Assembly (NCBI GenBank): GCA_965218435.1
Contig: CBDCKW010000005.1
Span: 608,001-672,000 of the forward strand
Origin: Truepera sp.
GTDB lineage: Bacteria > Deinococcota > Deinococci > Deinococcales > Trueperaceae
Direction of reading: 5' to 3'
Length of the DNA: 64,000 nucleotides
The notes beneath the pieces were generated by a model. It had not been told where the DNA came from and did not search any database. It saw nothing but the letters and a program-made list of their open reading frames with translations. The position numbers were made by a program, and so were the translations under genes. Shown one piece after another: positions 1-64,000 of the stretch. Positions within the stretch are counted from its first letter, which is position 1; every line of letters starts with the position of its first letter.

Positions 1-282
1 CAGCGTTGCAGCGTCCAAAGTGGCGATATCTACCACCGAGTCGTTAGGAAGCTTGAGCAACATCTCACCAGCGGTAGGCTCTAAGGCCCGCAGCACCGTA
101 CGACCAAGCGTCGTTTTGCCACACCCTGACTCGCCCACCAAGCCGACGGTCTCCCCTGCTTGAATGTGAAAGTTGACGTCGTCGACCGCTTTGACATTTC
201 CTACGGTACGGCGCAAAAAGCCCGCGTGCACCGGAAAGTATTTCTTTAAGCCTTTAACCTCTAAGAGCGGCGTGTTACGCAT
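1..282 (-). CDS. Peptide/nickel-type ABC transporter ATP-binding subunit (OppF-like), 3' part runs off window
   Basis: Manual translation from ATG at 282: [61 protein letters not shown] (Walker A). Overlaps the stop of the upstream ATPase. Confidence 0.9.
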
Positions 283-1348
283 GCTGGGCCTCATCATGAT
301 GTAGAAAGCAACGTACAAAGTGTCCTTGCTCTATCTCCTGAAGTGCGGGAATAGCCTGACTGCAGGATCCAAACGCGTCATCGCAACGTGCCCTAAAGCG
401 GCATTCAATAGGAAGATTTATAGGTACGGGTACGTTACCTCGGATGGCCTCGAGGTGCTCACGCTTTTTGGTACTCACCGTGGGCACAGACGCCAGCAAT
501 TTACGCGTATAGGGATGAAGCGGATTTTTGAATAGGTCGTGAACCCGGCCGTACTCTACGATCTGCCCCAAATACATCACGGCCATCGTATCGGCGACCT
601 GTGCCACTACGCCTAAATCGTGCGTGATATAGATCATCGACATATCGAACTCGTCTTTAAGATCGTTCATAAGCTTGAGAATCTGCCACTGTACCGTGAC
701 ATCGAGGGCAGTCGTCGGCTCATCGGCGATCAGGAGTGACGGCCTCCCGGCTAACGCCATGGCAATCATGGCTCGCTGACGAAGACCTCCGGAGAGTTCA
801 AAAGGATACGCGTTGAGGGTCCTTTTCGGCTCCGGCATGCCGACCTTGGCAAGCGTCGCCAAGGCAATGTCTTGGGCTTCTTGCTTGTCCCTCGTTCGGT
901 GCAACAAGACCGTCTCCACAATCTGGTTGCCGATGGTGTGTACCGGCGACAGGCTGGTCATCGGCTCCTGGAAAACCATCGCGACGCGGCTGCCGCGAAT
1001 CTTGCGGAGTGCCCGGCTCTCTTCACTAAGCTGAGCAATGTCTACCGTTTGACCGCCCTTTTCGTGAAGCAGGATCTGACCACCCACAATTTTCCCTGGC
1101 CGCTTGACCAGTCGCAGAATCGAGCGCGCGGTCATGCTCTTGCCACAGCCGCTCTCACCGATAATTCCCAAAGTTTCTCGTCTCTTTACGGAGAAACTGA
1201 CGCCGTCAACCGCCTTGAGCAAACCCTCATCGAGAAAGAAGTGGGTTTTGAGGTCTTTGACCTCGAGCACAGTGTTTTGGGTGTGGGCGGTGGGTCCCTC
1301 GCGGTTACTTGTAGGGGTCGGCTGCATCTCGGACTCCATCTCCAACAA
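275..1348 (-). CDS. Peptide-type ABC transporter ATP-binding subunit (OppD-like)
   Basis: GESGCGKS Walker A, LSGGLRQR signature, IADEPT Walker B, HPYT and C-terminal Cys cluster. Exact start uncertain. Confidence 0.92.
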
Positions 1349-2426
1349 AATTGAACGCTAGCACGATCACGATCACGAACCCAGCGGGAATGAGCATCCA
1401 AGGGTAGAGGGCCACCGTTCGGATGTTCTGGGCGTCCTGTAGTAGCGTTCCCAAGCTTACCGCGGGCGGCTGGATACCGAGACCCAAGAACGACAGCGCC
1501 GTCTCGCCGAGAATCACACTCGGGACGAGCAGTGTAACCTGGACAATCAGATAAGAGGCGAACGAAGGTACGAGGTGCCTGAGAATTACCCGGGAGTGAC
1601 TCGCACCCGAGATAATTGCTGCGGTGACAAAGTCTTCTTCCCGAAGTTCTAAAAACTTGCCGCGTACCACGCGAGCAATGCCGCTCCAGCCGATCAGCGA
1701 CAAGATAACGGTAATGCCAAAAAATACTTTGACCGACGACCAGTGGGGCGGCAAGGCGGCGCTAAGCGCCATCCACAGCGGGATAGTAGGAATCGACAGA
1801 AGAAACTCGATAAGCCGCTGTACAATTAGATCCGTAATTCCGCCGAAGTATCCGGAGATACCCCCCAAGACCACACCCAAGACGAAACTCAGCGCCACCC
1901 CAACGAGTCCCACGAACAGGGAGATGCGCAGAGCGGCGACGGTTCTCGAGAAGATATCGCGTCCTAAGGCGTCGGTACCGAATAGAAAGACGGTGCCGTC
2001 TTCTACCCCGAAAAGGTGAATATCGGTGGACACCAAACCCAGAAGCTTATAGGGTGGGCCATGGACAAAAAAGCGTAGCGGCAACGCTGTTTCGGGATCG
2101 GGCTTGAATACGAACGAAAAGGTGACCGGATCGTTAGTCCGAGTGTAACCGTAGATAAAGGGCCGTATTCCCCCTTCGCCAAAGATATGAACCGTTTGCG
2201 GTGGTGCGTTTAAGAATTGCGTGGACTTGGTGTTCGCGTTGTAGGGAGCAACGAAGTCGGCGAACACTGCCAGCAAGTAGAGCAGCGTCAGTACTGCAAG
2301 ACTAACGAGCGCCAACTTGTGCTTCTTGAACTTCCGCCAGATAAGCTGCCGCTGCGAGGCGATATAGTAACGCTCATCCTCAGCAGGTGCGGCGGCTTTG
2401 GACTTTGCTCTTGCTTCTATGGCCAT
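1305..2426 (-). CDS. Peptide-type ABC transporter permease (OppC-like)
   Basis: FGTDALGRD, EEDFVTAAIISGAS (EAA loop), [15 protein letters not shown]. Confidence 0.92.
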   Translation of the reverse strand: MAIEARAKSKAAAPAEDERYYIASQRQLIWRKFKKHKLALVSLAVLTLLYLLAVFADFVAPYNANTKSTQFLNAPPQTVHIFGEGGIRPFIYGYTRTNDPVTFSFVFKPDPETALPLRFFVHGPPYKLLGLVSTDIHLFGVEDGTVFLFGTDALGRDIFSRTVAALRISLFVGLVGVALSFVLGVVLGGISGYFGGITDLIVQRLIEFLLSIPTIPLWMALSAALPPHWSSVKVFFGITVILSLIGWSGIARVVRGKFLELREEDFVTAAIISGASHSRVILRHLVPSFASYLIVQVTLLVPSVILGETALSFLGLGIQPPAVSLGTLLQDAQNIRTVALYPWMLIPAGFVIVIVLAFNFVGDGVRDAADPYK

Positions 2427-2427
2427 C

Positions 2428-3414
2428 TCAATTCTCCAACCGGATGCGGGGGTCGAAGACGGCCAGCAAAATGTCTGACACCAGCGTACCGATAACCGTT
2501 AGCACCGACAAAATCAGCACGATGCTGCCTGCAAGATAGGTGTCTTGCCGGATGAGCGCGTTGTAAAGTAAGGGCCCCATATCGGGAATACCCATGACGA
2601 TTGAAACGATGACCTGACCGGAGAAGACCGCTGGGATAAGCCAGCCTGCCGTGCTGATAATCGGGTTTAGCGCAATGCGAACAGGGTACTTCCAGAGTAC
2701 ACGGTTGCCAGGGAGGCCTTTAGCTCTCGCGGTTTCGACGTAGGGCCGTTGCAACTCATCAAGCAGCGACCCGCGCAAAATGCGGATCAGCGGAGCGGTA
2801 CCTGAGAGGGCAATGATAAGTACCGGTAACGGGAGGTGAGCCGCCATATTCCAAAACTTTGCCCAGCTCATCGGCTCGCCTAGATATTCAGGTGAGACAA
2901 GACCGCCGAGGCTCAACCCGAGGTACTTGTAGGAGAAAAACATCAAAATAAGCGCGACTAAAAAGTTGGGGATGGAGAGCCCGATAAAGCCGATAAAGGT
3001 AGCCAGGTAGTCCCAGACTGAATATTGACGCGTAGCTGAAAGGATGCCAATGGGAATAGCGAGGGCGTAGGTGACGCCAATTGTAAGAAACGCCAGTAGC
3101 AGCGTAACGGGCAACCGTTCGGCGATAAGGGCGGTTACCGGCCGTCCATAGGAAAACGAGAACCCGAAGTTACCCTGGAAAATTCCGCTTATCCACTTGA
3201 GGTACTGCTGCGGGAGGGGTAAGCCAAGTCCGTACTGTTGCTTAAGCCCTTCGATGATCTCATCGTTGACCTGCGCTCCCTGGGCGCGCAAGGTGATCAC
3301 GTAATTGCTGAGCCAATCTCCGGGGGGGAGCTGAATGATGACGAAGGACACTACAGAAAGAAGCGCCACGAGAAATACGCCAAATACAAGGCGGCGGGCA
3401 AGGTACCGAATCAC
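2428..3414 (-). CDS. Peptide-type ABC transporter permease (OppB-like)
   Basis: LPPGD N-terminal motif, YVETARAKGL, DPRIR C-terminus. Start placed at GTG 3414 (ORF extends to 3477). Confidence 0.9.
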   Translation of the reverse strand: MIRYLARRLVFGVFLVALLSVVSFVIIQLPPGDWLSNYVITLRAQGAQVNDEIIEGLKQQYGLGLPLPQQYLKWISGIFQGNFGFSFSYGRPVTALIAERLPVTLLLAFLTIGVTYALAIPIGILSATRQYSVWDYLATFIGFIGLSIPNFLVALILMFFSYKYLGLSLGGLVSPEYLGEPMSWAKFWNMAAHLPLPVLIIALSGTAPLIRILRGSLLDELQRPYVETARAKGLPGNRVLWKYPVRIALNPIISTAGWLIPAVFSGQVIVSIVMGIPDMGPLLYNALIRQDTYLAGSIVLILSVLTVIGTLVSDILLAVFDPRIRLEN

Positions 3415-3518
3415 GCTTTGCAGTCCCTTAACCTTGCCTGTGTAACTTGTAGGTTGGTGCACTGGGCAGTGCACCAACCCTTCATGAAGCTGCTTTTATC
3501 AAGCATCAACGTTAGACC

Positions 3519-5477
3519 TTACTGCCAGTAGAACTGGTAGTGACGGTTGTAGGTTCCAATGCCGATACTGGCATTGTCGGTAAAGGTATTTTCATCAACG
3601 TTGCCTAAGCCATTTCGGGTTACTGCAGGTTTGGGCACCAAACCGATGGTACCGATTCTGTAAAGGCCTTTTTCCCAAAGATCAAAAATTTCCGTTAAGG
3701 CCGTTTGCTGGTCTGCCTCGGACATGGTAGGTAGATTACGGTAAAGTTCGAACATGCGCTGCACAGCAGCAGGGGGTTCTTCACCTTGAGCGCCATTTGA
3801 GTTGTACCAGAGCTGCCACTGGGGTGCCCACTGCTGACCCGAGATATAGCCGTTTGCGCCAATCTTGATAGCCTCTTCTGAAACTCCGTCCATAGCCCAG
3901 CCTGCCACCATAAAGTCGCCGGAATCGAACTGCTCGCCCATTAAGGTGCGCTCCGTATCCTTGACACCCGTACGAATACCGACGGCTTGCCAGTAGTCAC
4001 GAACGAGTTCGGAAATCTTAGCGGGAACGGCGTCGGGCACGTTGGAGATAGTGAGGGTAAACGGTTGACCGTCGGAACGAAGTCTGAAATTCTCATTGTC
4101 GCGCTTGTCCATACCCATTTCGTCAAGTAGCTTGTTGGCCTGATCGGGGTTGTACTCAATCATATAGTTTCCCCAGTCGTCTTTATAAGCGCTCGAGGTG
4201 GGGCTTATCGTGGCCTGTAAAGGCGTACCTTGACCAAGCGCGATAATGTCGTTGATTTCATCACGGTTTAACGCCAATGACAAAGCTTGCCGGAAACGTA
4301 CATCACGTAAAACATCACCTACTGCCTTAGCTCCGGCATAGTTCTGGTTCACTGAGTAGGCAGCGATTGACGTCCATAAGCTCGGCGCAAGCCAGGGGTG
4401 ATAGTTGCCTCGGTCGGCCCCATCGACAAATGCGGGATAGTCACTGATCGAAGTGCCCCAGTCCTGATAGTCGTACTGGCCCGCAGCCATCTTGACCGCT
4501 AAGTTGGCCGTATTGTCGAAGTTCGTCGCCACCACACGGTTGATGTAAGGAAGCTGATTACCCGCCGTATCAACTTTGAAATAGTAAGGATTGCGCTCCA
4601 TCACGGTGCCTTGCGGACTCCGCTCCCTCACAACCCAAGGACCCATCGTAGGCACGTCAGGGGTAACGCGGAACCATTCATAACGTTTGGCCCCGAAATA
4701 CTGAACCCAAGTTTCGTAACCTGCCGCCTTCGCTTCAGCCTCCACATTTGGGTTATAGGTTTTATGAAAGGGTTTTAGATAGTGTGCGGCTTCAAAGATG
4801 TCGCCTTGAACACCGTTGAATACGACGCCGGCTAAATGGGCGAGAAACGAAAAGTAGGGGGCTGTGAAGCCGAACTCGAGCGTGTACTCGTCGAGCTTTT
4901 TGACCTTCATCGGCTGACCGCCGGGTTGAAACGCCTGCGGAACATTAGGCGTAATTTCCTCGTTAAGGATGATGTCGTTCCACCAAAACAGGACGTCGTC
5001 GGCAGTAAAAGGTGCGCCGTCAGACCATTTCATACCTGGACGCAAAGACAAGGTGAACGTCTTGCCATCGTCACTAAACGACCAGCCTTTGGCAATATTG
5101 GGAACGATGGTCTGACCGTCTCGGGCTAGGTTCAGCATGTATTCGGCGGTGGTAAAGTTCGAAGCAGGATAGCCGACTGTATCCGACACCTGAGCCAGTG
5201 TAAGTGAGCCCCCATATTTGCCGACCTCACCGAAAGGATTGTCCACTAAAGGCTCCTCAGGCAGGCGCTGCTCGAGCGGCGGCAGGGTACCCTGATCGAC
5301 AAGCTCTTGCAACATCGGGGCTTGGTGAAACTCACTAAGGGTGTTGCCGGTGGCCTGCTCATAGTCAGCGACCGTAGCCCAGCCCCATAGAGGTTTCTCT
5401 GCTGGAGCCGACTGGCCCAGCGCAAAACCAAAAAAGCCGACGATTACGACGAAAAGAATATTTTTAACTTTGTTCAC
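3519..5477 (-). CDS. ABC transporter substrate-binding protein, family 5 (probably oligosaccharide-binding subgroup)
   Basis: Signal peptide, LPPLEQRLPEEP, KWSDGAPFTADDVLF, RNPYYFKVD..GNQLPYI. RBS GGAGG upstream. Confidence 0.9.
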   Translation of the reverse strand: MNKVKNILFVVIVGFFGFALGQSAPAEKPLWGWATVADYEQATGNTLSEFHQAPMLQELVDQGTLPPLEQRLPEEPLVDNPFGEVGKYGGSLTLAQVSDTVGYPASNFTTAEYMLNLARDGQTIVPNIAKGWSFSDDGKTFTLSLRPGMKWSDGAPFTADDVLFWWNDIILNEEITPNVPQAFQPGGQPMKVKKLDEYTLEFGFTAPYFSFLAHLAGVVFNGVQGDIFEAAHYLKPFHKTYNPNVEAEAKAAGYETWVQYFGAKRYEWFRVTPDVPTMGPWVVRERSPQGTVMERNPYYFKVDTAGNQLPYINRVVATNFDNTANLAVKMAAGQYDYQDWGTSISDYPAFVDGADRGNYHPWLAPSLWTSIAAYSVNQNYAGAKAVGDVLRDVRFRQALSLALNRDEINDIIALGQGTPLQATISPTSSAYKDDWGNYMIEYNPDQANKLLDEMGMDKRDNENFRLRSDGQPFTLTISNVPDAVPAKISELVRDYWQAVGIRTGVKDTERTLMGEQFDSGDFMVAGWAMDGVSEEAIKIGANGYISGQQWAPQWQLWYNSNGAQGEEPPAAVQRMFELYRNLPTMSEADQQTALTEIFDLWEKGLYRIGTIGLVPKPAVTRNGLGNVDENTFTDNASIGIGTYNRHYQFYWQ

Positions 5478-5560
5478 AGTTTACCTCCTGGACTCGGTGA
5501 CATCTAGTTTGCTCAGCCTGCCCCTTACCGCGAAACGCGGTTTAATCAGCGTGAAACCTC

Positions 5561-6400
5561 CTAATCTATAGCTGAAGCCTTAGGGTGGTAAAGTGAACGC
5601 TCATAGGGTTCTGCGGTTCCGTGATACCGGGGTAGCAACGAATTTACCTTAGTAGCGGCCGCTTGTGACCAACTGTCCGGCGGGTGTTGGGTTTTTTTAA
5701 CTACCTGCGCCTGAATTCGCTCTGGCAGCGCGGCGAAGTCCGGCTGGTACCAAAGCGTAAGGAGCGTCCGGCGCTCGCTACTACCGTTGCCGTATGCAGC
5801 GTGCAAGATGCGAGCGTCACCGACGAGTAAATCGCCCGCTTTTACAGGCACGTCCACCTCGTCGGGCCGAGTCGAAAATTCGGGTCGACGCATGTCCTTG
5901 GCCTCACTGAGTGCCGCCGAATGAGGCGCGTCTAACAAGTCGTGGAGTGCGTTATGGGTGATGTGAGAACCAGGAATGACCCTTAAGCAACCGTTCTGGC
6001 GCGTTGTATCGACCAGGTAGTACATCAAGAAGAGTTGCTGCGGCGCGCGCTCATAGGCAGAGGGGTCTTCCCAGGCAAACCAGTCGTAGTGCCAAAAGAG
6101 TGCCGGCCCCTGCGGGGGTTTACTGATGACATAACCGTCGGAGAAGGTCGGCTGCATATATCCAAGGGAGGCTAGGGCCTCGAGCGCCCCAGGATAGGCA
6201 ATCAAATCGGCGAACACCGGATCGCTCATGACGCTGACCATACTGCCGGTAGCGCGAGCTTTCTTGGCATTTTTCTCACTCTGAGTCGCTAACACTCGGT
6301 CTGTAACTTGTTGCAGACGTTGCAGCATGTCAGCCGAGAGCACACCTTCAAAGCGGCAGTAGCCGCGCTCGATAAGTTGCTGCCGTTTATCTTCTTTCAT
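5561..6400 (-). CDS. Phytanoyl-CoA dioxygenase (PhyH) family Fe(II)/2OG dioxygenase
   Basis: WHYD (HxD), NGCLRVIPGSH, distal His in ILHAA, RRTL. Confidence 0.85.
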   Translation of the reverse strand: MKEDKRQQLIERGYCRFEGVLSADMLQRLQQVTDRVLATQSEKNAKKARATGSMVSVMSDPVFADLIAYPGALEALASLGYMQPTFSDGYVISKPPQGPALFWHYDWFAWEDPSAYERAPQQLFLMYYLVDTTRQNGCLRVIPGSHITHNALHDLLDAPHSAALSEAKDMRRPEFSTRPDEVDVPVKAGDLLVGDARILHAAYGNGSSERRTLLTLWYQPDFAALPERIQAQVVKKTQHPPDSWSQAAATKVNSLLPRYHGTAEPYERSLYHPKASAID

Positions 6401-6525
6401 AACCTTAGCTCCTTTTCGACCCGAGGGAAATTACCTACAGGCTTGTCCTACACCGCCGCTCTAACGGCTAAAAACAGGTGTAATTCTCTAATAGTTGTGC
6501 TCGTCACAAAGACACTACAAAGGAT

Positions 6526-6559
6526 AAATGGGCAAGTCAAGGTTGGTTTTGCCCGTTTT
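6526..6559. promoter_or_regulatory. Putative operator, copy 1: AAATGGGCA-N15-TGCCCGTTTT
   Basis: Imperfect inverted repeat. The same arms and spacer length recur at 6806-6839 in the divergent intergenic region. Confidence 0.6.
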
Positions 6560-6805
6560 TTACGAAGAGGCTGCTGACAACCCTTAGATGATTGACATGG
6601 TAGATAAAGTCGGATCCACTGCTTTTGCAGTGCTCGAACTGTGTAACCTGAGGTGTAACACATTTACTCAAGGAGTCCCGAAGACACTTAACGTAAAGCA
6701 AGCACCATTTCTAATTGAAGGCGGGAAGCCGAAAACTATCACTCTGAGTCTTGACAAAGTGCTACTGGACCTTTGTATGAGACGCCCCGATGAACAGGTA
6801 GTCAA

Positions 6806-6839
6806 AAATGGGCAGCAAGGGCATGGACATGCCCGTTTT
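6806..6839. promoter_or_regulatory. Putative operator, copy 2: AAATGGGCA-N15-TGCCCGTTTT
   Basis: Identical arms and 15-nt spacer length, 280 bp from copy 1. Confidence 0.6.
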
Positions 6840-7013
6840 CGGGTGCTAGCCTCCATAAATCAAGCTGTAGGCGCTAACCCGCTCCTCTCAGGCACCGAGT
6901 TGACAAGCAACTAAAGAGCCATACCCGGATTTGTCTAGAAAGTGATGTTCCGACCTAGCTATATTTCTGCTCGACTTGCAGGGCCTACCAAAGTTTGGTT
7001 GAAGGAGCTATTC

Positions 7014-8123
7014 GTGGCTAGACTGTGGAAAGACTACACTCGGAAAGAACTTTTGCAGCGGCTGGGTCGGCTCGAGCAGCTCGGTGGGGTACGCCTTGTA
7101 ACTCTTGGTGACGGAGCAGAGCACGGTGTGCGCGTGCTCGAGTTTCGCACTGGCAGCGGGTTTAACTTCGATATACTCGTTGACCGTGCGTTTGACGTTG
7201 GGCGCTGCTCTTTTCAAGAGTGGCCACTCGCCTGGGAATCGCCCGTTGGCTTCACGGGGCCGTGGTTCTACGAACCGCAAGGGTTAGGCTTTCTGCGCTC
7301 TTTCGGCGGGGGTCTGTTGACGACCGGCGGCCTCGACCACACGCTTTTTCCGACCAACGATACCGCCGAACCGTACCACTATCCTCCAAAAACGACGGAA
7401 CATTACGGGCTACATGGGCGCGTCTCTAACCGTCCGGCGCGTCTGACAGGCTACGGTGAACGCTGGGAGGGCGACGAGTGCCTCCTCTGGGCTGAGGGCG
7501 AAGTATGTCAAGCATCCGCGTTAGGCGAAAATCTGCGGCTAACGCGGCGCATCGAAACCTACCTCGGGACGTCAAGCCTAAGAATTTACGATGAGGTTGA
7601 GAATATTGGCTACCACCCGACGCCGCACATGCTTCTCTACCACGTCAACCTTGGCTTTCCAATCGTAGATGAAGGGGCGGAAGTGCTCCTACCCGCCGAG
7701 CAGGTTTACCCTCGTGGAGACTATCCTAGCGACAATTTTTCTACCCTTACCTCACCCACGCCCGACTTCGAGGAGCGGGTGTTCGAATACCAGCCGGTAC
7801 CGGAAAAAGACGGGGCGGTGCCTGTCGCCATCCTCAACCGGAAGCGTGAGCTCGGCTTCTACCAGGTTTTTCAACTCAAACAGCTACCGCACCCCTTCGT
7901 CTGGCAGATGCTCGGTGAAGGGCACTATGTCGTGGCGCTCGAGCCCAGCACCAACCGAGTAGTGGGCAGGCACGACGCTAGAGAACAGGGCGAGCTGATC
8001 CAACTGGAGCCGGGTGAGGTGAGGCACTACGACTTAGAACTAGGTGTGCTCGCAGGGTCAGACGCGCTTGAAGCCTTTGCAGAGCGGGTGACCGGACTCC
8101 GCAACGCTAAGGAAAAGGCGTGA
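7014..8123 (+). CDS. Aldose 1-epimerase-like protein (DUF4432 family)
   Basis: GFLRSFGGGLLTTGGL, GLHGRVSN, MLLYHVNLGFP, ALEPST. RBS AAGGAG precedes GTG 7014. Confidence 0.85.
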   Translation: MARLWKDYTRKELLQRLGRLEQLGGVRLVTLGDGAEHGVRVLEFRTGSGFNFDILVDRAFDVGRCSFQEWPLAWESPVGFTGPWFYEPQGLGFLRSFGGGLLTTGGLDHTLFPTNDTAEPYHYPPKTTEHYGLHGRVSNRPARLTGYGERWEGDECLLWAEGEVCQASALGENLRLTRRIETYLGTSSLRIYDEVENIGYHPTPHMLLYHVNLGFPIVDEGAEVLLPAEQVYPRGDYPSDNFSTLTSPTPDFEERVFEYQPVPEKDGAVPVAILNRKRELGFYQVFQLKQLPHPFVWQMLGEGHYVVALEPSTNRVVGRHDAREQGELIQLEPGEVRHYDLELGVLAGSDALEAFAERVTGLRNAKEKA

Positions 8124-10291
8124 CGAACGCGGACATCCTATTGGGTCAACTGGCCAACGGTGCCTCGGTGTGCGCTGTTCTCGGAGTTGAAGGCTGGGGT
8201 CTTAACGTCCACGCGCCCGGGTGCGCGTCTGCCCACCAGGATCGGCCGGTGTGCGCTGAAGTCTGGGACGGAAAGCAAGTCAAGGCGTACCACCGTGGCT
8301 ACGATACCGTGGTACGTGAAGCTGAGGGTTTCGTCGGACGGTCTCGGCTCGTCCTTACAGACAGCGCTAGCGCTACACTAATAGTAGAAGACTACTGGTC
8401 GGTGCCGGGCGACACCCTACAAATGGCGCGAACTGTCCGGGTAGAGGGGGCCGCCTCGGGAGGGTTTCTTACAAGCATTACGCTCGAGCTCAACTTGCCC
8501 CTCACCTGGCTAGATGTGGACGCTTTTGCCCCTGGAATGATCTACGGCAGTGAAAACATCGCGCCACACGCCATCGGCAGCGTTTCTCACTATCTTACCG
8601 GCGTGCGCAGTGTACGCATTCGTGAGGACCGTCTGCCAGCCCCGTTGCTGGGGCTGGCGCTTCGTGACGGCACCTCGGTCGCCGTTCTCAACCCCACGCC
8701 TCGTGGCAACACGACCCGAGAAGATAGTCGTGACTTAGAAGGCACCCCACTCGTGGATGCACGCTTTACGTTTGCGGCTCTAGGTAGTAGCGAGCGGGAC
8801 GGACATCTAGAGGTGGGTCTTTACTTCCCCGGCACCGAGGGGGAGATCACCTATCTGGCTGATACCCCTTTTGCAGGGGGGCAGTTTGGTGACAATCAGC
8901 GGCGGCGGTGGCGGGGACGCTACCACCCTTTTCAAGACGGCTTCGAGCAACGTTACGCAGCAGCCTTCCGGTTCGGGAGTTGCGAACGCGATCAAACCTT
9001 CCGCCGAAACGCCTGGCATTGGGCGTGGTCGGCGCTCGAACCTAGAGTCGCCAAGCAAGACCTTGCGGCCACACGAGAGGCGCTAGGAGACATGCTAGAA
9101 GCTTCTATCCAGCAGGTTGATAACCGGGCCGGGCCCACCCACGTGGTCGATTCGGTAAGTGGCGCGGTACAACCGTCTCCTGTGCTGATGGGGTTTACGG
9201 GACGCGCGGTAGAAACGGGTGAATTGCTGCTGCGTTCCGCTAGCGACCTGAGTGGTCAAGCCGCTGTGCAGCGGCGTGCGCGGGCGCTTTCCGTACTCGA
9301 GACCTTTGCACGCCTGCCCGTCACGCCCCCTCAAGCCGAGGGCCTCGACCTGCATGGTGGGCAGCTCAGCAGCGGCGTGCGCCCGGATTTTTACGTGCGG
9401 GCGCTCGCAGAAGGTGGCAAGTTCATGCTGCGCGCGTATGAACGGGAGTTGGCAAAAGGCGAGGCGCACCCCCACTGGCTAACTTGGTGCGTGCAGCTCG
9501 CTGACTGGCTGCTGACTCAAGAGCTGCCGGCTGGAGGTTTTCCACGCGCCTGGCGCGACCTCACGGCGGAGGTTGTCGCGGACGACCCACGCTCGAGCAA
9601 CGCGGTCGTACCCTTTTTCGTGCCACTCGCCCATGTGACTGGAAAGGAAATCTATCTACAGGCAGCGTTGCGTGCAGCGGAGCTGTGCTGGGCCTTAGGG
9701 GGCAGTCGTGGCGGTTTCGTGGGTGGCACACTCGACAACGCCAACGTGGTGGACAAAGAAGCGGGTACCTTGGCGCTCGAGGCGTACCTCGCGCTTTACG
9801 ACGCAACTTCCGATTCCCGTTGGCTTGTGCGGGCCGAAGACGCAGCGGATTTCGCCGAGACCTGGATTTACCTTTGGAACGTGCCGATGCCGGCGGATGA
9901 GGCAGACGCAGACCTGCACTGGAAGCAGGGCGTCACCACGGTCGGTGCACAACTTATTGCCACCGGGCACTCCCTTACGGACACCTATATGACCTGGGAT
10001 GTAGCGAACTATGCCAAACTCGCACGGCTGACGGGCGACCCGCATTATTTCGAGGTAGCAAAGCTGCTTTTTCATAACACCAAAGTCATGCTGGCCTTGC
10101 CGGGACGCCCCTTTGATCTCGTCGGCCCCGGCTGGCAGCAAGAGCACTGGAGCTTCGCTCCGCCGCGTGGTCGGGGCATCCACCGCTTCTGGTTGCCTTG
10201 GGTTACGTGCAGTCACCTAGAGGGACTCTATAGTCTCGAGGATTTTGATCCCCAACTCTATTATGAGCTGGCCAGGCCAGTGGAACGTTAA
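8120..10291 (+). CDS. Uncharacterised 723-aa protein, probable beta-sandwich plus (alpha/alpha) toroid sugar-active enzyme
   Basis: Translationally coupled in the operon. C-terminal helical repeats (LYDATSDSRWLVRAEDAADF, LARLTGDPHYFEVAK) resemble six-hairpin glycosidase-like folds. Confidence 0.55.
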   Translation: MTNADILLGQLANGASVCAVLGVEGWGLNVHAPGCASAHQDRPVCAEVWDGKQVKAYHRGYDTVVREAEGFVGRSRLVLTDSASATLIVEDYWSVPGDTLQMARTVRVEGAASGGFLTSITLELNLPLTWLDVDAFAPGMIYGSENIAPHAIGSVSHYLTGVRSVRIREDRLPAPLLGLALRDGTSVAVLNPTPRGNTTREDSRDLEGTPLVDARFTFAALGSSERDGHLEVGLYFPGTEGEITYLADTPFAGGQFGDNQRRRWRGRYHPFQDGFEQRYAAAFRFGSCERDQTFRRNAWHWAWSALEPRVAKQDLAATREALGDMLEASIQQVDNRAGPTHVVDSVSGAVQPSPVLMGFTGRAVETGELLLRSASDLSGQAAVQRRARALSVLETFARLPVTPPQAEGLDLHGGQLSSGVRPDFYVRALAEGGKFMLRAYERELAKGEAHPHWLTWCVQLADWLLTQELPAGGFPRAWRDLTAEVVADDPRSSNAVVPFFVPLAHVTGKEIYLQAALRAAELCWALGGSRGGFVGGTLDNANVVDKEAGTLALEAYLALYDATSDSRWLVRAEDAADFAETWIYLWNVPMPADEADADLHWKQGVTTVGAQLIATGHSLTDTYMTWDVANYAKLARLTGDPHYFEVAKLLFHNTKVMLALPGRPFDLVGPGWQQEHWSFAPPRGRGIHRFWLPWVTCSHLEGLYSLEDFDPQLYYELARPVER

Positions 10292-10296
10292 GGGTT

Positions 10297-11799
10297 ATGT
10301 CTGAACTTCTGCTAGGTATCGACGTCGGCACCACGAACGTCAAGGCGGTGCTAACGACGCCCACAGGGCGAGTTATCGCTCAGGCACAGAACGCCTATCC
10401 TACCCAGCACCCACGCCCCGGTTGGGCCGAGCAGAACCCACAAGCTTGGTGGAAGGGGCTCGTCGGAGCGGTCCGCGAGGTGCTAGCGACGTCGGCCGCG
10501 CGCCCTGAAAGGGTTACCGGCATCGGCGTAAGCGGTCAGGGGTGCGCGGTGACTCTGATCGACCAAAACGGCGAGGTCTTAAGACCCGCCATCATCTGGA
10601 TGGATAGCCGCGCCGAAAGGCAGTGTGAAACTCTGCGGGCATGTTATGCCGAAAAAATCTTGCGACGTAACGGAAAAAGCCCCGCTCCCTATAACGCCGA
10701 TCCCGTGCTCATGTGGTTGCGAAAGCACGAGCCGGAAATTCTAGACCGAGCAGCTTGCAGCCTTACCACAACTGGCTATATCAACTTCCGGCTGACGGGC
10801 GAGCCCGTGCTAAATGTCTCGGATGCCAGCATCCTCTTTGCCTTTGATCTCGAAACCGGAAACTGGTCCAACGACCTCATCGAGGCGTTCGGCCTTCCAA
10901 AACACTTGTACCCACCTGTAGCCCAAAGTCGAGAGGTGATCGGGCAACTCAGTGACAAGGTTGCTGCAGAGTTAGGACTTCGTCCTGGTACCAAGGTCGT
11001 GGCAGGGGGTGAGGACACCTCTTCGGCGGGGCTAGCGGTTGGCGTGATACGTCCAGGACAGGTGCTGCTGTCACTTGGCACCGCCGGAACCCTCTATGCG
11101 GTTCAAGATCGCATGACCGTCCACCCAGACCTTCTTACCTTTTTGCATGTACTAGAGGGTCAGTTTCTGATGGGCGGCTCGGTAGCGGCAGTGGGGGCGG
11201 CACTAGCTTGGTGCTGCAACGCTTTTGGGGGCGGGCTCGAGCCCACCGCGCTCCTCAAGCTAGCTACAGAAAGTGAGGCTGGAGCGGGTGGCCTCGTCTT
11301 CTTGCCCTACCTTAGCGGCGAACTTCAGCCTATCAATGACGGCCACGCGCGCGGTGTTTTTGTGGGAATTTCTCCCTCTACCGAAACGAAGCAAGTGGTG
11401 CGGGCGGTGCTCGAGGGCACCGCCTTCGCGCTAGCACATAACCTAAGGGTGGCGACCCAGGCTGGAGCGTCGGCAATTGAGCTGCGCGCCGTCGGCGGTC
11501 CCACCCGCAGCTCGCTCTGGTGCCAGATCATAGCCGACGTAGCCAACAAGCCTTTAAACGTGCTTGGCGACAATCCGGGCGCACCTTTAGGTAACGCGCT
11601 GCTCGCCGCCGAGGGTGTGGGGCTTATCGACCATGCCGGACGTGTGGCGGAGGGGGCAGCTATGGTATCGCGCACCTTTGAACCGCGCGCCGAACTACGC
11701 GAGCGTTACGACGGGCTTTTCGAAATATACAAGAATCTTTACCCCAGCCTAAAAGGCACCTTCGCCGACCTCGCGGCGCTTTCGGGAGGGGACCGATGA
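10297..11799 (+). CDS. FGGY-family carbohydrate kinase (xylulokinase-like)
   Basis: LLGIDVGTTNVKA, PAIIWMDSRA, FLPYLSGE, VGGPTRSSLWCQIIAD. Confidence 0.9.
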   Translation: MSELLLGIDVGTTNVKAVLTTPTGRVIAQAQNAYPTQHPRPGWAEQNPQAWWKGLVGAVREVLATSAARPERVTGIGVSGQGCAVTLIDQNGEVLRPAIIWMDSRAERQCETLRACYAEKILRRNGKSPAPYNADPVLMWLRKHEPEILDRAACSLTTTGYINFRLTGEPVLNVSDASILFAFDLETGNWSNDLIEAFGLPKHLYPPVAQSREVIGQLSDKVAAELGLRPGTKVVAGGEDTSSAGLAVGVIRPGQVLLSLGTAGTLYAVQDRMTVHPDLLTFLHVLEGQFLMGGSVAAVGAALAWCCNAFGGGLEPTALLKLATESEAGAGGLVFLPYLSGELQPINDGHARGVFVGISPSTETKQVVRAVLEGTAFALAHNLRVATQAGASAIELRAVGGPTRSSLWCQIIADVANKPLNVLGDNPGAPLGNALLAAEGVGLIDHAGRVAEGAAMVSRTFEPRAELRERYDGLFEIYKNLYPSLKGTFADLAALSGGDR

Positions 11800-12563
11800 G
11801 GCTTAAAAACAAAATCGCCCTGATTACCGGCGCAGGGCGGGGTATCGGGCGCGCTTGTGCGGAGGCGTTTGCTTGCGAGGGTGCACAGGTAGTGATTGCT
11901 GAGCTCGAGCCCGGTCTTGGTCAGGAGGTGACGCGCAGCATCCGTGAGGCGGGGGGTGAGGCGTGCTTTATCAAGGTAGATGTAGCTGTGCCCGAAGAGG
12001 TTGAGGCGGTGGTCCGTGAAACCGTTGAAATGTATGGAGGGCTCGACGTGCTCGTCAGTAACGCGGGCATCGGCGGGCGGCGTCTGGGCGACGGGCCAGT
12101 TCATGAATGCACTGTCGAAGCCTGGGACCGCGTGCTCGAGGTGAATTTACGCGGCACCTTTTTAAGTTGCAAATACGCGCTTCCTGAACTGCTCAAACGG
12201 CGGGGCAACATCGTTACCCTCTCGAGCGTGCTGGGTCTGGTCGGCACCCAAGGGCTCTACGATACCCACGCCTACGCCACGAGCAAGGCGGGCATCATCG
12301 GGCTGACGCGGGCGATGGCCGCGCACTACGCCAGAGAAGGCGTCCGCGCGAACGTCATTGCGCCGGGGCTTATCGACACGGCGATGGCAGGGCGAACAAA
12401 AGATGAGGCGGAGCGTCTCGAGCAGGTCGCCTTCTGGCAGCCTTTAGGGCCTTTGGGAGAAGTGGATGATGTAGCAGAGACAGCCGTGTTTCTCGCCAGT
12501 AATGAGGCTAAATTCATTACCGGGGCCGTCATCCCCGTTGACGGCGGCTGGACCGCGCAGTGA
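11796..12563 (+). CDS. SDR oxidoreductase (module copy 1)
   Basis: TGAGRGIG, NAG, YATSK. Shares GDGPVHE and THAYA with the SDR at 36654. Confidence 0.9.
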   Translation: MRLKNKIALITGAGRGIGRACAEAFACEGAQVVIAELEPGLGQEVTRSIREAGGEACFIKVDVAVPEEVEAVVRETVEMYGGLDVLVSNAGIGGRRLGDGPVHECTVEAWDRVLEVNLRGTFLSCKYALPELLKRRGNIVTLSSVLGLVGTQGLYDTHAYATSKAGIIGLTRAMAAHYAREGVRANVIAPGLIDTAMAGRTKDEAERLEQVAFWQPLGPLGEVDDVAETAVFLASNEAKFITGAVIPVDGGWTAQ

Positions 12564-12610
12564 TAGTTAGAAACGGGACAAGCGAGCGTAAAGCTGAGAA
12601 AGAGGGGAAG

Positions 12611-13948
12611 ATGGACGTATACACAAAAGAATTACCACTACTCTGGGACGCGGACGTCATTGTCGTGGGCTCGGGCTCAGCTGGGTCCGCGGCTGCTATC
12701 GCCGCGGCGCGTAACGGTGCCGATACGGTGCTGGTTGAACGCTTCGGCTTCCTGGGTGGGACCAGCACGCAGGTTTTGGACACCTTTTACGGCTTTTACA
12801 CCCCCGGCTCAGTGGCCTACAAGGTTGTGGGCGGCGTGCCCGACGACGTGGTGGGGGCGCTCAAAAAGCATAACGCCGCTTTCGAGCGGCCCAACACCTA
12901 CGGCGCGGGCACCGGCGTCACCTACGACCCCCTCATCCTCAAGGTGGTCTGGGAGAGGCTCGCGCAAGAGGCCGGGGTGCGGCTCCTCTACCACTCCTTT
13001 TGCACCGACGTGCTGGTGGAGGACGGCGCGATAACGGGCGTGATCGTGGACGGCAAGCGCGGGCTGATGAAGCTCACGGCGAGGGTCGTCATCGACTGTA
13101 CCGGCGACGCGGATGTGTGTGACCGGGCGGGAGCGCCCTTCGAGCGCGCGGGCGATATTGACCCGGCACAAACGCTGAGCACGACCTTCAGGATGATTAA
13201 CGTAGACATTGACGCGGCGCAAGCCTTTGGTAAAAAGTCGATGTGGGCCAAGATGGAGGAGGCGATGATAAGCGGCAACTACCGGTTGCCGCGCAAAGAA
13301 GGAAGTTGGCACATCACCACGCAGGCCGGGGTGGTCCACACCATCATGACGCGTGTGGCCGAGGTGGACGCCACCGACCCGGTTGAGCTGACGCGGGCCG
13401 AAATCACCGGGCGAGAACAGGCACTAGAGTATGCGCGCTTCCTCAAGGACTACGTGCCGGGCTATGAAGACGCCGCGCTCTCCTGGCTCTCGGACCCCAT
13501 CGGCGTGCGCGAGACGCGGCGGGTTTATGGGCGTTACCGCCTGACGCGCGAGGACTGTTTGGAGGCGCGCAAGTTTGACGACGCCATCGGCGCGTGCGGC
13601 GCGCCCATCGAGGACCACCATTCCGGCTCGGATACGAACTGGCACTACCTACCCGACGGCTTGACCTACGACATCCCCTACCGGACGCTCCTTCCTAAAA
13701 AAGTCGAAGGGCTCTTGGTCGCGGGCCGCTGCTTTAGCGCCACCCACGACGCCCACGCCTCGTGCCGCTCGATGGCGCAGACGATGACGATGGGGCAGGC
13801 CGCGGGCACGGCGGCGGCTTTGGCGGTCAAGAGTGACGTGAGGCCCGCTGAGGTGGACGTTCCCAAACTTCAGGAGCGGCTGCTCGAGATAGGTGCCAAG
13901 TTCGGCGAGATTGAGGTTGACGCGCCTCTGGTACTGGAAGAGGCCTAA
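12611..13948 (+). CDS. FAD-dependent oxidoreductase (FAD_oxidored/PF12831-like, module copy 1)
   Basis: VVGSGSAGSAAAIAAAR, DCTGDAD, GVRETRR, YDIPYRTLLP..LVAGRCFSA, MGQAAGTAAALA. Start ATG 12611 after GAGGGG. Confidence 0.88.
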   Translation: MDVYTKELPLLWDADVIVVGSGSAGSAAAIAAARNGADTVLVERFGFLGGTSTQVLDTFYGFYTPGSVAYKVVGGVPDDVVGALKKHNAAFERPNTYGAGTGVTYDPLILKVVWERLAQEAGVRLLYHSFCTDVLVEDGAITGVIVDGKRGLMKLTARVVIDCTGDADVCDRAGAPFERAGDIDPAQTLSTTFRMINVDIDAAQAFGKKSMWAKMEEAMISGNYRLPRKEGSWHITTQAGVVHTIMTRVAEVDATDPVELTRAEITGREQALEYARFLKDYVPGYEDAALSWLSDPIGVRETRRVYGRYRLTREDCLEARKFDDAIGACGAPIEDHHSGSDTNWHYLPDGLTYDIPYRTLLPKKVEGLLVAGRCFSATHDAHASCRSMAQTMTMGQAAGTAAALAVKSDVRPAEVDVPKLQERLLEIGAKFGEIEVDAPLVLEEA

Positions 13949-13950
13949 AG

Positions 13951-14949
13951 GTGCCTGTAGAGACGACGCTGGGGGCGCTCGAGCCCCACACTTTAGGTGT
14001 CATCAACGCGCACGAGCACCTCATCATCGACGGCGGCTACACCGTGCTCAAGGAGCCCGACTTTCGGCTCGACAGCGTGCCCAAGGCGGTAGAAGAACTC
14101 ATCCGTTGGCGCGACGCGGGGGGCGGGGCGATTGTAGACACTATGCCCTTCGGGAGCGGGCGCAACGTTCGCAAGCTTATCCAGATAAGCCAGGCGACGG
14201 GCGTGCCCATCGTGGTGCCCACGGGCTTCCAGAAAAGTTCTTACTACCTGCCCGACCACTGGCAGCACCGCTACGACGAGGAGGCGATTGCCGAGCTTTT
14301 GATTGCCGAATGTCGAGACGGGGTAGACGAAAACAACTATGACGGCCCGGTGGTGACGCGGAGCCCCGTCAAAACTGGCCTCATTAAAGTTGCGGGAGAT
14401 TACCAGTTCGTCAGCGAGACCACCCGCAAACTCATCCGCGCCGCCGGGCGCGCACACGGGGCGACGGGGGTACCCATCCTCGTCCATACCGAAATGGGCA
14501 CGGCGGGGCATGAGCTTCTTGACTTACTTGAGGCCGCGGGCGTCCCCCCACAACGCGTCATGCTCTGCCACGTAGACCGCAACCCGGACCTTAAAGTTCA
14601 CAAGGAACTGGCTGAACGAGGCGCGTTTTTGGAGTACGACACACCTGGCCGCATCAAATATCAACCTGAAACGGTTGTGATAAACCTTATGCGCGACATG
14701 TTCGAGGCGGGTTACGGCGGCAACCTGCTCCTTGGTGGCGATATGGCGCGGCGCTCCTACTGGACGGCCTACGGCGGAGGGCCGGGACTCGAGTACCTGC
14801 TTACCACCTTTACCCCCCGGCTGCGGGCGGAAGGGTTTTCAGAAGAAAAACTCACCCTTGTGTGGCGTGACAACCCGGCGCGCTGGCTTACCGGCTCCGC
14901 TGCCGGGAACGCGTCCGAAAGAAAGCTGCAAGAGAAAGCGGTGCGTTGA
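13951..14949 (+). CDS. Phosphotriesterase (PTE/PHP)-family amidohydrolase, likely lactonase (module copy 1)
   Basis: HEH metal motif, GLIK (carbamylated Lys position), VHTE, CHVDR, GGD. Confidence 0.88.
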   Translation: MPVETTLGALEPHTLGVINAHEHLIIDGGYTVLKEPDFRLDSVPKAVEELIRWRDAGGGAIVDTMPFGSGRNVRKLIQISQATGVPIVVPTGFQKSSYYLPDHWQHRYDEEAIAELLIAECRDGVDENNYDGPVVTRSPVKTGLIKVAGDYQFVSETTRKLIRAAGRAHGATGVPILVHTEMGTAGHELLDLLEAAGVPPQRVMLCHVDRNPDLKVHKELAERGAFLEYDTPGRIKYQPETVVINLMRDMFEAGYGGNLLLGGDMARRSYWTAYGGGPGLEYLLTTFTPRLRAEGFSEEKLTLVWRDNPARWLTGSAAGNASERKLQEKAVR

Positions 14950-14986
14950 GCGTGCTCGAGCCTCCCCAATCAGCAAAGGATTACCA

Positions 14987-15799
14987 ATGGACTTGACCTT
15001 CCCCCACCACCTCGACCGCATCAAAGAAGGCGTACTTGCCCAAAAGGAAACGCTTCAAAAGGTCGCCGCCGCTTTTGCCGACGCTATTGAAGACGGCGGT
15101 TTAGTCCACGTCTACGCCAACGGCCACTCGCGCGTGGCGGTTGAGGAGTGGGTGGTACGGATGGGCGCGCTTACCGGCTTTCACCCTATCCTTACTTCGG
15201 GTCTTGTAACTTTTACTGATGTAGTGGGGCCCAACGGCATACGTCTTAACCAAACGGTCGAGAAGGTTGAAGGTTTGGGGGCTAAGCTACTAGACGAGTT
15301 TGACGTAGGTCCCCGCGACGCCTTTGTGGCGGTGTCGGCCACGGGCACGACCGTGGCAGCGGTAGACGTCGCGTTAGAGTTCAACCGCCGCTACCCTGAG
15401 CATCCTCTTGTCGCCGTCACCTCAGAGATTCAGGCTAGGGACGCTCCACCCAAACACAGCTCCGGCAAAAATCTCTACCACGTCGTCCGCGAGGCCAAGC
15501 GCGGCTTCTTGCTCGATAACTGTATGCCGCTGGGCGACGTGTCGGTCACGGTTGAAGGTCAGGAGGCAACGTATCAGGTTTGCCCTTTATCTAACATCGG
15601 CGCGCTGACGCTCGTGCAGTCATTAAACGAACTCACGCTACGCGAGCTTGACCGGCGCGGGGTAAAGCATCACGTGCTACAAAACATGCACCTGCACGAT
15701 ACCGAGGATACTTATGACACTTGGCTACGCGACCAGCGCAAGAGATACTCGAGGGCACTTCATTATCCTCAGCGGGTAATGCCAAAAGGTAAGGAGTAA
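14987..15799 (+). CDS. SIS-domain sugar isomerase-like protein (UPF0309-like, module copy 1)
   Basis: GGLVHVYANGHSR, GFHPI, SATG, DNC..GD. Start ATG 14987 after AAAGGA. Confidence 0.8.
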   Translation: MDLTFPHHLDRIKEGVLAQKETLQKVAAAFADAIEDGGLVHVYANGHSRVAVEEWVVRMGALTGFHPILTSGLVTFTDVVGPNGIRLNQTVEKVEGLGAKLLDEFDVGPRDAFVAVSATGTTVAAVDVALEFNRRYPEHPLVAVTSEIQARDAPPKHSSGKNLYHVVREAKRGFLLDNCMPLGDVSVTVEGQEATYQVCPLSNIGALTLVQSLNELTLRELDRRGVKHHVLQNMHLHDTEDTYDTWLRDQRKRYSRALHYPQRVMPKGKE

Positions 15800-15825
15800 C
15801 TGTCCGAGCTTGAGTTTTCGGCTTT

Positions 15826-16623
15826 TCAGCTCACCACAAGCTCAACCTTTTTTAAGCTGAGTGCCTTGGCTAAATTTGGCATGGGAGGTTTGTCTGTCAC
15901 AATAACATCAATGTCCTCGAGCCGCGCTAGATAAGCGAAACTCACCTTCTCAAACTTGCTGCTGTCTAAGACGATAATAACGACGCTCGAGTGTTCGATC
16001 ATAAGTTCTAAGGTAACGGCGTTGAGCTGATTGTTGACAGTCAGCCCTTCCTTTTCTGAAAGGCCACTGACACCGATTACAGCAACGTCGAAAAAATAAG
16101 TCCGCAGCGCCCGTTCGGTAACAGGTCCGACCAGTGTAAAGTAATCTCCGTGAACATCCCCTCCAGTACAGGTCACCTGCATACGCGGCACTTGAGCAAG
16201 TTGCTGAGCGATATCGAGGGCGTTCGTTACAATGCTGTAGGAGCGGTTAAAGCTTTGTAACGCCTTGGCCACCTGAAAAGTTGTCGTGCCAGCACCGAGC
16301 ACGACTTGTTTGTAAGGCTCAAGTAAGCGCGCAGCGGCCACACCTATCGCTTGCTTTGCTCGAAAGGTGTATTCGTCACTTTTTAGCTGCTCCGGCGGTA
16401 AAAAAAATTCTCTATTTGGCGAATCGCTTAGTCGTACCCCCCCATGGTAACGCTCAATCACCCCAGCCTCTTCCAGCATTTTTAGGTCACGGCGTACCGT
16501 CCACTCAGATATCCTGAGCAGCGTAACTAAGTCGGTTATTGACAGCTCGTGACGGCGGTGGAGCAGGCGCACAAGGGTTTCTTGACGACTTAAGCTACGC
16601 GAGTTCGGCACAGTTGGTCTCAC
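15826..16623 (-). CDS. DeoR/GlpR family transcriptional regulator
   Basis: ISEWTVRRDL HTH, YHGG, GAGTTT, VTNAL, DSSKF. Confidence 0.92.
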   Translation of the reverse strand: MRPTVPNSRSLSRQETLVRLLHRRHELSITDLVTLLRISEWTVRRDLKMLEEAGVIERYHGGVRLSDSPNREFFLPPEQLKSDEYTFRAKQAIGVAAARLLEPYKQVVLGAGTTTFQVAKALQSFNRSYSIVTNALDIAQQLAQVPRMQVTCTGGDVHGDYFTLVGPVTERALRTYFFDVAVIGVSGLSEKEGLTVNNQLNAVTLELMIEHSSVVIIVLDSSKFEKVSFAYLARLEDIDVIVTDKPPMPNLAKALSLKKVELVVS

Positions 16624-16776
16624 ATCCTGATAAAGGTAGTGTTATAACTCCTCCGGGGTGTAGCTAGTCAATGTCTTTAAGTGCAAAACTCTTTACCTTT
16701 GCTACCCTGTTCACTTAAAGATTTGTAGGTCATCATAAGGCCCTGTAGAGGGAACCGTAAATTATTACGGACAAGC

Positions 16777-17835
16777 TTAAGGCTCGCCCCGCAACGTCGC
16801 TTGGACTTGTGCTCTTTCCGCTAGCGCCATACGCCACTGACCGATAGCCACAGCGACAATCAGCAGTAACCCCTTGGCAACCAGTTGATAAAAAGTGGGA
16901 ATGCCGAGCAAGTTCATACCGTTACTCATCGTTGCTAACAGTAAAACAGCGAGCATACTGCCTGCTACCGTTCCCTTACCCCCTGCTAGCAGCGCACCAC
17001 CAAGGAACACCGCCGTGATGGCCTCGAGCTCGAGCCCTTGCGTACCCGAGACAGGCTGACCCGAACTTGTTCGCGCAGTGACGATCACACCCGCAAGACC
17101 TGAGAGAGCCCCTGAAACAGAGTAGATATAGAGCTTCATTCGGTTTAAGTTGATGCCTACTAAACGGGCAGCTTCAGGATTGCCCCCCATCGAATAAAGT
17201 GACCGACCAAAAACCGTTGACTTCATAACAAAATGCGCAACAAGGGCGACGACGACTAAAATCACAAAAGCGATAGGAATACCTGGAAAAGACCCGACTT
17301 GGAACAGCCGCCCTGACCCTAGCCGAGCAAAGGTCGGATCCAAGACGCCGATAGGCCGACCTCCTGGCGCTATCAAAAAAGCTAGACCTTGAAAGGCTGA
17401 AAGTGTCGCTAACGTGGCGACTACCGGATTGACGCGCAGATACGTGATGATAAGTGCGTTTATAACCCCGAGCACTGCCCCTGCTAGGATTCCCAACGCC
17501 ACGCCGCCAAAGACGGTACCCACCACTGATACCATAAGGGCCGAAACAACTGACGCCACACCTGCAATGGAACCCACTGAAATATCGAGTCCCGCTGACA
17601 CGATAACCATCGTCATACCTACCGCGATAAGTCCCACGACGGCCATATTTTGACCAATATTTAAGAGGTTACGGGTACTAAAAAAAAAGGGCGTTTGACT
17701 GGCAATAAGAGTGACCAAGACAACTAAAGCGATAATAAGTGAGAGGTTCTCCGCACCCAAAAAGTCACTTAGCCGTTTCAAAAAATTAGGTTTGCGTTTG
17801 GCTTGAGAGGTAACCTCAGCTGAACCAGTTGACAT
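16777..17835 (-). CDS. Monosaccharide ABC transporter permease (RbsC/AraH-like)
   Basis: GLDISVGS, GGNPEAARLVGI, LELEAITAVFLGG. Confidence 0.92.
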   Translation of the reverse strand: MSTGSAEVTSQAKRKPNFLKRLSDFLGAENLSLIIALVVLVTLIASQTPFFFSTRNLLNIGQNMAVVGLIAVGMTMVIVSAGLDISVGSIAGVASVVSALMVSVVGTVFGGVALGILAGAVLGVINALIITYLRVNPVVATLATLSAFQGLAFLIAPGGRPIGVLDPTFARLGSGRLFQVGSFPGIPIAFVILVVVALVAHFVMKSTVFGRSLYSMGGNPEAARLVGINLNRMKLYIYSVSGALSGLAGVIVTARTSSGQPVSGTQGLELEAITAVFLGGALLAGGKGTVAGSMLAVLLLATMSNGMNLLGIPTFYQLVAKGLLLIVAVAIGQWRMALAERAQVQATLRGEP

Positions 17836-17878
17836 GGTAAGCGTCCTTTAAGAAATGAGCTGTAGCGTAGTCTTACGC

Positions 17879-19378
17879 TTAAGCTGCCTTTTGCTCGAGA
17901 GCGAGTGTAAGGATAAGTTCTTCGGTAGCAGCAGATTTTTCAATAGGTTCGGTAATAGTACCGTTTCTCATAACGATGATGCGGTCGGCCATACTGAGCA
18001 GTTCCGGCATTTCGGAAGAAATGAGCATAATGGCGATGCCACTTTTTGCTAAGTCGTCAATCAATCGGTAGATTTCGGCCTTGGCACCGACGTCTACGGC
18101 GCGCGTCGGCTCATCTAAAATCAGGACTTTAGGCTTAGCCGCGAGCCACCGTGCCAATACCACTTTTTGCTGATTACCACCGGAAAGTTTGCCAACGTCT
18201 TGCTCGAGCGAGGGTGTTTTGATGTCGAGATAGCGAATATAGGGTGAGACCTCGTCGACCATCTTCTGGGTGCGAAGAACCCCCACACGGCTGAGAGCGG
18301 AATAAACGGCCATCGAAGCGTTCTCAATAACGCTTCGTACCAAAATGAGCCCCTCTCTTTTCCGGTCTTCGGGTGCAAACCCGAGGTTGACTGCGATCGC
18401 CTCGGCGGGGGACGTGACGGCCACGAGTCTCCCCTCAACCCTGACGTCCCCAGAGCGTTTCGGCAACGCGCCGAAAAGAACCTTGGCTAACTCGGTTCTG
18501 CCTGCACCAACGAGACCCGCGAAACCAAGAATTTCACCCTTACGGATTTTGAAGCTGACGTCGTGGTGCCAGCGGCTATTTAGGTGAGTGACCTCGAGCG
18601 CAATTTCGTCGCGAGAAACCTCAGCACGTTGAACCCCCCCAGACAAATCACGCCCAACCATCATGTGGACAATCTCGCGGCTTTGGGTATCGCTCGTCGT
18701 TCGCACACCGACTAGCCGACCATCTCTTAAGATACAAATCCGATCCGAAACTGCCATAATCTCGTGCAAGCGGTGTGACACATACACTACGCCAAGACCC
18801 TGTGAGCGCAAAAGTGCGATCAGGGTGAATAGCCTTTTCGTTTCGTCTGCTGTCAAAGATGAGGTAGGTTCATCAAAGGCGATGACCTTGACGCCGTCTT
18901 TTAAAGCGCGGACGATCTCGACAATATGTTTCTGAGCAGGAGACAACGACGAGCCCAAAGCGTCCGGGGCGACGAAGCCTGAAAATCCGTAAGTGGCAAG
19001 TATCGCAGCTGTCTTTTTACGCATCGTCTCAAAATCTACTCGGTAGTTTTTGGTTGGATACTCGCCGACAAAAACATTTTCGGCTACAGATACGTGGGGC
19101 ACGATTTCGGGTTCCTGACGCACGAGCCGAAAACCCGCTTGGCGCGCCTCGAGCGGGCTGGCGCGGCTGATGTCGGTACCGTCTAGCATAATCGTGCCTT
19201 CATCGAGCCGGTAGTCGCCACTCAAAATCTTAAGGAGGGTCGATTTACCCGCACCATTTTCACCTACAAAAGCCATAACCTCACCGGCGCGCACCTCCAT
19301 AGCGAGGTCAGAAAGAGCTCTGATATTTGGAAAAGATTTGCTGACCCCTTTTATAGACAACAGCGTTCGGTTTAACAC
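17879..19378 (-). CDS. Monosaccharide ABC transporter ATP-binding protein (two NBDs, AraG-like)
   Basis: GENGAGKST, DEPT, LSGGNQQK. Confidence 0.93.
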   Translation of the reverse strand: MLNRTLLSIKGVSKSFPNIRALSDLAMEVRAGEVMAFVGENGAGKSTLLKILSGDYRLDEGTIMLDGTDISRASPLEARQAGFRLVRQEPEIVPHVSVAENVFVGEYPTKNYRVDFETMRKKTAAILATYGFSGFVAPDALGSSLSPAQKHIVEIVRALKDGVKVIAFDEPTSSLTADETKRLFTLIALLRSQGLGVVYVSHRLHEIMAVSDRICILRDGRLVGVRTTSDTQSREIVHMMVGRDLSGGVQRAEVSRDEIALEVTHLNSRWHHDVSFKIRKGEILGFAGLVGAGRTELAKVLFGALPKRSGDVRVEGRLVAVTSPAEAIAVNLGFAPEDRKREGLILVRSVIENASMAVYSALSRVGVLRTQKMVDEVSPYIRYLDIKTPSLEQDVGKLSGGNQQKVVLARWLAAKPKVLILDEPTRAVDVGAKAEIYRLIDDLAKSGIAIMLISSEMPELLSMADRIIVMRNGTITEPIEKSAATEELILTLALEQKAA

Positions 19379-19462
19379 AAGAACCTCGTTTTCAGTAACG
19401 CTCGTGGAGTGGGCAGGCTAACCGAATATACTTGCGGCTACCCACTCCTTTAAGGCTATTGT

Positions 19463-20446
19463 TTAGTCGCAGGTCATCACGTCAGCATAGTTTGAGGGAT
19501 CCACGATTGTGGTATTGGCAACAGTACTAGGTGGTAACGGTTTACCCGTCTCAATAGCGTTGATAAGCGCCCGTGCCGCTGCGTCGCCCACGTCTGTACC
19601 GCTGATGTAAAGTGCGGCCTTGAACCCTGTGGCGATGCCTGCTTTCCAGGGGCGGCACGCTTCGTAAGCGCCCAGTCCCACGGCAATAACGTCATCAGCT
19701 GTAAAACCTGCGTTGTTCAGCGCGTTTACTGTGCCTAAAACGCCTTCGTCGTTGCAACCAAAAACTACCCATTTGTTGACATCTGGATGGGCGGTAACAA
19801 CAGGTCCAGCAGCTTCTAGAGCAGCGTTGGTCGTTCCGTCATACGCAACCGCGTAGATGTTGTCGGGACTAGCACCCGCCTTGATGACCTGTTGTTTCTC
19901 CGCCTCAGTTCGGTCGTTACAAACAGAAAGTGTTTGAACCTCAGCGCTTAGAACACCGTAATTTTCGTTCTCGACCCAACCAGCTTCTGTAAGTAGTTCA
20001 CCGGCTTTGGTGCCTACTTTGGTGCCCATATCCGTCCCGTTAAAGCCAACGAAGGGAACCGGTTTGCCAGCACCGTCGACCAAAGGATCATCAGTGGCTA
20101 CTAACAGCACACTTGCGTCGGCAGTCGCTTTCGCAGCTGCCGGGCCGATCGCTTGATCCGGCGCTGTGAGGCCGATGCCTTTCGCACCTGCAGCGATGGC
20201 GTCGCTGATGGCGCTGATAGCAAGGTTGGCATCGAGTTCTACGTTGATAATTTGAGAAGTGTAACCGAGTTCTTTTGCTGCGGCTTGGAAACCTTGAGCT
20301 TGATCGATAAAATACTGTTGCGTCCCGCTTTTATAGATGGCAACGACCAGCTTTTCCTGAGCAAATGCCGCGCTAAACAAGTACAATGCGACGAGGCCGA
20401 CAACGACCAACCCGGACATACGAACCGCTCGAGCTACCTTCTGCAC
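19463..20446 (-). CDS. Monosaccharide ABC substrate-binding protein (arabinose/galactose-binding-like)
   Basis: Signal peptide ending AFAQ, periplasmic-binding-protein type I pattern, GCNDEGVLG. Confidence 0.8.
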   Translation of the reverse strand: MQKVARAVRMSGLVVVGLVALYLFSAAFAQEKLVVAIYKSGTQQYFIDQAQGFQAAAKELGYTSQIINVELDANLAISAISDAIAAGAKGIGLTAPDQAIGPAAAKATADASVLLVATDDPLVDGAGKPVPFVGFNGTDMGTKVGTKAGELLTEAGWVENENYGVLSAEVQTLSVCNDRTEAEKQQVIKAGASPDNIYAVAYDGTTNAALEAAGPVVTAHPDVNKWVVFGCNDEGVLGTVNALNNAGFTADDVIAVGLGAYEACRPWKAGIATGFKAALYISGTDVGDAAARALINAIETGKPLPPSTVANTTIVDPSNYADVMTCD

Positions 20447-20541
20447 AATCTCTACCTCCTGAATTTTTAACTTGCGGTCAGTTTAACAAAGGCAAACGTG
20501 CAGCACAAGGAGCTTCTTGCACGCCCTCAAGCAGCTGAGTT

Positions 20542-21681
20542 TTACCACTCTGCCAAGCTGCCGTCTGGGTGATACCAAACCGGGTTACGCCAGCGGTGCT
20601 TGTTCTTGCTCAGTTCGCGTACCAGGGCTTCATCGATGTCAAGCCCGAGTCCTGGACCAGTAGGAATCTCTAAAAAGCCCTCACGAGGCGTTAACACCTC
20701 TGGGTTAGTGAGGTAAGTCAGTAAGTCGTGGGTTTCGTTGTAGTGAATGCCTAAGGATATTTCCTGCAGTACGACGTTGGGGGTGCAAGCGGCCAGCTGC
20801 AAACACGAAGCCAACGCCAGCGGCCCTAAAGGACAGTGAGGAGCCACGGCCACATCATAGGCTTCAGCCATCGCGCTAATCTTTTTGGTCTCCAAGATAC
20901 CGCCTGCGTGGGACAGGTCGGGTTGAATCACGTCGATAAAACCGCTTGCCAGAAAGGGTTTGAAACCCCAGCGGCTGTAGACGCGCTCGCCCAAAGCAAT
21001 CGGGATGCTACTAAGTTGCGACAACTCCTGCAACGCCTCGAGATGGTCGCTCAACAAAGGTTCTTCGACAAACAAGGGCTGGAGGGGCTCGAGCCGCTTT
21101 AGTAGCTGCTTGGCCATCGGCTTATGAACCCGACCGTGGAAATCGATACCTACGTCGAGCCCCTCTCCCTTCACCGCTTCGACGCGCGCCGTGACCTCCT
21201 CAAATGCACGTGGGCCTTCGAGATAACCCAGTTCGGCGGTCGCGTTCATCTTGACCGCCTTGAAGCCTTGAGCCTTACGGGCGCGGGTAGCCTCCGCTAC
21301 CTCCTGGGGCCGGTCGCCGCCAATCCAGGCATAGGCCTGAACGCGTTCACGCACCCGGCCCCCCAGCATCTCCCAGACGGGCAGCCCCAGCGCCTTGCCC
21401 TTGAGGTCCCAGAGGGCCTGCTCAACGCCGGAAAGCGCGGACATGAGCACGGGGCCGCCCCGGTAGAAGCCGCCGCGGTAGCCGATTTGCCAGAGGGCTT
21501 CGATGCAGAACGGATCCTGACCAAGAAACCTGTCCTTGAGCGCCTCGAGCGCGCCGTCGACGGCCTCGGCGTAGCCCTCTAAACTTGCCTCGCCCCACCC
21601 CACCACGCCCTCATCACTTTCGACGCGCACAAAAAGCCAACGTGGTGGGGTGTAAAAGGTCTCAATTTGGGCAATCTTCAT
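20542..21681 (-). CDS. dgoD: D-galactonate dehydratase
   Basis: PRWLFVRVE, FYRGGPVLMSA, WIGGDRP, KMNAT, DFHGR, PHCPLGP, WRNP..DGS.AEW. Confidence 0.9.
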   Translation of the reverse strand: MKIAQIETFYTPPRWLFVRVESDEGVVGWGEASLEGYAEAVDGALEALKDRFLGQDPFCIEALWQIGYRGGFYRGGPVLMSALSGVEQALWDLKGKALGLPVWEMLGGRVRERVQAYAWIGGDRPQEVAEATRARKAQGFKAVKMNATAELGYLEGPRAFEEVTARVEAVKGEGLDVGIDFHGRVHKPMAKQLLKRLEPLQPLFVEEPLLSDHLEALQELSQLSSIPIALGERVYSRWGFKPFLASGFIDVIQPDLSHAGGILETKKISAMAEAYDVAVAPHCPLGPLALASCLQLAACTPNVVLQEISLGIHYNETHDLLTYLTNPEVLTPREGFLEIPTGPGLGLDIDEALVRELSKNKHRWRNPVWYHPDGSLAEW

Positions 21682-22667
21682 CCTGGCCTCCTTGTGGTGA
21701 GTTGAGCCTCGAGCCACCAGCTACGCGCGCCGCCGGGAGGCAGCAGCGCATATTGGTTATGGGGTTCAACCGCCTCCTCGAGTGAGTCCTGAGCGCCGAT
21801 GCAGGGTTCTAAAGCGAGGTTGTAGTAGGGCTCGCCGCCCGTGCCCGACCAAGCCCCCGCGTTTAGCCATAGGCCCAACTGGGGAATCAGCGCCGGGTCG
21901 AAGCCAAAACGAAATGCGCCGTCTTCTGCCTCTAAACTCGCCCAACCCTGAGCGAGCGGCTCGCTCCAGACCTTGAAGGCTACCTCGGCGGAGGCGTCCG
22001 GCAAGTGGGTCAAATCATAGCTTTTCTCACCATTTCTGACCGCTAGCGGCCAAGAAAGATGCGTATCCTTTTGAACGTTGGTCGGCGCTACCTCCAGATA
22101 AATGTGCAGTTTCGCGTCATCGGGTACGCACACCCTCATTCCGGGCTCAATTGCAAACAAGGGATGGGCGCTCCAGATAAAAGCGATGTCGTCATCTGCT
22201 TGGCTCGCAACCTGGTAGTCGAAACGAAGGGTATCCGACGCCTCCTCTATCCGGATGGTGCGGCTGAAGGTGTAAGGTAGGGCAACCCCGTGACCTTTTG
22301 TACGCAGCTCGAGCCCGTTTCTGAATTCTTTAAGGGTCGTCACCCACGCCTGCGACCAGAGTTCGCCGTGGTCGGGCAGAGGTGTCCCCCGCCAGGGCTC
22401 GAGCGGGTAACGGCACGGGGCCACGGTCGGAAAGCACTCGTCCCAGCCACCGGTATCGGCTTTTCCAACGTAGGACGTCCCGTAACTGTGCTCTTGATAG
22501 GGAAGCTGTTCGTTCGCCCACAACCACTCGCGCCCACTCCGAAGGTCGCGGAGACTGCTGAGCTTGCCACCAAGCTCGGGGATGAGGGTCAAAGAAATAA
22601 GGTCGTTCGCCACCGTATACGCGCTAAAGCCCTGCACCGTTGCCTCGGCAAGCTCGAGCGAGGCCAT
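21678..22667 (-). CDS. Galactose mutarotase-like fold protein
   Basis: GGWDECFPTV, LPDHGELW, WSAHPLF, NLALEPC. Confidence 0.75.
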   Translation of the reverse strand: MASLELAEATVQGFSAYTVANDLISLTLIPELGGKLSSLRDLRSGREWLWANEQLPYQEHSYGTSYVGKADTGGWDECFPTVAPCRYPLEPWRGTPLPDHGELWSQAWVTTLKEFRNGLELRTKGHGVALPYTFSRTIRIEEASDTLRFDYQVASQADDDIAFIWSAHPLFAIEPGMRVCVPDDAKLHIYLEVAPTNVQKDTHLSWPLAVRNGEKSYDLTHLPDASAEVAFKVWSEPLAQGWASLEAEDGAFRFGFDPALIPQLGLWLNAGAWSGTGGEPYYNLALEPCIGAQDSLEEAVEPHNQYALLPPGGARSWWLEAQLTTRRPG

Positions 22668-22710
22668 TAACGACCGCCCAACGGGTTTGCGCAAACATGA
22701 GCAGCGTGCA

Positions 22711-23730
22711 TTAGCGCTCCTTCACCGGCAGTCGAACCTGCGGTTGACTGTCGCTCAACGTGTTCAGCTCATTGGCGTCGTAGGGGCTGCCATCCGGGTG
22801 CAAGACGTCGTGTTGCCACAGTTCGGGCGTGGGATCACCTGGTTCGGAGCCCCAGAGCAGGTAGGTCTGCGTGCGTCCCGCAACGAGGCCCCAGTGGTAC
22901 CAGCCGACCTGATAAGCGTCGAACAGGGGCAAAATAGCCGCAAACGTATTGCCGCGTGGGCGGTGCAACCATTCGGTGCAGAGCAGCGGGCGTTCAAACG
23001 CGGCGCAACGCTCGAGCGTTTCTTTCACGCCTTCGGGACCTTCATAGCTGTGAAAGCTAACAACGTCAGACAAGGCGAACATGCGCTGACTCATCGAACT
23101 GTCGAAGTCCACCCAGGGTCCAACCGTCAAAGGTTGCGAAGGCCCGGCCTCTCGCGCCCACACAAAGGTCGCCTCGACCAGAGGAAGACTTTTCTCGCCC
23201 ATGGTGGAGTTGCCGGGTTCGTTGTACAGGTCCCAGACGATGATGCGCTCGTCCTCAGCAAACGTACCGACGATATCCTTGACGTAGTGCTCGAGCCCAG
23301 GCCAAACCGAGCGATCGGTGACACGTTCCAATCCAGGGCTCGGGACCCAGCCGCTGTTGTGAACCCCCGGAACGGGCTCGTCTTGTCTGCCCAGGTACGG
23401 TTCCCTACTCGCAAAAGCGCAGTCGTCGAAGAGGACGGGCATGGTGCTGAGGCCGTAGCGTGCTGCGGTCGCAAGAAAAGTTTGAAAACGCGCCTTGAAG
23501 CTCTCCAGGTCGTCGGCCCACACGAGGTACTGAAGAAAAACCCGAACGCTGGTGTAGCCAATGCTTTTAGCCCACCTCAGTTCCTCATCAATCGTGGTTA
23601 AATCGAACGAACCGGCCTGCCACATCTCCGTGTCGTTAACGGCGGTTCGGGGCAAATAGTTACAGCCTCGGATGGGGCCTGCAGCGTCGTACCACGCCCA
23701 AGCGCGTTGCGAAGTCCACATCTTCGTCAC
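22711..23730 (-). CDS. Glycoside hydrolase, clan GH-A (GH5-like), cytoplasmic
   Basis: WDLYNEP acid/base, SFHSY, LCTEW nucleophile. No signal peptide. Confidence 0.8.
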   Translation of the reverse strand: MTKMWTSQRAWAWYDAAGPIRGCNYLPRTAVNDTEMWQAGSFDLTTIDEELRWAKSIGYTSVRVFLQYLVWADDLESFKARFQTFLATAARYGLSTMPVLFDDCAFASREPYLGRQDEPVPGVHNSGWVPSPGLERVTDRSVWPGLEHYVKDIVGTFAEDERIIVWDLYNEPGNSTMGEKSLPLVEATFVWAREAGPSQPLTVGPWVDFDSSMSQRMFALSDVVSFHSYEGPEGVKETLERCAAFERPLLCTEWLHRPRGNTFAAILPLFDAYQVGWYHWGLVAGRTQTYLLWGSEPGDPTPELWQHDVLHPDGSPYDANELNTLSDSQPQVRLPVKER

Positions 23731-23815
23731 AACCCCCTCACCTTAGCGTTGCGTCTCTTAGACAGCTATCTTTCACCGATGTCTCCCTTACAAAGAGTTC
23801 GTTACGCACACAGGT

Positions 23816-24673
23816 CTAACCTTTCATACCTGAGGTCGCCACACCCCTTACAAAGTAGCGTTGAAGCAGGAGGAAGAAGATGACCGCGGGCAGGGTTGCA
23901 GCGACCGCCGACGCCATCACGACGCCTTGTTTCATTGACATACCCGCCCCACCGACGAGGGTCGCCAGACCGACGGGCAGCGTCCGGGTGGCGTCCGTGT
24001 TGGTGACGATCAGGGGCCAAAAAAAGTTGTTCCAACTCGAGACAAAGGTAAAAATGGCGACGGTGACAATGGCCGGACGGGAGAGCGGCAACAGGATGCG
24101 CCAAAAAAAGCCGAACTTGGTGCAGCCGTCAATGACGGAGGCGTCCTCGAGTTCTTTGGGAACCGCCTGAAAAAACTGGCTAAACAAAAAGACCCCAAAG
24201 GCGTTGGCCGCGAGCGGCACCGACAAACTGAAATAGCTGTCGGAGAGTCCCAAACGGCTTAAACCCAAAAAGAGTGGGACGAGCAGAATCTCGTAGGGAA
24301 GCAAAAAGGTCGCCAGAATCGTGAGGAGTACCACGCGCCGCCCCCGAAACTGCATCCGCGCTAGCGGATACGCGGCTAGCGCGTCGATGACGAGCGTAAG
24401 CGAGGTCGTGATGACCGCGACGATCAAACTATTTTTGAACCAGGTGAGCATGGGGAAACGTTGAAACAGCGCCGTGTAATAGTTGAGGGTGGGGTGATCG
24501 GGCAGCCACTTGATCGGATACCGGAAAATCTCTGACTCGGGTTTGAGCGAGGTGACTAGCATCCATAAAAAGGGCGCACCAAAGAGAATAGCGACAACGA
24601 GGAGCAGTAGGTAAGACGCTAGACGGCCCACCGAGATACCCTTTAGCTTGGGGCGAGCGCTTTGCATGTGCAC
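23816..24673 (-). CDS. Carbohydrate ABC transporter permease (MalG-like)
   Basis: PKELEDASVIDG EAA loop, WNNFFWP, QRYFVRG. Confidence 0.93.
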   Translation of the reverse strand: MHMQSARPKLKGISVGRLASYLLLLVVAILFGAPFLWMLVTSLKPESEIFRYPIKWLPDHPTLNYYTALFQRFPMLTWFKNSLIVAVITTSLTLVIDALAAYPLARMQFRGRRVVLLTILATFLLPYEILLVPLFLGLSRLGLSDSYFSLSVPLAANAFGVFLFSQFFQAVPKELEDASVIDGCTKFGFFWRILLPLSRPAIVTVAIFTFVSSWNNFFWPLIVTNTDATRTLPVGLATLVGGAGMSMKQGVVMASAVAATLPAVIFFLLLQRYFVRGVATSGMKG

Positions 24674-24676
24674 CTC

Positions 24677-25600
24677 CTAAAGAACCCGCATGGCCCGGAG
24701 TTGAACGACGGTGAAGACGAGGGTGATAAGCAGCAAAATCACCGCAGCGGCGGACGCGGGTCCCATCTGAAAGTTTTGAAAAGCCGACAAGTAGATGTAC
24801 TGGGCCATCACAAAGGTGCTCGCTCCGGGTCCTCCTTGCGTCATCACAAAAGCTTGACCAAAAACCCGCCACGACGAAACGATAGTTAAGGGGATGACAA
24901 ACGCGTTCACAGGCAGCAGCAGAGGCAGGGTGATAAAGCGAAAGCGCGCCCAAGCGTTGGCCCCGTCGAGTTTACCGGCGTCGAAAAGCTCCTCGGGGAT
25001 ATCCTGCAAGCCCGCCAAGTAGATAATCATGTTGACGTTGACCGTCCACCAAAGGGTGGTGAGGGCGAGCGCAGGCATGGACCAATGCGCGTCGGTAAGC
25101 CAGCCGATGTGAGGAATCCCAAATAAGCTCAGGTAATAGTTGATGAGCCCCGTTGCTTTGTCGTAAAGCCACACCCACAAAATACCGACTGCCGACACCA
25201 TAACGACGTAGGGCAGAAAAACGACCGTTCGGACGAGGTTGGTCCCCTTGAGTTTTTGGTTGAGGAGGAGCGCGAGGGCGAGACCCACGACAACGAGTGG
25301 CACAGCCGTCAGCACCATAAAGTAAAACGTATTGAGAATCGACCTGAGAAAAAGCCGGTCGGTAAAAATTTGCTTGTAGTTGGCCCATCCGGCCCAACTG
25401 GGCGCGCCCAAGATGTCCCAGTGGGTAAAGCTGATGGCGATACCCACCACGGCCGGCAGCAGCATGAACACGAAAAAAATAGCCAGGTAGGGGGTCATGA
25501 ACAAGTAGGCCGACACACCGTCCCATACACGTCTGCGCGCCGCTCCTTTGCTCGGGGCGCGCGCGCGCGACGTCTGCTTACCATAGTCGTTAAGCGCCAT
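24677..25600 (-). CDS. Carbohydrate ABC transporter permease (MalF-like)
   Basis: LAGLQDIPEELFDAGKLDGA, MTQGGP. Confidence 0.93.
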   Translation of the reverse strand: MALNDYGKQTSRARAPSKGAARRRVWDGVSAYLFMTPYLAIFFVFMLLPAVVGIAISFTHWDILGAPSWAGWANYKQIFTDRLFLRSILNTFYFMVLTAVPLVVVGLALALLLNQKLKGTNLVRTVVFLPYVVMVSAVGILWVWLYDKATGLINYYLSLFGIPHIGWLTDAHWSMPALALTTLWWTVNVNMIIYLAGLQDIPEELFDAGKLDGANAWARFRFITLPLLLPVNAFVIPLTIVSSWRVFGQAFVMTQGGPGASTFVMAQYIYLSAFQNFQMGPASAAAVILLLITLVFTVVQLRAMRVL

Positions 25601-25653
25601 ACCAACCTTTCAAAACCGAGGTGACCTAAAAAATCAGCTCGAGCCGCGCGGAT

Positions 25654-27003
25654 TCAGGGCTGGGCGAGCTGGTCGTCGATACCCGCTTTCATGTCTACCA
25701 GCGCCTGCTCAACCGTCTTTGAGCGACTGAGCGCGGCTTCTAGGTTGATCGACAGGGGCGTGGGTTTGGCAAACGAGAAGATTTGCGTGTATTGCGGGAG
25801 TGAGGGCTCGAACACGACGTACGGCAATTCTTTAATAAACGCTTTGTAGTAGGCGTAGCGGGCGTCGTCGGTAAAGGTCGGGCTGCTTCGCGCGGCCGGG
25901 GACAGCGGAATAATCCCCACCGTCTTAGCGGGTATGGCGTAGTTTTCGTAAAACCACGTGATGAACGCCATATTGTCTTGGTATTTATCGGTGTTGCGCT
26001 GCTTGGGAATAGACATGCAGTGCGCGTTGCCCCAAGTAGCGGGCTGTGAGCCGACTACAGGCAGGGGCGCTGTGGCGAAGTTCAGACCCTGACTCATGCG
26101 CAAGTTAACCTCCCACGGGCCGATGAAGCGAATGGCAACCTGCTTGGCAGCAAACGCGTCGTTGCCGCTTAAGCCTCCCGTACCTTGATTGGCTACTTTA
26201 TGGTCATAAATGAGGTCGACGAGAAACTGGAGCGCCTGCTGCGACGCCTCGCTGTCGACCGCGGTTTTGCCCTGCTCGTCAAGAAAGCTGCCGCCAAACT
26301 GATGAAGCAAGCTGAACCACAGCCAGCGAGGAATCGCGCCGGTCGTGGGTAAGTCGACGCCGTACTGCGTCACGCTGCCGCTCGCGTCGGTGATAGTCAG
26401 CTTCTGGGTCCAGTCGAGAAACGCGTCGCGCGTGGTGGGCGGCTGGTCCGGGTCGAGGCCCGCAGCGTTCACCATGTCCAGGTTGTAGTACATGCCCAGG
26501 GGGTGGACGTCCCCTGGTACCGCGTAGAGCTGGCCTTGCCACTGCGACGCCCCAAGCACCGCCGCAGGCACATCCGAAATGTCGAGGTTCGCCTCCCGCA
26601 CAAGGTCGCCTATGGGTACGGTCATCCCGCGTTTGGCAAACTCAGGGATTTCGGACACATGGTGAAGAACGAGGTCTGGTGCCCCCCCCGACGCGGCCGA
26701 GATGACCCACTTGCTAAACAAGGTGTCCCACTCGAAAGCCGTGGGTTCGATGGTCAAGCCAAGACTGTTTTGCTTGTCAAAGAGGGTAAGGACGTCGTTG
26801 AGGGCGGTGGTATTGTCCGCCCCCGTCCAGCCGTGCCAGAGCGACAGCGTCGTTGCTGCACTTTGCGCTCGCACCGGAGATCCTAAAAATGTACCCGCGC
26901 CTACCGAAAACCCTAGGGCCAGCGCACCTACCAGAAAATCTCGACGAGAAATTTTCCCCTCGAGCCACGCCTGTAAAAGCGCCTGCTTGTCGTTCGTCGC
27001 CAT
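25654..27003 (-). CDS. Oligosaccharide ABC substrate-binding protein (family 1) with Tat signal
   Basis: SRRDFL twin-arginine motif, LWHGWTGAD, GMYYNLD, GPW. Confidence 0.88.
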   Translation of the reverse strand: MATNDKQALLQAWLEGKISRRDFLVGALALGFSVGAGTFLGSPVRAQSAATTLSLWHGWTGADNTTALNDVLTLFDKQNSLGLTIEPTAFEWDTLFSKWVISAASGGAPDLVLHHVSEIPEFAKRGMTVPIGDLVREANLDISDVPAAVLGASQWQGQLYAVPGDVHPLGMYYNLDMVNAAGLDPDQPPTTRDAFLDWTQKLTITDASGSVTQYGVDLPTTGAIPRWLWFSLLHQFGGSFLDEQGKTAVDSEASQQALQFLVDLIYDHKVANQGTGGLSGNDAFAAKQVAIRFIGPWEVNLRMSQGLNFATAPLPVVGSQPATWGNAHCMSIPKQRNTDKYQDNMAFITWFYENYAIPAKTVGIIPLSPAARSSPTFTDDARYAYYKAFIKELPYVVFEPSLPQYTQIFSFAKPTPLSINLEAALSRSKTVEQALVDMKAGIDDQLAQP

Positions 27004-27133
27004 AACCTTTCCTCCAAACTCCCTAACTCGAAGTGTTTTTTACCCGCCTATTTAGAAGACGGCGTCTCCTCTGAAATAGAGACGAGCTCAAGGTCTTTAG
27101 CTACCATTTAGTAACACTCGCTGATCGTAAAAT

Positions 27134-27176
27134 AGTATAGTGATATGATGAATATTTGTCAAGTGGTATGATGAAT
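27134..27176 (-). promoter_or_regulatory. Sigma70 promoter (TTGACA-17-TATACT) of the transport operon overlapped by two direct repeats AGTGRTATGATGAAT
   Basis: On the minus strand, -35 at 27162-27157 and -10 at 27139-27134. Repeats at 27139-27153 and 27162-27176. Divergent FadR gene adjacent. Confidence 0.7.
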
Positions 27177-27252
27177 TGTAATACGATTAGGTAATTTAGC
27201 AGATAGTCAGTAGCTGCTCGAGATAAAACACTTTTAAGGAGGTCGTTAAAGG

Positions 27253-27993
27253 ATGAGGGCTGAGGCAAGGACATCCGAATTCGAACGCGTCGACAGCCAA
27301 CCTTTATATCAGCGGGTCGTCCAGCAGGTGACCAGTCAGATTGTCGGCGGTATCTTAGCGCCCGGCTCTTCTCTTCCTGTCGAGACTGAGCTGTCGCAGC
27401 AATTTGGGGTGAGCCGAACCGTCATTCGTGAAGCGGTGCGGATACTTGCTTCCAAAGGACTCATTTCCGTGCGGCAGGGAAGCGGTATGCGGGTTCAGTC
27501 ACCAGAGAGCTGGAACTATCTCGATCCTTTGGTGCTGTTTGAGCAGGTGCGGTGGGGTCATGGAGAGCTGCTCAATGAAGTGCTCGAGGTGCGCTACATC
27601 TTAGAAGTCGAGGTCGCGGCCTTAGCAGCCAAGCGGCGCACACCGGAAGATTTAGCCGCCATGCGAACATCCCTAGCGGGCATGGACAAGTATCTTGATG
27701 ACCCTGACATCTTTACCGAGTTTGATGTTAAGTTCCATGAACACGTCCTTATCGCGGCCCGAAACCGCCTTTTGCGCGAAGCCATGAAGCCGGTTGCCGA
27801 GACGCTGCAAACAGGGCGTTCAATCACCAATCGGCTCTCCGGCGGGGCCGAGGCTTCGATGGTCGGTCACCGCGAAATTTATGACGCCATCGAAGCTCAA
27901 GACGCCGTGTCCGCCCGTGACGCGACGGGGCGTCACGTCAAACAGTTTGAACATGACATTCGCGTCAGCCTTCGCGCTAACCTGTCTAAGTGA
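27253..27993 (+). CDS. GntR/FadR-family regulator (FCD domain)
   Basis: LPVETELSQQFGVSRTVIREA, DVKFH..NRLL, H..IYDAI. Confidence 0.92.
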   Translation: MRAEARTSEFERVDSQPLYQRVVQQVTSQIVGGILAPGSSLPVETELSQQFGVSRTVIREAVRILASKGLISVRQGSGMRVQSPESWNYLDPLVLFEQVRWGHGELLNEVLEVRYILEVEVAALAAKRRTPEDLAAMRTSLAGMDKYLDDPDIFTEFDVKFHEHVLIAARNRLLREAMKPVAETLQTGRSITNRLSGGAEASMVGHREIYDAIEAQDAVSARDATGRHVKQFEHDIRVSLRANLSK

Positions 27994-28769
27994 CCGAGAT
28001 GAAGGGGGCTCTCCACAACAAACGCATCCTCATCACGGGGGGAACAAGCGGTATCGGGCAGGCCGTTGCCGTCAGCGCAGCTCGAGCAGGTGCGGATGTC
28101 GCGTTTTGTGGTCTCACTGAAGAGGGCGCTGCTGAAACTGTCAAGGCTGTCGAGCAGGCTGGACGAAGGGCTTACTTCCAAGCCTTGGACTTGAGTGACC
28201 TAAACGCGGCGCGCCGTTTTACTCGAGCTGCCGTTGACCAGTTGGGCGGCGTGGACGGTCTCGTCAACAACGCGGGCACCAACTTCTTTCATGGTGTCTT
28301 GGAAGCCACCAAAGAGGACATCGAGCGCTGTTTCGCCGTAGACTTCTATCCCGCCTGGGCCATGAGTCAAGAAGTCTACCCTACGCTTAAGGCGGCAGGG
28401 GGTGGGGTCATCGTCAACGTCGCCTCCGTTCACGCCGAGCGAACCTCCCCCGGCGCGTTTCCCTATAACGCCGCCAAAGCCGCGCTCGTCGCTCTGACTA
28501 AGTCGCAGGCGCTCGAGTGGGGCGGGGACAACATCCGGGCCGTGGTCCTAGCCCCCGCGTTTATCCTTACCCCGCTCGCGCAGGCTTATCTTGATGAGCA
28601 GGAACAACCTAAGGAGGCCCTGAGAGAGCTTGAGGAGGATCACCCCATTGGGCGCGTCGGTCAACCCGAGGACGTGGCCTCGCTGGTTGTCTACCTTTTG
28701 AGCGACGTAAACCGCTTCATTACCGGCAGTGCTATCCTCGTTGACGGCGGCGTGAGCGCAAAACTCTAA
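27990..28769 (+). CDS. SDR oxidoreductase (sugar dehydrogenase-like)
   Basis: TGGTSGIG, NNAG, FPYNAAK. Confidence 0.88.
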   Translation: MTEMKGALHNKRILITGGTSGIGQAVAVSAARAGADVAFCGLTEEGAAETVKAVEQAGRRAYFQALDLSDLNAARRFTRAAVDQLGGVDGLVNNAGTNFFHGVLEATKEDIERCFAVDFYPAWAMSQEVYPTLKAAGGGVIVNVASVHAERTSPGAFPYNAAKAALVALTKSQALEWGGDNIRAVVLAPAFILTPLAQAYLDEQEQPKEALRELEEDHPIGRVGQPEDVASLVVYLLSDVNRFITGSAILVDGGVSAKL

Positions 28770-28781
28770 AAGGAGGAAAAG

Positions 28782-29600
28782 GTGTTAACCGAAAAGCGCG
28801 TTGAAACGGGTGAAACGACGCTCAACTACGCCGAAGGCCCAGCGGTGGGCCCACCGCTGGTGTTGCTCCACGGGTTGACTGGGTGGTGGCGCAGTATGCA
28901 TCCCCTAATGGCACGGCTGTCGCCCGCGTGGCACATCTACGCCTGTGATTTGCGCGGTCACGGCAAATCTGGCTGGGTTGCGGGCCGTTACCGGGTGACA
29001 GATTATGCGCAGGACATTTCCGCTTTTATCCAGGCCACCGTGCCCGAGCCGGTCGTCTTGCTCGGACACTCCTTGGGGGCCTTGACGGCGCTTGCTACTG
29101 CGTCTCGAGTCCCAGAGCATGTGCGCGCTCTGGTACTGCTCGACCCGCCGCTTTTCAATCGCGATACCAGTATCGACACGACCCCCGAGTTCAGAGACTG
29201 GTTCAGCTGGGTTTACGAAACGGTGCGTTCAGAGCGCTCATATGAGGACGTGGTCGCCCGCTGCCAAGCTCTGATGCCGGAGGCGAACGAGGCCAGCGTC
29301 AAGGCACTGGCCGACCAAATCCGCAGAGTTGCGCCGGACACGGTGGACACTGCCCTTCACGATGGGCTATTTAGTGGCTTTAATCTCGAGGACGCTTTGC
29401 GACACGTAGCGTGTCCGACCCTGCTCCTTTACGGTGAGTGGGCTTGCGGTGCAGCAATGCGCGATGAGGATGCCGCCTTCGTACGAGCCAACCTTGCATC
29501 GGCCGTGATTGTCAAGCTGCCGAACGCCGGTCACCAGCTTTACGAGCAGGAGACGGAAACCGTTCTGCGCCACCTGGAAGTTTTTCTCGCGTCAAGCTGA
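28782..29600 (+). CDS. Alpha/beta hydrolase
   Basis: LLHG, DLRGHGKS, GHSLG nucleophile elbow, AGH. Confidence 0.88.
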   Translation: MLTEKRVETGETTLNYAEGPAVGPPLVLLHGLTGWWRSMHPLMARLSPAWHIYACDLRGHGKSGWVAGRYRVTDYAQDISAFIQATVPEPVVLLGHSLGALTALATASRVPEHVRALVLLDPPLFNRDTSIDTTPEFRDWFSWVYETVRSERSYEDVVARCQALMPEANEASVKALADQIRRVAPDTVDTALHDGLFSGFNLEDALRHVACPTLLLYGEWACGAAMRDEDAAFVRANLASAVIVKLPNAGHQLYEQETETVLRHLEVFLASS

Positions 29601-29689
29601 TCTAAGTCTGAGACCTTTGCCTGAGAACATCTTGGTAGTTCACTCGTCCGCTTGGCTAGAGATCGCTATTTTCTGAAGAAAGGGAACCT

Positions 29690-30394
29690 TTGTTCACACT
29701 TCTTTCTTATACTTTCGGTCCCGGCACACCGACTTTTGGCAACAATCCACCGATCGAGGTCAACGTCGTGTCTAGCATCGCGGAGGGCGGGGTCGCCAAC
29801 TGGCTGGAATTTAAGACCATCAACCATAACGGTACCCACATTGACGCGCCCTACCACTTCGACCCTATGGGCAAACGCCTCACCGATTTAGACGTCAACG
29901 AGCTTGTTTTCAAGGCCCCGGTAATCGTCGATATTCCAAAAGAGGATGGAGAACTCGTTACGGCCGACGACCTGAGGCAGCATGACGAGGGAATAGCGGA
30001 GGCGGATTTGCTGCTCCTTCGCACGGGCTGGGGGGCTCAGCATCGGGCTACCGATCCCGTACGCTACGGTCGCCACGCGCCGGGCTTTGCCGCTTCAGCC
30101 GGGCTTTATCTTTTGGGAGAGCAACCAAGCTTACGGGCCATCGCTATGGATTTGCCCTCAGCCGCTTCACCCGTCAGTGGACAGCCTAACGAGGAGGGGC
30201 TCGAGTTCCACCGGATCGTCCTAGGTACCTATAGAAGCCCGGAGGAACGCTACCTTTTGCTGATCGAGGATGTCCGTATCGAACTGGACTTAGACGTAAC
30301 GCAGTTCCAGCGCATCATTGTCTCTCCCCTCTGGCTCGAGGGTGCTGACGCCGCACCTGTGACTATCTTAGCGGAATTCAGGCATGGCGGTTGA
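29690..30394 (+). CDS. Cyclase family (kynurenine formamidase-like) metal hydrolase
   Basis: HNGTHIDAPYHF motif, LLLRTGW, IIE-like LIED, GADAAP. Confidence 0.85.
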   Translation: MFTLLSYTFGPGTPTFGNNPPIEVNVVSSIAEGGVANWLEFKTINHNGTHIDAPYHFDPMGKRLTDLDVNELVFKAPVIVDIPKEDGELVTADDLRQHDEGIAEADLLLLRTGWGAQHRATDPVRYGRHAPGFAASAGLYLLGEQPSLRAIAMDLPSAASPVSGQPNEEGLEFHRIVLGTYRSPEERYLLLIEDVRIELDLDVTQFQRIIVSPLWLEGADAAPVTILAEFRHGG

Positions 30395-30482
30395 ACAAGA
30401 GTCTCGCTTATCAATGAAACTTCATACTGCAAGCAGTTTCAAGCAGCCGTAAGAGATTTCTCGGTGGCTTCGCCGGCCCCCT

Positions 30483-31062
30483 TATACGGATTCCGATAAA
30501 ACCTCTAGTAAACACTTGGCCACCAGCGAAACAAGGCGTGGGCCTTAACACGTCCAGGTTGGCTAATAAGGAGTTCACACTGAACAATCAAGCGGCGCTC
30601 TAAGTCGTTAAGGTCAGCAGGACAGCGGTTGGCAACGAGTTCGTCACTAAGCGACCAAAAATGTTCAGCCGGTTGCAGCTCAGAGGTGTATGGAGGTTGG
30701 TAGCTAACTTCGACACGCTCGGGCAGCACAAGCTTGGAACTGGTATGCCAAGCAGCATTGTCCAGCACTAGGAGAATGTGCTTTTGCGCTGAAACATCGA
30801 GGCTTGAGGCAAAGTTGTCGAGCACCACCTCAAAGGCAAGGGTACTTATCTCAAGCAGGATATACCACACCGTCCTTCCCATTTCGAGCTGGACAAAAGC
30901 ATAAAGGTAAAGCCATTCGTATCTTGGGTAGGTGACGATAAGGGGTCTTTGCCCTGTAGAAGCCCAGACTTTGCGAAAAACGGGTTTAAGGCCGATACGG
31001 TGTTCGTCTACACACCAAAGCTCAACGTGGTCATGCAGTTTAGCTAGCTTAACGGCCTCAGG
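30483..31062 (-). mobile_element. IS630-family remnant (3' half of transposase and right end only)
   Basis: Open frame from 31062: PEAVKLAKLHDHVELWCVDEHRIGLKP...VLDNAAWH...PPYTSELQPAEHFW (DDE), stop at 30505. The N-terminal HTH half is absent. Right end near the TA at 30483 is approximate. Confidence 0.8.
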
Positions 31063-31226
31063 ATGGGGCGACCGGCGAGGTCGTCGAAAGGCTTACAGAG
31101 CCGACCGAAATAGACGGGCACCACGTCGCCGCCTCAGGGGACGACCCCCGGTACCTGGTCGAGAGCGACAAGAGCGGCAAGCGGGCGGTGCATAAGCCCG
31201 ACGCGCTTACGAAGGCAGGTGGGTAA
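31056..31226 (+). pseudogene. 5'-truncated DUF2945 (Hva1 Tudor-like) small gene
   Basis: Manual translation PQDGATGEVVERLTEPTEIDGHHVAASGDDPRYLVESDKSGKRAVHKPDALTKAGG*. No start codon; in-frame stop at 31050. Confidence 0.7.
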
Positions 31227-31391
31227 TAGCAGCAACCGACAATGACACCATCTAGGAGTTCAAAGAGGCTGTCAACATGACGCCCAAGGGGCTGGCAACG
31301 CTGACATCCACCGAGTACTATGTACACAACCTAGCGTTACGACCAGCCACCGTAGAGTCTGACATTTTAAGCACGTCGGAGAGGATTTACG

Positions 31392-32228
31392 ATGAGTACG
31401 ACTCTGGCCCAAACCCAAACGTTCGACACCGCGACCCTTATGGGAGGTCTCTATGGGGACGGCATCATCGGCTACAAGGGGGCTTTTAGCCGCAGCTGGG
31501 TAGAAGCCTTGGGAGAAGATATAGCGGAGTTGTACCAAGCTGCGCTCGAGCGTCCCGGCGGCGCGGTGGGACGCGGCCCCAAACGCCACTATGTAGAGAT
31601 CCATCCCGAGGACATCCGCGGTTTTCTCGAGCTGGTGACACACCCTTGGGTCACTGCGGTGTGCGAGGCAGTACTGGGTCCAGCGTACAAGATTGTCGAG
31701 ATCGGCTTCGACGTACCCAATCCCGGTGCCGTTGACCAACCGTGGCACCGCGACTTTCCGGCACCAGAAGACACGCTCAAGGGCCGACGGCTCAACTCAC
31801 TAGCGTTCAACGTGACTACCGTAGACGTTTTCGAGGACATGGGACCCTTTGTCGTTGCGCCCGGCACGCAGTGGGACCTACCCGAAGGCTTCGAGCATGA
31901 GATGTTCCCGCCGAAGTCGCTTTACGAGCGGTACGAAAGACGGGCGCAGCGGAAGATGCCGCAGATGGGCGACATCTCGGTGCGTTCGGCGCTGACGATT
32001 CACCGCGGTACGGCCAACCGCTCGAACAAGTCCCGCCCGGTGCTCGTTCTCGGGGTTGACGCGCCCGGTGCGAACAACGCTGAGCGTCACGACCTGCAGC
32101 TTACGAGAGCGTATTTTGACACGCTGCCCGAGAGCGTACGCCAGCACCTCACCTATCGTCTGGTTGACGAACTCGAGTCTATCCAACAGGGTCACTCGAT
32201 TGAAGGTCTGATGATGGGCGAAGCTTGA
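31392..32228 (+). CDS. Phytanoyl-CoA dioxygenase (PhyH) family protein
   Basis: QPWHRD (HxD), MGPF..APGT, IHRGTAN..RP. RBS GGAGAGG. Confidence 0.85.
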   Translation: MSTTLAQTQTFDTATLMGGLYGDGIIGYKGAFSRSWVEALGEDIAELYQAALERPGGAVGRGPKRHYVEIHPEDIRGFLELVTHPWVTAVCEAVLGPAYKIVEIGFDVPNPGAVDQPWHRDFPAPEDTLKGRRLNSLAFNVTTVDVFEDMGPFVVAPGTQWDLPEGFEHEMFPPKSLYERYERRAQRKMPQMGDISVRSALTIHRGTANRSNKSRPVLVLGVDAPGANNAERHDLQLTRAYFDTLPESVRQHLTYRLVDELESIQQGHSIEGLMMGEA

Positions 32229-32371
32229 CCTTACGTAAGCCTTACAAGTAGTTCACACGGAAAAGGCGTGAAAACGTCGCTGGGAACTTGAGTTCGATCA
32301 TGGCTATGGCCGCAGCTTTGTCTTCATAGCTAGAGGTCAACTTCTGCCTATCCCACACAGGCGGTATGGTC

Positions 32372-32760
32372 GGCTTCGACAAAGGCGCATTTCAAGTCGA
32401 GTGCCTCGCAAAATAAATGGCGGCCTTTTTTACAATCGCTAACTCCATCTCGAGCCGCTTCACCTCACCTTGCAAACGCCTTAGCTCGGCGTCCTCGGCA
32501 GTTGGTTGTGCCCGCTTATGTCCTGGTAGCAAACGTCCTTCACGGTACTGCTTACGCCACTTGGTGAGGTTCGCTTGCGGAATCCCCAGGCTATTAGCAG
32601 CTTCTGAAACGGTGTAGCCCTTCTCCTCGAGCAGTTTCACCGCATCGACCTTAAACGCCATCGGGTACTGCCTGACTACTCTTTTACCCTCTGACATAAG
32701 CTTCTCCTTGGCAGGATTCTAGACCCTGCTAGTTTTGTCCAAGGAGATGGACCAAGCCCA
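32372..32760 (-). mobile_element. Truncated IS3-family copy (IRL + orfA + a few codons of orfB)
   Basis: Matches 49901-50289 over 389 bp as read. IRL TGGGCTTGGTCC... at 32760. Confidence 0.9.
32392..32697 (-). CDS. IS3-family transposase OrfA
   Basis: FKVDAVKL, HTH, VKKAAIYFA. Identical protein to 49921-50226. Confidence 0.9.
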   Translation of the reverse strand: MSEGKRVVRQYPMAFKVDAVKLLEEKGYTVSEAANSLGIPQANLTKWRKQYREGRLLPGHKRAQPTAEDAELRRLQGEVKRLEMELAIVKKAAIYFARHST

Positions 32761-33981
32761 CTACCGTGCTGACCACTTATCTCGAACATCTTGAGAAACG
32801 ATACGCTGAACAATGGTTCCGCTCGCTTTCTCTTTAAGAATGACTTTTGCCGTGCCATCTGGCATGTGTTCTTGTTTGATGAGCCAGTGAGCGTCGTCGT
32901 ACTCTTTGAGCCCGTCGCCGCGGCTTTGATTACTCGAGCCGCGCCAATCCAGTTTGACCTCGGCCCACTGTTTTGTTCGAGCGGACTCGTAGGCCGCATC
33001 CATGATGGCGTTGACCACATAGCCGTCGTAAAAATCTTCCCTCGGGCGGCGCTGTTCATCCAAGGCGTCGAGCATATCAGTGAACATCTCATCGTAGCCA
33101 AGCGCCGCGCCCTCGTCGCCGATCGGAAAAAGCCAACCCTTGTTGGTCTCGGCCTTTTCGGCGACGTAGTCGCCGCCAACGCCGGTGGTGAACATCTCGA
33201 AGCCTGTGCGTAGCCAGTGGTTGTTCCAGAGGGTGCCTTCGGTGCCCGAGACCTCGTCGCGGAGGTCCATGCCTCCCCTAAATGTCCAGCTAACCTCGAA
33301 CTGGCCGACCGCGCCGTTAGCGTAGCGCACCAAGCCCACTGCGCTATCTTCGGCATCGATGGGGTGTACTTGAGTGTCAGCCCAACACATGACTTCTACC
33401 GGTTTGACATCTTTGCCGATGTAGTTGCGACTGATCTCAATGCAGTGACACCCCAAATCGATGATAGCCCCGCCACCGGAAATCTGTTTGTCCCAAAACC
33501 AATCGCTGTGGGGGCCAGGATGCGTCTCGCGCGAGCGTGCCCAGAGCACTCTACCGAGTGCGCCGCCACGAACGGCTTGCAGCGCTTTGAGCGTTTTGGG
33601 GGGGTAGCAGAGGTCCTCGAGGTAGCCGTGAAGCACGCCAGCCTTTTCAACGATATCGAGCATGGCTTTGGCTTCGGCGGCGGTGCGCCCAAGGGGTTTG
33701 GTGCACAACACGGCCTTGCCCGCGGTGGCAGCCAGTTCGACAGCTTCTAAGTGCAGGTTGTTGGGCAGCCCGATCACCACCACATCGGTGTCGGGATGGT
33801 TGATAGCTTCAGCCATGTCGGTTGTAACCTGCGGGATGTTCCAATCCTTTGCAAAGGCGTTCGCCCGCTCGGCAGTCCGTGAGTACACGACTTCGACGCG
33901 GTCGCGGCTGCGGCCTTTGTGTAAGGTCATAGTGTAGAACATACCGATAAGCCCCGTGCCCAACATCGTAATTTTATGCAT
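32761..33981 (-). CDS. Gfo/Idh/MocA-family oxidoreductase
   Basis: GTGLIG, PNNLH, CTKPL (variant of EKP), [11 protein letters not shown]. Start ATG 33981 overlaps the ROK stop. Confidence 0.88.
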
Positions 33982-34954
33982 TGACTTCTCCCTTACGTTG
34001 CGCCGCGTAGAGGGCGGCGCCCACAACGCCCGGCTGCTCAAGTTTGGCAACTTTGAGGTCGGGTAAACAGTCACCGGCGACCTTCAAGTGCTGTTGCCAG
34101 GTCTTTCTGATTACTGGAAACAGCAGGTCGCTCGCGCCGGACAGCCCGCCCCCAAAAACGGTACATTGGGGCGCCAGAAGCGTCACAATATTAGCAGTGA
34201 CGATTCCGAGGTAGAAGCCGACGTGCGCAAACGCTTCTTGACACGATGGGTCGCCTGCTCGAGCGGCATGCGCAACGTTTTCTGCGCTGACTGCGTTTAA
34301 ATCTCCACCCGTCAGTGCAAACAAGACGGGGCTACGCCCGTGCAAATAAGGGCGCGTCACGCTGGCGACGAGCGCTGGCGCAGAGGCGACCGTCTCGAGA
34401 CACCCGACGCTGCCGCAGCCGCACCGCGCACCGCGTGGCTCGACGATGTGATGCCCGATTTCACCAGCAAGCCCCCCCTTGCCGAAGTGTAGCCTGCCGC
34501 TCAACACCAGGCCACCGCCCACTCCAGTCCCCACGACTATGCCGAACACGTCTTGGTAGCTCTGGCCCTCGCCAAACGTACTCTCGGCGAGGGCAAAGGC
34601 CCGGGCATCGTTGATGAGGCTTGTGCGCACACCTGTTTCTCGTTCCAAATATTCGCTCAGCGCAAAGCCGAACCAGCCACCTGCAAAGTTGGGCATCACG
34701 AGGGTGCAGCTTTTAGACTGATCGAGGGTAGCGGGAACGCCGACCCCTATGGAAGTAACGCCCAACTCGTCTCGCTCGGCCGCCGTACGCACTCTCGCCA
34801 CTGCCTCGAGGACATCTTCAAGAACGTCCTCCCGTGGCCGGTGAGAGTGCGTGGGAAAGCTCGAGACGTGGTGCAAAGCATCGCCCACTAACAGGCCGAT
34901 CTTGGTATTGGTGCCGCCCAAGTCGATACCGATGCTGGCTGTAGCTCTTTGCAA
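33974..34954 (-). CDS. ROK-family sugar kinase (module copy 2 kinase)
   Basis: [33 protein letters not shown]. No N-terminal HTH. Confidence 0.9.
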
Positions 34955-35001
34955 AACGTTTCCTCGGTCATTCTCTATATCTGTTCAGAAGCCCAGGTGT
35001 T

Positions 35002-35031
35002 ACTATAATGGTACGGACCACCTGATGTCCA
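35002..35031. promoter_or_regulatory. Divergent promoter with operator TGGTACGGACCA (35009-35020)
   Basis: Minus strand TGGACA-18-TATAGT toward ROK. Plus strand TATAAT at 35004 toward GntR. The same operator occurs at 47450 and 57948. Confidence 0.8.
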
Positions 35032-35828
35032 GTGCTTTGAAGGAAAGTAGGTTAAAGGATGTGACCGATTTGCCGCGACTAGACAGTGACACCGACATCC
35101 CCCTCTACCAACAGCTCAAAGATTGGATGCTTGAGCGTATCCACGCCGACAGCTTTGACCCTAGGACAGCTTTGCCTTCCGAGCGCGCCCTTGGTGCGGC
35201 GCTCAACGTGTCGCGCTCGACGGTGCGACAAGCCATCGGCGACTTGGAACGCGAGGGTTGGGTAGTGCGGCAGCGTGGGCGCGGTACCTTTGTCAACGAA
35301 GCCAAAGTCGAGCAGCCAGCCGGCCAGGTCAGCAGCTTTTCTGAAAATATGCACCGTGCTGGCCTGACACCCTCTTCGGTGGTCGTTTCATTGTGCCTCT
35401 CCGATCCCGAGGAGCACTTGGCGCGTGTTATGCAGCTTGCACCAGGTCAGCCTGTGGCGGTGATAGAACGTATCCGCTACGCAGGTGGCGAACCGTTAAT
35501 GCTCGAGAGAAGTCACTTGAACTACCACTTCGTGCCAGGGATTTTGAACCGTGACTTGTCGAAATCCCTGTACGTTCTGCTCAAAGAGCACTACGGGCTG
35601 TGCCTCAGTGAGGGCGAGGAAAGTTTGGAAGTGACCGAGGCCGACCTGGCGTTGAGCCGCCAACTCGGTATCGCCCAGGGCACCGCAGTTCTTTATACCG
35701 AGCGTCTCGTCAGGGACGACACAGGCAATCCACTGGAGTTTGCGCAGCGTTACGCGCGTGCAGACAAGTGTAGGTTCCGTGTGGCGCTGACTGGTGAAAA
35801 CGCCGACTTTGCGCTCAAAGCTTCGTGA
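35025..35828 (+). CDS. GntR/HutC-family regulator with UTRA domain
   Basis: PLYQQLK, LPSER..VSRSTVRQA, RGRGTFV, SFSE, SLY, YARAD. Start 35025 or GTG 35061. Confidence 0.9.
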   Translation: MSSALKESRLKDVTDLPRLDSDTDIPLYQQLKDWMLERIHADSFDPRTALPSERALGAALNVSRSTVRQAIGDLEREGWVVRQRGRGTFVNEAKVEQPAGQVSSFSENMHRAGLTPSSVVVSLCLSDPEEHLARVMQLAPGQPVAVIERIRYAGGEPLMLERSHLNYHFVPGILNRDLSKSLYVLLKEHYGLCLSEGEESLEVTEADLALSRQLGIAQGTAVLYTERLVRDDTGNPLEFAQRYARADKCRFRVALTGENADFALKAS

Positions 35829-35881
35829 GCTTGGCGGAGAGTGCGGCAGCCGAAACGCAGACGACTTGAAGAGGGGAAAGA

Positions 35882-36664
35882 ATGAATCAACAAGACTTAG
35901 CTACCGAGTACTTAGAGAAAGCGGCGCACATCGTTCAAAATATTCGCAAAACCCAACTCGGCGCTATTCGTGACGCCGCTAAGCTCTGTACGGACAGCAT
36001 TGCCCGGGGGGGGCTCGTCCACCTTTTCGGCAATGGGCATTCACGCATCGCGGTTGAAGAGATGTGGCCCCGCTACGGCAGTTTCCCGGGCTTCCATCCT
36101 ATCGTCGAACTGTCCATGACCAATCATACGCAAGTCGTCGGTGCGAACGGGCAGCGGCAAGCCATGTGGATCGAGCGGCAAGAAGGTCTGGGCCACGTTA
36201 TTTTACGCAACTTCGTGTTTCGCGCCTACGACACCATGATGATCTTTTCGACCTCGGGCAACAACGGTGTGGTGGTCGACGTGGCCTTAGGCGCCAAAGA
36301 GCGCGGTCTGAAGGTGGTTTCAGTGGTGGGGCTCGAGTACGCTCGGGCCTTGGCGAGCGAGCACAGCAGCGGCGCACGCCTAATCGACGTCTCCGACATC
36401 GTGATCGACAACTGCGCCGTGCCCGGAGACGCGATGGTCGACATACCCGGGGTCGATGTACCCGTCGGCCCGGGGTCGACTATCGGCAACGCAGCGGTCG
36501 TCAACGCCATGAAGTGCCTTATCGCGGCCGACCTCGCCGCCCGGGGCCAGCCGCCCATGGTCTTGGCTGGGGCCTGGAAAATGGGCGCGGAAGCGAGCGC
36601 GAAACGCTTTGACGACGCTTACGATGAGCACCGCGAACGTGTCAAGGTCGTCTATGGCGGCTGA
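35882..36664 (+). CDS. SIS-domain protein (UPF0309-like, module copy 2)
   Basis: GGLVHLFGNGHSR, PRYGSFPGFHPI, STSGNN, IDNC..GDA, GPGST. Confidence 0.85.
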   Translation: MNQQDLATEYLEKAAHIVQNIRKTQLGAIRDAAKLCTDSIARGGLVHLFGNGHSRIAVEEMWPRYGSFPGFHPIVELSMTNHTQVVGANGQRQAMWIERQEGLGHVILRNFVFRAYDTMMIFSTSGNNGVVVDVALGAKERGLKVVSVVGLEYARALASEHSSGARLIDVSDIVIDNCAVPGDAMVDIPGVDVPVGPGSTIGNAAVVNAMKCLIAADLAARGQPPMVLAGAWKMGAEASAKRFDDAYDEHRERVKVVYGG

Positions 36665-37424
36665 CGGCCTGCTGGCGGGTAAGGCCGCCCTCATCACCGG
36701 TGCTTCGGGCATCGCCGCTGCCGCCGCCAAGCTGTTCGCTAGCGAGGGCTGCCGGCTTGCTGTCGTCGATATCTCGCGGGCTAACTTGCAAGCGCTGGAA
36801 CTGGAAGTGCCTGGCATTACCCCTTTGAACGCCGACCTTACCGAGCCAGGCGCCGCTTACGAGGTGACCCGGCAGGCATGGGCGCAGCTCGGCAGCGTCG
36901 ACGTTTTGTTCAACGTGGTGGGTATCTCGGCGCGGCGTCACGGCGACGGCCCTGTTCATGAGGCCACCGATGAAGCGTGGGACAAAGTGCTCGACACGAA
37001 CGCCAAGACCACCTTTAGCATGTGCCGTGAAACGGTCAAGATCATGCTCGAGCAAGGCGGCGGCAGCATCGTCAACACGACCTCGGTGCTGGCGTACGCG
37101 CCCAACGCCGAACACTTCGCCACGCACGCCTACGCGGCATCTAAAGGCGCAATCATCGCGCTCACCAAGTCCATGGCCTCATCGTACGCGGCGCAAAGCA
37201 TTCGTGTGAACGCCGTCGCGCCGGGGCTTATCGACACACCGATGAGTGCGAGAGCTCAGAACAACGAGAAGATCCTCGGATACATGAAAGTCAGGCAGCC
37301 CCTTACGGGCCGCTTAGGAACGGCAGGCGACGTCGCCAAAGCCGCGCTCTACCTCGCGTCCAACCTGGCGAATTTTGTCACCGGTGAAGTGATAGAGGTC
37401 GCCGGAGGTTGGAGCATAGCGTGA
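36654..37424 (+). CDS. SDR oxidoreductase (module copy 2)
   Basis: TGASGIA, GDGPVHE, THAYAASK, APGLIDT. Confidence 0.88.
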   Translation: MAADGLLAGKAALITGASGIAAAAAKLFASEGCRLAVVDISRANLQALELEVPGITPLNADLTEPGAAYEVTRQAWAQLGSVDVLFNVVGISARRHGDGPVHEATDEAWDKVLDTNAKTTFSMCRETVKIMLEQGGGSIVNTTSVLAYAPNAEHFATHAYAASKGAIIALTKSMASSYAAQSIRVNAVAPGLIDTPMSARAQNNEKILGYMKVRQPLTGRLGTAGDVAKAALYLASNLANFVTGEVIEVAGGWSIA

Positions 37425-37660
37425 ACGTCCTCAAGCTGCTCGTTGCTGCACGCGTGGTGCCTGTGCTGCGCGGCCCGCTTCCGCTGGTGGCGTTTATGCC
37501 GACAGGCGACGTCAACGTGAGCGCCCTAGCAAGCTGGGCGGCGGCTGGGGCGGTCGCCTTGGGTTTGGGCTCGAGCTTGGTAGCGGGTTACTTGGGCGAC
37601 GTGCGGCTACACGCCTGGATACTGCGCGAACGTCTCGCCGAACTGCCGAGGCAACTATGA
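37421..37660 (+). pseudogene. Internally deleted KDPG/KHG aldolase (Eda-like), 79 aa
   Basis: The N-terminal VVPVLR is joined directly to the C-terminal GPLP..FMPTG.V....W..AGAVALGLGSSL. The central region with the catalytic Glu/Lys is missing. Coupled to both neighbours (GTGA, ATGA). Confidence 0.8.
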
Positions 37661-38961
37661 GCAGAGAGCTGAAGTCGGTCAACTACAGCGCTGTGATCCC
37701 AGTCCTAGCTGCTTGCAACGTCCTCGTGGTCGGCGGCGGTTCGGCGGGCTCGGCCGCCGCCGTAGCCGCAGCGCGGACCGGGGCGCAAACGCTGCTCGTC
37801 GAGCGCTACGGTTTTCTCGGTGGCACCGGCGCAGCGGTGCTGGACACCTTTTACGGGTTCTACACACCGGGCAAAACAGAAAAAAAGGTGGTGGGTGGGA
37901 TTCCTGATGACGTGGTGGCGGGTCTGCAACGCCGGAACGTGCTCCTCAAACGGCCAAACACCTATGGGGCAGGTGCCGGTCTGACCTACGACCCCGAGAC
38001 CCTCAAAGTCGTCTGGGATGAGCTAACGCTGGCAGCAGGCGTCAAGGTTTTGTTTCATAGCTATTTTGTCGATGCTCTCAAAGTAGGGGACAAAGTACGA
38101 GGCGCGATTGTAGGTACAAAGCAAGGTCTCCAGGCCATCTACGCTGACACCGTCGTGGACGCTTCGGGCGACGCCGACGTTGCCGCGCGGGCGGGTGCGC
38201 CATTTGAAGATGCGGGTGCGCTCGGCGTCGCCCAGTCGCTGACCACCACCTTCAAAGTCATCAACGTCGACGTTGCCAAAGCCACGGCGTTTCCAAAAAA
38301 AGAGCTGTGGGCGCTCATGGCGCAGGCTGCTCAGGAAGGGTACCGGTTACCGCGCAGAGAGGGAAGTTCGCACATCACTCCTTTGGAAGGAGTGATGGTG
38401 ACCAACATGACGCGGGTGGCCGGGGTTAACGCAACCGATCCCGAGGCGTTGTCGCGCGCTGAGGCGGAGGGCCGCCGTCAAGCGCTCGAGTATATGCGCT
38501 TTTTGCGCGACCGGGTGCCTGGGTACGAGCGGGCTGAACTCGGCGGTTTGGCCGTCAACATCGGCGTAAGAGAAACGCGGCGGATTCGCGGCGACTACTG
38601 GCTCACTAAAGACGACGTGTTGGCAGCCCGCAAATTTCCCGACGCCATCGCCAAGTGCGGCGCCCCCATCGAGGACCATCATGCGGGTGGCGACACCAAG
38701 TGGGAGTATCTGCCCGACGGCGAAACCTACGATATCCCATTCCGAAGCCTGTTGCCCCAACGGGTCGACGGGCTCGTCATCGCAGGCCGGTGCCTGTCCG
38801 CCTCCCACGACGCCCACGCCTCGGTACGCTCTATCGGGCAATGTCTGGCGATGGGGCAAGCAGCAGGCTTGGCAGCCAGCCTTGCCACGAAGGGCGAGGT
38901 TCGCAATGTGAACGTCGGCACTTTGCGGGAGCGTCTGCTGGACGCAGGAGCGGTGCTGTGA
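37657..38961 (+). CDS. FAD-dependent oxidoreductase (PF12831-like, module copy 2)
   Basis: Paralog of 12611-13948: VLDTFYGFYTPG, RPNTYGAG, CGAPIEDHH, HDAHAS shared. Confidence 0.88.
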   Translation: MSRELKSVNYSAVIPVLAACNVLVVGGGSAGSAAAVAAARTGAQTLLVERYGFLGGTGAAVLDTFYGFYTPGKTEKKVVGGIPDDVVAGLQRRNVLLKRPNTYGAGAGLTYDPETLKVVWDELTLAAGVKVLFHSYFVDALKVGDKVRGAIVGTKQGLQAIYADTVVDASGDADVAARAGAPFEDAGALGVAQSLTTTFKVINVDVAKATAFPKKELWALMAQAAQEGYRLPRREGSSHITPLEGVMVTNMTRVAGVNATDPEALSRAEAEGRRQALEYMRFLRDRVPGYERAELGGLAVNIGVRETRRIRGDYWLTKDDVLAARKFPDAIAKCGAPIEDHHAGGDTKWEYLPDGETYDIPFRSLLPQRVDGLVIAGRCLSASHDAHASVRSIGQCLAMGQAAGLAASLATKGEVRNVNVGTLRERLLDAGAVL

Positions 38962-39893
38962 TTCGCACTGTTCTCGGCGACATCCACCCTGAAGCGTTAG
39001 GAGTGACTTTAAGCCACGAACATCTGTTCGGTCAGCCCCCTAGCGAGTATGCTGAGGCTGACCTGTGCCTCACGGACGAGTCTTTGGCGGCGGCCGAGCT
39101 GGGGCTGTTCAGAGCGGTAGGCGGCGGCGGCGTGGTCGAAATGAGTACCGTTGACTACGGTAGGAACGTCGGTGTGCTGCGGCGATTGTCAAAAGCGAGC
39201 GGGGTTCATATCACGGCTGCAACAGGCTTCAATAAAGCCAAGTTTGCTGACCGCTACACCGCCACTTTGAGCGAGGCCGACCTTACAGCTTGGATAGTGA
39301 CGGAGGTAGAGCAGGGTATTAGCGAGCCGCCTTGGTTTGTTGCCGGGCAGGCCAAACCCGTACCTGCTCGAGCTGGGGTTATCAAAGCGTCAACGAGCTT
39401 AAACGGCCCCACCGAAGCCGAGGAAAAAGTGATGCGGGCGGTGGCCCAGGCGCACGTGCTTACGGGCGCACCGGTCGCCACCCACACCGAAAAAGGCACG
39501 TGGGCGCTCGAGCAGGCCACTTTCTTGATCGGCCAAGGCGTGCAACCCTCCAAGCTCCTTATTGGCCACCTGGATTTCCGACCCGACCCCGCTTACCTGT
39601 CGGAAATCGCCTCGCTCGGCGTTTATCTTGGACTCGACCAGTTTTCCAAAAGCAAGTACTTGTCAGACGACGCGCGGATCGACCTCGTCCTCGAGCTGAG
39701 CGCTCGCGGTTTTGAGCGGCAACTCCTACTCTCGGGCGATTTGGCGCGAAAGACTTATTGGTGCGCCCGCGGCGGCTCCGGCTTTGCCTACCTCGTGAGC
39801 ACGATTTGGAGCCGCTTGAGCGAGGCGGGTATGACGCAGCAGCACCTCGAAAGGCTTTTTTTCAACAATCCTAGCCAGTGGTTGACGTTTTAA
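38958..39893 (+). CDS. Phosphotriesterase-family amidohydrolase (module copy 2)
   Basis: HEH, GVIK, THTE, GHLD, SGD. Start GTG 38958 overlaps the upstream stop. Confidence 0.88.
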   Translation: MIRTVLGDIHPEALGVTLSHEHLFGQPPSEYAEADLCLTDESLAAAELGLFRAVGGGGVVEMSTVDYGRNVGVLRRLSKASGVHITAATGFNKAKFADRYTATLSEADLTAWIVTEVEQGISEPPWFVAGQAKPVPARAGVIKASTSLNGPTEAEEKVMRAVAQAHVLTGAPVATHTEKGTWALEQATFLIGQGVQPSKLLIGHLDFRPDPAYLSEIASLGVYLGLDQFSKSKYLSDDARIDLVLELSARGFERQLLLSGDLARKTYWCARGGSGFAYLVSTIWSRLSEAGMTQQHLERLFFNNPSQWLTF

Positions 39894-39907
39894 AAGTTGA
39901 CAGGTGG

Positions 39908-39936
39908 CGCAATCGATTGCGTCACCTTGGTATAAT
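39908..39936 (+). promoter_or_regulatory. LacI-type operator CGCAATCGATTGCG (39908-39921) plus extended -10 TGGTATAAT
   Basis: Perfect 14-bp palindrome with central CG, repeated at 52152 and 55758. Confidence 0.8.
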
Positions 39937-39980
39937 TGTTCTATGACCCAAAGGCTTTGAAAGGATACGCGTGAGACGAG

Positions 39981-41465
39981 ATGCTTTCCGCCCGTAACGT
40001 TGTCAAGCACTACGGCGCTGTGCACGCCTTGACCAACGGCAACCTAGCTGTAGAAGGGGGCGAAGTCGTCGCTTTGCTCGGCGCGAATGGCAGCGGCAAG
40101 AGCACGCTCGGCAAGATCGTGACAGGGGTCGTGGCGCCGACGAGCGGCGACGTTACGCTCGAGGGGCGGGCTGTAAGGTTCAACTCGCCCTACGCCGCGC
40201 GCAAGCAAGGTGTCACGGCTGTCTATCAAGAACTCAGCCTCGTTCCAGACATGACCATCGCCGAGAACATTTATCTCGGCCATGAGCCAAGCCGGGCAGG
40301 CTTTTGGCCTCGGCGCGCGCAGATGCGCGCCGAGGCCAAACGGTTGCTCGATCTATTTCAGGGTACGGTGCACGCTGCCCCAGATGATTTCGTCATGAAC
40401 CTGTCACCGAGTAGCCGCCAGATTGTGGAAATTCTCAAGGCGCTGAGCCAAAAGCCGCGCCTGCTCATTCTCGACGAGGCTACCGCGAGCCTCGACTCCC
40501 AACAGGTCGACCGACTTTTTGAATTGATCAAAGAGTGGAAAGCGCAGGGTATGGCCGTGGTGTTTGTTTCGCACCGGATGGACGAACTGTTCCGCGTTGC
40601 GGACCGTGCGGTGGTCTTGCGCAACGGGGCAACGGTGGGAAGCACCGGTATGGCGGAGACGACCGAAGGGAACCTCGTGCGGATGATGATAGGGGAAGCG
40701 GTCAAACCACAGCGTTTCGCGGGCGGCGAGGCATCAACCGCTAATCTACGGTTGAACGTCGACGGCCTAGAGACTCCAGTTTTAAAAAATATTCATTTTA
40801 AGCTCGAGGACGGTGAACTGCTAGGCTTGAGCGGTTTGCAAGGCCAAGGCCAAGAGGACTTATTGCTGGCGCTATTCGGCGCGATTCCCTTTGCGGGATC
40901 GCTGATGCTGAGCGGGCGTTCGGTACGGTTTGCACATCCTCAAGAGGCCATGCGCGCGCGGGTCGCTTATGTTCCTGGCGACCGAAGCGGCGAAGGGCTG
41001 CTCATGATTCGCTCTATTTTGGAGAACTTGCAGCTTCCCTCTTGGGGCGACTACGGCGTGCCCATCCGGCAAGCGCAAGCTCGTGCCGACGCGCTGGCCA
41101 TCAGCCATAGGTTGAGTCTAAAAATGGCCTCGCTCAACGCACCCGTAAGCAGTTTGAGTGGCGGCAACGCACAAAAGGTGGTCATCGGCAAATGGCTGCT
41201 GCGCAATCCGGCCCTACTCCTTTTGAACGACCCAACCAAAGGGGTAGACGTCGGCTCCAAAGGAGAATTTTATGGGCTGCTCAACGACTTACGGCGCCAA
41301 GGCACCGCCATTCTTTTTTACAGCAGCGATGACGAGGAGCTTTTGGGCCTTTGCGACCGTGTGTTGGTTATGCAAGACGGCCGCATCACCGCCCGTTTGG
41401 CGGGCGCAGATCTAAACCGCTCGAGCCTTGTCGCCGCCAGTATGGGCTCAGGTCACGCGGCGTGA
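39981..41465 (+). CDS. Monosaccharide ABC transporter ATP-binding protein
   Basis: GANGSGKST, DEAT, LSGGNAQK. Confidence 0.92.
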   Translation: MLSARNVVKHYGAVHALTNGNLAVEGGEVVALLGANGSGKSTLGKIVTGVVAPTSGDVTLEGRAVRFNSPYAARKQGVTAVYQELSLVPDMTIAENIYLGHEPSRAGFWPRRAQMRAEAKRLLDLFQGTVHAAPDDFVMNLSPSSRQIVEILKALSQKPRLLILDEATASLDSQQVDRLFELIKEWKAQGMAVVFVSHRMDELFRVADRAVVLRNGATVGSTGMAETTEGNLVRMMIGEAVKPQRFAGGEASTANLRLNVDGLETPVLKNIHFKLEDGELLGLSGLQGQGQEDLLLALFGAIPFAGSLMLSGRSVRFAHPQEAMRARVAYVPGDRSGEGLLMIRSILENLQLPSWGDYGVPIRQAQARADALAISHRLSLKMASLNAPVSSLSGGNAQKVVIGKWLLRNPALLLLNDPTKGVDVGSKGEFYGLLNDLRRQGTAILFYSSDDEELLGLCDRVLVMQDGRITARLAGADLNRSSLVAASMGSGHAA

Positions 41466-42415
41466 CCGGGCTGCGCTTTTTGACCCGAAGCTCGTACCTG
41501 TTCACGCTTGTGTTGTTGGCGATTCTGGTAGCGGTCAACGCTGGTTTACAGCCCAACTTTTTTTCGCCGCGCGCGCTTAATGGAAACTTCCGGGTATTCC
41601 TGCCGCTCATGATTTTAGCGGTTGGGCAAGCCGTAGTCATTATTGGGGGTGGAATCGATTTATCCCTCGGGACGGTGGTGTCGCTCGTCAACGCCGTACT
41701 GGTCACGCAGGTCATGCCGGACAGTACGGCCTCGGGCGTGGCGGTCGCTGCTTTGCTAGGGTGCGCGGTGGGGACGCTGGCAGGCGCTCTGAACGGTCTT
41801 TGCGTGGCCGTTTTGCGGTTGCAACCGATCGTCACGACCTACGCGACAAGTTTTATCTTTTCGGGGGTGGCGCTTCTCGTTTTGCCGCGGCCCGGCGGGA
41901 GCCTACCACGAACCCTTACCACCTTCTACCGCTCCGCCCCGCTGGGGATTCCGCTGGCAGTCTATGTCATTGCGCTCTTGCTACTACTTTGGGCGCTGCT
42001 GCGCTCGAGCCGGTACGGACAGTACCTGTACGCGAGCGGGAGCCAAGCGGACGCAGCTTATACCAGCGGCGTTCCCGTTTCGGCCGTGAAGTTCAGCAGT
42101 TACGTCTTGGCCGGGCTGCTTAGCAGCTTCGCGGCGACCGCGCTCACCCTAGGCATCGGCAGTGGCAACGCACGCATCGGCGACAGCATGACCTTGGACT
42201 CTATCGTTACCGTGGTGCTGGGCGGCACCCGGCTGAGCGGTGGCCAGGGCGGGGTTGTCGGCGCGGTGTTGGGGGTCATGATTTTGGGTGTCATCCGCAA
42301 CTTGATTTCGTTTGCCAATGTCCCCACCTGGTATCAGACCTTGATTAACGCCATCATCATTGTGTTGGCTTTGGCCGGACCCGGTTTGTGGCGCCTGCTC
42401 AGGCGGCGGTCATGA
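41462..42415 (+). CDS. Monosaccharide ABC transporter permease
   Basis: GGIDLSLG, VVLGGTRLSGG. Start GTG overlaps the ATPase stop. Confidence 0.9.
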   Translation: MTGLRFLTRSSYLFTLVLLAILVAVNAGLQPNFFSPRALNGNFRVFLPLMILAVGQAVVIIGGGIDLSLGTVVSLVNAVLVTQVMPDSTASGVAVAALLGCAVGTLAGALNGLCVAVLRLQPIVTTYATSFIFSGVALLVLPRPGGSLPRTLTTFYRSAPLGIPLAVYVIALLLLLWALLRSSRYGQYLYASGSQADAAYTSGVPVSAVKFSSYVLAGLLSSFAATALTLGIGSGNARIGDSMTLDSIVTVVLGGTRLSGGQGGVVGAVLGVMILGVIRNLISFANVPTWYQTLINAIIIVLALAGPGLWRLLRRRS

Positions 42416-43359
42416 GCCTGCGTGGGCGCTTTTCGCCGCCGCTGATCGCGCTTCTTTTGGCTGTTGCCCTGTTTCTGCTCGGCGGCGTCCTTCGCCCCGG
42501 CTTTGTCAACGCCAATCAGGTCGTCAACATCTTGCGCTTGGCCTCGCTGTTGGGCATCGTGGCGGCGGGCCAGACGCTTGTCATCATTAGTGGTGGGGAA
42601 GGCATCGACTTGTCGGTCGGCTCGGTAGTGACGCTCGGCGCCATCTTCACCTTCCGCTTTTCTAACGGCCAAGACGAGTTGCTGCTTTGGGGCCTCGTGA
42701 CGGCTTTGTTAGCGGGCGCGGTGGTCGGGCTGATCAACGGCTTGGGTATCGTATTTGTGCGGATTCCCCCGCTGGTGATGACCCTCGGCATGGCGGGCAT
42801 GGTGCAGGGCCTCGTGTTGGTGGTGACGCAAGGCGCGCTGGCGGGGGGTACGCCGCCGCTGCTTGTCACTCTCATCTCGAGCAACCTCGTGGGCCTCCCA
42901 GGCAGCTTATACGTCTGGCTCACTTTGGCTGCGTTGATGTGGATTTTGTTAGAGCGCAGTCCGTACGGCAAGCATCTGTTCGCCGTCGGTGTGAACCGGA
43001 AAGCCGCGCGGCTTTCCGGCGTCAACGTACCGCGAGTGGTCGTCATCACCTACCTGCTGAGCGGGGTTCTAGCGGCGCTGGGCGGGTCTTGCCTATTGGG
43101 CTTTACACAGCGCGTCTTTTTGAGCCTCGGCACGCCCTATTTGTTTCCGTCGATCGCGGCCGTGGTGGTGGGGGGTACGGTGCTCGCGGGTGGCAAGGGT
43201 AGTTACTGGGGCACCATGGCAGGCGCGCTCGTGCTTACGCTCATCAACAGTTTGCTCACAGCCCTGCAGCTTTCAGAAGCGTATCAACTTATCGTGCTCG
43301 GCGCGACGCTCGTCGTGCTCATTTCGATTTACGGACGCCAGCGGGCGATTCGTCAGTAG
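42412..43359 (+). CDS. Monosaccharide ABC transporter permease
   Basis: GIDLSVGS, AARLSGV, IAAVVVGGT. Confidence 0.9.
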   Translation: MSLRGRFSPPLIALLLAVALFLLGGVLRPGFVNANQVVNILRLASLLGIVAAGQTLVIISGGEGIDLSVGSVVTLGAIFTFRFSNGQDELLLWGLVTALLAGAVVGLINGLGIVFVRIPPLVMTLGMAGMVQGLVLVVTQGALAGGTPPLLVTLISSNLVGLPGSLYVWLTLAALMWILLERSPYGKHLFAVGVNRKAARLSGVNVPRVVVITYLLSGVLAALGGSCLLGFTQRVFLSLGTPYLFPSIAAVVVGGTVLAGGKGSYWGTMAGALVLTLINSLLTALQLSEAYQLIVLGATLVVLISIYGRQRAIRQ

Positions 43360-44465
43360 CTCAAGGGTGCCCTGGTCAGCCGTTCAGCACCTTCAGGGGT
43401 GATGAGAAAGCCGTCCTCGAGGCGTACGCTGAATGCGCCCGGTAGGTAGATACCCGGCTCGAGCAAGATCACCATACCCGCTTCGAGCGGAGTTTCGTCA
43501 TAGGGCGTAAGGCGCGGCGTTTCGTGTGTGTGCACGCCGACGCTATGCCCAGAGTGGTGGGGATAAACGGGGTAGCCGCTGGCGCTGATAAAGGTTTTCA
43601 AGGCGCGGTCCAAGTCGTTGGCTTTGAGGCCCGGTTTTAAGAGCGACGCACCATACTCGAGCGCCTCACTCACCACTCGAAAGACGTGCTTTTGTTCGGC
43701 TGTAGGCTCGTTTGCAAAGTAGCTGCGGCAGCCGTCCGACCAGTAGCCGCCCCGAGACACGCTTAAGTCAACAATTAAGGAGCTGTTTTCGAGCAGTGGT
43801 GTAGCCTTGGGCCAGCCGCCCACATTGTTACGGCGTTCGCCCGCCACACAGTCGTTACCCAGCGCGACGCGCTCCCCAGCGGCGCGCTCAACGCCACCTT
43901 GCACCGCCGTCCACACATCAATCTCCCGCGCTCCAGCCCGGGTTTGCGCTTTGGCGACAGTAAAGCCCAAATCGGTAAGCTCAAAAGCTTCTCGCAGCGT
44001 CTCGAGCTCCTCGGTCGTCTTGAGTCGGCGCGCTGGCTCGAGCCAGCCGTCGATAGCGCGGAACGTGTCACTGTGTGCCTCGAGCACGTTGTAGAGGTGG
44101 TGAGGAAGCGCTTTTGTTTCGATACCGACAGCGCCGGGGCTGCGCTGCATAAGGGTTCGGAGGGCAGCTTGCTGGTGGTCGGCGACACGAATAGGCTCGT
44201 CGAGCGTGTAGCTCGAATACGGCAGAACGCTTACGCTTGCTGAAACACTTGCCCCACCAACCTGACTGTCTTGAAGCAAAAGCGTGTAGTGACCGTCTTC
44301 AAACCAGACAAACGCGGCTTGACCTAAAAACGGTGAGGGTATAACCCCTAGTTTCGGCGTGAAGCCCGTCAGCCAGGTCACGCTCTGTGGGTCGCTGAAC
44401 AGCGCTTTGCTGAGGTGACCAGCCTTGAGAAGGGCGCTAGCGCGTCGCCTTTGCTCGCTATGCAC
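43353..44465 (-). CDS. M24 family (Xaa-Pro peptidase/creatinase-like) metallohydrolase
   Basis: VDLS..GYWSD, HHSGHSVG..HE, LEPG, RLED metal ligands. Confidence 0.85.
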   Translation of the reverse strand: MHSEQRRRASALLKAGHLSKALFSDPQSVTWLTGFTPKLGVIPSPFLGQAAFVWFEDGHYTLLLQDSQVGGASVSASVSVLPYSSYTLDEPIRVADHQQAALRTLMQRSPGAVGIETKALPHHLYNVLEAHSDTFRAIDGWLEPARRLKTTEELETLREAFELTDLGFTVAKAQTRAGAREIDVWTAVQGGVERAAGERVALGNDCVAGERRNNVGGWPKATPLLENSSLIVDLSVSRGGYWSDGCRSYFANEPTAEQKHVFRVVSEALEYGASLLKPGLKANDLDRALKTFISASGYPVYPHHSGHSVGVHTHETPRLTPYDETPLEAGMVILLEPGIYLPGAFSVRLEDGFLITPEGAERLTRAPLSY

Positions 44466-44521
44466 AGGCGCCCCAGCCCAGCCAGGCTGAGGTGGAATGG
44501 ATGACCGGCGACATGAGGGCT

Positions 44522-45304
44522 TTAGTTTGAGGAATTTTCTGTCCAGGTCGGTGTCATTCCGGTGATGATGCGCTCGACCGCCTCGATGGACGAGGCGGTC
44601 GGACGGATATCATCGGCTACCACCTTGCCCCCTCGCAAAATGATGATGCGGTCGACGACTTGGAAAACGTGGTAAATGTTGTGGGCGATAAGGATGCAGG
44701 AGTGACCCGACTCTCGGGCGTTGCGAACAAAGCGCAACACGCCTTGCGTTTCCTCGACTCCGAGATTGTTGGTGGGTTCGTCAAGGATGATGAGGTCGCT
44801 GTCAAAGTGCATGGCCCGGGCGATAGCTACGGCTTGGCGCTCGCCGCCGGACAGCGCGCTAACCGGCGTGGTCGGCGGGATAGCTTTAGTTATCCCCACT
44901 CTTTTTAACAGGGTACGGGCAACCTCGTTCATCGCCTCTTGATCCATGCGGTTGAGAAAACGGGAGCCCGTGAGAGGTTCGCGCCCCAAAAAGAGGTTCC
45001 GGGCGATCGACAGCTGAGTGACTAAGGCCGAATCCTGATAAATTGTTTCGATCCCTCGGGCGATAGCGTCGCTCGTGCTCCGTAGCACTACCTTTTCGCC
45101 GTTCAGGTAAAGGCTGCCACTGCTAGCTTTTAGAGCACCCGAGAGGATCTTGATCAACGTCGACTTGCCCGCACCGTTATCCCCCAACAATCCCACAATC
45201 TCGTTTTTGTTGACTGTCAAAGACACGTTACTGAGCGCCTGAACGCGCCCAAAGAACTTGTCGATATTCTCCATGCGCACGAGCTCGGTGTCCACGATCT
45301 TCAC
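44522..45304 (-). CDS. Sugar ABC transporter ATP-binding protein (single NBD)
   Basis: GDNGAGKST, LSGGERQ, DEPT. Confidence 0.92.
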   Translation of the reverse strand: MKIVDTELVRMENIDKFFGRVQALSNVSLTVNKNEIVGLLGDNGAGKSTLIKILSGALKASSGSLYLNGEKVVLRSTSDAIARGIETIYQDSALVTQLSIARNLFLGREPLTGSRFLNRMDQEAMNEVARTLLKRVGITKAIPPTTPVSALSGGERQAVAIARAMHFDSDLIILDEPTNNLGVEETQGVLRFVRNARESGHSCILIAHNIYHVFQVVDRIIILRGGKVVADDIRPTASSIEAVERIITGMTPTWTENSSN

Positions 45305-46296
45305 TCGCCCGATTGGTGTCTGCGCTCGAGGGCAGAATGAAGCGCCATCATCGCTAAGATGATAGCGCCAATGAAGATGTTGTAAGCCAACGCTGGCACG
45401 TTGGTAAAGTTGATACCATTACGCATCAGGCGCAAAATGAACACTCCGAGAACCGTGCCTAAAATCGTGCCACGACCGCCCAACAGCGCCGTGCCGCCAA
45501 TTACTACCATAGCGATGATCTCGAGCTCGTAACCGGTGCCGCTATTGGGGTTGGCGGCCGAAACCCTGATCGAACTCACGACCCCAGCGAACGCCGACAT
45601 CGTGGCGGTCAAGATAAACAGCAAGACCTTGGTACTGGCGACATTGACGCCCCGGGCTCTGGCGGCGGCGGCGTTACCACCAGACGCTTGGATCCAGTTG
45701 CCAAACCTGGTCCGCGAGAGGATATAACCGAAAAGAACTGCGAAGACAATAAACCATAGCAACGACGCGTAAACGTTCAATGAGCCGATATGAAAGTCAC
45801 CAACGACGATAGTTACGAGGGGTGAGTCTGTCTGCCAGGTTCTCTGCGGAAAACCACTCGTTATGTAGAGTGCGCTGCCGCGCACGATGAGTAACATCCC
45901 AAGCGTCACCAAAAAGGATGGAATCTTGAGTCGCGTTACAAACCAGCCGTTGACGAAGCCGACAAACACTGCGCACAGCATTGCCAGCACAAACGCGACT
46001 TCCAGCGAGACGATGCCTTCGTTGTAAAGTGTCCACATCAGCACGGGCGTAAATCCGAAAACCGAACCCACTGATAAATCGAACTCGCCAGCAATCATTA
46101 GCAAGGTCATGGCGAGCGCAATCATGCCAAGTTCCGGTACAAAGGCGAGTAGGTTACCGATGTTGAACACGCTCAAATAGTTCCCGGAGGATAGCGCCGT
46201 AAAAACGATGACCTCAGCCACAACGAGCATCAGGGGTCCAAATTCAGGTCGCAGCACGAATTGCTGAAGGCGTGACACCGAAGTTGGCTCATTCAT
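45301..46296 (-). CDS. Sugar ABC transporter permease
   Basis: GEFDLSVGS, RTRFGNW..ASGGN, ELEIIAMVVIGGT. Start ATG 46296. Confidence 0.9.
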   Translation of the reverse strand: MNEPTSVSRLQQFVLRPEFGPLMLVVAEVIVFTALSSGNYLSVFNIGNLLAFVPELGMIALAMTLLMIAGEFDLSVGSVFGFTPVLMWTLYNEGIVSLEVAFVLAMLCAVFVGFVNGWFVTRLKIPSFLVTLGMLLIVRGSALYITSGFPQRTWQTDSPLVTIVVGDFHIGSLNVYASLLWFIVFAVLFGYILSRTRFGNWIQASGGNAAAARARGVNVASTKVLLFILTATMSAFAGVVSSIRVSAANPNSGTGYELEIIAMVVIGGTALLGGRGTILGTVLGVFILRLMRNGINFTNVPALAYNIFIGAIILAMMALHSALERRHQSGE

Positions 46297-46479
46297 AGAG
46301 ATTTCTTTTTCGGCTCCAAGCACTGTTATTTCCTTTGACGTTGCGGTGAAAAGAGTGCACTCGCCAGCACTAGCGCTCTGAGCCGCCAAGGGTAAAGAGA
46401 AAGTAAGCCGCGCTCTCGGCACAAGTAATTCACGCTACCTACGTCCAAATCAGTTCGCGGCATCAAAAAGCCACTTCAC

Positions 46480-47415
46480 TTACTGTTGGCCTGACAGTAC
46501 ATCGTCGTAAGCCTGAGCCGTGTCAGCCTCGTAGAGCGCGCCCGTAGTGACGTTAAAGCCAACTGGAATGCCGCTCGCTTCCATCGCCGCAAGAGACAAA
46601 GCGACGTAGCTTGTTGCTTGCGGGTCTTGCCACTGCGCGGCATTCACGTAACCAGTAAGGACTTCTTGCGTGGTATCGAGCGAGTTGCCCCAGCCCACTA
46701 CGGGGATGTCGCCTGGCGCAACACCGACCTGGTCAAACACGCGTTTGATGCTACCGGTGACAAGATCTCCCAAGCCGATAATCGCGTTGATCTTCTCTCG
46801 ATTGGCTGTTAGATAGTCCGACATGCGCGTGATGACCTCGGCTTGATCCAACGTCGCCTCCGTAACCTCCCAGGAAATACCGAGGGGTTTAAACACGCTG
46901 GCGATGCCTTCTTCTTCCTGAACACCGTAGGTCGCACCGGGGACTTCTACAGGCATCCAGACAAAGTTGCCCTTTTTAACCAAGCCTTTGTCTACCAAAT
47001 ACTGCGCCCAGGCGCGGCCAAAGGCAACGTTGTCTCCACCGACGTAAGCGTTGAAGTCAGCAGACGGGTCGGGGGTGTTGAAGTTGATGATAGGAACGCC
47101 CGCGGCTCTAGCTTCTGACACGACCTCGACCAAGCTGCCCGGGTCCGGGCTAGTCGTGACGATGCCAGCAGCCCCGGCAGCCAGTGCTACCCGGATTGCC
47201 TCTTGCTGAGAAGGAACGTCACCACTTTGAAACGACGTACGAACGGTATTACCGGTGTCCTCGGCCCACTGATTAGCGCCGTCCAAAAAGTAAGTCCAGA
47301 CGGGGTCGGCGGGGTCGCCATGTGAAATCCAGTAGTACACCTCGTCCTGAGCCAAACTTATTTGCCCCATGCACACGAGTCCAACGACAAAAGCGAGTAG
47401 CAGTTTCCGCAGCAT
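46480..47415 (-). CDS. Sugar/polyol ABC substrate-binding protein
   Basis: Signal peptide ending SLAQ, SHG..DPVW, periplasmic-binding type I pattern. Confidence 0.85.
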   Translation of the reverse strand: MLRKLLLAFVVGLVCMGQISLAQDEVYYWISHGDPADPVWTYFLDGANQWAEDTGNTVRTSFQSGDVPSQQEAIRVALAAGAAGIVTTSPDPGSLVEVVSEARAAGVPIINFNTPDPSADFNAYVGGDNVAFGRAWAQYLVDKGLVKKGNFVWMPVEVPGATYGVQEEEGIASVFKPLGISWEVTEATLDQAEVITRMSDYLTANREKINAIIGLGDLVTGSIKRVFDQVGVAPGDIPVVGWGNSLDTTQEVLTGYVNAAQWQDPQATSYVALSLAAMEASGIPVGFNVTTGALYEADTAQAYDDVLSGQQ

Positions 47416-47442
47416 TTACGTACCCCTTTCGTGATTCGGCTC

Positions 47443-47472
47443 AGTATACTGGTACGGACCACTCGATGTCTA
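47443..47472 (-). promoter_or_regulatory. Promoter TAGACA-18-TATACT with operator TGGTACGGACCA (47450-47461)
   Basis: Same architecture as 35002-35031 and 57937-57966. Confidence 0.8.
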
Positions 47473-47498
47473 GCACTTAGCCAAACCCTTGCAATTTG

Positions 47499-47545
47499 GG
47501 GAATGTCCTGGATTTCGTGTTTAACCGAATCAGTCAAAATAGGGT
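47499..47545. mobile_element. Possible stub of an IS256-like terminal inverted repeat cut off by the IS3
   Basis: GGGAATGTCCTGGATTTCGTGT resembles recalled IS256-family ends. No transposase remains. Confidence 0.3.
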
Positions 47546-47583
47546 TGGTCTTGGTCTATAACTTTGGACAATTGAATCATACG

Positions 47584-47886
47584 CTAAGCCGCTAGCCCAG
47601 CGAAAGTACCTTCGCGCTGTTTGATAATTTCAAAACGTTCCGGGGTTTCAAAACGTAGTGAGCTGTGCAACCGTTCGCGGTTGTAGTAAATCTCAATGAA
47701 TTCGAAGATGGCAGCGCGAGCCTCGTCGCGGGTGGCAAAGCGCTCTCGGGGATAGACTAGCTCCCTTTTAAGCGTCGCCCAGAAGCTTTCGATCACCGCA
47801 TTATCGAAGCAAGCCCCCTTGCCAGTAAAACTAGCGCAGATGGCTTGGCTGGCGAGTTCTTTTTGATAGCGGTAACTGGTGTACTG
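47584..47886 (-). pseudogene. IS3 OrfB C-terminal fragment
   Basis: QYTS...GACFDNAVIESFWATLKRE...YYNRERLHSSL. Confidence 0.88.
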
Positions 47887-49330
47887 GGCGAATTCAACCG
47901 GTTGTTGCAACACGTTTCTGAAGTGATGATAGCTGAACGTCGAGTGCTTCTGCAGGAGTCTTCCAAGCAAGCGTTTTTCTAGGTCGGGTATTGAGCGTTT
48001 TAGCGACGGCTTCAAGGTCATCACGGCTATGCTTGCTGAGGTCTGTACCTTTGGGAAAGTACTGGCGCAGTAAGCCGTTGGTGTTCTCATTCGTGCCGCG
48101 CTGCCAAGGGCTGCTCGGGTTACAGAAGTATATTCCGGGGTTTGTATCAATGCGCAACTGTGCGTGCTGCGCCATCTCGGCACCTTGATCCCAGGCGAGA
48201 GATTTGCGGAGTTGCTCGGGAAGCTTGGTTATCGTAGCGGCAATGGCGTCTCGCACAGCTTCAGCGCCGTGCCCCGCTAACGCCGGGCCGTTCTTGGCTC
48301 TCGGAGCTATACCGTGACCGTCCATAGGTGGGAGGTGTAGCAGCAGGGTGAATCTGGTCGTGCGTTCAACTAGTGTACCGATAGCCGAACTATTGAGTCC
48401 GAGGATGAGGTCGCCTTCACAGTGTCCGGGAACAGCACGGTCATCGGCTTCGGGAGGACGCTGACTAATCATCACTTCGGGCGTGATGAACTGTTTGCCT
48501 CGCCCTCTTGTCCTAGCCCTGGGAACACGAAGCGCTCGACCCGTACGTAGGCAAGCGGTTAATTCACGCTTGAGTGCACCGCGACTCTGGATATAAAGCG
48601 CCTGGTAGATAGCCTCGTGCGAGATACGCATACTTTTATCATCAGGGAAGTCGACCTTGAGTCGGTGAGAAATTTGCTCAGGACTCCATGCTAATGCCCA
48701 GCGTCGGTTCTGCCGCCGTCCATGTCGCCGTCCCATCCACGTCACCTGCGGGCCGGGAACCGAAGCACCGTCAGGTGTTTTTACTTCGCCAGCAAGTCTC
48801 TCTTGGACGTACTGGCGTAACTGGTGGTTCTCGACCAGTTTGGCAAGCTTAGGCCGTCTTGCTGCGCGTTCCGCCTTCCACTGTGCCGTGGAAGCGCGAT
48901 ACTTCAGCTGCCCACTACGCGTTGCCGCGTTGCGGCGCAGCTCACGACTGATTGTGGCTGGGGAACGACCCAAACTGCGGGCTACTGCCCGTACCCCCAA
49001 CCCTTGCACCCGCAGTAAAGCGATCTCTTCTCGTTCGGCAAACGATAGGTAACGTCCTGATAGCGGCGACAGCTGAAGGGGTGACATGCCCCCAGCCTGC
49101 CTGAACCAGCGCGCACCCACTGCGGGTGACGTCCCACACGCTACAGCCGCGTCTTCACTCGACTTCCCGACAGCAATACCCCTCCAGAACCCACGCTCGA
49201 GCTCACGACTTATTCCTGGATGTCCTGGCGACCGCATCATCGGCCTACCCGTTTGCGCTGCACCCCATCCTTTTGGTCGTCCCATATCTCCACCTCCATT
49301 GAGGTGTTGCATCGACCAGTTGAATTTACC
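47887..49330 (-). mobile_element. IS30-family element, 1444 bp, 3-bp target duplication CTG
   Basis: IRs GGCGAATTCAACCGGTTGTTGCAACAC / GGTAAATTCAACTGGTCGATGCAACAC. CTG at 47884-86 and 49331-33. Confidence 0.92.
47894..49285 (-). CDS. IS30-family transposase
   Basis: YLSFAEREEI HTH, WSPEQIS, ISHEAIY, GHCEGD, WDQGAEM, SPWQRGTNENTNGLLRQYFPKG. RBS GGAGGTGGAG. Confidence 0.9.
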   Translation of the reverse strand: MGRPKGWGAAQTGRPMMRSPGHPGISRELERGFWRGIAVGKSSEDAAVACGTSPAVGARWFRQAGGMSPLQLSPLSGRYLSFAEREEIALLRVQGLGVRAVARSLGRSPATISRELRRNAATRSGQLKYRASTAQWKAERAARRPKLAKLVENHQLRQYVQERLAGEVKTPDGASVPGPQVTWMGRRHGRRQNRRWALAWSPEQISHRLKVDFPDDKSMRISHEAIYQALYIQSRGALKRELTACLRTGRALRVPRARTRGRGKQFITPEVMISQRPPEADDRAVPGHCEGDLILGLNSSAIGTLVERTTRFTLLLHLPPMDGHGIAPRAKNGPALAGHGAEAVRDAIAATITKLPEQLRKSLAWDQGAEMAQHAQLRIDTNPGIYFCNPSSPWQRGTNENTNGLLRQYFPKGTDLSKHSRDDLEAVAKTLNTRPRKTLAWKTPAEALDVQLSSLQKRVATTG

Positions 49331-49924
49331 CTGGCTCCCTCGATCCGACTGCTGGATCAGTCCAGGCGCAGGCTTTCGCTTGGTGACAGCACTCCGCAGC
49401 GCTTGCACCACAAGCTCGGTCTTCATGTTGCCGTCCATGGCATAACCGACGATGCGCTTCGAGAAGCCGTCGATCACGCCCGCCAGGTAAAGCCAGCCTT
49501 CATCAGTCGGGATATACGTGATATCGACGTGCCAAAGCTGATTGATGGCGGTAATTTCGAGCTCTTCTGCTAAGAGGTTACGAGTCTCTGTGACCTCCAG
49601 GAGTTCGCGTTTAGGACGGTATTTAGGGGTACTAACGGCATAGAGCCCCTCACGCCGCATCAGCCGTTTGACGCGGCCCAGCGAGCAGGGCACTTCTTGC
49701 TTGCTGAGTTCGGCGTGAACCCGAGGACTCCCGTAACGCCCCTTGTGCTTGGTGAACACCCCTTTGATCTGCCCGAGCAGCGCGAGGTTAGCCTTTTCGC
49801 GTTTACTTGGCACTTGCCGCCGCCGAAAAGCATGATAGTAACTGCGCTTCGGCACCCCCAGTACGTGACAAAGGACGCCGACAGGAAACTCGTTTTTGTG
49901 GGCTTCGACAAAGGCGCATTTCAA
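49331..49924 (-). pseudogene. IS3 OrfB N-terminal fragment (reads in frame into the IS30 transposase)
   Basis: YGSPRV, WHVDITYIPTDEGWLYLAGVID, SDRGSQ then IS30 sequence. Confidence 0.88.
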
Positions 49925-50226
49925 GTCGAGTGCCTCGCAAAATAAATGGCGGCCTTTTTTACAATCGCTAACTCCATCTCGAGCCGCTTCACCTCACCTT
50001 GCAAACGCCTTAGCTCGGCGTCCTCGGCAGTTGGTTGTGCCCGCTTATGTCCTGGTAGCAAACGTCCTTCACGGTACTGCTTACGCCACTTGGTGAGGTT
50101 CGCTTGCGGAATCCCCAGGCTATTAGCAGCTTCTGAAACGGTGTAGCCCTTCTCCTCGAGCAGTTTCACCGCATCGACCTTAAACGCCATCGGGTACTGC
50201 CTGACTACTCTTTTACCCTCTGACAT
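49921..50226 (-). CDS. IS3-family transposase OrfA
   Basis: HTH, identical to 32392-32697. Confidence 0.9.
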   Translation of the reverse strand: MSEGKRVVRQYPMAFKVDAVKLLEEKGYTVSEAANSLGIPQANLTKWRKQYREGRLLPGHKRAQPTAEDAELRRLQGEVKRLEMELAIVKKAAIYFARHST

Positions 50227-50515
50227 AAGCTTCTCCTTGGCAGGATTCTAGACCCTGCTAGTTTTGTCCAAGGAGATGGACCAAGCCCATTTTTCTCTTT
50301 GCCGCCTATGTAGGTCTCGTCAACCTCTACAGCGTCCTTAAGTGGCTCTTGAAAAGTTTCGGTTTGGGCAGCGTGGCGTAAACGGTGAAGCATGAACCAC
50401 GCGGTCTTTTGCGTCACACCTAAGTCTTTAGCAAGCTGAACGCTCGAAATGCCCTTACTATGCTGCGTGATGAGGTAGATAGCGGTAAACCATTTGCGGA
50501 GAGCGATCTTAGAAT

Positions 50516-51408
50516 AGACCTCCGGCGAAAGTAGGTCAAAGATGACAGACTGTAAGAATGCGAGAGCAAACCGTGCGAAGTCTGGCATTACCGACTGAGA
50601 AGTTCAAGCGCAAACTTGGGGTCAAGCCGCCGACGTTTGCGAAAATGTTAGAGATACTTAAAGCACGAGAGCTAAAGAAAAAGAAACGAGGGCGCACGCC
50701 CGCTTTAGGTTTAGAAGACCAACTTGTACTGACGCTTTCTTTTTGGCGAGAGTATCGGACGCACTTTCATCTTGCAGAGGACTGGCAGGTTGACGAAAGT
50801 ACGGTGCGGCGGACGATAGAACGAGTGGAAGAAGCACTCATCAGCTTGGGCGATTTCACGCTACCGGGGCGTAAAGCACTGCGCGATGACCACAACTTAG
50901 AAGTCGTCGTGGTAGACATCGCCGAATCACCGATTGAACGCCCCAAAAAAACAGCGGGCTTACTACTCGGGTAAGAAAAAACAGCATACGCAAAAGAGCC
51001 AGGTTTTTGTCAACCTAAAGACAAAGTGCATCCTTAGTACAGCTTATGGCAAAGGACGCCGACACGACTTCAAGCTACTCGAGCAGAGTCGCTGTGCCCA
51101 GCACTTGTATAAAGACACCCAACTCCTCTCAGACAGCGGCTTTCAAGGCGTTGCTAAGTTCCACGCTAACAGCCGCACCCCGCATAAGCGCTGGCGTGGC
51201 AAGGTACTCACTTATGAACAAAAAGCTCATAACCGCACCTTGGCCAGAGAACGCATCGTAGCTGAACATGTCATTCGTAAGCTCAAAGTCTTCCGCGTTC
51301 TTAAAGAAACTTACCGTCATAGAAGACGCCGTTTCGGTCTCAGGCTCAACCTCATCGCTGCGCTCTATAATTATGACCTACAAGTTACGTGACTTTCGCC
51401 GGAGGTCT
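50516..51408 (+). mobile_element. IS5-family (ISL2-like) element, 893 bp, 3-bp target duplication AAT
   Basis: Perfect 17-bp IR AGACCTCCGGCGAAAGT / ACTTTCGCCGGAGGTCT. AAT at 50513-15 and 51409-11. Confidence 0.92.
50558..51392 (+). CDS. IS5-family transposase, two ORFs joined by probable -1 frameshift
   Basis: ORF1 YRTHFHLA..VVDIAESPIERPKK. A7 run at 50945-50951. ORF2 YYSGKKKQHT, DSGFQG, RIVAEH. Confidence 0.85.
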
Positions 51409-51646
51409 AATCTTTAAAGATGGTGCCGACGCGGATAGAGAAACGCTTTTTGCACTCGGCACACTTAAAGGTGCGCCCATCAGAGAAGTGATAGACCTTT
51501 GTGCAGCCACAGTGCGGGCAGTATTCAGCGTCACGCCAGCGGATAGCCCGAAGATGATCAATGCAAGCCTGTTCGGTGGGGAACGCTTCAAAAAGGTCGT
51601 ACAGGCTTTTGAATTGCTTGATCATCGGGCTATCTCCTATACCCTT

Positions 51647-51685
51647 ATAATACTCCTATATGCTGATATTGTCAACTTAATTCAG
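51647..51685 (-). promoter_or_regulatory. Promoter TTGACA-17-TATTAT for the IS1595 transposase with overlapping CTGA..TCAG dyad
   Basis: -35 at 51675-51670, -10 at 51652-51647. Shares the 17-mer ATGCTGATATTGTCAAC with 51922-51938. Confidence 0.7.
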
Positions 51686-51692
51686 CAAAGGT

Positions 51693-51902
51693 CTAATTGA
51701 TAGAAGATCGTGTTTTTTCGATGAGGGAGCGTATGAACTCACTTCGTGTAGCATCACCGCGTATGCCGTCAAGCCATACGGCTTGCTCGTCTGACAGCCT
51801 GATATTAACTTTCGTATCGCCTACCTTTGGTCTACCTGCACCTTCGCGTACGCCGCCTGAATTAGCACGTGCGCCGCCGCGTCTATCGCCTTTAATGTCC
51901 AT
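51693..51902 (-). CDS. Small ribbon-helix-helix (CopG-like) DNA-binding protein with GGxRxGAGRP N-terminus
   Basis: GGVREGAGRPK, VNIRLSDEQAVWLD, TRSEFIRSLIE. Confidence 0.7.
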   Translation of the reverse strand: MDIKGDRRGGARANSGGVREGAGRPKVGDTKVNIRLSDEQAVWLDGIRGDATRSEFIRSLIEKTRSSIN

Positions 51903-51908
51903 AGCCTT

Positions 51909-51947
51909 ACGCTAAAGCCTAATGCTGATATTGTCAACCAATTTCAG
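51909..51947 (-). promoter_or_regulatory. Leaderless-type promoter TTGACA-17-TAGCGT-6nt-ATG for the RHH gene with dyad CTGATATTG-N5-CAATTTCAG
   Basis: -35 at 51937-51932, -10 at 51914-51909, ATG at 51902. Confidence 0.7.
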
Positions 51948-52150
51948 ATGGCTTACGCTTTTAAGGCTAGGTCACACACGTATGTAGTTCCCAAATAATT
52001 TGTCCATTACCCGCACTCAATCATTGGCGTTGGAGCAGCAGCCGTCTTACAACCTTGCACGTCATTTTGATAAACTTTTCTTGCCCGAGAACTTCGACAC
52101 CGTAGCAGGGCTTTCTGGCCGAACGAGGCTCGAGCCGGGTGGACGACGCA

Positions 52151-52166
52151 GCGCAATCGATTGCGC
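52151..52166. promoter_or_regulatory. LacI-type operator GCGCAATCGATTGCGC
   Basis: Perfect palindrome 45 bp upstream of the Zn-dehydrogenase start. Confidence 0.8.
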
Positions 52167-52211
52167 CCACAACTGTTTTCTGGTAACAATAAAGCAAGAG
52201 AAGAGGCGCGC

Positions 52212-53246
52212 ATGAAAGCAGTTCTGAAACTCGCGCCCGGCCCAGGAAAAATTGGGGTTGGGGATGTTCCCGAACCTTCACCCGGGCCGGGTCAGGTGCT
52301 CATCGAAGTCGCGGCGGCAGGCATCTGCGGTACCGACTTGCATATTTACCACGATGAATTCAAAACTCGGCCACCAGTTGTTTTAGGGCATGAACTGGCA
52401 GGTGAAGTGGTCGCTTTGGGTACTGGGACCAAGGGTGTGGCGTTGGGCGCTCGAGTCACCACCGAAACTTATTTTTCGACCTGCGGTAAGTGTCGTTACT
52501 GCCGCACCGGCCATCCCAACTTATGTTTGGAGCGCCGCTCTATTGGCTCGGCGGTAAACGGCGGTTTTACCCGTTATGTGGTGGTGCCCGCCCATAACGT
52601 GCACGAGCTGCCGCCCCAGCTCAGTTTTGAGGCGGGCGCTCTCACCGAGCCGCTAGCCTGCGTGGTTCATGGCGTCTTATCGACGCCGACCGTGCGCCCC
52701 GGCGATCTAGCCGTGGTGGCCGGCCCCGGCGCCATCGGTCTATTGACGCTGCAGGTCCTAAAAGCGGCGGGGGCAACGGTGCTCGTGTTGGGGACAGACG
52801 CCGACACCCGGCGCTTGGAGCTTGCGCGTACTCTAGGCGCCGATTACGTACTCAACGTTCACCAAGAAGACGTCGACACTCTTGTCCGCGAGGTGAGCTT
52901 TGAGGGTTTAGGCGCAGACGTGGTTTACGAATGTTCTGGTGCAGGGCTGGCAGCGCAGCAGCTGTTAAACCTTGTGCGCCGGGGAGGCCGCTACGCGCAG
53001 ATTGGCCTTTTCGGCAAGCCAATTGGCTGGGACCTCGACCAGGTCTGCTATAAGGAATTACGGGTTACGGGCAGCAACGCCAGTGTGCCTGCAGCCTGGA
53101 TCGGGGCACTGAAGTTGCTGGCCTCGGGCGCCGTCAAGACAGAAGCGCTTATTTCCGACAGCTTGCCCATCACCGAGTGGCGCGCGGCCTTTGAGCGCTT
53201 CGAACGCAAAGAGGATGTCAAACTCCTCTTGACGCCGATTACGTGA
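52212..53246 (+). CDS. Zinc-dependent (MDR) polyol/sugar dehydrogenase
   Basis: CGTDLH, GHE..G, CGKCRYC..NLC, EPLAC, GPGAIG. Confidence 0.9.
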
Positions 53247-54019
53247 CGTTGAATGGCCAAGTCGCGCTGGTGACAGGCGCTTCCCAGCCCCGCAGCATCG
53301 GTTGGGGCATTGCCAAGGCGTTAGCCGAAGCTGGGGCGGAGGTCGTCGTGAACGACGCCTATCATCTGGACGATTTGCAGGCTCGAGCAGCCGAGCTGCA
53401 GGCGCTGGGCCAGCGCTCGCTGGCGCTAAAAGCTGACGTGACCGACGCTGCCCAGGTGACCAATATGGTGGCCCAAACGGTCGCCCAGCTGGGCCGGCTC
53501 GACGTTGTGGTCAGTAACGCAGGCATCATTCGTTGGGAGCGCTTTCCCAACATCATGCCCGAGAGCTTAAGAAGCATCTTGCGAGTCAACCTTCTAGGCA
53601 ACGTCAACGTCTGCCGGGCGGCGGCGACAAGGATGATCGAGCAAGGGGAAGGAGGACGGATCATTTTCGTTTCTTCGGTGCAGAGCGATGTGCAGTTTCC
53701 CAGCACCCCCATCTACGGGGCCAGTAAACACGCCATGCACGCGCTTGTGGGCTCGGTCGCCCTTGAGCTTGCCCCGTACGCCATCACCGTCAACCATATA
53801 GGGCCCGGCTGGGTGCGCTCACCCCTCAACGACGCCGCACCCGACCAGCAGACAGCCGCCGACCTAGCGGCGCAGCGTGACGCCGTGCCTCTGCATCGGG
53901 ACGGCTCGATCGAAGAGATTGGCGCGGCGGTAAGCTATCTCGCTTCACCCCAAGCCGCCTACACTACAGGCGCTTTTATCCGTATTGACGGGGGTCTCGG
54001 CATCAGCAAGTATAGTTAG
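53243..54019 (+). CDS. SDR oxidoreductase
   Basis: [18 protein letters not shown]. Confidence 0.88.
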
Positions 54020-54025
54020 TGGACC

Positions 54026-54694
54026 ATGCTGCAAACTCTCCTTTTTTTCGGCCCCGAAGACGCTGTGAGCCAATCTGTAACAGCTTGGTTCGCCACAAAC
54101 GGTTTTGCCATCGACCACATCACGCCAGACTCCAATGATTTCCTCAATTCTGGGCTCATCGGCCTCCTCCTCAAAAGCGTCACACCGTATGTCATTATGC
54201 TTTATCCAAAGCCTCTGAAACAGGGGGTTTTTTTGGAGACCACGACTGAGGACTGGGACGCAGCTCTCCAAACCATTGAAGCCGTCACCTATCTCTTGCA
54301 AGCGTCGGCCCAGCGCCTCAATGAACTCGGTCGTGGGCGCATTCTCGTTCTGAGTCACGTTGCGGCGCTGGCGCCGTTTCGCGGCCTTAGCCTAGTGGGA
54401 ACGACCCTCACGGCGGTAACAGCGCTCATCAAAATGGTGGCGTTAGAGCTAGCGCCGTGTGGCGTCACCGTGAACGCCGTGGCGGTGGGGCCGCTTCTTG
54501 AAGGTCTGCCCGAGGCTTCCAAAGCCCGCCTGGCCGCAGACACGCCGCTGGGCACGGACACAGGTCTCTCGCTGGCTAAACTGTGTTTATTTTTGGCTTC
54601 CGAGGCGGCCGACTACATTACCGGGCAAACCATGCCCGTCGACGGCGGATTTTTGCTTACACGCGGCTCGGGGCTATCTCCTTATGCAGGCTGA
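54026..54694 (+). CDS. Degenerate SDR-fold protein lacking the Gly-rich and YxxxK motifs
   Basis: C-terminal SDR features (ELAPCGVTVNAVAVG, FLASEAADYITGQ..VDGG), but LVGTTL where YxxxK is expected. Confidence 0.7.
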   Translation: MLQTLLFFGPEDAVSQSVTAWFATNGFAIDHITPDSNDFLNSGLIGLLLKSVTPYVIMLYPKPLKQGVFLETTTEDWDAALQTIEAVTYLLQASAQRLNELGRGRILVLSHVAALAPFRGLSLVGTTLTAVTALIKMVALELAPCGVTVNAVAVGPLLEGLPEASKARLAADTPLGTDTGLSLAKLCLFLASEAADYITGQTMPVDGGFLLTRGSGLSPYAG

Positions 54695-55699
54695 GTGATG
54701 GCGCACATAAAGACGATGGCCGACCTGGCACGCTTGGCGGGGGTATCGCCTTCTACCGTATCTAGGGCGCTGAGCAAGCATCCTTCGATTCCTGAGAAAA
54801 CCCGGGAGCGCATCTCCGCGTTGGCGGCCAGACACGCCTATCACCCGAACATACCGGCGCGAAACTTGCGCTTGCAGCGGTCAAACACGGTCGCCGCCGT
54901 GTTTCCGCAAAGCCAGCGGAGTGGCCGACGAATGTCTGACCCATTTTACTTAGAAATCATGGGCGCCATTTCTGATGAGCTGAGCGTGCACGGGTATGAC
55001 CTTCTGGTGTCGCTCACCCGGGGAGAAGAAACCTACCAGCGGTATGTGCTCGACAAACGGGCCGACGGCTTGTTGATTCTCGAGCGGGACACCGAAGAGA
55101 AAGGGGTAAGGCAGGTGCAGGCGGCAGGGGTTCCGTTTGTCGTTTGGGGACCGAGTTTGCCGGGCCAGAGCTACGTTTCGGTCGGCGGCGACAGTTTTTC
55201 GGGCGCGCAACAAGCCGTGGCGCACCTGCTCCGCACCGGCCACACCACCATCGGCTTTGTCGGGGGTGACCCGACCATGATCGAAACGCAGCAGCGCTAC
55301 TTGGGGTTTGCCCAGGCTTTGCAGGCAGGGAATCAAAGGCTCGACGCACGCCTTGTCGCTTATACCGACTATACGCCACAAGAGGCCAAAGTCGCGGTGA
55401 GGCGAATGGTCCAAGACGTTCCGAGCCTAGACGCCGTCTTTTTCTGTAGTGATTTCATGGCGGTCGCTGCTTTTGAAACCTTGCGGCAGGCCGGGAAACG
55501 CATTCCTGAGGACGTTGCAGTGATCGGCTACGATGACATTCCCTTAGCAGCGCATTGCCATCCAAAGTTGACAACTGTGCGGCAGGAGGTTTACGAAGGC
55601 GGCCGAGGGCTGGTAAAAAAACTGCTGCTGCTGCTGGCCGGGGAACAGCCCGATTCCGAGATGCTCGACGTTTCGCTACGACTAAGGGATTCGGGGTAG
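54695..55699 (+). CDS. LacI-family transcriptional regulator
   Basis: TMADLARLAGVSPSTVSRAL, YHPNIPARNL, IPEDVAVIGYDD, LTTVRQ. Confidence 0.94.
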   Translation: MMAHIKTMADLARLAGVSPSTVSRALSKHPSIPEKTRERISALAARHAYHPNIPARNLRLQRSNTVAAVFPQSQRSGRRMSDPFYLEIMGAISDELSVHGYDLLVSLTRGEETYQRYVLDKRADGLLILERDTEEKGVRQVQAAGVPFVVWGPSLPGQSYVSVGGDSFSGAQQAVAHLLRTGHTTIGFVGGDPTMIETQQRYLGFAQALQAGNQRLDARLVAYTDYTPQEAKVAVRRMVQDVPSLDAVFFCSDFMAVAAFETLRQAGKRIPEDVAVIGYDDIPLAAHCHPKLTTVRQEVYEGGRGLVKKLLLLLAGEQPDSEMLDVSLRLRDSG

Positions 55700-55757
55700 G
55701 CGAAACCCCGCAGAGGTCGCAGCGTTGCTTCGGCTGCGTTGCTTGTGATAAGGTTGA

Positions 55758-55771
55758 CGCAATCGATTGCG
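55758..55771. promoter_or_regulatory. LacI-type operator CGCAATCGATTGCG
   Basis: Perfect palindrome just upstream of the RBS of the Gfo gene. Confidence 0.8.
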
Positions 55772-55787
55772 CCCGGAGGAAAACGTG

Positions 55788-56954
55788 ATGCCGACTGCGG
55801 CAGTGATAGGTACAGGTTTTATCGGCCCCGTTCACGTCGAAGCTTTGAGACGTCTTGCCGTGCCGGTCAAGGGCGTTTTGGGCTCGAGTCCCGCCAAGAG
55901 CGGCCAGGCAGCTTCGGCCTTGGGTCTCAGCGTGGCTTACGCAACTTTGGACGAACTTCTCGCGGACGATGAGGTCGGGGTTGTTCATATCGCCTCGCCC
56001 AACGAGCATCACCTCGAGCAGGCCTTGAAAACTCTCAAGGCGGGCAAGCATGTGATATGCGAAAAACCATTAGCGCTGAACACGGACGAAACGAGCCGCC
56101 TCGTCGCTGCAGCCCGAAACTGTCCTGAGGTGGTAGCGGCGGTCAACTACAATGTTCGCTTTTATCCGCTGGCGCTGCAGGCGAGGGCGCTCATACAAGC
56201 AGGTGCGTTAGGGGAGCTGTACACGGCCACGGGCGGCTATACCCAAGATTGGCTGCTAAAACCTACCGATTGGAACTGGCGGCTCGAACCGGGCAAGGGC
56301 GGGCTGCTCAGAGCGGTCGGTGATATCGGTACGCACTGGATGGACCTGATCAGCTTTATAACGGGTCAAAAAGTCGTCAGCTTGCTGGCAGACCTGGAAA
56401 CCTTTGTCAAGCAGCGTTACAAGCCAAGGGGCAGCCCCGAAACGTTTGTAGGGGCGTCGTCTGCCGAGTATACCGTCGCTGAGACCACGTTGGTCGAGAG
56501 TGAGACCGAGGATTTTGGCGCAGTGTTGTTTCACTACGAAAACGGGGCGCGGGGCGTGCTGAACGTCTCGCAAGTCAGTGCAGGGCGCAAGAATCATCTC
56601 AGCTTCGAACTTTCCGGTTCCCGTTCGGCGCTCGCCTGGGACAGCGAAATGCCCAACCGCCTATGGCTAGGTCACCGCGACCGGGCCAATGAAATCCTCG
56701 TCAAAGATCCCTCGCTGCTGGACGTTTCGGTCGCGCCTTACGCAAATTATCCGGGCGGCCACACCGAGGGTTTTCCCGATACCTTCAAGCAACTCTACCG
56801 CGCGGTCTACAGTTACTTGCGAGCTGGAGACTTTTTGGTACCCAAACCTTTTCCAACTTTTGAAGACGGCCACTATGAAGTTTTGCTCTGCGAAAAGATA
56901 GCGCAAAGTCACCGCGAACGCCGCTGGATCGACGTTGCAACAGGAGGATTATGA
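55788..56954 (+). CDS. Gfo/Idh/MocA-family oxidoreductase
   Basis: GTGFIG, CEKPL, DWNWR, DIGTHW, PGGHTEGF. Confidence 0.9.
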   Translation: MPTAAVIGTGFIGPVHVEALRRLAVPVKGVLGSSPAKSGQAASALGLSVAYATLDELLADDEVGVVHIASPNEHHLEQALKTLKAGKHVICEKPLALNTDETSRLVAAARNCPEVVAAVNYNVRFYPLALQARALIQAGALGELYTATGGYTQDWLLKPTDWNWRLEPGKGGLLRAVGDIGTHWMDLISFITGQKVVSLLADLETFVKQRYKPRGSPETFVGASSAEYTVAETTLVESETEDFGAVLFHYENGARGVLNVSQVSAGRKNHLSFELSGSRSALAWDSEMPNRLWLGHRDRANEILVKDPSLLDVSVAPYANYPGGHTEGFPDTFKQLYRAVYSYLRAGDFLVPKPFPTFEDGHYEVLLCEKIAQSHRERRWIDVATGGL

Positions 56955-57883
56955 ACCTGGGATTTGTAAGCGCTATCTTGCCCGACCTGAGCCTTGAAGA
57001 GGTGTTGGCTTACGCTGCCTACGAAGGCTTCGCGTGCGTTGAGGTCATGTGTTGGCCGAGTTCGTCGGCGGACAAACGTCGTTACGCCGGCGTGACGCAT
57101 ATTGACGTCGACAAGCTGGACCAGCCCGAGATTGAGCGGGTAGGCGGCTTGTGTCAAAAATATAAGGTTGCCATTTCGGGTCTCGGTTACTACCCGAACC
57201 CACTGACCGAAGACGTAGACGAGCGCGAGGTGTACACCAGTCACATCAAAAAGGTCATCGCGGCGGCTGCGAAGTTAGGGGTCGGCGTTATGAACACGTT
57301 CATCGGCCGCGACCAAAAGAAATCCACCGAAGAGAATTGGCCTTTGTTCAAAGAAGTGTGGCCGCCTCTCATCGCTTACGCAGAAGACCAGCAGGTTCGC
57401 GTTGGCATCGAAAACTGTCCCATGCTCTTTAGCCTTGACGAATGGCCAGGGGGTAAAAACTTGGCTGTTTCGCCAGAAATCTGGCGGGCGATGTTTGATG
57501 TAATCCCCAGCCAATATTTTGGCCTAAATTTCGACCCTAGCCACCTCCTATGGCAAGGTATCGACCCCCTGCGGGCCATGCGCGAGTTTCATGAGCGGTT
57601 TGTGCACGTGCATATCAAAGACGAAAAGATTTTGAAGACTTCTCTTTATGAGCTGGGCGTCCTCGGTCTAAAGTGGCACGTTCCCAAAATTCCGGGCCTC
57701 GGTGACATTGATTGGGCAGAGTTTTGTGAGACGCTCGAGGATCTTGATTACCGGGGGGCGGTATGTATCGAGGTTGAAGACCGGGCCTTTGGAGATAGCC
57801 TCGGGGGCCGGAAGCGAGCGATTCACGAGTCCAAACGTCACATCGACTTAGTTACCGCGAAAGGCGAGCCTGGGGGGGCGTGA
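56951..57883 (+). CDS. Sugar-phosphate isomerase/epimerase (xylose-isomerase-like TIM barrel)
   Basis: IENCPM, NFDPSH, HVHIKD, PGLGDIDW, CIEVED. Confidence 0.88.
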   Translation: MNLGFVSAILPDLSLEEVLAYAAYEGFACVEVMCWPSSSADKRRYAGVTHIDVDKLDQPEIERVGGLCQKYKVAISGLGYYPNPLTEDVDEREVYTSHIKKVIAAAAKLGVGVMNTFIGRDQKKSTEENWPLFKEVWPPLIAYAEDQQVRVGIENCPMLFSLDEWPGGKNLAVSPEIWRAMFDVIPSQYFGLNFDPSHLLWQGIDPLRAMREFHERFVHVHIKDEKILKTSLYELGVLGLKWHVPKIPGLGDIDWAEFCETLEDLDYRGAVCIEVEDRAFGDSLGGRKRAIHESKRHIDLVTAKGEPGGA

Positions 57884-57936
57884 AAGGCAAACGGGTGAGT
57901 CGGTTTTCATCCGGTTTAATCAATCTACGCCTGTTA

Positions 57937-57966
57937 TGGACACAGAGTGGTCCGTACCAGTATAGT
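57937..57966 (+). promoter_or_regulatory. Promoter TGGACA-18-TATAGT with operator TGGTCCGTACCA (57948-57959)
   Basis: Reverse complement of the operator at 35009 and 47450, with the same spacing. Confidence 0.8.
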
Positions 57967-57993
57967 GGAAGCCAAACATCTTCAGGAGGAATT

Positions 57994-59028
57994 ATGCGCT
58001 TCAAACTCGTCGCGGTTCTGCTCAGTCTTCTCTCGTTAGGCGCGGTCGTCGCTCAGTCTTATACGATTGGGGTATCCAACGGTTTTATCGACAGTGAGTG
58101 GCGCACTCAGATGCTCACGGATATCGAAGACACCGTTGCCGACCTCAAAACTCAAGGCATCGACATCACGCTTGCGGTTGAGAGCGCGGACGTCGACGTC
58201 CAAGGTCAAATTCAGCAACTGCAAAACCTTATCAACCGCGGCGTCGACGCCATCATCATCGACGCCAACGATCAAAACGCTCTCAACCTCACGCTTGAAG
58301 ATGCGGTCGATGAGGGGATCGTGGTCATTGCGGTCGACCAGGAAGTGAGTGCGCAAGGCGTTTACAACGTTGCCATCAATCAAAAAGCGTGGGCCAAGGA
58401 AAGCGCTCAGTGGCTGGCTGAAACCTTAGATGGCAAAGGCAACATCATTTTGATAGAAGGCGTGGTCGGTCACCCCGCCAACGAAGCGCGCATGGCCGGG
58501 GTCGCCGAGGTGCTGGCTGAGTATCCGGATATCCAAGTGGTCGGACGCGAGTCGGGCAATTGGGACCAGGCTACCGCTCAACAAGTGACGTCTGACCTAT
58601 TTGCCTCCGTACCCGACATCAACGCTGTTTGGACGCAAGACGGCATGGCCCAAGGGGTCTGGACGGCGGTACGCACGGCCAACCCGAGCCCTTTCCCTAT
58701 TGGTACTGGGGAAGGTCACGCGGGGTACATCAAACTTTGGAAAGAAATTCTGGCTGAGCACCCCAACTTTCAATCCTACGCGGTCTGCAACCCGCCTGGA
58801 CAGGGTGCCGACGGTTTGCGCGTCGCTGTAGAACTGCTCATGGGCAAAGAAATAGATGACAGCAAGCTCGGGGGTGACTTTAGCAACACGCTGTATGTCC
58901 CGATTCCTTGCCGGGTCACGGCGGACAATCTAGACGCAATGTACGAGATGTATAAAGACAGTCCCAACACATACGTTCTCGACGGGACGATTAGCCAAGA
59001 GGACGCTGCCAGCTTCATGAAGCAGTAG
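57994..59028 (+). CDS. Sugar ABC substrate-binding protein (no adjacent permease/ATPase)
   Basis: RBS AGGAGG, signal peptide ending VVAQ, IGVSNGF..SEWRTQM, WTQDGM. Confidence 0.88.
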   Translation: MRFKLVAVLLSLLSLGAVVAQSYTIGVSNGFIDSEWRTQMLTDIEDTVADLKTQGIDITLAVESADVDVQGQIQQLQNLINRGVDAIIIDANDQNALNLTLEDAVDEGIVVIAVDQEVSAQGVYNVAINQKAWAKESAQWLAETLDGKGNIILIEGVVGHPANEARMAGVAEVLAEYPDIQVVGRESGNWDQATAQQVTSDLFASVPDINAVWTQDGMAQGVWTAVRTANPSPFPIGTGEGHAGYIKLWKEILAEHPNFQSYAVCNPPGQGADGLRVAVELLMGKEIDDSKLGGDFSNTLYVPIPCRVTADNLDAMYEMYKDSPNTYVLDGTISQEDAASFMKQ

Positions 59029-59063
59029 CGGTTTAGGGCAGACACACGTGAGGGGCTTGAAGG

Positions 59064-59095
59064 TGCCTAGCCGGGGAGCACTCCCCGGCTAGGCA
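59064..59095. terminator. Strong hairpin after the SBP gene (terminator or mRNA-stabilising stem)
   Basis: TGCCTAGCCGGGGAG-CA-CTCCCCGGCTAGGCA. Followed by an A-run, so no canonical U-tract. Confidence 0.55.
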
Positions 59096-59244
59096 TAAAA
59101 AAGGGCTTGGCTACTGAAAACCTGACCCTACAGGCTTGTATCTAGCGCTTTCCCAGTGATCAAGGATCGGACAAGGGCTATGTCCTTATTTAGCTTAGGC
59201 TAGGTGGGTACGAGTTCTCTTCCTAGGGTTTATGAGGTATCGAA

Positions 59245-59403
59245 GTGGCTGAGCTTTTCGGACGGTGCTGGACTCGCCAAGAGCTGCGCGAACATGTTGG
59301 CGACATTTCAGCCGATACCTTTACGCTCACCCCTAAAGAGTTCTTTGGTGAAGGCTATACAGGTTATGTACAAATCTCAGAACTCGAGTTGTATGGCTAC
59401 TAG
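59245..59403 (+). pseudogene. Chimeric deletion scar: DUF4432-like N-terminus fused to an unrelated C-terminus
   Basis: RBS GAGGT + GTG: MAELFGRCWTRQELREHVGDIS (cf. 7014 MARLWKDYTRKELLQRLG), then ADTFTLTPKEFFGEGYTGYVQISELELYGY*. Confidence 0.55.
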
Positions 59404-59575
59404 GAGAGGTGTTCCAATTTCTTTACTACTCGAGTAAAGTCACGAACCCTGAGCAATATCAATACCACTGCACAATGATGGCTGAGAAGCAAGGCTGACT
59501 TAGTTGCAACACCATAGAGTATTCGTCGCGTGCCATTCGTCTAATCCAACGCATGGCTTCCTGACTCAGTCAGCT

Positions 59576-59584
59576 TGGTATCCT
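59576..59584 (+). promoter_or_regulatory. Extended -10 (TGgTATCCT) 6 nt before GTG: leaderless promoter
   Basis: No SD sequence, TAnnnT box at leaderless spacing. Confidence 0.55.
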
Positions 59585-59590
59585 CACTGA

Positions 59591-61048
59591 GTGGCCCGCA
59601 CTCCCACTCTGAGCTTCGACCGTGGCACCCTGATCTTGCACCCGCCGCCACGCGGCAAAGCGTGGGTCGACTTCGCCACCTGGGACGACCGGGTCGAGAA
59701 GTTTCGAATCCCGGCGCTGCATTACCGGTCTCTGGTTGAAGTGCTCAAAAACACAGGCACCGAGGTCACCGACAAAGCGAAAGCGTTTGGGATTCAGCCG
59801 TTCGAGAAAGCGGGGGCCAGGGAACCGCTCACGCATCAAGCTGAAGGTCTCTCGGCTTGGCTGCAAGGGGGTCGACGCGGTACGGTCGAGTTACCGACCG
59901 GGTCGGGCAAGACGTATCTGGCGCAGCTGGCGATGCGGGCTACCCCGAGAGACACGCTAATCGTGGTGCCCACCCTCGTTTTAATGCACCAGTGGTACGC
60001 CGAGCTCAAAGCGAACTTCGTCGGCGTCGACGTCGGCCTACTAGGGGGCGGCTCGAACGACCGGACGCCTATCTTGATTGCGACGTACGACAGCGCCGCC
60101 ATTCACGCCGAAGCACTTGGCAACCGGTATGGCCTGCTGGTATTCGACGAATGTCATCATCTACCTTCAGGGTTTTATAAAAGCATCGCCGAGTACTCAC
60201 TCGCTCCGTACCGTTTGGGACTGACAGCAACGCTCGAGCGTAGTGACGACAAACACCAAGAACTCGACGAGCTGATCGGGCCGCTGGTCTACCAAAAGAA
60301 ACCTGAGCAGCTGGCCGGTGGGGCGTTAGCCGACCACAAGATCGTGCAGCTCCGGGTTGAACTCTCGAACGACGAACGAGCACGTTACGACAAGCTTAGA
60401 AATGTTCGCGACGCCTTTTTAAGTTCAAACAATATTTACCTGGGGACGCTCGAAGGTTGGCAGCGCTTTGTGATGGCAAGTGCAAGATCGAAAGAGGGAC
60501 GCGCCGCCATGCTCGCCCACCGGGAAGCCCGGGCGTTGGCGTTCGGCACCGAGGCCAAGCTAAGGGTGTTGCGTGAACTGCTCGAGCGCCACGCTACCGA
60601 TAGGCTGCTGATTTTTACCGACGACAACGCCACGGTCTACCGGGTCTCACAAGCACTTTTGATTCCTGCGATTACTCATCAGACCAAGGTCAAAGAGCGC
60701 GACGAGACCCTCACCCGGTTTCGCAGTGGCGTCTATCAAAGGGTCATCACCTCGAAAGTCCTCAACGAAGGCATCGACGTACCCGAAGCCAACGTCGCCA
60801 TCGTCTTATCGGGGACCGGTCAGGTGCGTGAGCATGTCCAGCGGTTAGGTCGCATCTTACGCAAGGGCGAAGGCAAACTGGCGCTACTCTACGAAGTTGT
60901 CGCCGCCGACACCGCCGAAGAGGGCACCTCGAGACGGCGGCGGGGCGAAGACCGTCCTGGTTCGGCTAGACGACCAGAGCCTGAGAGCAGACCCTTATTC
61001 GATACCACCGACAAGATCGACGAACCTTTAACGTTTGAGGACCTTTAA
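59591..61048 (+). CDS. XPB/Rad25-like superfamily 2 DNA helicase
   Basis: LPTGSGKT, DECHH, GLTAT, VLNEGIDVPEA, QRLGRILR. Confidence 0.88.
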   Translation: MARTPTLSFDRGTLILHPPPRGKAWVDFATWDDRVEKFRIPALHYRSLVEVLKNTGTEVTDKAKAFGIQPFEKAGAREPLTHQAEGLSAWLQGGRRGTVELPTGSGKTYLAQLAMRATPRDTLIVVPTLVLMHQWYAELKANFVGVDVGLLGGGSNDRTPILIATYDSAAIHAEALGNRYGLLVFDECHHLPSGFYKSIAEYSLAPYRLGLTATLERSDDKHQELDELIGPLVYQKKPEQLAGGALADHKIVQLRVELSNDERARYDKLRNVRDAFLSSNNIYLGTLEGWQRFVMASARSKEGRAAMLAHREARALAFGTEAKLRVLRELLERHATDRLLIFTDDNATVYRVSQALLIPAITHQTKVKERDETLTRFRSGVYQRVITSKVLNEGIDVPEANVAIVLSGTGQVREHVQRLGRILRKGEGKLALLYEVVAADTAEEGTSRRRRGEDRPGSARRPEPESRPLFDTTDKIDEPLTFEDL

Positions 61049-62286
61049 TGCTGACGACCGACCTGCTCTTACACCGCTATAACGGCGAAGAGGTCACTCC
61101 GACCCGGTTGCCGCTCGACCGTAAGAACCTAGCTTTGGCTGATGAAGTAATGGCTGTCTTTTTTGAAAACAGGGGTAAGAAACGCCTCGAGCTCGATGAA
61201 CAGCTTCTTGCACTCGAGGGAACCGAAACCGACTACCGGGTCAAACGCGGTCTGGCACACCTCCTGACTACCGGCTTCTGCACTTTCGAGACGGTGAGTC
61301 CGTTGGAACCGGTGGCGTTACGTGAACGGGTCTTCAGCCTCTCGGCCACCCGAACCCCGGGCGACCAGATGACAGCTCTAACGCTGCAAGAGGTCGCTGA
61401 CGCCTTGACGCAAGAACTAGGTCGAGAGGTAACCCCGGAAGGAGTCAGTGAAGGACTCTACGCCGACCTCGCTGAAAACCAGCTTCTAATTGGCTTTGAA
61501 GCTCCCGCGAACGAAGCCCTCTTGCACCGCTACAACCTCGCCCAGGTGCAGGGCGTCTTGTACCGGGCGTCCGAACTCGTCATTACCGCCCACCGTAACG
61601 ATCCAGGTGAATACAAGCTGTTGTTCCGTTACCTCAAACTGTTCGGGTTGATGACGACCATCGAAGGCGACGCCGATCACGGCTACACCATCACCATCGA
61701 TGGCCCGACGAGTGTCTTTGGCTCGAGCACCCGTTACGGGGTCGACTTAGCCAAGTTCTTACCCGCCTTACTCCACGTCAGCCGCTGGGAGCTGACCGCT
61801 ACGCTTGCTCCTCGCACACTACCGGACGGTCGGGAAACACCGAACCGCTTCACGCTCGAGTCGGGGTGTGGGCTCGTCTCGCACTATAAGAAGGGCAAGG
61901 TGTTCGACAGCATCATCGAGGAGTCATTCTCAGCAAGCTGGGCCAAGACCAAGACCGAGTGGCGTTTAGAACGAGAAGTCGAACTCGTACCCCTTCCTGG
62001 CAGCGTGATGGTACCCGACTTCCGGCTGGTTCATCCGGATGGGCGTACCTTTGTGCTGGAGATCGTCGGCTACTGGCGTCCTGAGTATCTCAAGAAGAAG
62101 TTCTTCCAGGTCGCCCGTTCAGGTCGCGACGACATCATCTTGCTGGTTTCGGAGCGGCTCAACCTCGAGAACGCTGGTGTTAAGGTACATGAGACACCGG
62201 CTAAGGTGGTGTGGTTCAAGGGCAAGGTCAATCCCAAAGATGTGCTGGCCGTACTCGAGGGTGCTGCAGCTGTGAGTAAAGCCTGA
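61048..62286 (+). CDS. DUF790 family (Bax1-like) nuclease
   Basis: LYADL, RYNLAQVQG.LY, IDGP.S.F..STRYG, FDS..E..F, PDF..LEIVGYWRPEYL. TAATG coupling to the helicase. Confidence 0.85.
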   Translation: MLTTDLLLHRYNGEEVTPTRLPLDRKNLALADEVMAVFFENRGKKRLELDEQLLALEGTETDYRVKRGLAHLLTTGFCTFETVSPLEPVALRERVFSLSATRTPGDQMTALTLQEVADALTQELGREVTPEGVSEGLYADLAENQLLIGFEAPANEALLHRYNLAQVQGVLYRASELVITAHRNDPGEYKLLFRYLKLFGLMTTIEGDADHGYTITIDGPTSVFGSSTRYGVDLAKFLPALLHVSRWELTATLAPRTLPDGRETPNRFTLESGCGLVSHYKKGKVFDSIIEESFSASWAKTKTEWRLEREVELVPLPGSVMVPDFRLVHPDGRTFVLEIVGYWRPEYLKKKFFQVARSGRDDIILLVSERLNLENAGVKVHETPAKVVWFKGKVNPKDVLAVLEGAAAVSKA

Positions 62287-62322
62287 CCTGAAGTGTCAAT
62301 ACGGGTCGGCTACACTAAGACC

Positions 62323-62583
62323 ATGACGTACACTATCGACCGCTTTGAAGATAACAACCTGGCGGTCCTGGAAACCGACGACAGCACTACGGTAGACGTG
62401 CCTCGGACTCAAGTACCCCCTGAAGCCAAAGAAGGGGATGTGCTCATCGAGCTAGCCGAGAACGACTTCGACGGTGAGGTTCGTTACGCCGTGGACGTTG
62501 AGGCGAGCGAACAAAGGCGACGCAAGGTGAGTGACCTGCGGACCTCTCTCCCTACGGTCGCTGAAGGCGATATAGAGCTGTGA
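62323..62583 (+). CDS. DUF3006 family small protein
   Basis: YTIDRFEDN.LAVLE, P...KEGDVL. TACACT -10 box 6 nt before ATG (62311-62316). Confidence 0.8.
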   Translation: MTYTIDRFEDNNLAVLETDDSTTVDVPRTQVPPEAKEGDVLIELAENDFDGEVRYAVDVEASEQRRRKVSDLRTSLPTVAEGDIEL

Positions 62584-63629
62584 AACGCTTTTATGTGCTC
62601 CTTGTCCTTCTCATTACCTGCACTGGCGTGACGCCACCTACGTCTGCTCAAGAGCTCGAGCTGCACTTTATCGACGTGGGTCAGGGTGACAGCGTGCTGA
62701 TCCGGAGCCCTTCAGGTGAGAACGTCCTCTACGACGGCGGCCGCGGCGACGACGCCGTCCTTGCATATTTGCAATCGGTCGGGGTTGAAAGCTTGGACCT
62801 GGTGATCGCCTCGCACCCCGACGCCGACCATATCGGCGGCTTGGAGGCGGTGGTGCATTACTACCAGCCCCGGTTCTTTTTAGACAACAAGATACCCTAC
62901 ACCACCCAAACCTACTTTGGACTGCTCGAGGCGGTTAAAGACGCCGGCAGTCAGCTGATTCCAGCCACCGATAGACGGATCGGTTTAGGCGACGCTTCGT
63001 TACAGGTGATCCCCCCACCTGGTGATGAAAGCTTGGGGAACAACGACAACTCAGTGGGGGTGATCGTTTCGTATGGGGACTTTGGCGCAGCCATGACGGG
63101 TGACGCCGAGCAACCTGAGTTTGCCTGGTGGCTTGCTAACGTACCCGACTTGCTCAGACCGGTCGAGGTCTATAAGTCGTCACACCACGGCTCTCCTAAT
63201 GGGGACAGCCCCGATAGTGTCGAGACGTTCAGCCCGGAGACGGTCGTCGTCTCCGTCGGACTCGACAACTCGTATGGCCATCCCTCACCTGAAGCACTCG
63301 CCTTGTACGAGAGCATCGGGGCGAACGTCTACCGGACCGATCTGCAAGGCACCATCATCGTCACCGCTTCAGCTGATGGAACGTACCGGGTCAACGCCGA
63401 CCCGAGTGAGCCCACGGTGTCTACACCAGCACCCAGCGTAGTGGAAGAAGAACCGGCAAGTGAGCTAAGCTCGAGCCTTGCGTACGACCCTTTCGGCCCG
63501 GATAAAGACTGTGGAGATTTCGCTTCACAAGCCGAAGCGCAAGCGTTCTATGAGGCAGCAGGTGGACCCGCGAGCGACCCGCACCGACTTGACGGGAACG
63601 ATGACGGCGTGGCGTGTGAGTCGAACTAA
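62580..63629 (+). CDS. Exported ComEC/Rec2-like metallo-beta-lactamase-fold hydrolase with C-terminal Excalibur Ca-binding domain
   Basis: Signal peptide, IDVGQGDS, SHPDADHIGG, HHGS, YGHP, RTD.QG. C-terminal DKDCGDF..DPHRLDGNDDGVACE. Confidence 0.85.
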   Translation: MKRFYVLLVLLITCTGVTPPTSAQELELHFIDVGQGDSVLIRSPSGENVLYDGGRGDDAVLAYLQSVGVESLDLVIASHPDADHIGGLEAVVHYYQPRFFLDNKIPYTTQTYFGLLEAVKDAGSQLIPATDRRIGLGDASLQVIPPPGDESLGNNDNSVGVIVSYGDFGAAMTGDAEQPEFAWWLANVPDLLRPVEVYKSSHHGSPNGDSPDSVETFSPETVVVSVGLDNSYGHPSPEALALYESIGANVYRTDLQGTIIVTASADGTYRVNADPSEPTVSTPAPSVVEEEPASELSSSLAYDPFGPDKDCGDFASQAEAQAFYEAAGGPASDPHRLDGNDDGVACESN

Positions 63630-63670
63630 GACCAACCTGGACGAACGTCCCGTGATTAGGAAAGGACCTT

Positions 63671-63871
63671 ATGACAACGAAGCTAGGCTTGACCCAACCT
63701 CATACGCCTTTTGTCCCCCCGTCGGAGAATCCCAATCCCGAGATGCCCGTCACCCCGCCGGCAGAACCGGGCACCGAACCCGAAGTGCCTGAAAAACCGC
63801 AGCCGGACAACCAGCCCGACTTACCCGACCGACCCGAGTCGGAACCTTCCGAGCCGCTCGAGCCTCGCTGA
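63671..63871 (+). CDS. Small Pro/Glu-rich hypothetical protein (66 aa)
   Basis: RBS AAAGGA, low-complexity PEP repeats. Confidence 0.55.
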   Translation: MTTKLGLTQPHTPFVPPSENPNPEMPVTPPAEPGTEPEVPEKPQPDNQPDLPDRPESEPSEPLEPR

Positions 63872-63907
63872 GCCGAACCTCACCCGTCATTAGCTAGGAG
63901 GTTGTCT

Positions 63908-64000
63908 ATGATCCTGTTGACCTACGACACGCCAAGACCTAGACCTGGTACCTTTCCCGGCGTTCCGGACACCGTGGACAACCTACCCGATCTGCCCGAG
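63908..64000 (+). CDS. Pro-rich hypothetical protein, runs off window
   Basis: RBS AGGAGG, MILLTYDTPRPRPGTFPGVPDTVDNLPDLPE... Confidence 0.5.
   Translation, partial: MILLTYDTPRPRPGTFPGVPDTVDNLPDLPE

Follow-up and report, generated by a model that had tools for sequence, protein, structure and literature searches.

Which reactions are carried out by a set of enzymes that is encoded twice in one stretch of a Truepera genome? The window, i.e. the whole stretch of DNA analysed here (64,000 nucleotides), had been described in a sequence-only reading as holding two operons about 24 kb apart with shared families (SIS, SDR, FAD oxidoreductase, PTE-like hydrolase), and every gene was found at the claimed position and in the claimed order. 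In our best model, to which we give a probability of about 40%, this conserved module would convert a neutral sugar to a phosphorylated 2-keto-3-deoxy acid, the substrate of an aldolase of the Entner-Doudoroff type, with the SIS protein replacing Edd. Observed are the gene content and its conservation, the slots that can be exchanged, the fusions, the active-site residues, which are intact, and the predicted operators; the order of the steps is inferred.

The two operons and their relation

For copy 1 the gene content and order given earlier (FGGY-SDR-FADox-PTE-SIS, 10297-15799) were recovered. The genes of this copy are:

6942..8123, + strand: DUF4432 protein (aldose-1-epimerase-like; Pfam), upstream gene of copy 1
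8120..10291, + strand: 723-aa protein, no Pfam match
10297..11799, + strand: FGGY sugar kinase, narrowly above the xylulokinase cut-off (386.5 vs 380.25 bits)
11796..12563, + strand: SDR1, GDGPVHE/THAYA subfamily (sequence)
12611..13948, + strand: PF12831 flavoprotein 1, FGGY-type clade (Pfam, tree)
13951..14949, + strand: PTE1, hydrolase with a binuclear metal site, Lmo2620/3msr phospho-lactonase group (profile/alignment)
14987..15799, + strand: SIS1, UPF0309/NagS-related, divergent subtype (profile/alignment)
15826..16623, - strand: DeoR-family regulator, copy 1 type (Pfam)
16777..20446, - strand: ABC importer with permease, ATPase and binding protein (Pfam)

The DUF4432 gene belongs to the same operon in L113 and in a D. 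aetherius plasmid record. Orthologs of the 723-aa protein adjoin the module in L035, L044, L064 and L113, and its look-alikes contain GH127/GH76 families in 13-31% of members, which is a lead only. Orthologs of the DeoR regulator adjoin the module in 13 of the 80 loci compared, and those of the binding protein, whose nearest relative is the L-arabinose-binding AraF, are found in 7 of them. A galactonate dehydratase gene (20542-21717), above its cut-off, adjoins the transporter.

Copy 2 is arranged differently:

32761..33981, - strand: Gfo/Idh/MocA dehydrogenase, nearest solved relatives 6nor and 6a3f
33974..34954, - strand: ROK sugar kinase (Pfam, profiles)
35006..35023, no strand: predicted GntR operator, core TGGTACGGACCA (conserved site)
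35025..35828, + strand: GntR/UTRA regulator (Pfam)
35882..36664, + strand: SIS2, UPF0309, best solved relative NagS (9eol)
36654..37424, + strand: SDR2, subfamily of SDR1 (pairwise comparison)
37421..37660, + strand: eda remnant with an in-frame internal deletion, catalytic middle lost
37657..38961, + strand: PF12831 flavoprotein 2, ROK-type clade (Pfam, tree)
38958..39893, + strand: PTE2, six of six metal-site residues (alignment)
39981..43359, + strand: ABC ATPase and two permeases without a binding protein of their own (Pfam)
43353..47415, - strand: second ABC importer, with permease, ATPase and a binding protein at 46480-47415, plus an M24 peptidase-like gene (Pfam)
47447..47464, no strand: second predicted operator, upstream of binding protein 46480-47415 (conserved site)
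52161..57883, + strand: accessory genes, i.e. a Zn-dehydrogenase, two SDRs, LacI, a Gfo dehydrogenase and an AP_endonuc_2 barrel (Pfam)
57945..57962, no strand: third predicted operator (conserved site)
57994..59028, + strand: sugar-binding protein, orthologs of which adjoin the same ABC type in L046, L049 and L068

The first predicted operator overlaps the -10 box of gntR and sits within a promoter-like site of the ROK gene; a general scan for promoters and terminators gave counts no better than chance. The bounds given earlier for copy 2 (33974-39893) were right in gene order and too narrow in extent, as operator sites and orthologous accessory genes reach 59028. Judged by the conserved predicted GntR operator and these accessory genes, whose orthologs flank other copy-2-type loci, copy 2 appears to extend across about 32.8-59.0 kb. 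The sugar-binding protein at 57994..59028 is likely the partner of the ABC genes at 39981-43359, and orthologs of the other binding protein (66-84%) are found in 8 module loci. A structure search for the ligand of the copy 2 binding proteins returned no close solved relative. The Gfo/Idh/MocA dehydrogenase at 32761..33981 has levoglucosan dehydrogenase as its best NCBIfam match, below the cut-off, and orthologs above 40% in 13 of the 80 loci.

The 'eda fragment' noted earlier in copy 2 was confirmed: residues 6-23 of Eda are fused in frame to residues 147-200 at a repeated LRG, and eda is complete at the equivalent place in L002, L007, L023, L025 and L116. One run contig, possibly the window's own source, spans all of the stretch with the remnant without differences.

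Start sites were revised from the translations for flavoprotein 1 (12611), SIS1 (14987), GntR (35025), SDR2 (36654) and PTE2 (38958). Six of the seven motifs quoted earlier occur as written in both copies; the SIS motif has three free positions (GGLVH...NGHSR), not two. PhyH genes adjoin both copies and form no recurring cluster among the 80 loci.

Pairwise identities and trees, proposed in the sequence-only reading as a check, were computed. Between copies 1 and 2 the identities are 61% (flavoprotein), 42% (SDR), 34% (SIS) and 33% (PTE), and DNA similarity is confined to the flavoprotein genes (65-70%). The pairs belong to different old subfamilies. In quick trees, which also underlie the AU test, the copies fall in separate clades, and a recent or local tandem duplication was rejected, with both flavoproteins as one clade having an AU p of 4.6e-8 (33 rows). 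The trees, this test and the recurrence across phyla support the earlier view of a conserved pathway core. G079 and a Persicobacter plasmid also retain both copy types. It is plausible that each copy is tuned to a different substrate, as the subfamilies, kinases and transporters differ and the types are kept together elsewhere. Beyond the two copies, the 4.8-Mb genome has no further SIS or PTE of these families and no further close flavoproteins.

Conservation and exchangeable slots

A check of co-localisation across genomes, as also proposed earlier, found SIS, SDR and hydrolase genes recurring around the flavoprotein in nine phyla. Of 80 loci, 47 have SIS, SDR and either PTE or creatininase close to the flavoprotein. 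In the 50 of these 80 that are well covered, i.e. have at least 6 kb on each side (full loci), SIS, SDR and a hydrolase flank it in 32. Chance clustering of common families was rejected, the set being absent around all 22 other PF12831 genes taken as controls.

The hydrolase slot (PTE or creatininase) and the kinase slot (ROK or FGGY) are exchangeable, with PTE in 40, creatininase in 6 and both in none of the 50 full loci. A metallo-beta-lactamase-type protein (MBL, UlaG-like) was rejected as a clean PTE substitute, being co-resident with PTE in 4 of 6 loci, and a PLP dehydratase was rejected as an SIS substitute because it was seen at a single locus. Flavoprotein fusions are represented by two long proteins, possibly read-through. 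Among the matches listed, 59 of 120 long SIS2 relatives are ROK-SIS fusions, which suggests that the SIS step comes directly after the kinase. Flavoprotein and PTE remain paired even at loci missing SIS and SDR, which supports the lactone step of our model. Two alphaproteobacterial genomes (G303 and G304, completeness not given) have flavoprotein, PTE and FGGY genes but yielded neither an SIS nor an SDR of these clades, and this counts against our model.

Active sites and predicted reactions

In the proposed pathway an ABC importer would take up the sugar, and a ROK or FGGY kinase would convert it to the sugar 6-phosphate. The NagS-like SIS protein would then remove the C3 substituent (water, or an O-substituent e.g. 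methanol) to give a 3-deoxy-hexos-2-ulose 6-phosphate, the PF12831 flavoprotein would oxidise C1 to the lactone, and the PTE, or the creatininase-family protein replacing it, would open the ring. Eda would finally release pyruvate and glyceraldehyde 3-phosphate. The NAD-type SDR may prepare the sugar upstream or oxidise C1 in the flavoprotein's stead; that one oxidation is needed and two oxidoreductases are conserved is a point against the model. Of the steps proposed earlier, the families are consistent with phosphorylation, oxidation, opening of the ring and aldol cleavage. The isomerisation is not established, NagS being the nearest solved relative of the SIS protein and the operons having a KDPG aldolase without an Edd-family dehydratase; on the same two grounds elimination is the more likely SIS reaction.

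NagS (SCO4393), the GlcNAc-6-phosphate dehydratase of Streptomycetaceae, removes O3 from GlcNAc-6P (PMC12680351; PDB 9eol). It is one characterised UPF0309 member, so the earlier statement that these proteins mostly lack reactions needs this exception. Relatives at 26-36% identity do not dehydrate GlcNAc-6P, and a true NagS has at least 58.7% identity, belongs to Streptomycetaceae and has a dmdR1 neighbour (PMC12680351). The inactivity of such distant relatives weighs against our model.

NagS is the best solved relative of SIS2 (TM 0.81-0.85, 31% identity), with GmhA at TM 0.56. SIS1 and SIS2 pass the cut-off of NF002805 (UPF0309/PRK02947; 149.7 and 270.1 vs 135 bits), and SIS2 does not reach that of the GmhA profile NF001628 (33.7 vs 265 bits). 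Family (UPF0309/SIS_2), fold and phosphate serines, including the S119 equivalent, are shared with NagS, as are its essential residues H53, R64, E94 and D179 (60 of 60 module SIS proteins), and the module protein likewise probably acts straight on the kinase product. The same four residues are present in 46 Bacillota-type sequences; being family-wide, they are not diagnostic and do not demonstrate elimination. In contrast to NagS, the module SIS has 31% identity (below 58.7%), no dmdR1 neighbour and a place in a catabolic operon rather than in a toxicity/signalling route. Furthermore, two residues with which NagS contacts its sugar are altered: Ser91 is replaced by M/Q/F/L in 60 of 60 and Asn228 by H/Y/W/V/F in 56 of 60.

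An isomerising SIS protein would belong to another route, similar to the one proposed earlier. The SDR would turn a polyol into a ketose, which would be phosphorylated, converted by the SIS protein to an aldose phosphate as in GmhA, oxidised by the flavoprotein to the lactone and opened by PTE, with a finishing dehydratase or dehydrogenase elsewhere; or the sugar would already be 3-deoxy, and an oxidoreductase would supply the 2-keto group. Every core enzyme has a role here. ROK, FGGY and PfkB families each contain ketose kinases, the narrow xylulokinase match of FGGY1 fits, and the SIS protein has the GmhA fold and keeps E60 and R64, which also align with this isomerase. In Polaromonas, a flavoprotein with 40% identity has an IlvD-family dehydratase as its partner, and zwf and transketolase lie downstream of the Paenibacillus locus. 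We nevertheless consider this route somewhat unlikely, given that the SIS protein is far nearer to NagS than to GmhA and given the aldolase evidence presented below.

If the SIS protein performed the NagS reaction itself, it would dehydrate an N-acylhexosamine 6-phosphate to a chromogen-I-type phosphate, leading to an unsaturated lactone that PTE or creatininase would open and deacylate, with ammonia and KDPG as products; this would parallel the Ong pathway at the level of phosphorylated intermediates. Bacillota UPF0309 genes lie in amino-sugar operons (40 loci: NagA-type amidohydrolase 8, GH84 5, AgaS-like sets 5, NagB 3), and GntR/UTRA regulators, creatininase amidohydrolases and a YdjC deacetylase in L078 would fit, as would the PTS-type loci, all 4 of which hold PTE together with creatininase. 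However, the module SIS is unlike both NagS and these Bacillota relatives at Ser91 and Asn228, the module loci have a single hydrolase type, copy 1 has an AraF-like binding protein and epimerase-like genes, and no NagA-type gene recurs among module neighbours. We regard this amino-sugar reading as unlikely; the two replacements and the single hydrolase per locus point to a neutral rather than an N-acetyl sugar.

The PTE profile had 3pnz and 3msr as its best solved matches (E 5e-104 and 4e-84). The binuclear metal ligands H,H,K,H,H,D are present in 66 of 66 sequences, K233 and Y234 in 65 and R264 in all 66; the latter three are common with 3pnz, where the K-Y and R residues presumably bind phosphate. 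Lactonase activity is predicted from this metal site and the K-Y...R residues, shared with Lmo2620 (3pnz) and Mycoplasma 3msr/3ovg, for which lactonase substrates were reportedly described by Xiang and co-workers in 2012. The Listeria gene of Lmo2620 likewise adjoins a UPF0309 SIS and a KDPG-type aldolase, whereas the module differs from these systems in having ABC and kinase genes, not PTS, and two extra oxidoreductases. The phospho-furanose lactonase cut-off (NF045706, 630 bits) is not reached by the two PTEs (190 and 157).

Both flavoproteins match PF12831 (FAD_oxidored) over its full length (394 and 370 bits, cut-off 27) and carry the FAD-binding fold and a GxRExRR motif. These features are shared with other PF12831 proteins, among which we count E. 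coli IbeA, whereas the residues D57-Y60, R93-N95 and E230-H234 and the gene context are the clade's own. For IbeA, the part of the source available reports FAD-binding and assigns no reaction. A search for a close solved structure (sequence, profile, Foldseek, VIA) returned the general FAD fold alone, an atlas search solely unnamed PF12831 clusters, and a literature search no reaction for this clade. FixC (Z 21.8, rmsd 4.8, 315 aligned) and geranylgeranyl reductase (Z 21.5, rmsd 3.9, 295) tie with many others, so the fold assigns no reaction. In the SDR subfamily N117, S144 and Y160 are invariant (52 of 52).

Amine oxidases and GidA are also among the fold neighbours, and the flavoprotein could instead oxidatively cleave an ether or amine, or oxidise an anhydro- or imino-sugar ring to a lactone or lactam, with the SDR making or adjusting the carbonyl and PTE or creatininase opening the cyclic ester or amide. 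The exchange of PTE with a cyclic-amide-hydrolase family fits such a scheme, and so do methyl-handling genes in some loci (MetE-like 8/80, MtaA-like 7/80, never both; RACo in L043 and L051). The two Gfo proteins and the AP_endonuc_2 barrel resemble those of 3-keto-glycoside and anhydro-sugar pathways. Methyl-handling genes were sought in this genome and none was found, and a 3-deoxy product stays unexplained without SIS elimination; removal of the substituent by the flavoprotein is thus very unlikely.

Predicted aldol cleavage without Edd, and the substrate

Eda is found near the module in 12 of 80 loci (7 of the 50 full loci, where its scarcity counts against our model), in 5 of 10 Deinococcota loci and in 10 of 31 SIS-centred loci. 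It lies within the D. aetherius and Persicobacter operons, and in L007 is above the TIGR01182 cut-off. No module locus has an IlvD/Edd-family gene, and 49 unassigned ORFs of 19 Eda loci, screened for a dehydratase, included a single enolase-family gene, which belongs to L025 and lies several kb upstream. In a genome-wide census that covered Edd as the one dehydratase, none of the 5 module genomes with a completeness of at least 96% has Edd above the TIGR01196 cut-off, against 2 of 14 controls. Eda inside many operons without such a dehydratase argues against an isomerising SIS protein. Here copy 1 has no eda and copy 2 only the broken one, which also counts against the model; the two intact eda genes elsewhere in the genome would serve the final step. 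A further point against it is that the galactonate dehydratase beside the copy 1 transporter could carry out the dehydration in this genome, though only 1 of 80 other loci has such a gene.

Other aldolases occur as well. The Listeria operon combines UPF0309 SIS and PTE with the unrelated KDGP aldolase family, present in only 1 of 4 PTS-type loci. DeoC, which cleaves the decarboxylated form of the 2-keto-3-deoxy acid phosphate skeleton, is found in 20 of 31 SIS-centred loci; it may belong to a separate branch, as a Chloroflexota plasmid carries it with ROK, GntR, Gfo and AP_endonuc_2 and has no flavoprotein and no PTE.

Like the Entner-Doudoroff pathway (Zwf, Pgl, Edd, Eda), the module would oxidise C1, open the lactone and end in a KDPG-type aldol cleavage. 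It differs in lacking Zwf, Pgl and Edd, and by prediction in that a flavoprotein or SDR oxidises and the SIS protein dehydrates, before the oxidation. As predicted for the module, the Salmonella Dga glucosaminate pathway leads from a modified sugar to KDPG without Edd. So does the Ong pathway (GlcNAc1A), compared by its description; in contrast to the module, its OngB deacetylase, OngC deaminase and KdgK act on the unphosphorylated acid (PMC9537276). A PLP DSD1-like gene is present in L019 alone among module loci and absent from this genome, and cut-offs for the Thermotoga-type inositol pathway are not reached (IolM 215 vs 450, IolN 49 vs 245 bits). The earlier remark that no named pathway has this gene set agrees with our literature search, which found none described.

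The exchangeable slots, the ROK-SIS fusions, Eda without Edd and the operator-extended copy 2 are new here. The module probably represents an uncharacterised sugar catabolic pathway, retained in nine phyla whose members here come from soil, hot springs, fresh water and the sea. The small enzyme set makes it testable what this PF12831 clade oxidises and what UPF0309 proteins do outside Streptomyces, a question raised by the NagS paper (PMC12680351). The predicted operator and the three binding proteins offer a direct route to the substrate.

In a more specific version, which is speculative and decidedly improbable, a NagS/MurQ-like SIS protein would strip a C3 ether anaerobically (methanol from a 3-O-methyl sugar phosphate), the flavoprotein would oxidise the reactive 3-deoxyosone phosphate to a lactone, and creatininases would be the lactonases in some lineages. 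If true, this large clade of flavoproteins would have its first assigned reaction, and UPF0309 proteins would gain a catabolic role. There is a weak hint of an O-methyl sugar as copy 2 substrate: in R. etli the 66% ortholog has a MocD-like oxygenase, a MocE ferredoxin and a PanB-like gene as neighbours, which are absent at three closer orthologs inspected (75-80%).

Distribution and ancestry of the two operons

Both operons were found in the window with the gene content and order given by the sequence-only reading. Copy 1 runs FGGY-SDR-flavoprotein-PTE-SIS. Copy 2 has ROK, a divergent GntR gene and then SIS-SDR-eda remnant-flavoprotein-PTE. In the remnant, a repeated LRG marks the point where Eda residues 6-23 are fused to 147-200; in relatives, eda is intact at this position. 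The window is part of a 685-kb contig. Judged by its nearest relatives, the host probably belongs to Deinococcota.

The copies share 61% identity in the flavoprotein, 42% in SDR, 34% in SIS and 33% in PTE, and similarity at the DNA level is confined to the flavoprotein genes. A quick tree of 74 rows was made (5 of 76 full-length candidates left out of the alignment, 3 outgroups added). Here the flavoprotein of copy 1 clusters with Chloroflexota and Acidobacteriota sequences, mostly from FGGY-kinase loci, and that of copy 2 with Deinococcota and Alphaproteobacteria sequences from ROK-kinase loci. A tandem duplication, with the two flavoproteins held together, was rejected by the AU test (p 4.6e-8, 33 rows). 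The identities, the tree split and this test bear out the earlier claim of no recent tandem duplication. Another genome (G079) also keeps both copy types, and a Persicobacter plasmid keeps two module versions. With five candidates scored per genome, the flavoprotein clade is patchy: among 301 genomes of the phylum 24 have a score above 500 bits, and among five other genomes of the genus none.

A genome scan with the flavoprotein gave 474 stretches encoding a relative, of which the best 80 were analysed. Near the flavoprotein these carried PTE (65), SIS (57), SDR (56), ROK (23), FGGY (22), Eda (12) and creatininase (6). Co-localisation in other genomes, proposed earlier as a check, was seen in 32 of the 50 loci with 6 kb or more on each side, which have SIS, SDR and one hydrolase. 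In the control, 22 loci chosen by hand around other PF12831 genes (28-40% identity, four truncated), none had a SIS, PTE or SDR match. SIS and PTE were present in 10/10 Deinococcota loci of the flavoprotein clade, three being the same DNA as loci of the best 80. Since related genomes are not independent, there were fewer events than the locus counts suggest. The full core is present in records with the labels Deinococcota, Chloroflexota, Acidobacteriota, Rhodothermota, Pseudomonadota, Actinomycetota, Planctomycetota, Bacillota and Bacteroidota. Four loci labelled Klebsiella or Pleurocapsa (L016, L037, L071, L076) have flavoproteins clustering with Chloroflexota sequences; their labels are doubtful and were left out of the phylum count.

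Two slots are exchangeable in the 50 full loci. The kinase is ROK in 17 and FGGY in 17, never both; the hydrolase is PTE in 40 and a creatininase-family gene in 6, never both. The latter directly follows the flavoprotein or Eda and was found in Chloroflexota, Paenibacillus and Persicobacter. One locus (L005) has an Amidohydro_2 gene in place of the usual hydrolase.

The predicted regulon of copy 2

The palindrome TGGTAC(A/G)NACCA occurs at 22 sites in loci of other genomes. A weight matrix built from these gave, as the three top sites of the 4.8-Mb genome:

35006, predicted operator preceding gntR/ROK
47447, predicted operator preceding a sugar-binding-protein gene
57945, predicted operator preceding a second sugar-binding-protein gene

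The genes between them (second ABC importer, Zn-dehydrogenase, SDR, Gfo, AP_endonuc_2) have orthologs of 48-84% identity in other copy-2-type loci. Because of these sites and genes, copy 2 likely extends over about 32.8-59.0 kb, broken up by insertion sequences. On the main contig there is one further operator-like site, weaker than these three (G000:C9:947506, score 19.1).

Insertion-sequence remnants at 47894-51392 and 30505-30882 comprise a 676-aa frame fusing two transposase types, which lies inside the regulon, a split DDE_Tnp_4 transposase and a DDE_3 fragment. The SDR at 54026-54694 lacks the N-terminal Rossmann part (its Pfam match begins at profile position 85) and is probably truncated. 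A PhyH-family dioxygenase lies beside each copy (5561-6400 and 31392-32228), with no recurrence among 80 related loci.

Proposed reactions and alternatives

The best solved relative of the module SIS is NagS, a GlcNAc-6P dehydratase. According to PMC12680351, NagS removes O3 with H53, R64, E94 and D179 needed and S91 and N228 assisting, and distant homologs lack the activity. The four essential residues are kept in 60/60 module SIS proteins and also by 46 Bacillota-type relatives (E94 in 41 of them). SIS is the one core enzyme with precedent for C3 elimination. An isomerase route, with SIS isomerising the sugar phosphate, is rather unlikely.

Since amino-sugar genes are abundant in 40 chosen Bacillota UPF0309 neighbourhoods, the family appears to lean to N-acylhexosamine phosphates. 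An N-acyl amino-sugar route would follow this lean and is less likely still: the module SIS is unlike NagS at S91 and N228, which points to a changed pocket.

The substrate required by Eda is a 2-keto-3-deoxy acid phosphate. No module locus has an IlvD/Edd-family gene, the genome has a single IlvD-family gene, and Edd was over cut-off in 0/5 module genomes. All 49 unassigned ORFs of 19 Eda-containing loci were scanned, giving one enolase-family gene, upstream in L025. ROK-SIS fusions (59 of the 120 long SIS2 relatives listed, 153 found) make SIS the next step after the kinase. In a metagenome scan centred on SIS, 67/80 loci matched the SIS part; the 31 with a length of 6 kb or more, many of them close relatives, carried SDR (25), ROK (23), DeoC (20), Eda (10), flavoprotein (8) and PTE (6), the last two counts being limited by short contigs.

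The module PTE belongs to the Lmo2620/3msr group, whose enzymes are reported to be lactonases, and its metal site is intact. The SDR keeps the catalytic N-S-Y in 52/52. An acidic residue after beta-2 is the rule for NAD preference; it is present in 41/52, which suggests that the SDR uses NAD. The flavoprotein has a confident predicted structure (pLDDT 90.9), and structure comparison found no close solved structure.

The most economical route, to which we give a probability of about 0.4, would start with phosphorylation of the sugar by the kinase, followed by elimination by SIS, oxidation at C1 to a lactone, ring opening and aldol cleavage. Against this route, most loci have no Eda close by, copy 1 adjoins a galactonate dehydratase, the SDR is left without a firm function, and flavoprotein, PTE and kinase are kept in two alphaproteobacterial genomes where no module SIS or SDR was found.

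Among described Edd-free routes to KDPG, the Ong pathway (PMC9537276) comes nearest, with enzymes that differ from the module's. In agreement with the earlier statement that no named pathway with this gene set is known, the literature searched, with most subscription papers outside it, gave no description of the set or its families. The catabolic module is real, widespread and undescribed, and is best seen as a variant of Entner-Doudoroff-type sugar catabolism.

Two SIS subtypes and two SDRs share one operon in L069, and many Bacillota loci have two UPF0309 genes each (L179, L183, L186, L187, L190, L191, L195); such pairs suggest distinct reactions within the family. A family of module-type SIS proteins (P0215, P0232), one of them named from Verrucomicrobiota, bears a long R/E/G-rich low-complexity tail. 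In Bacillota, a PTS, PTE, creatininase and UPF0309 SIS operon without oxidoreductases (L150, L167, L180, L197) may import a lactone directly.

Substrate hints

Some copy-2-type loci carry MetE-like (8/80) or MtaA-like (7/80) genes, mutually exclusive, two of them followed by RACo. In one Rhizobium genome, the ortholog of a regulon binding protein adjoins MocD/MocE-like genes, presumably demethylases. A dealkylating flavoprotein would suit such neighbours and is the least likely of the alternatives. Closer orthologs of the binding protein lack the MocD/MocE context, and no MetE-like, MtaA-like, RACo or MocD/MocE-like gene was found in this genome; an O-methyl sugar is therefore only a hint for copy 2. 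In Rhizobium etli, one operon (L286:9496-15768) combines a MocD-like oxygenase, a MocE ferredoxin, a PanB-like hydroxymethyltransferase and an ABC importer, and resembles a unit that would O-demethylate a sugar or cyclitol. PMC5789663 assigns mocDEF to rhizopine catabolism.

The copy 1 type is accompanied by an AraF-like binding protein and epimerase-like and glycosidase-like genes, so its substrate is likely a neutral glycan-derived sugar. Upstream of the copy 1 transporter, on the same strand, 20542-23730 holds the galactonate dehydratase (over cut-off), a Pfam-less 339-aa gene and an epimerase-like gene with orthologs adjoining copy-1-type loci L042, L045 and L069. Large Pfam-poor proteins accompany copy-1-type operons at 8120-10291 (GH127/GH76-like), L026:10843-13215 (weakly GH31-like) and L143:8060-9706 (548 aa, no assigned family), and are candidate new glycosidases or lyases.
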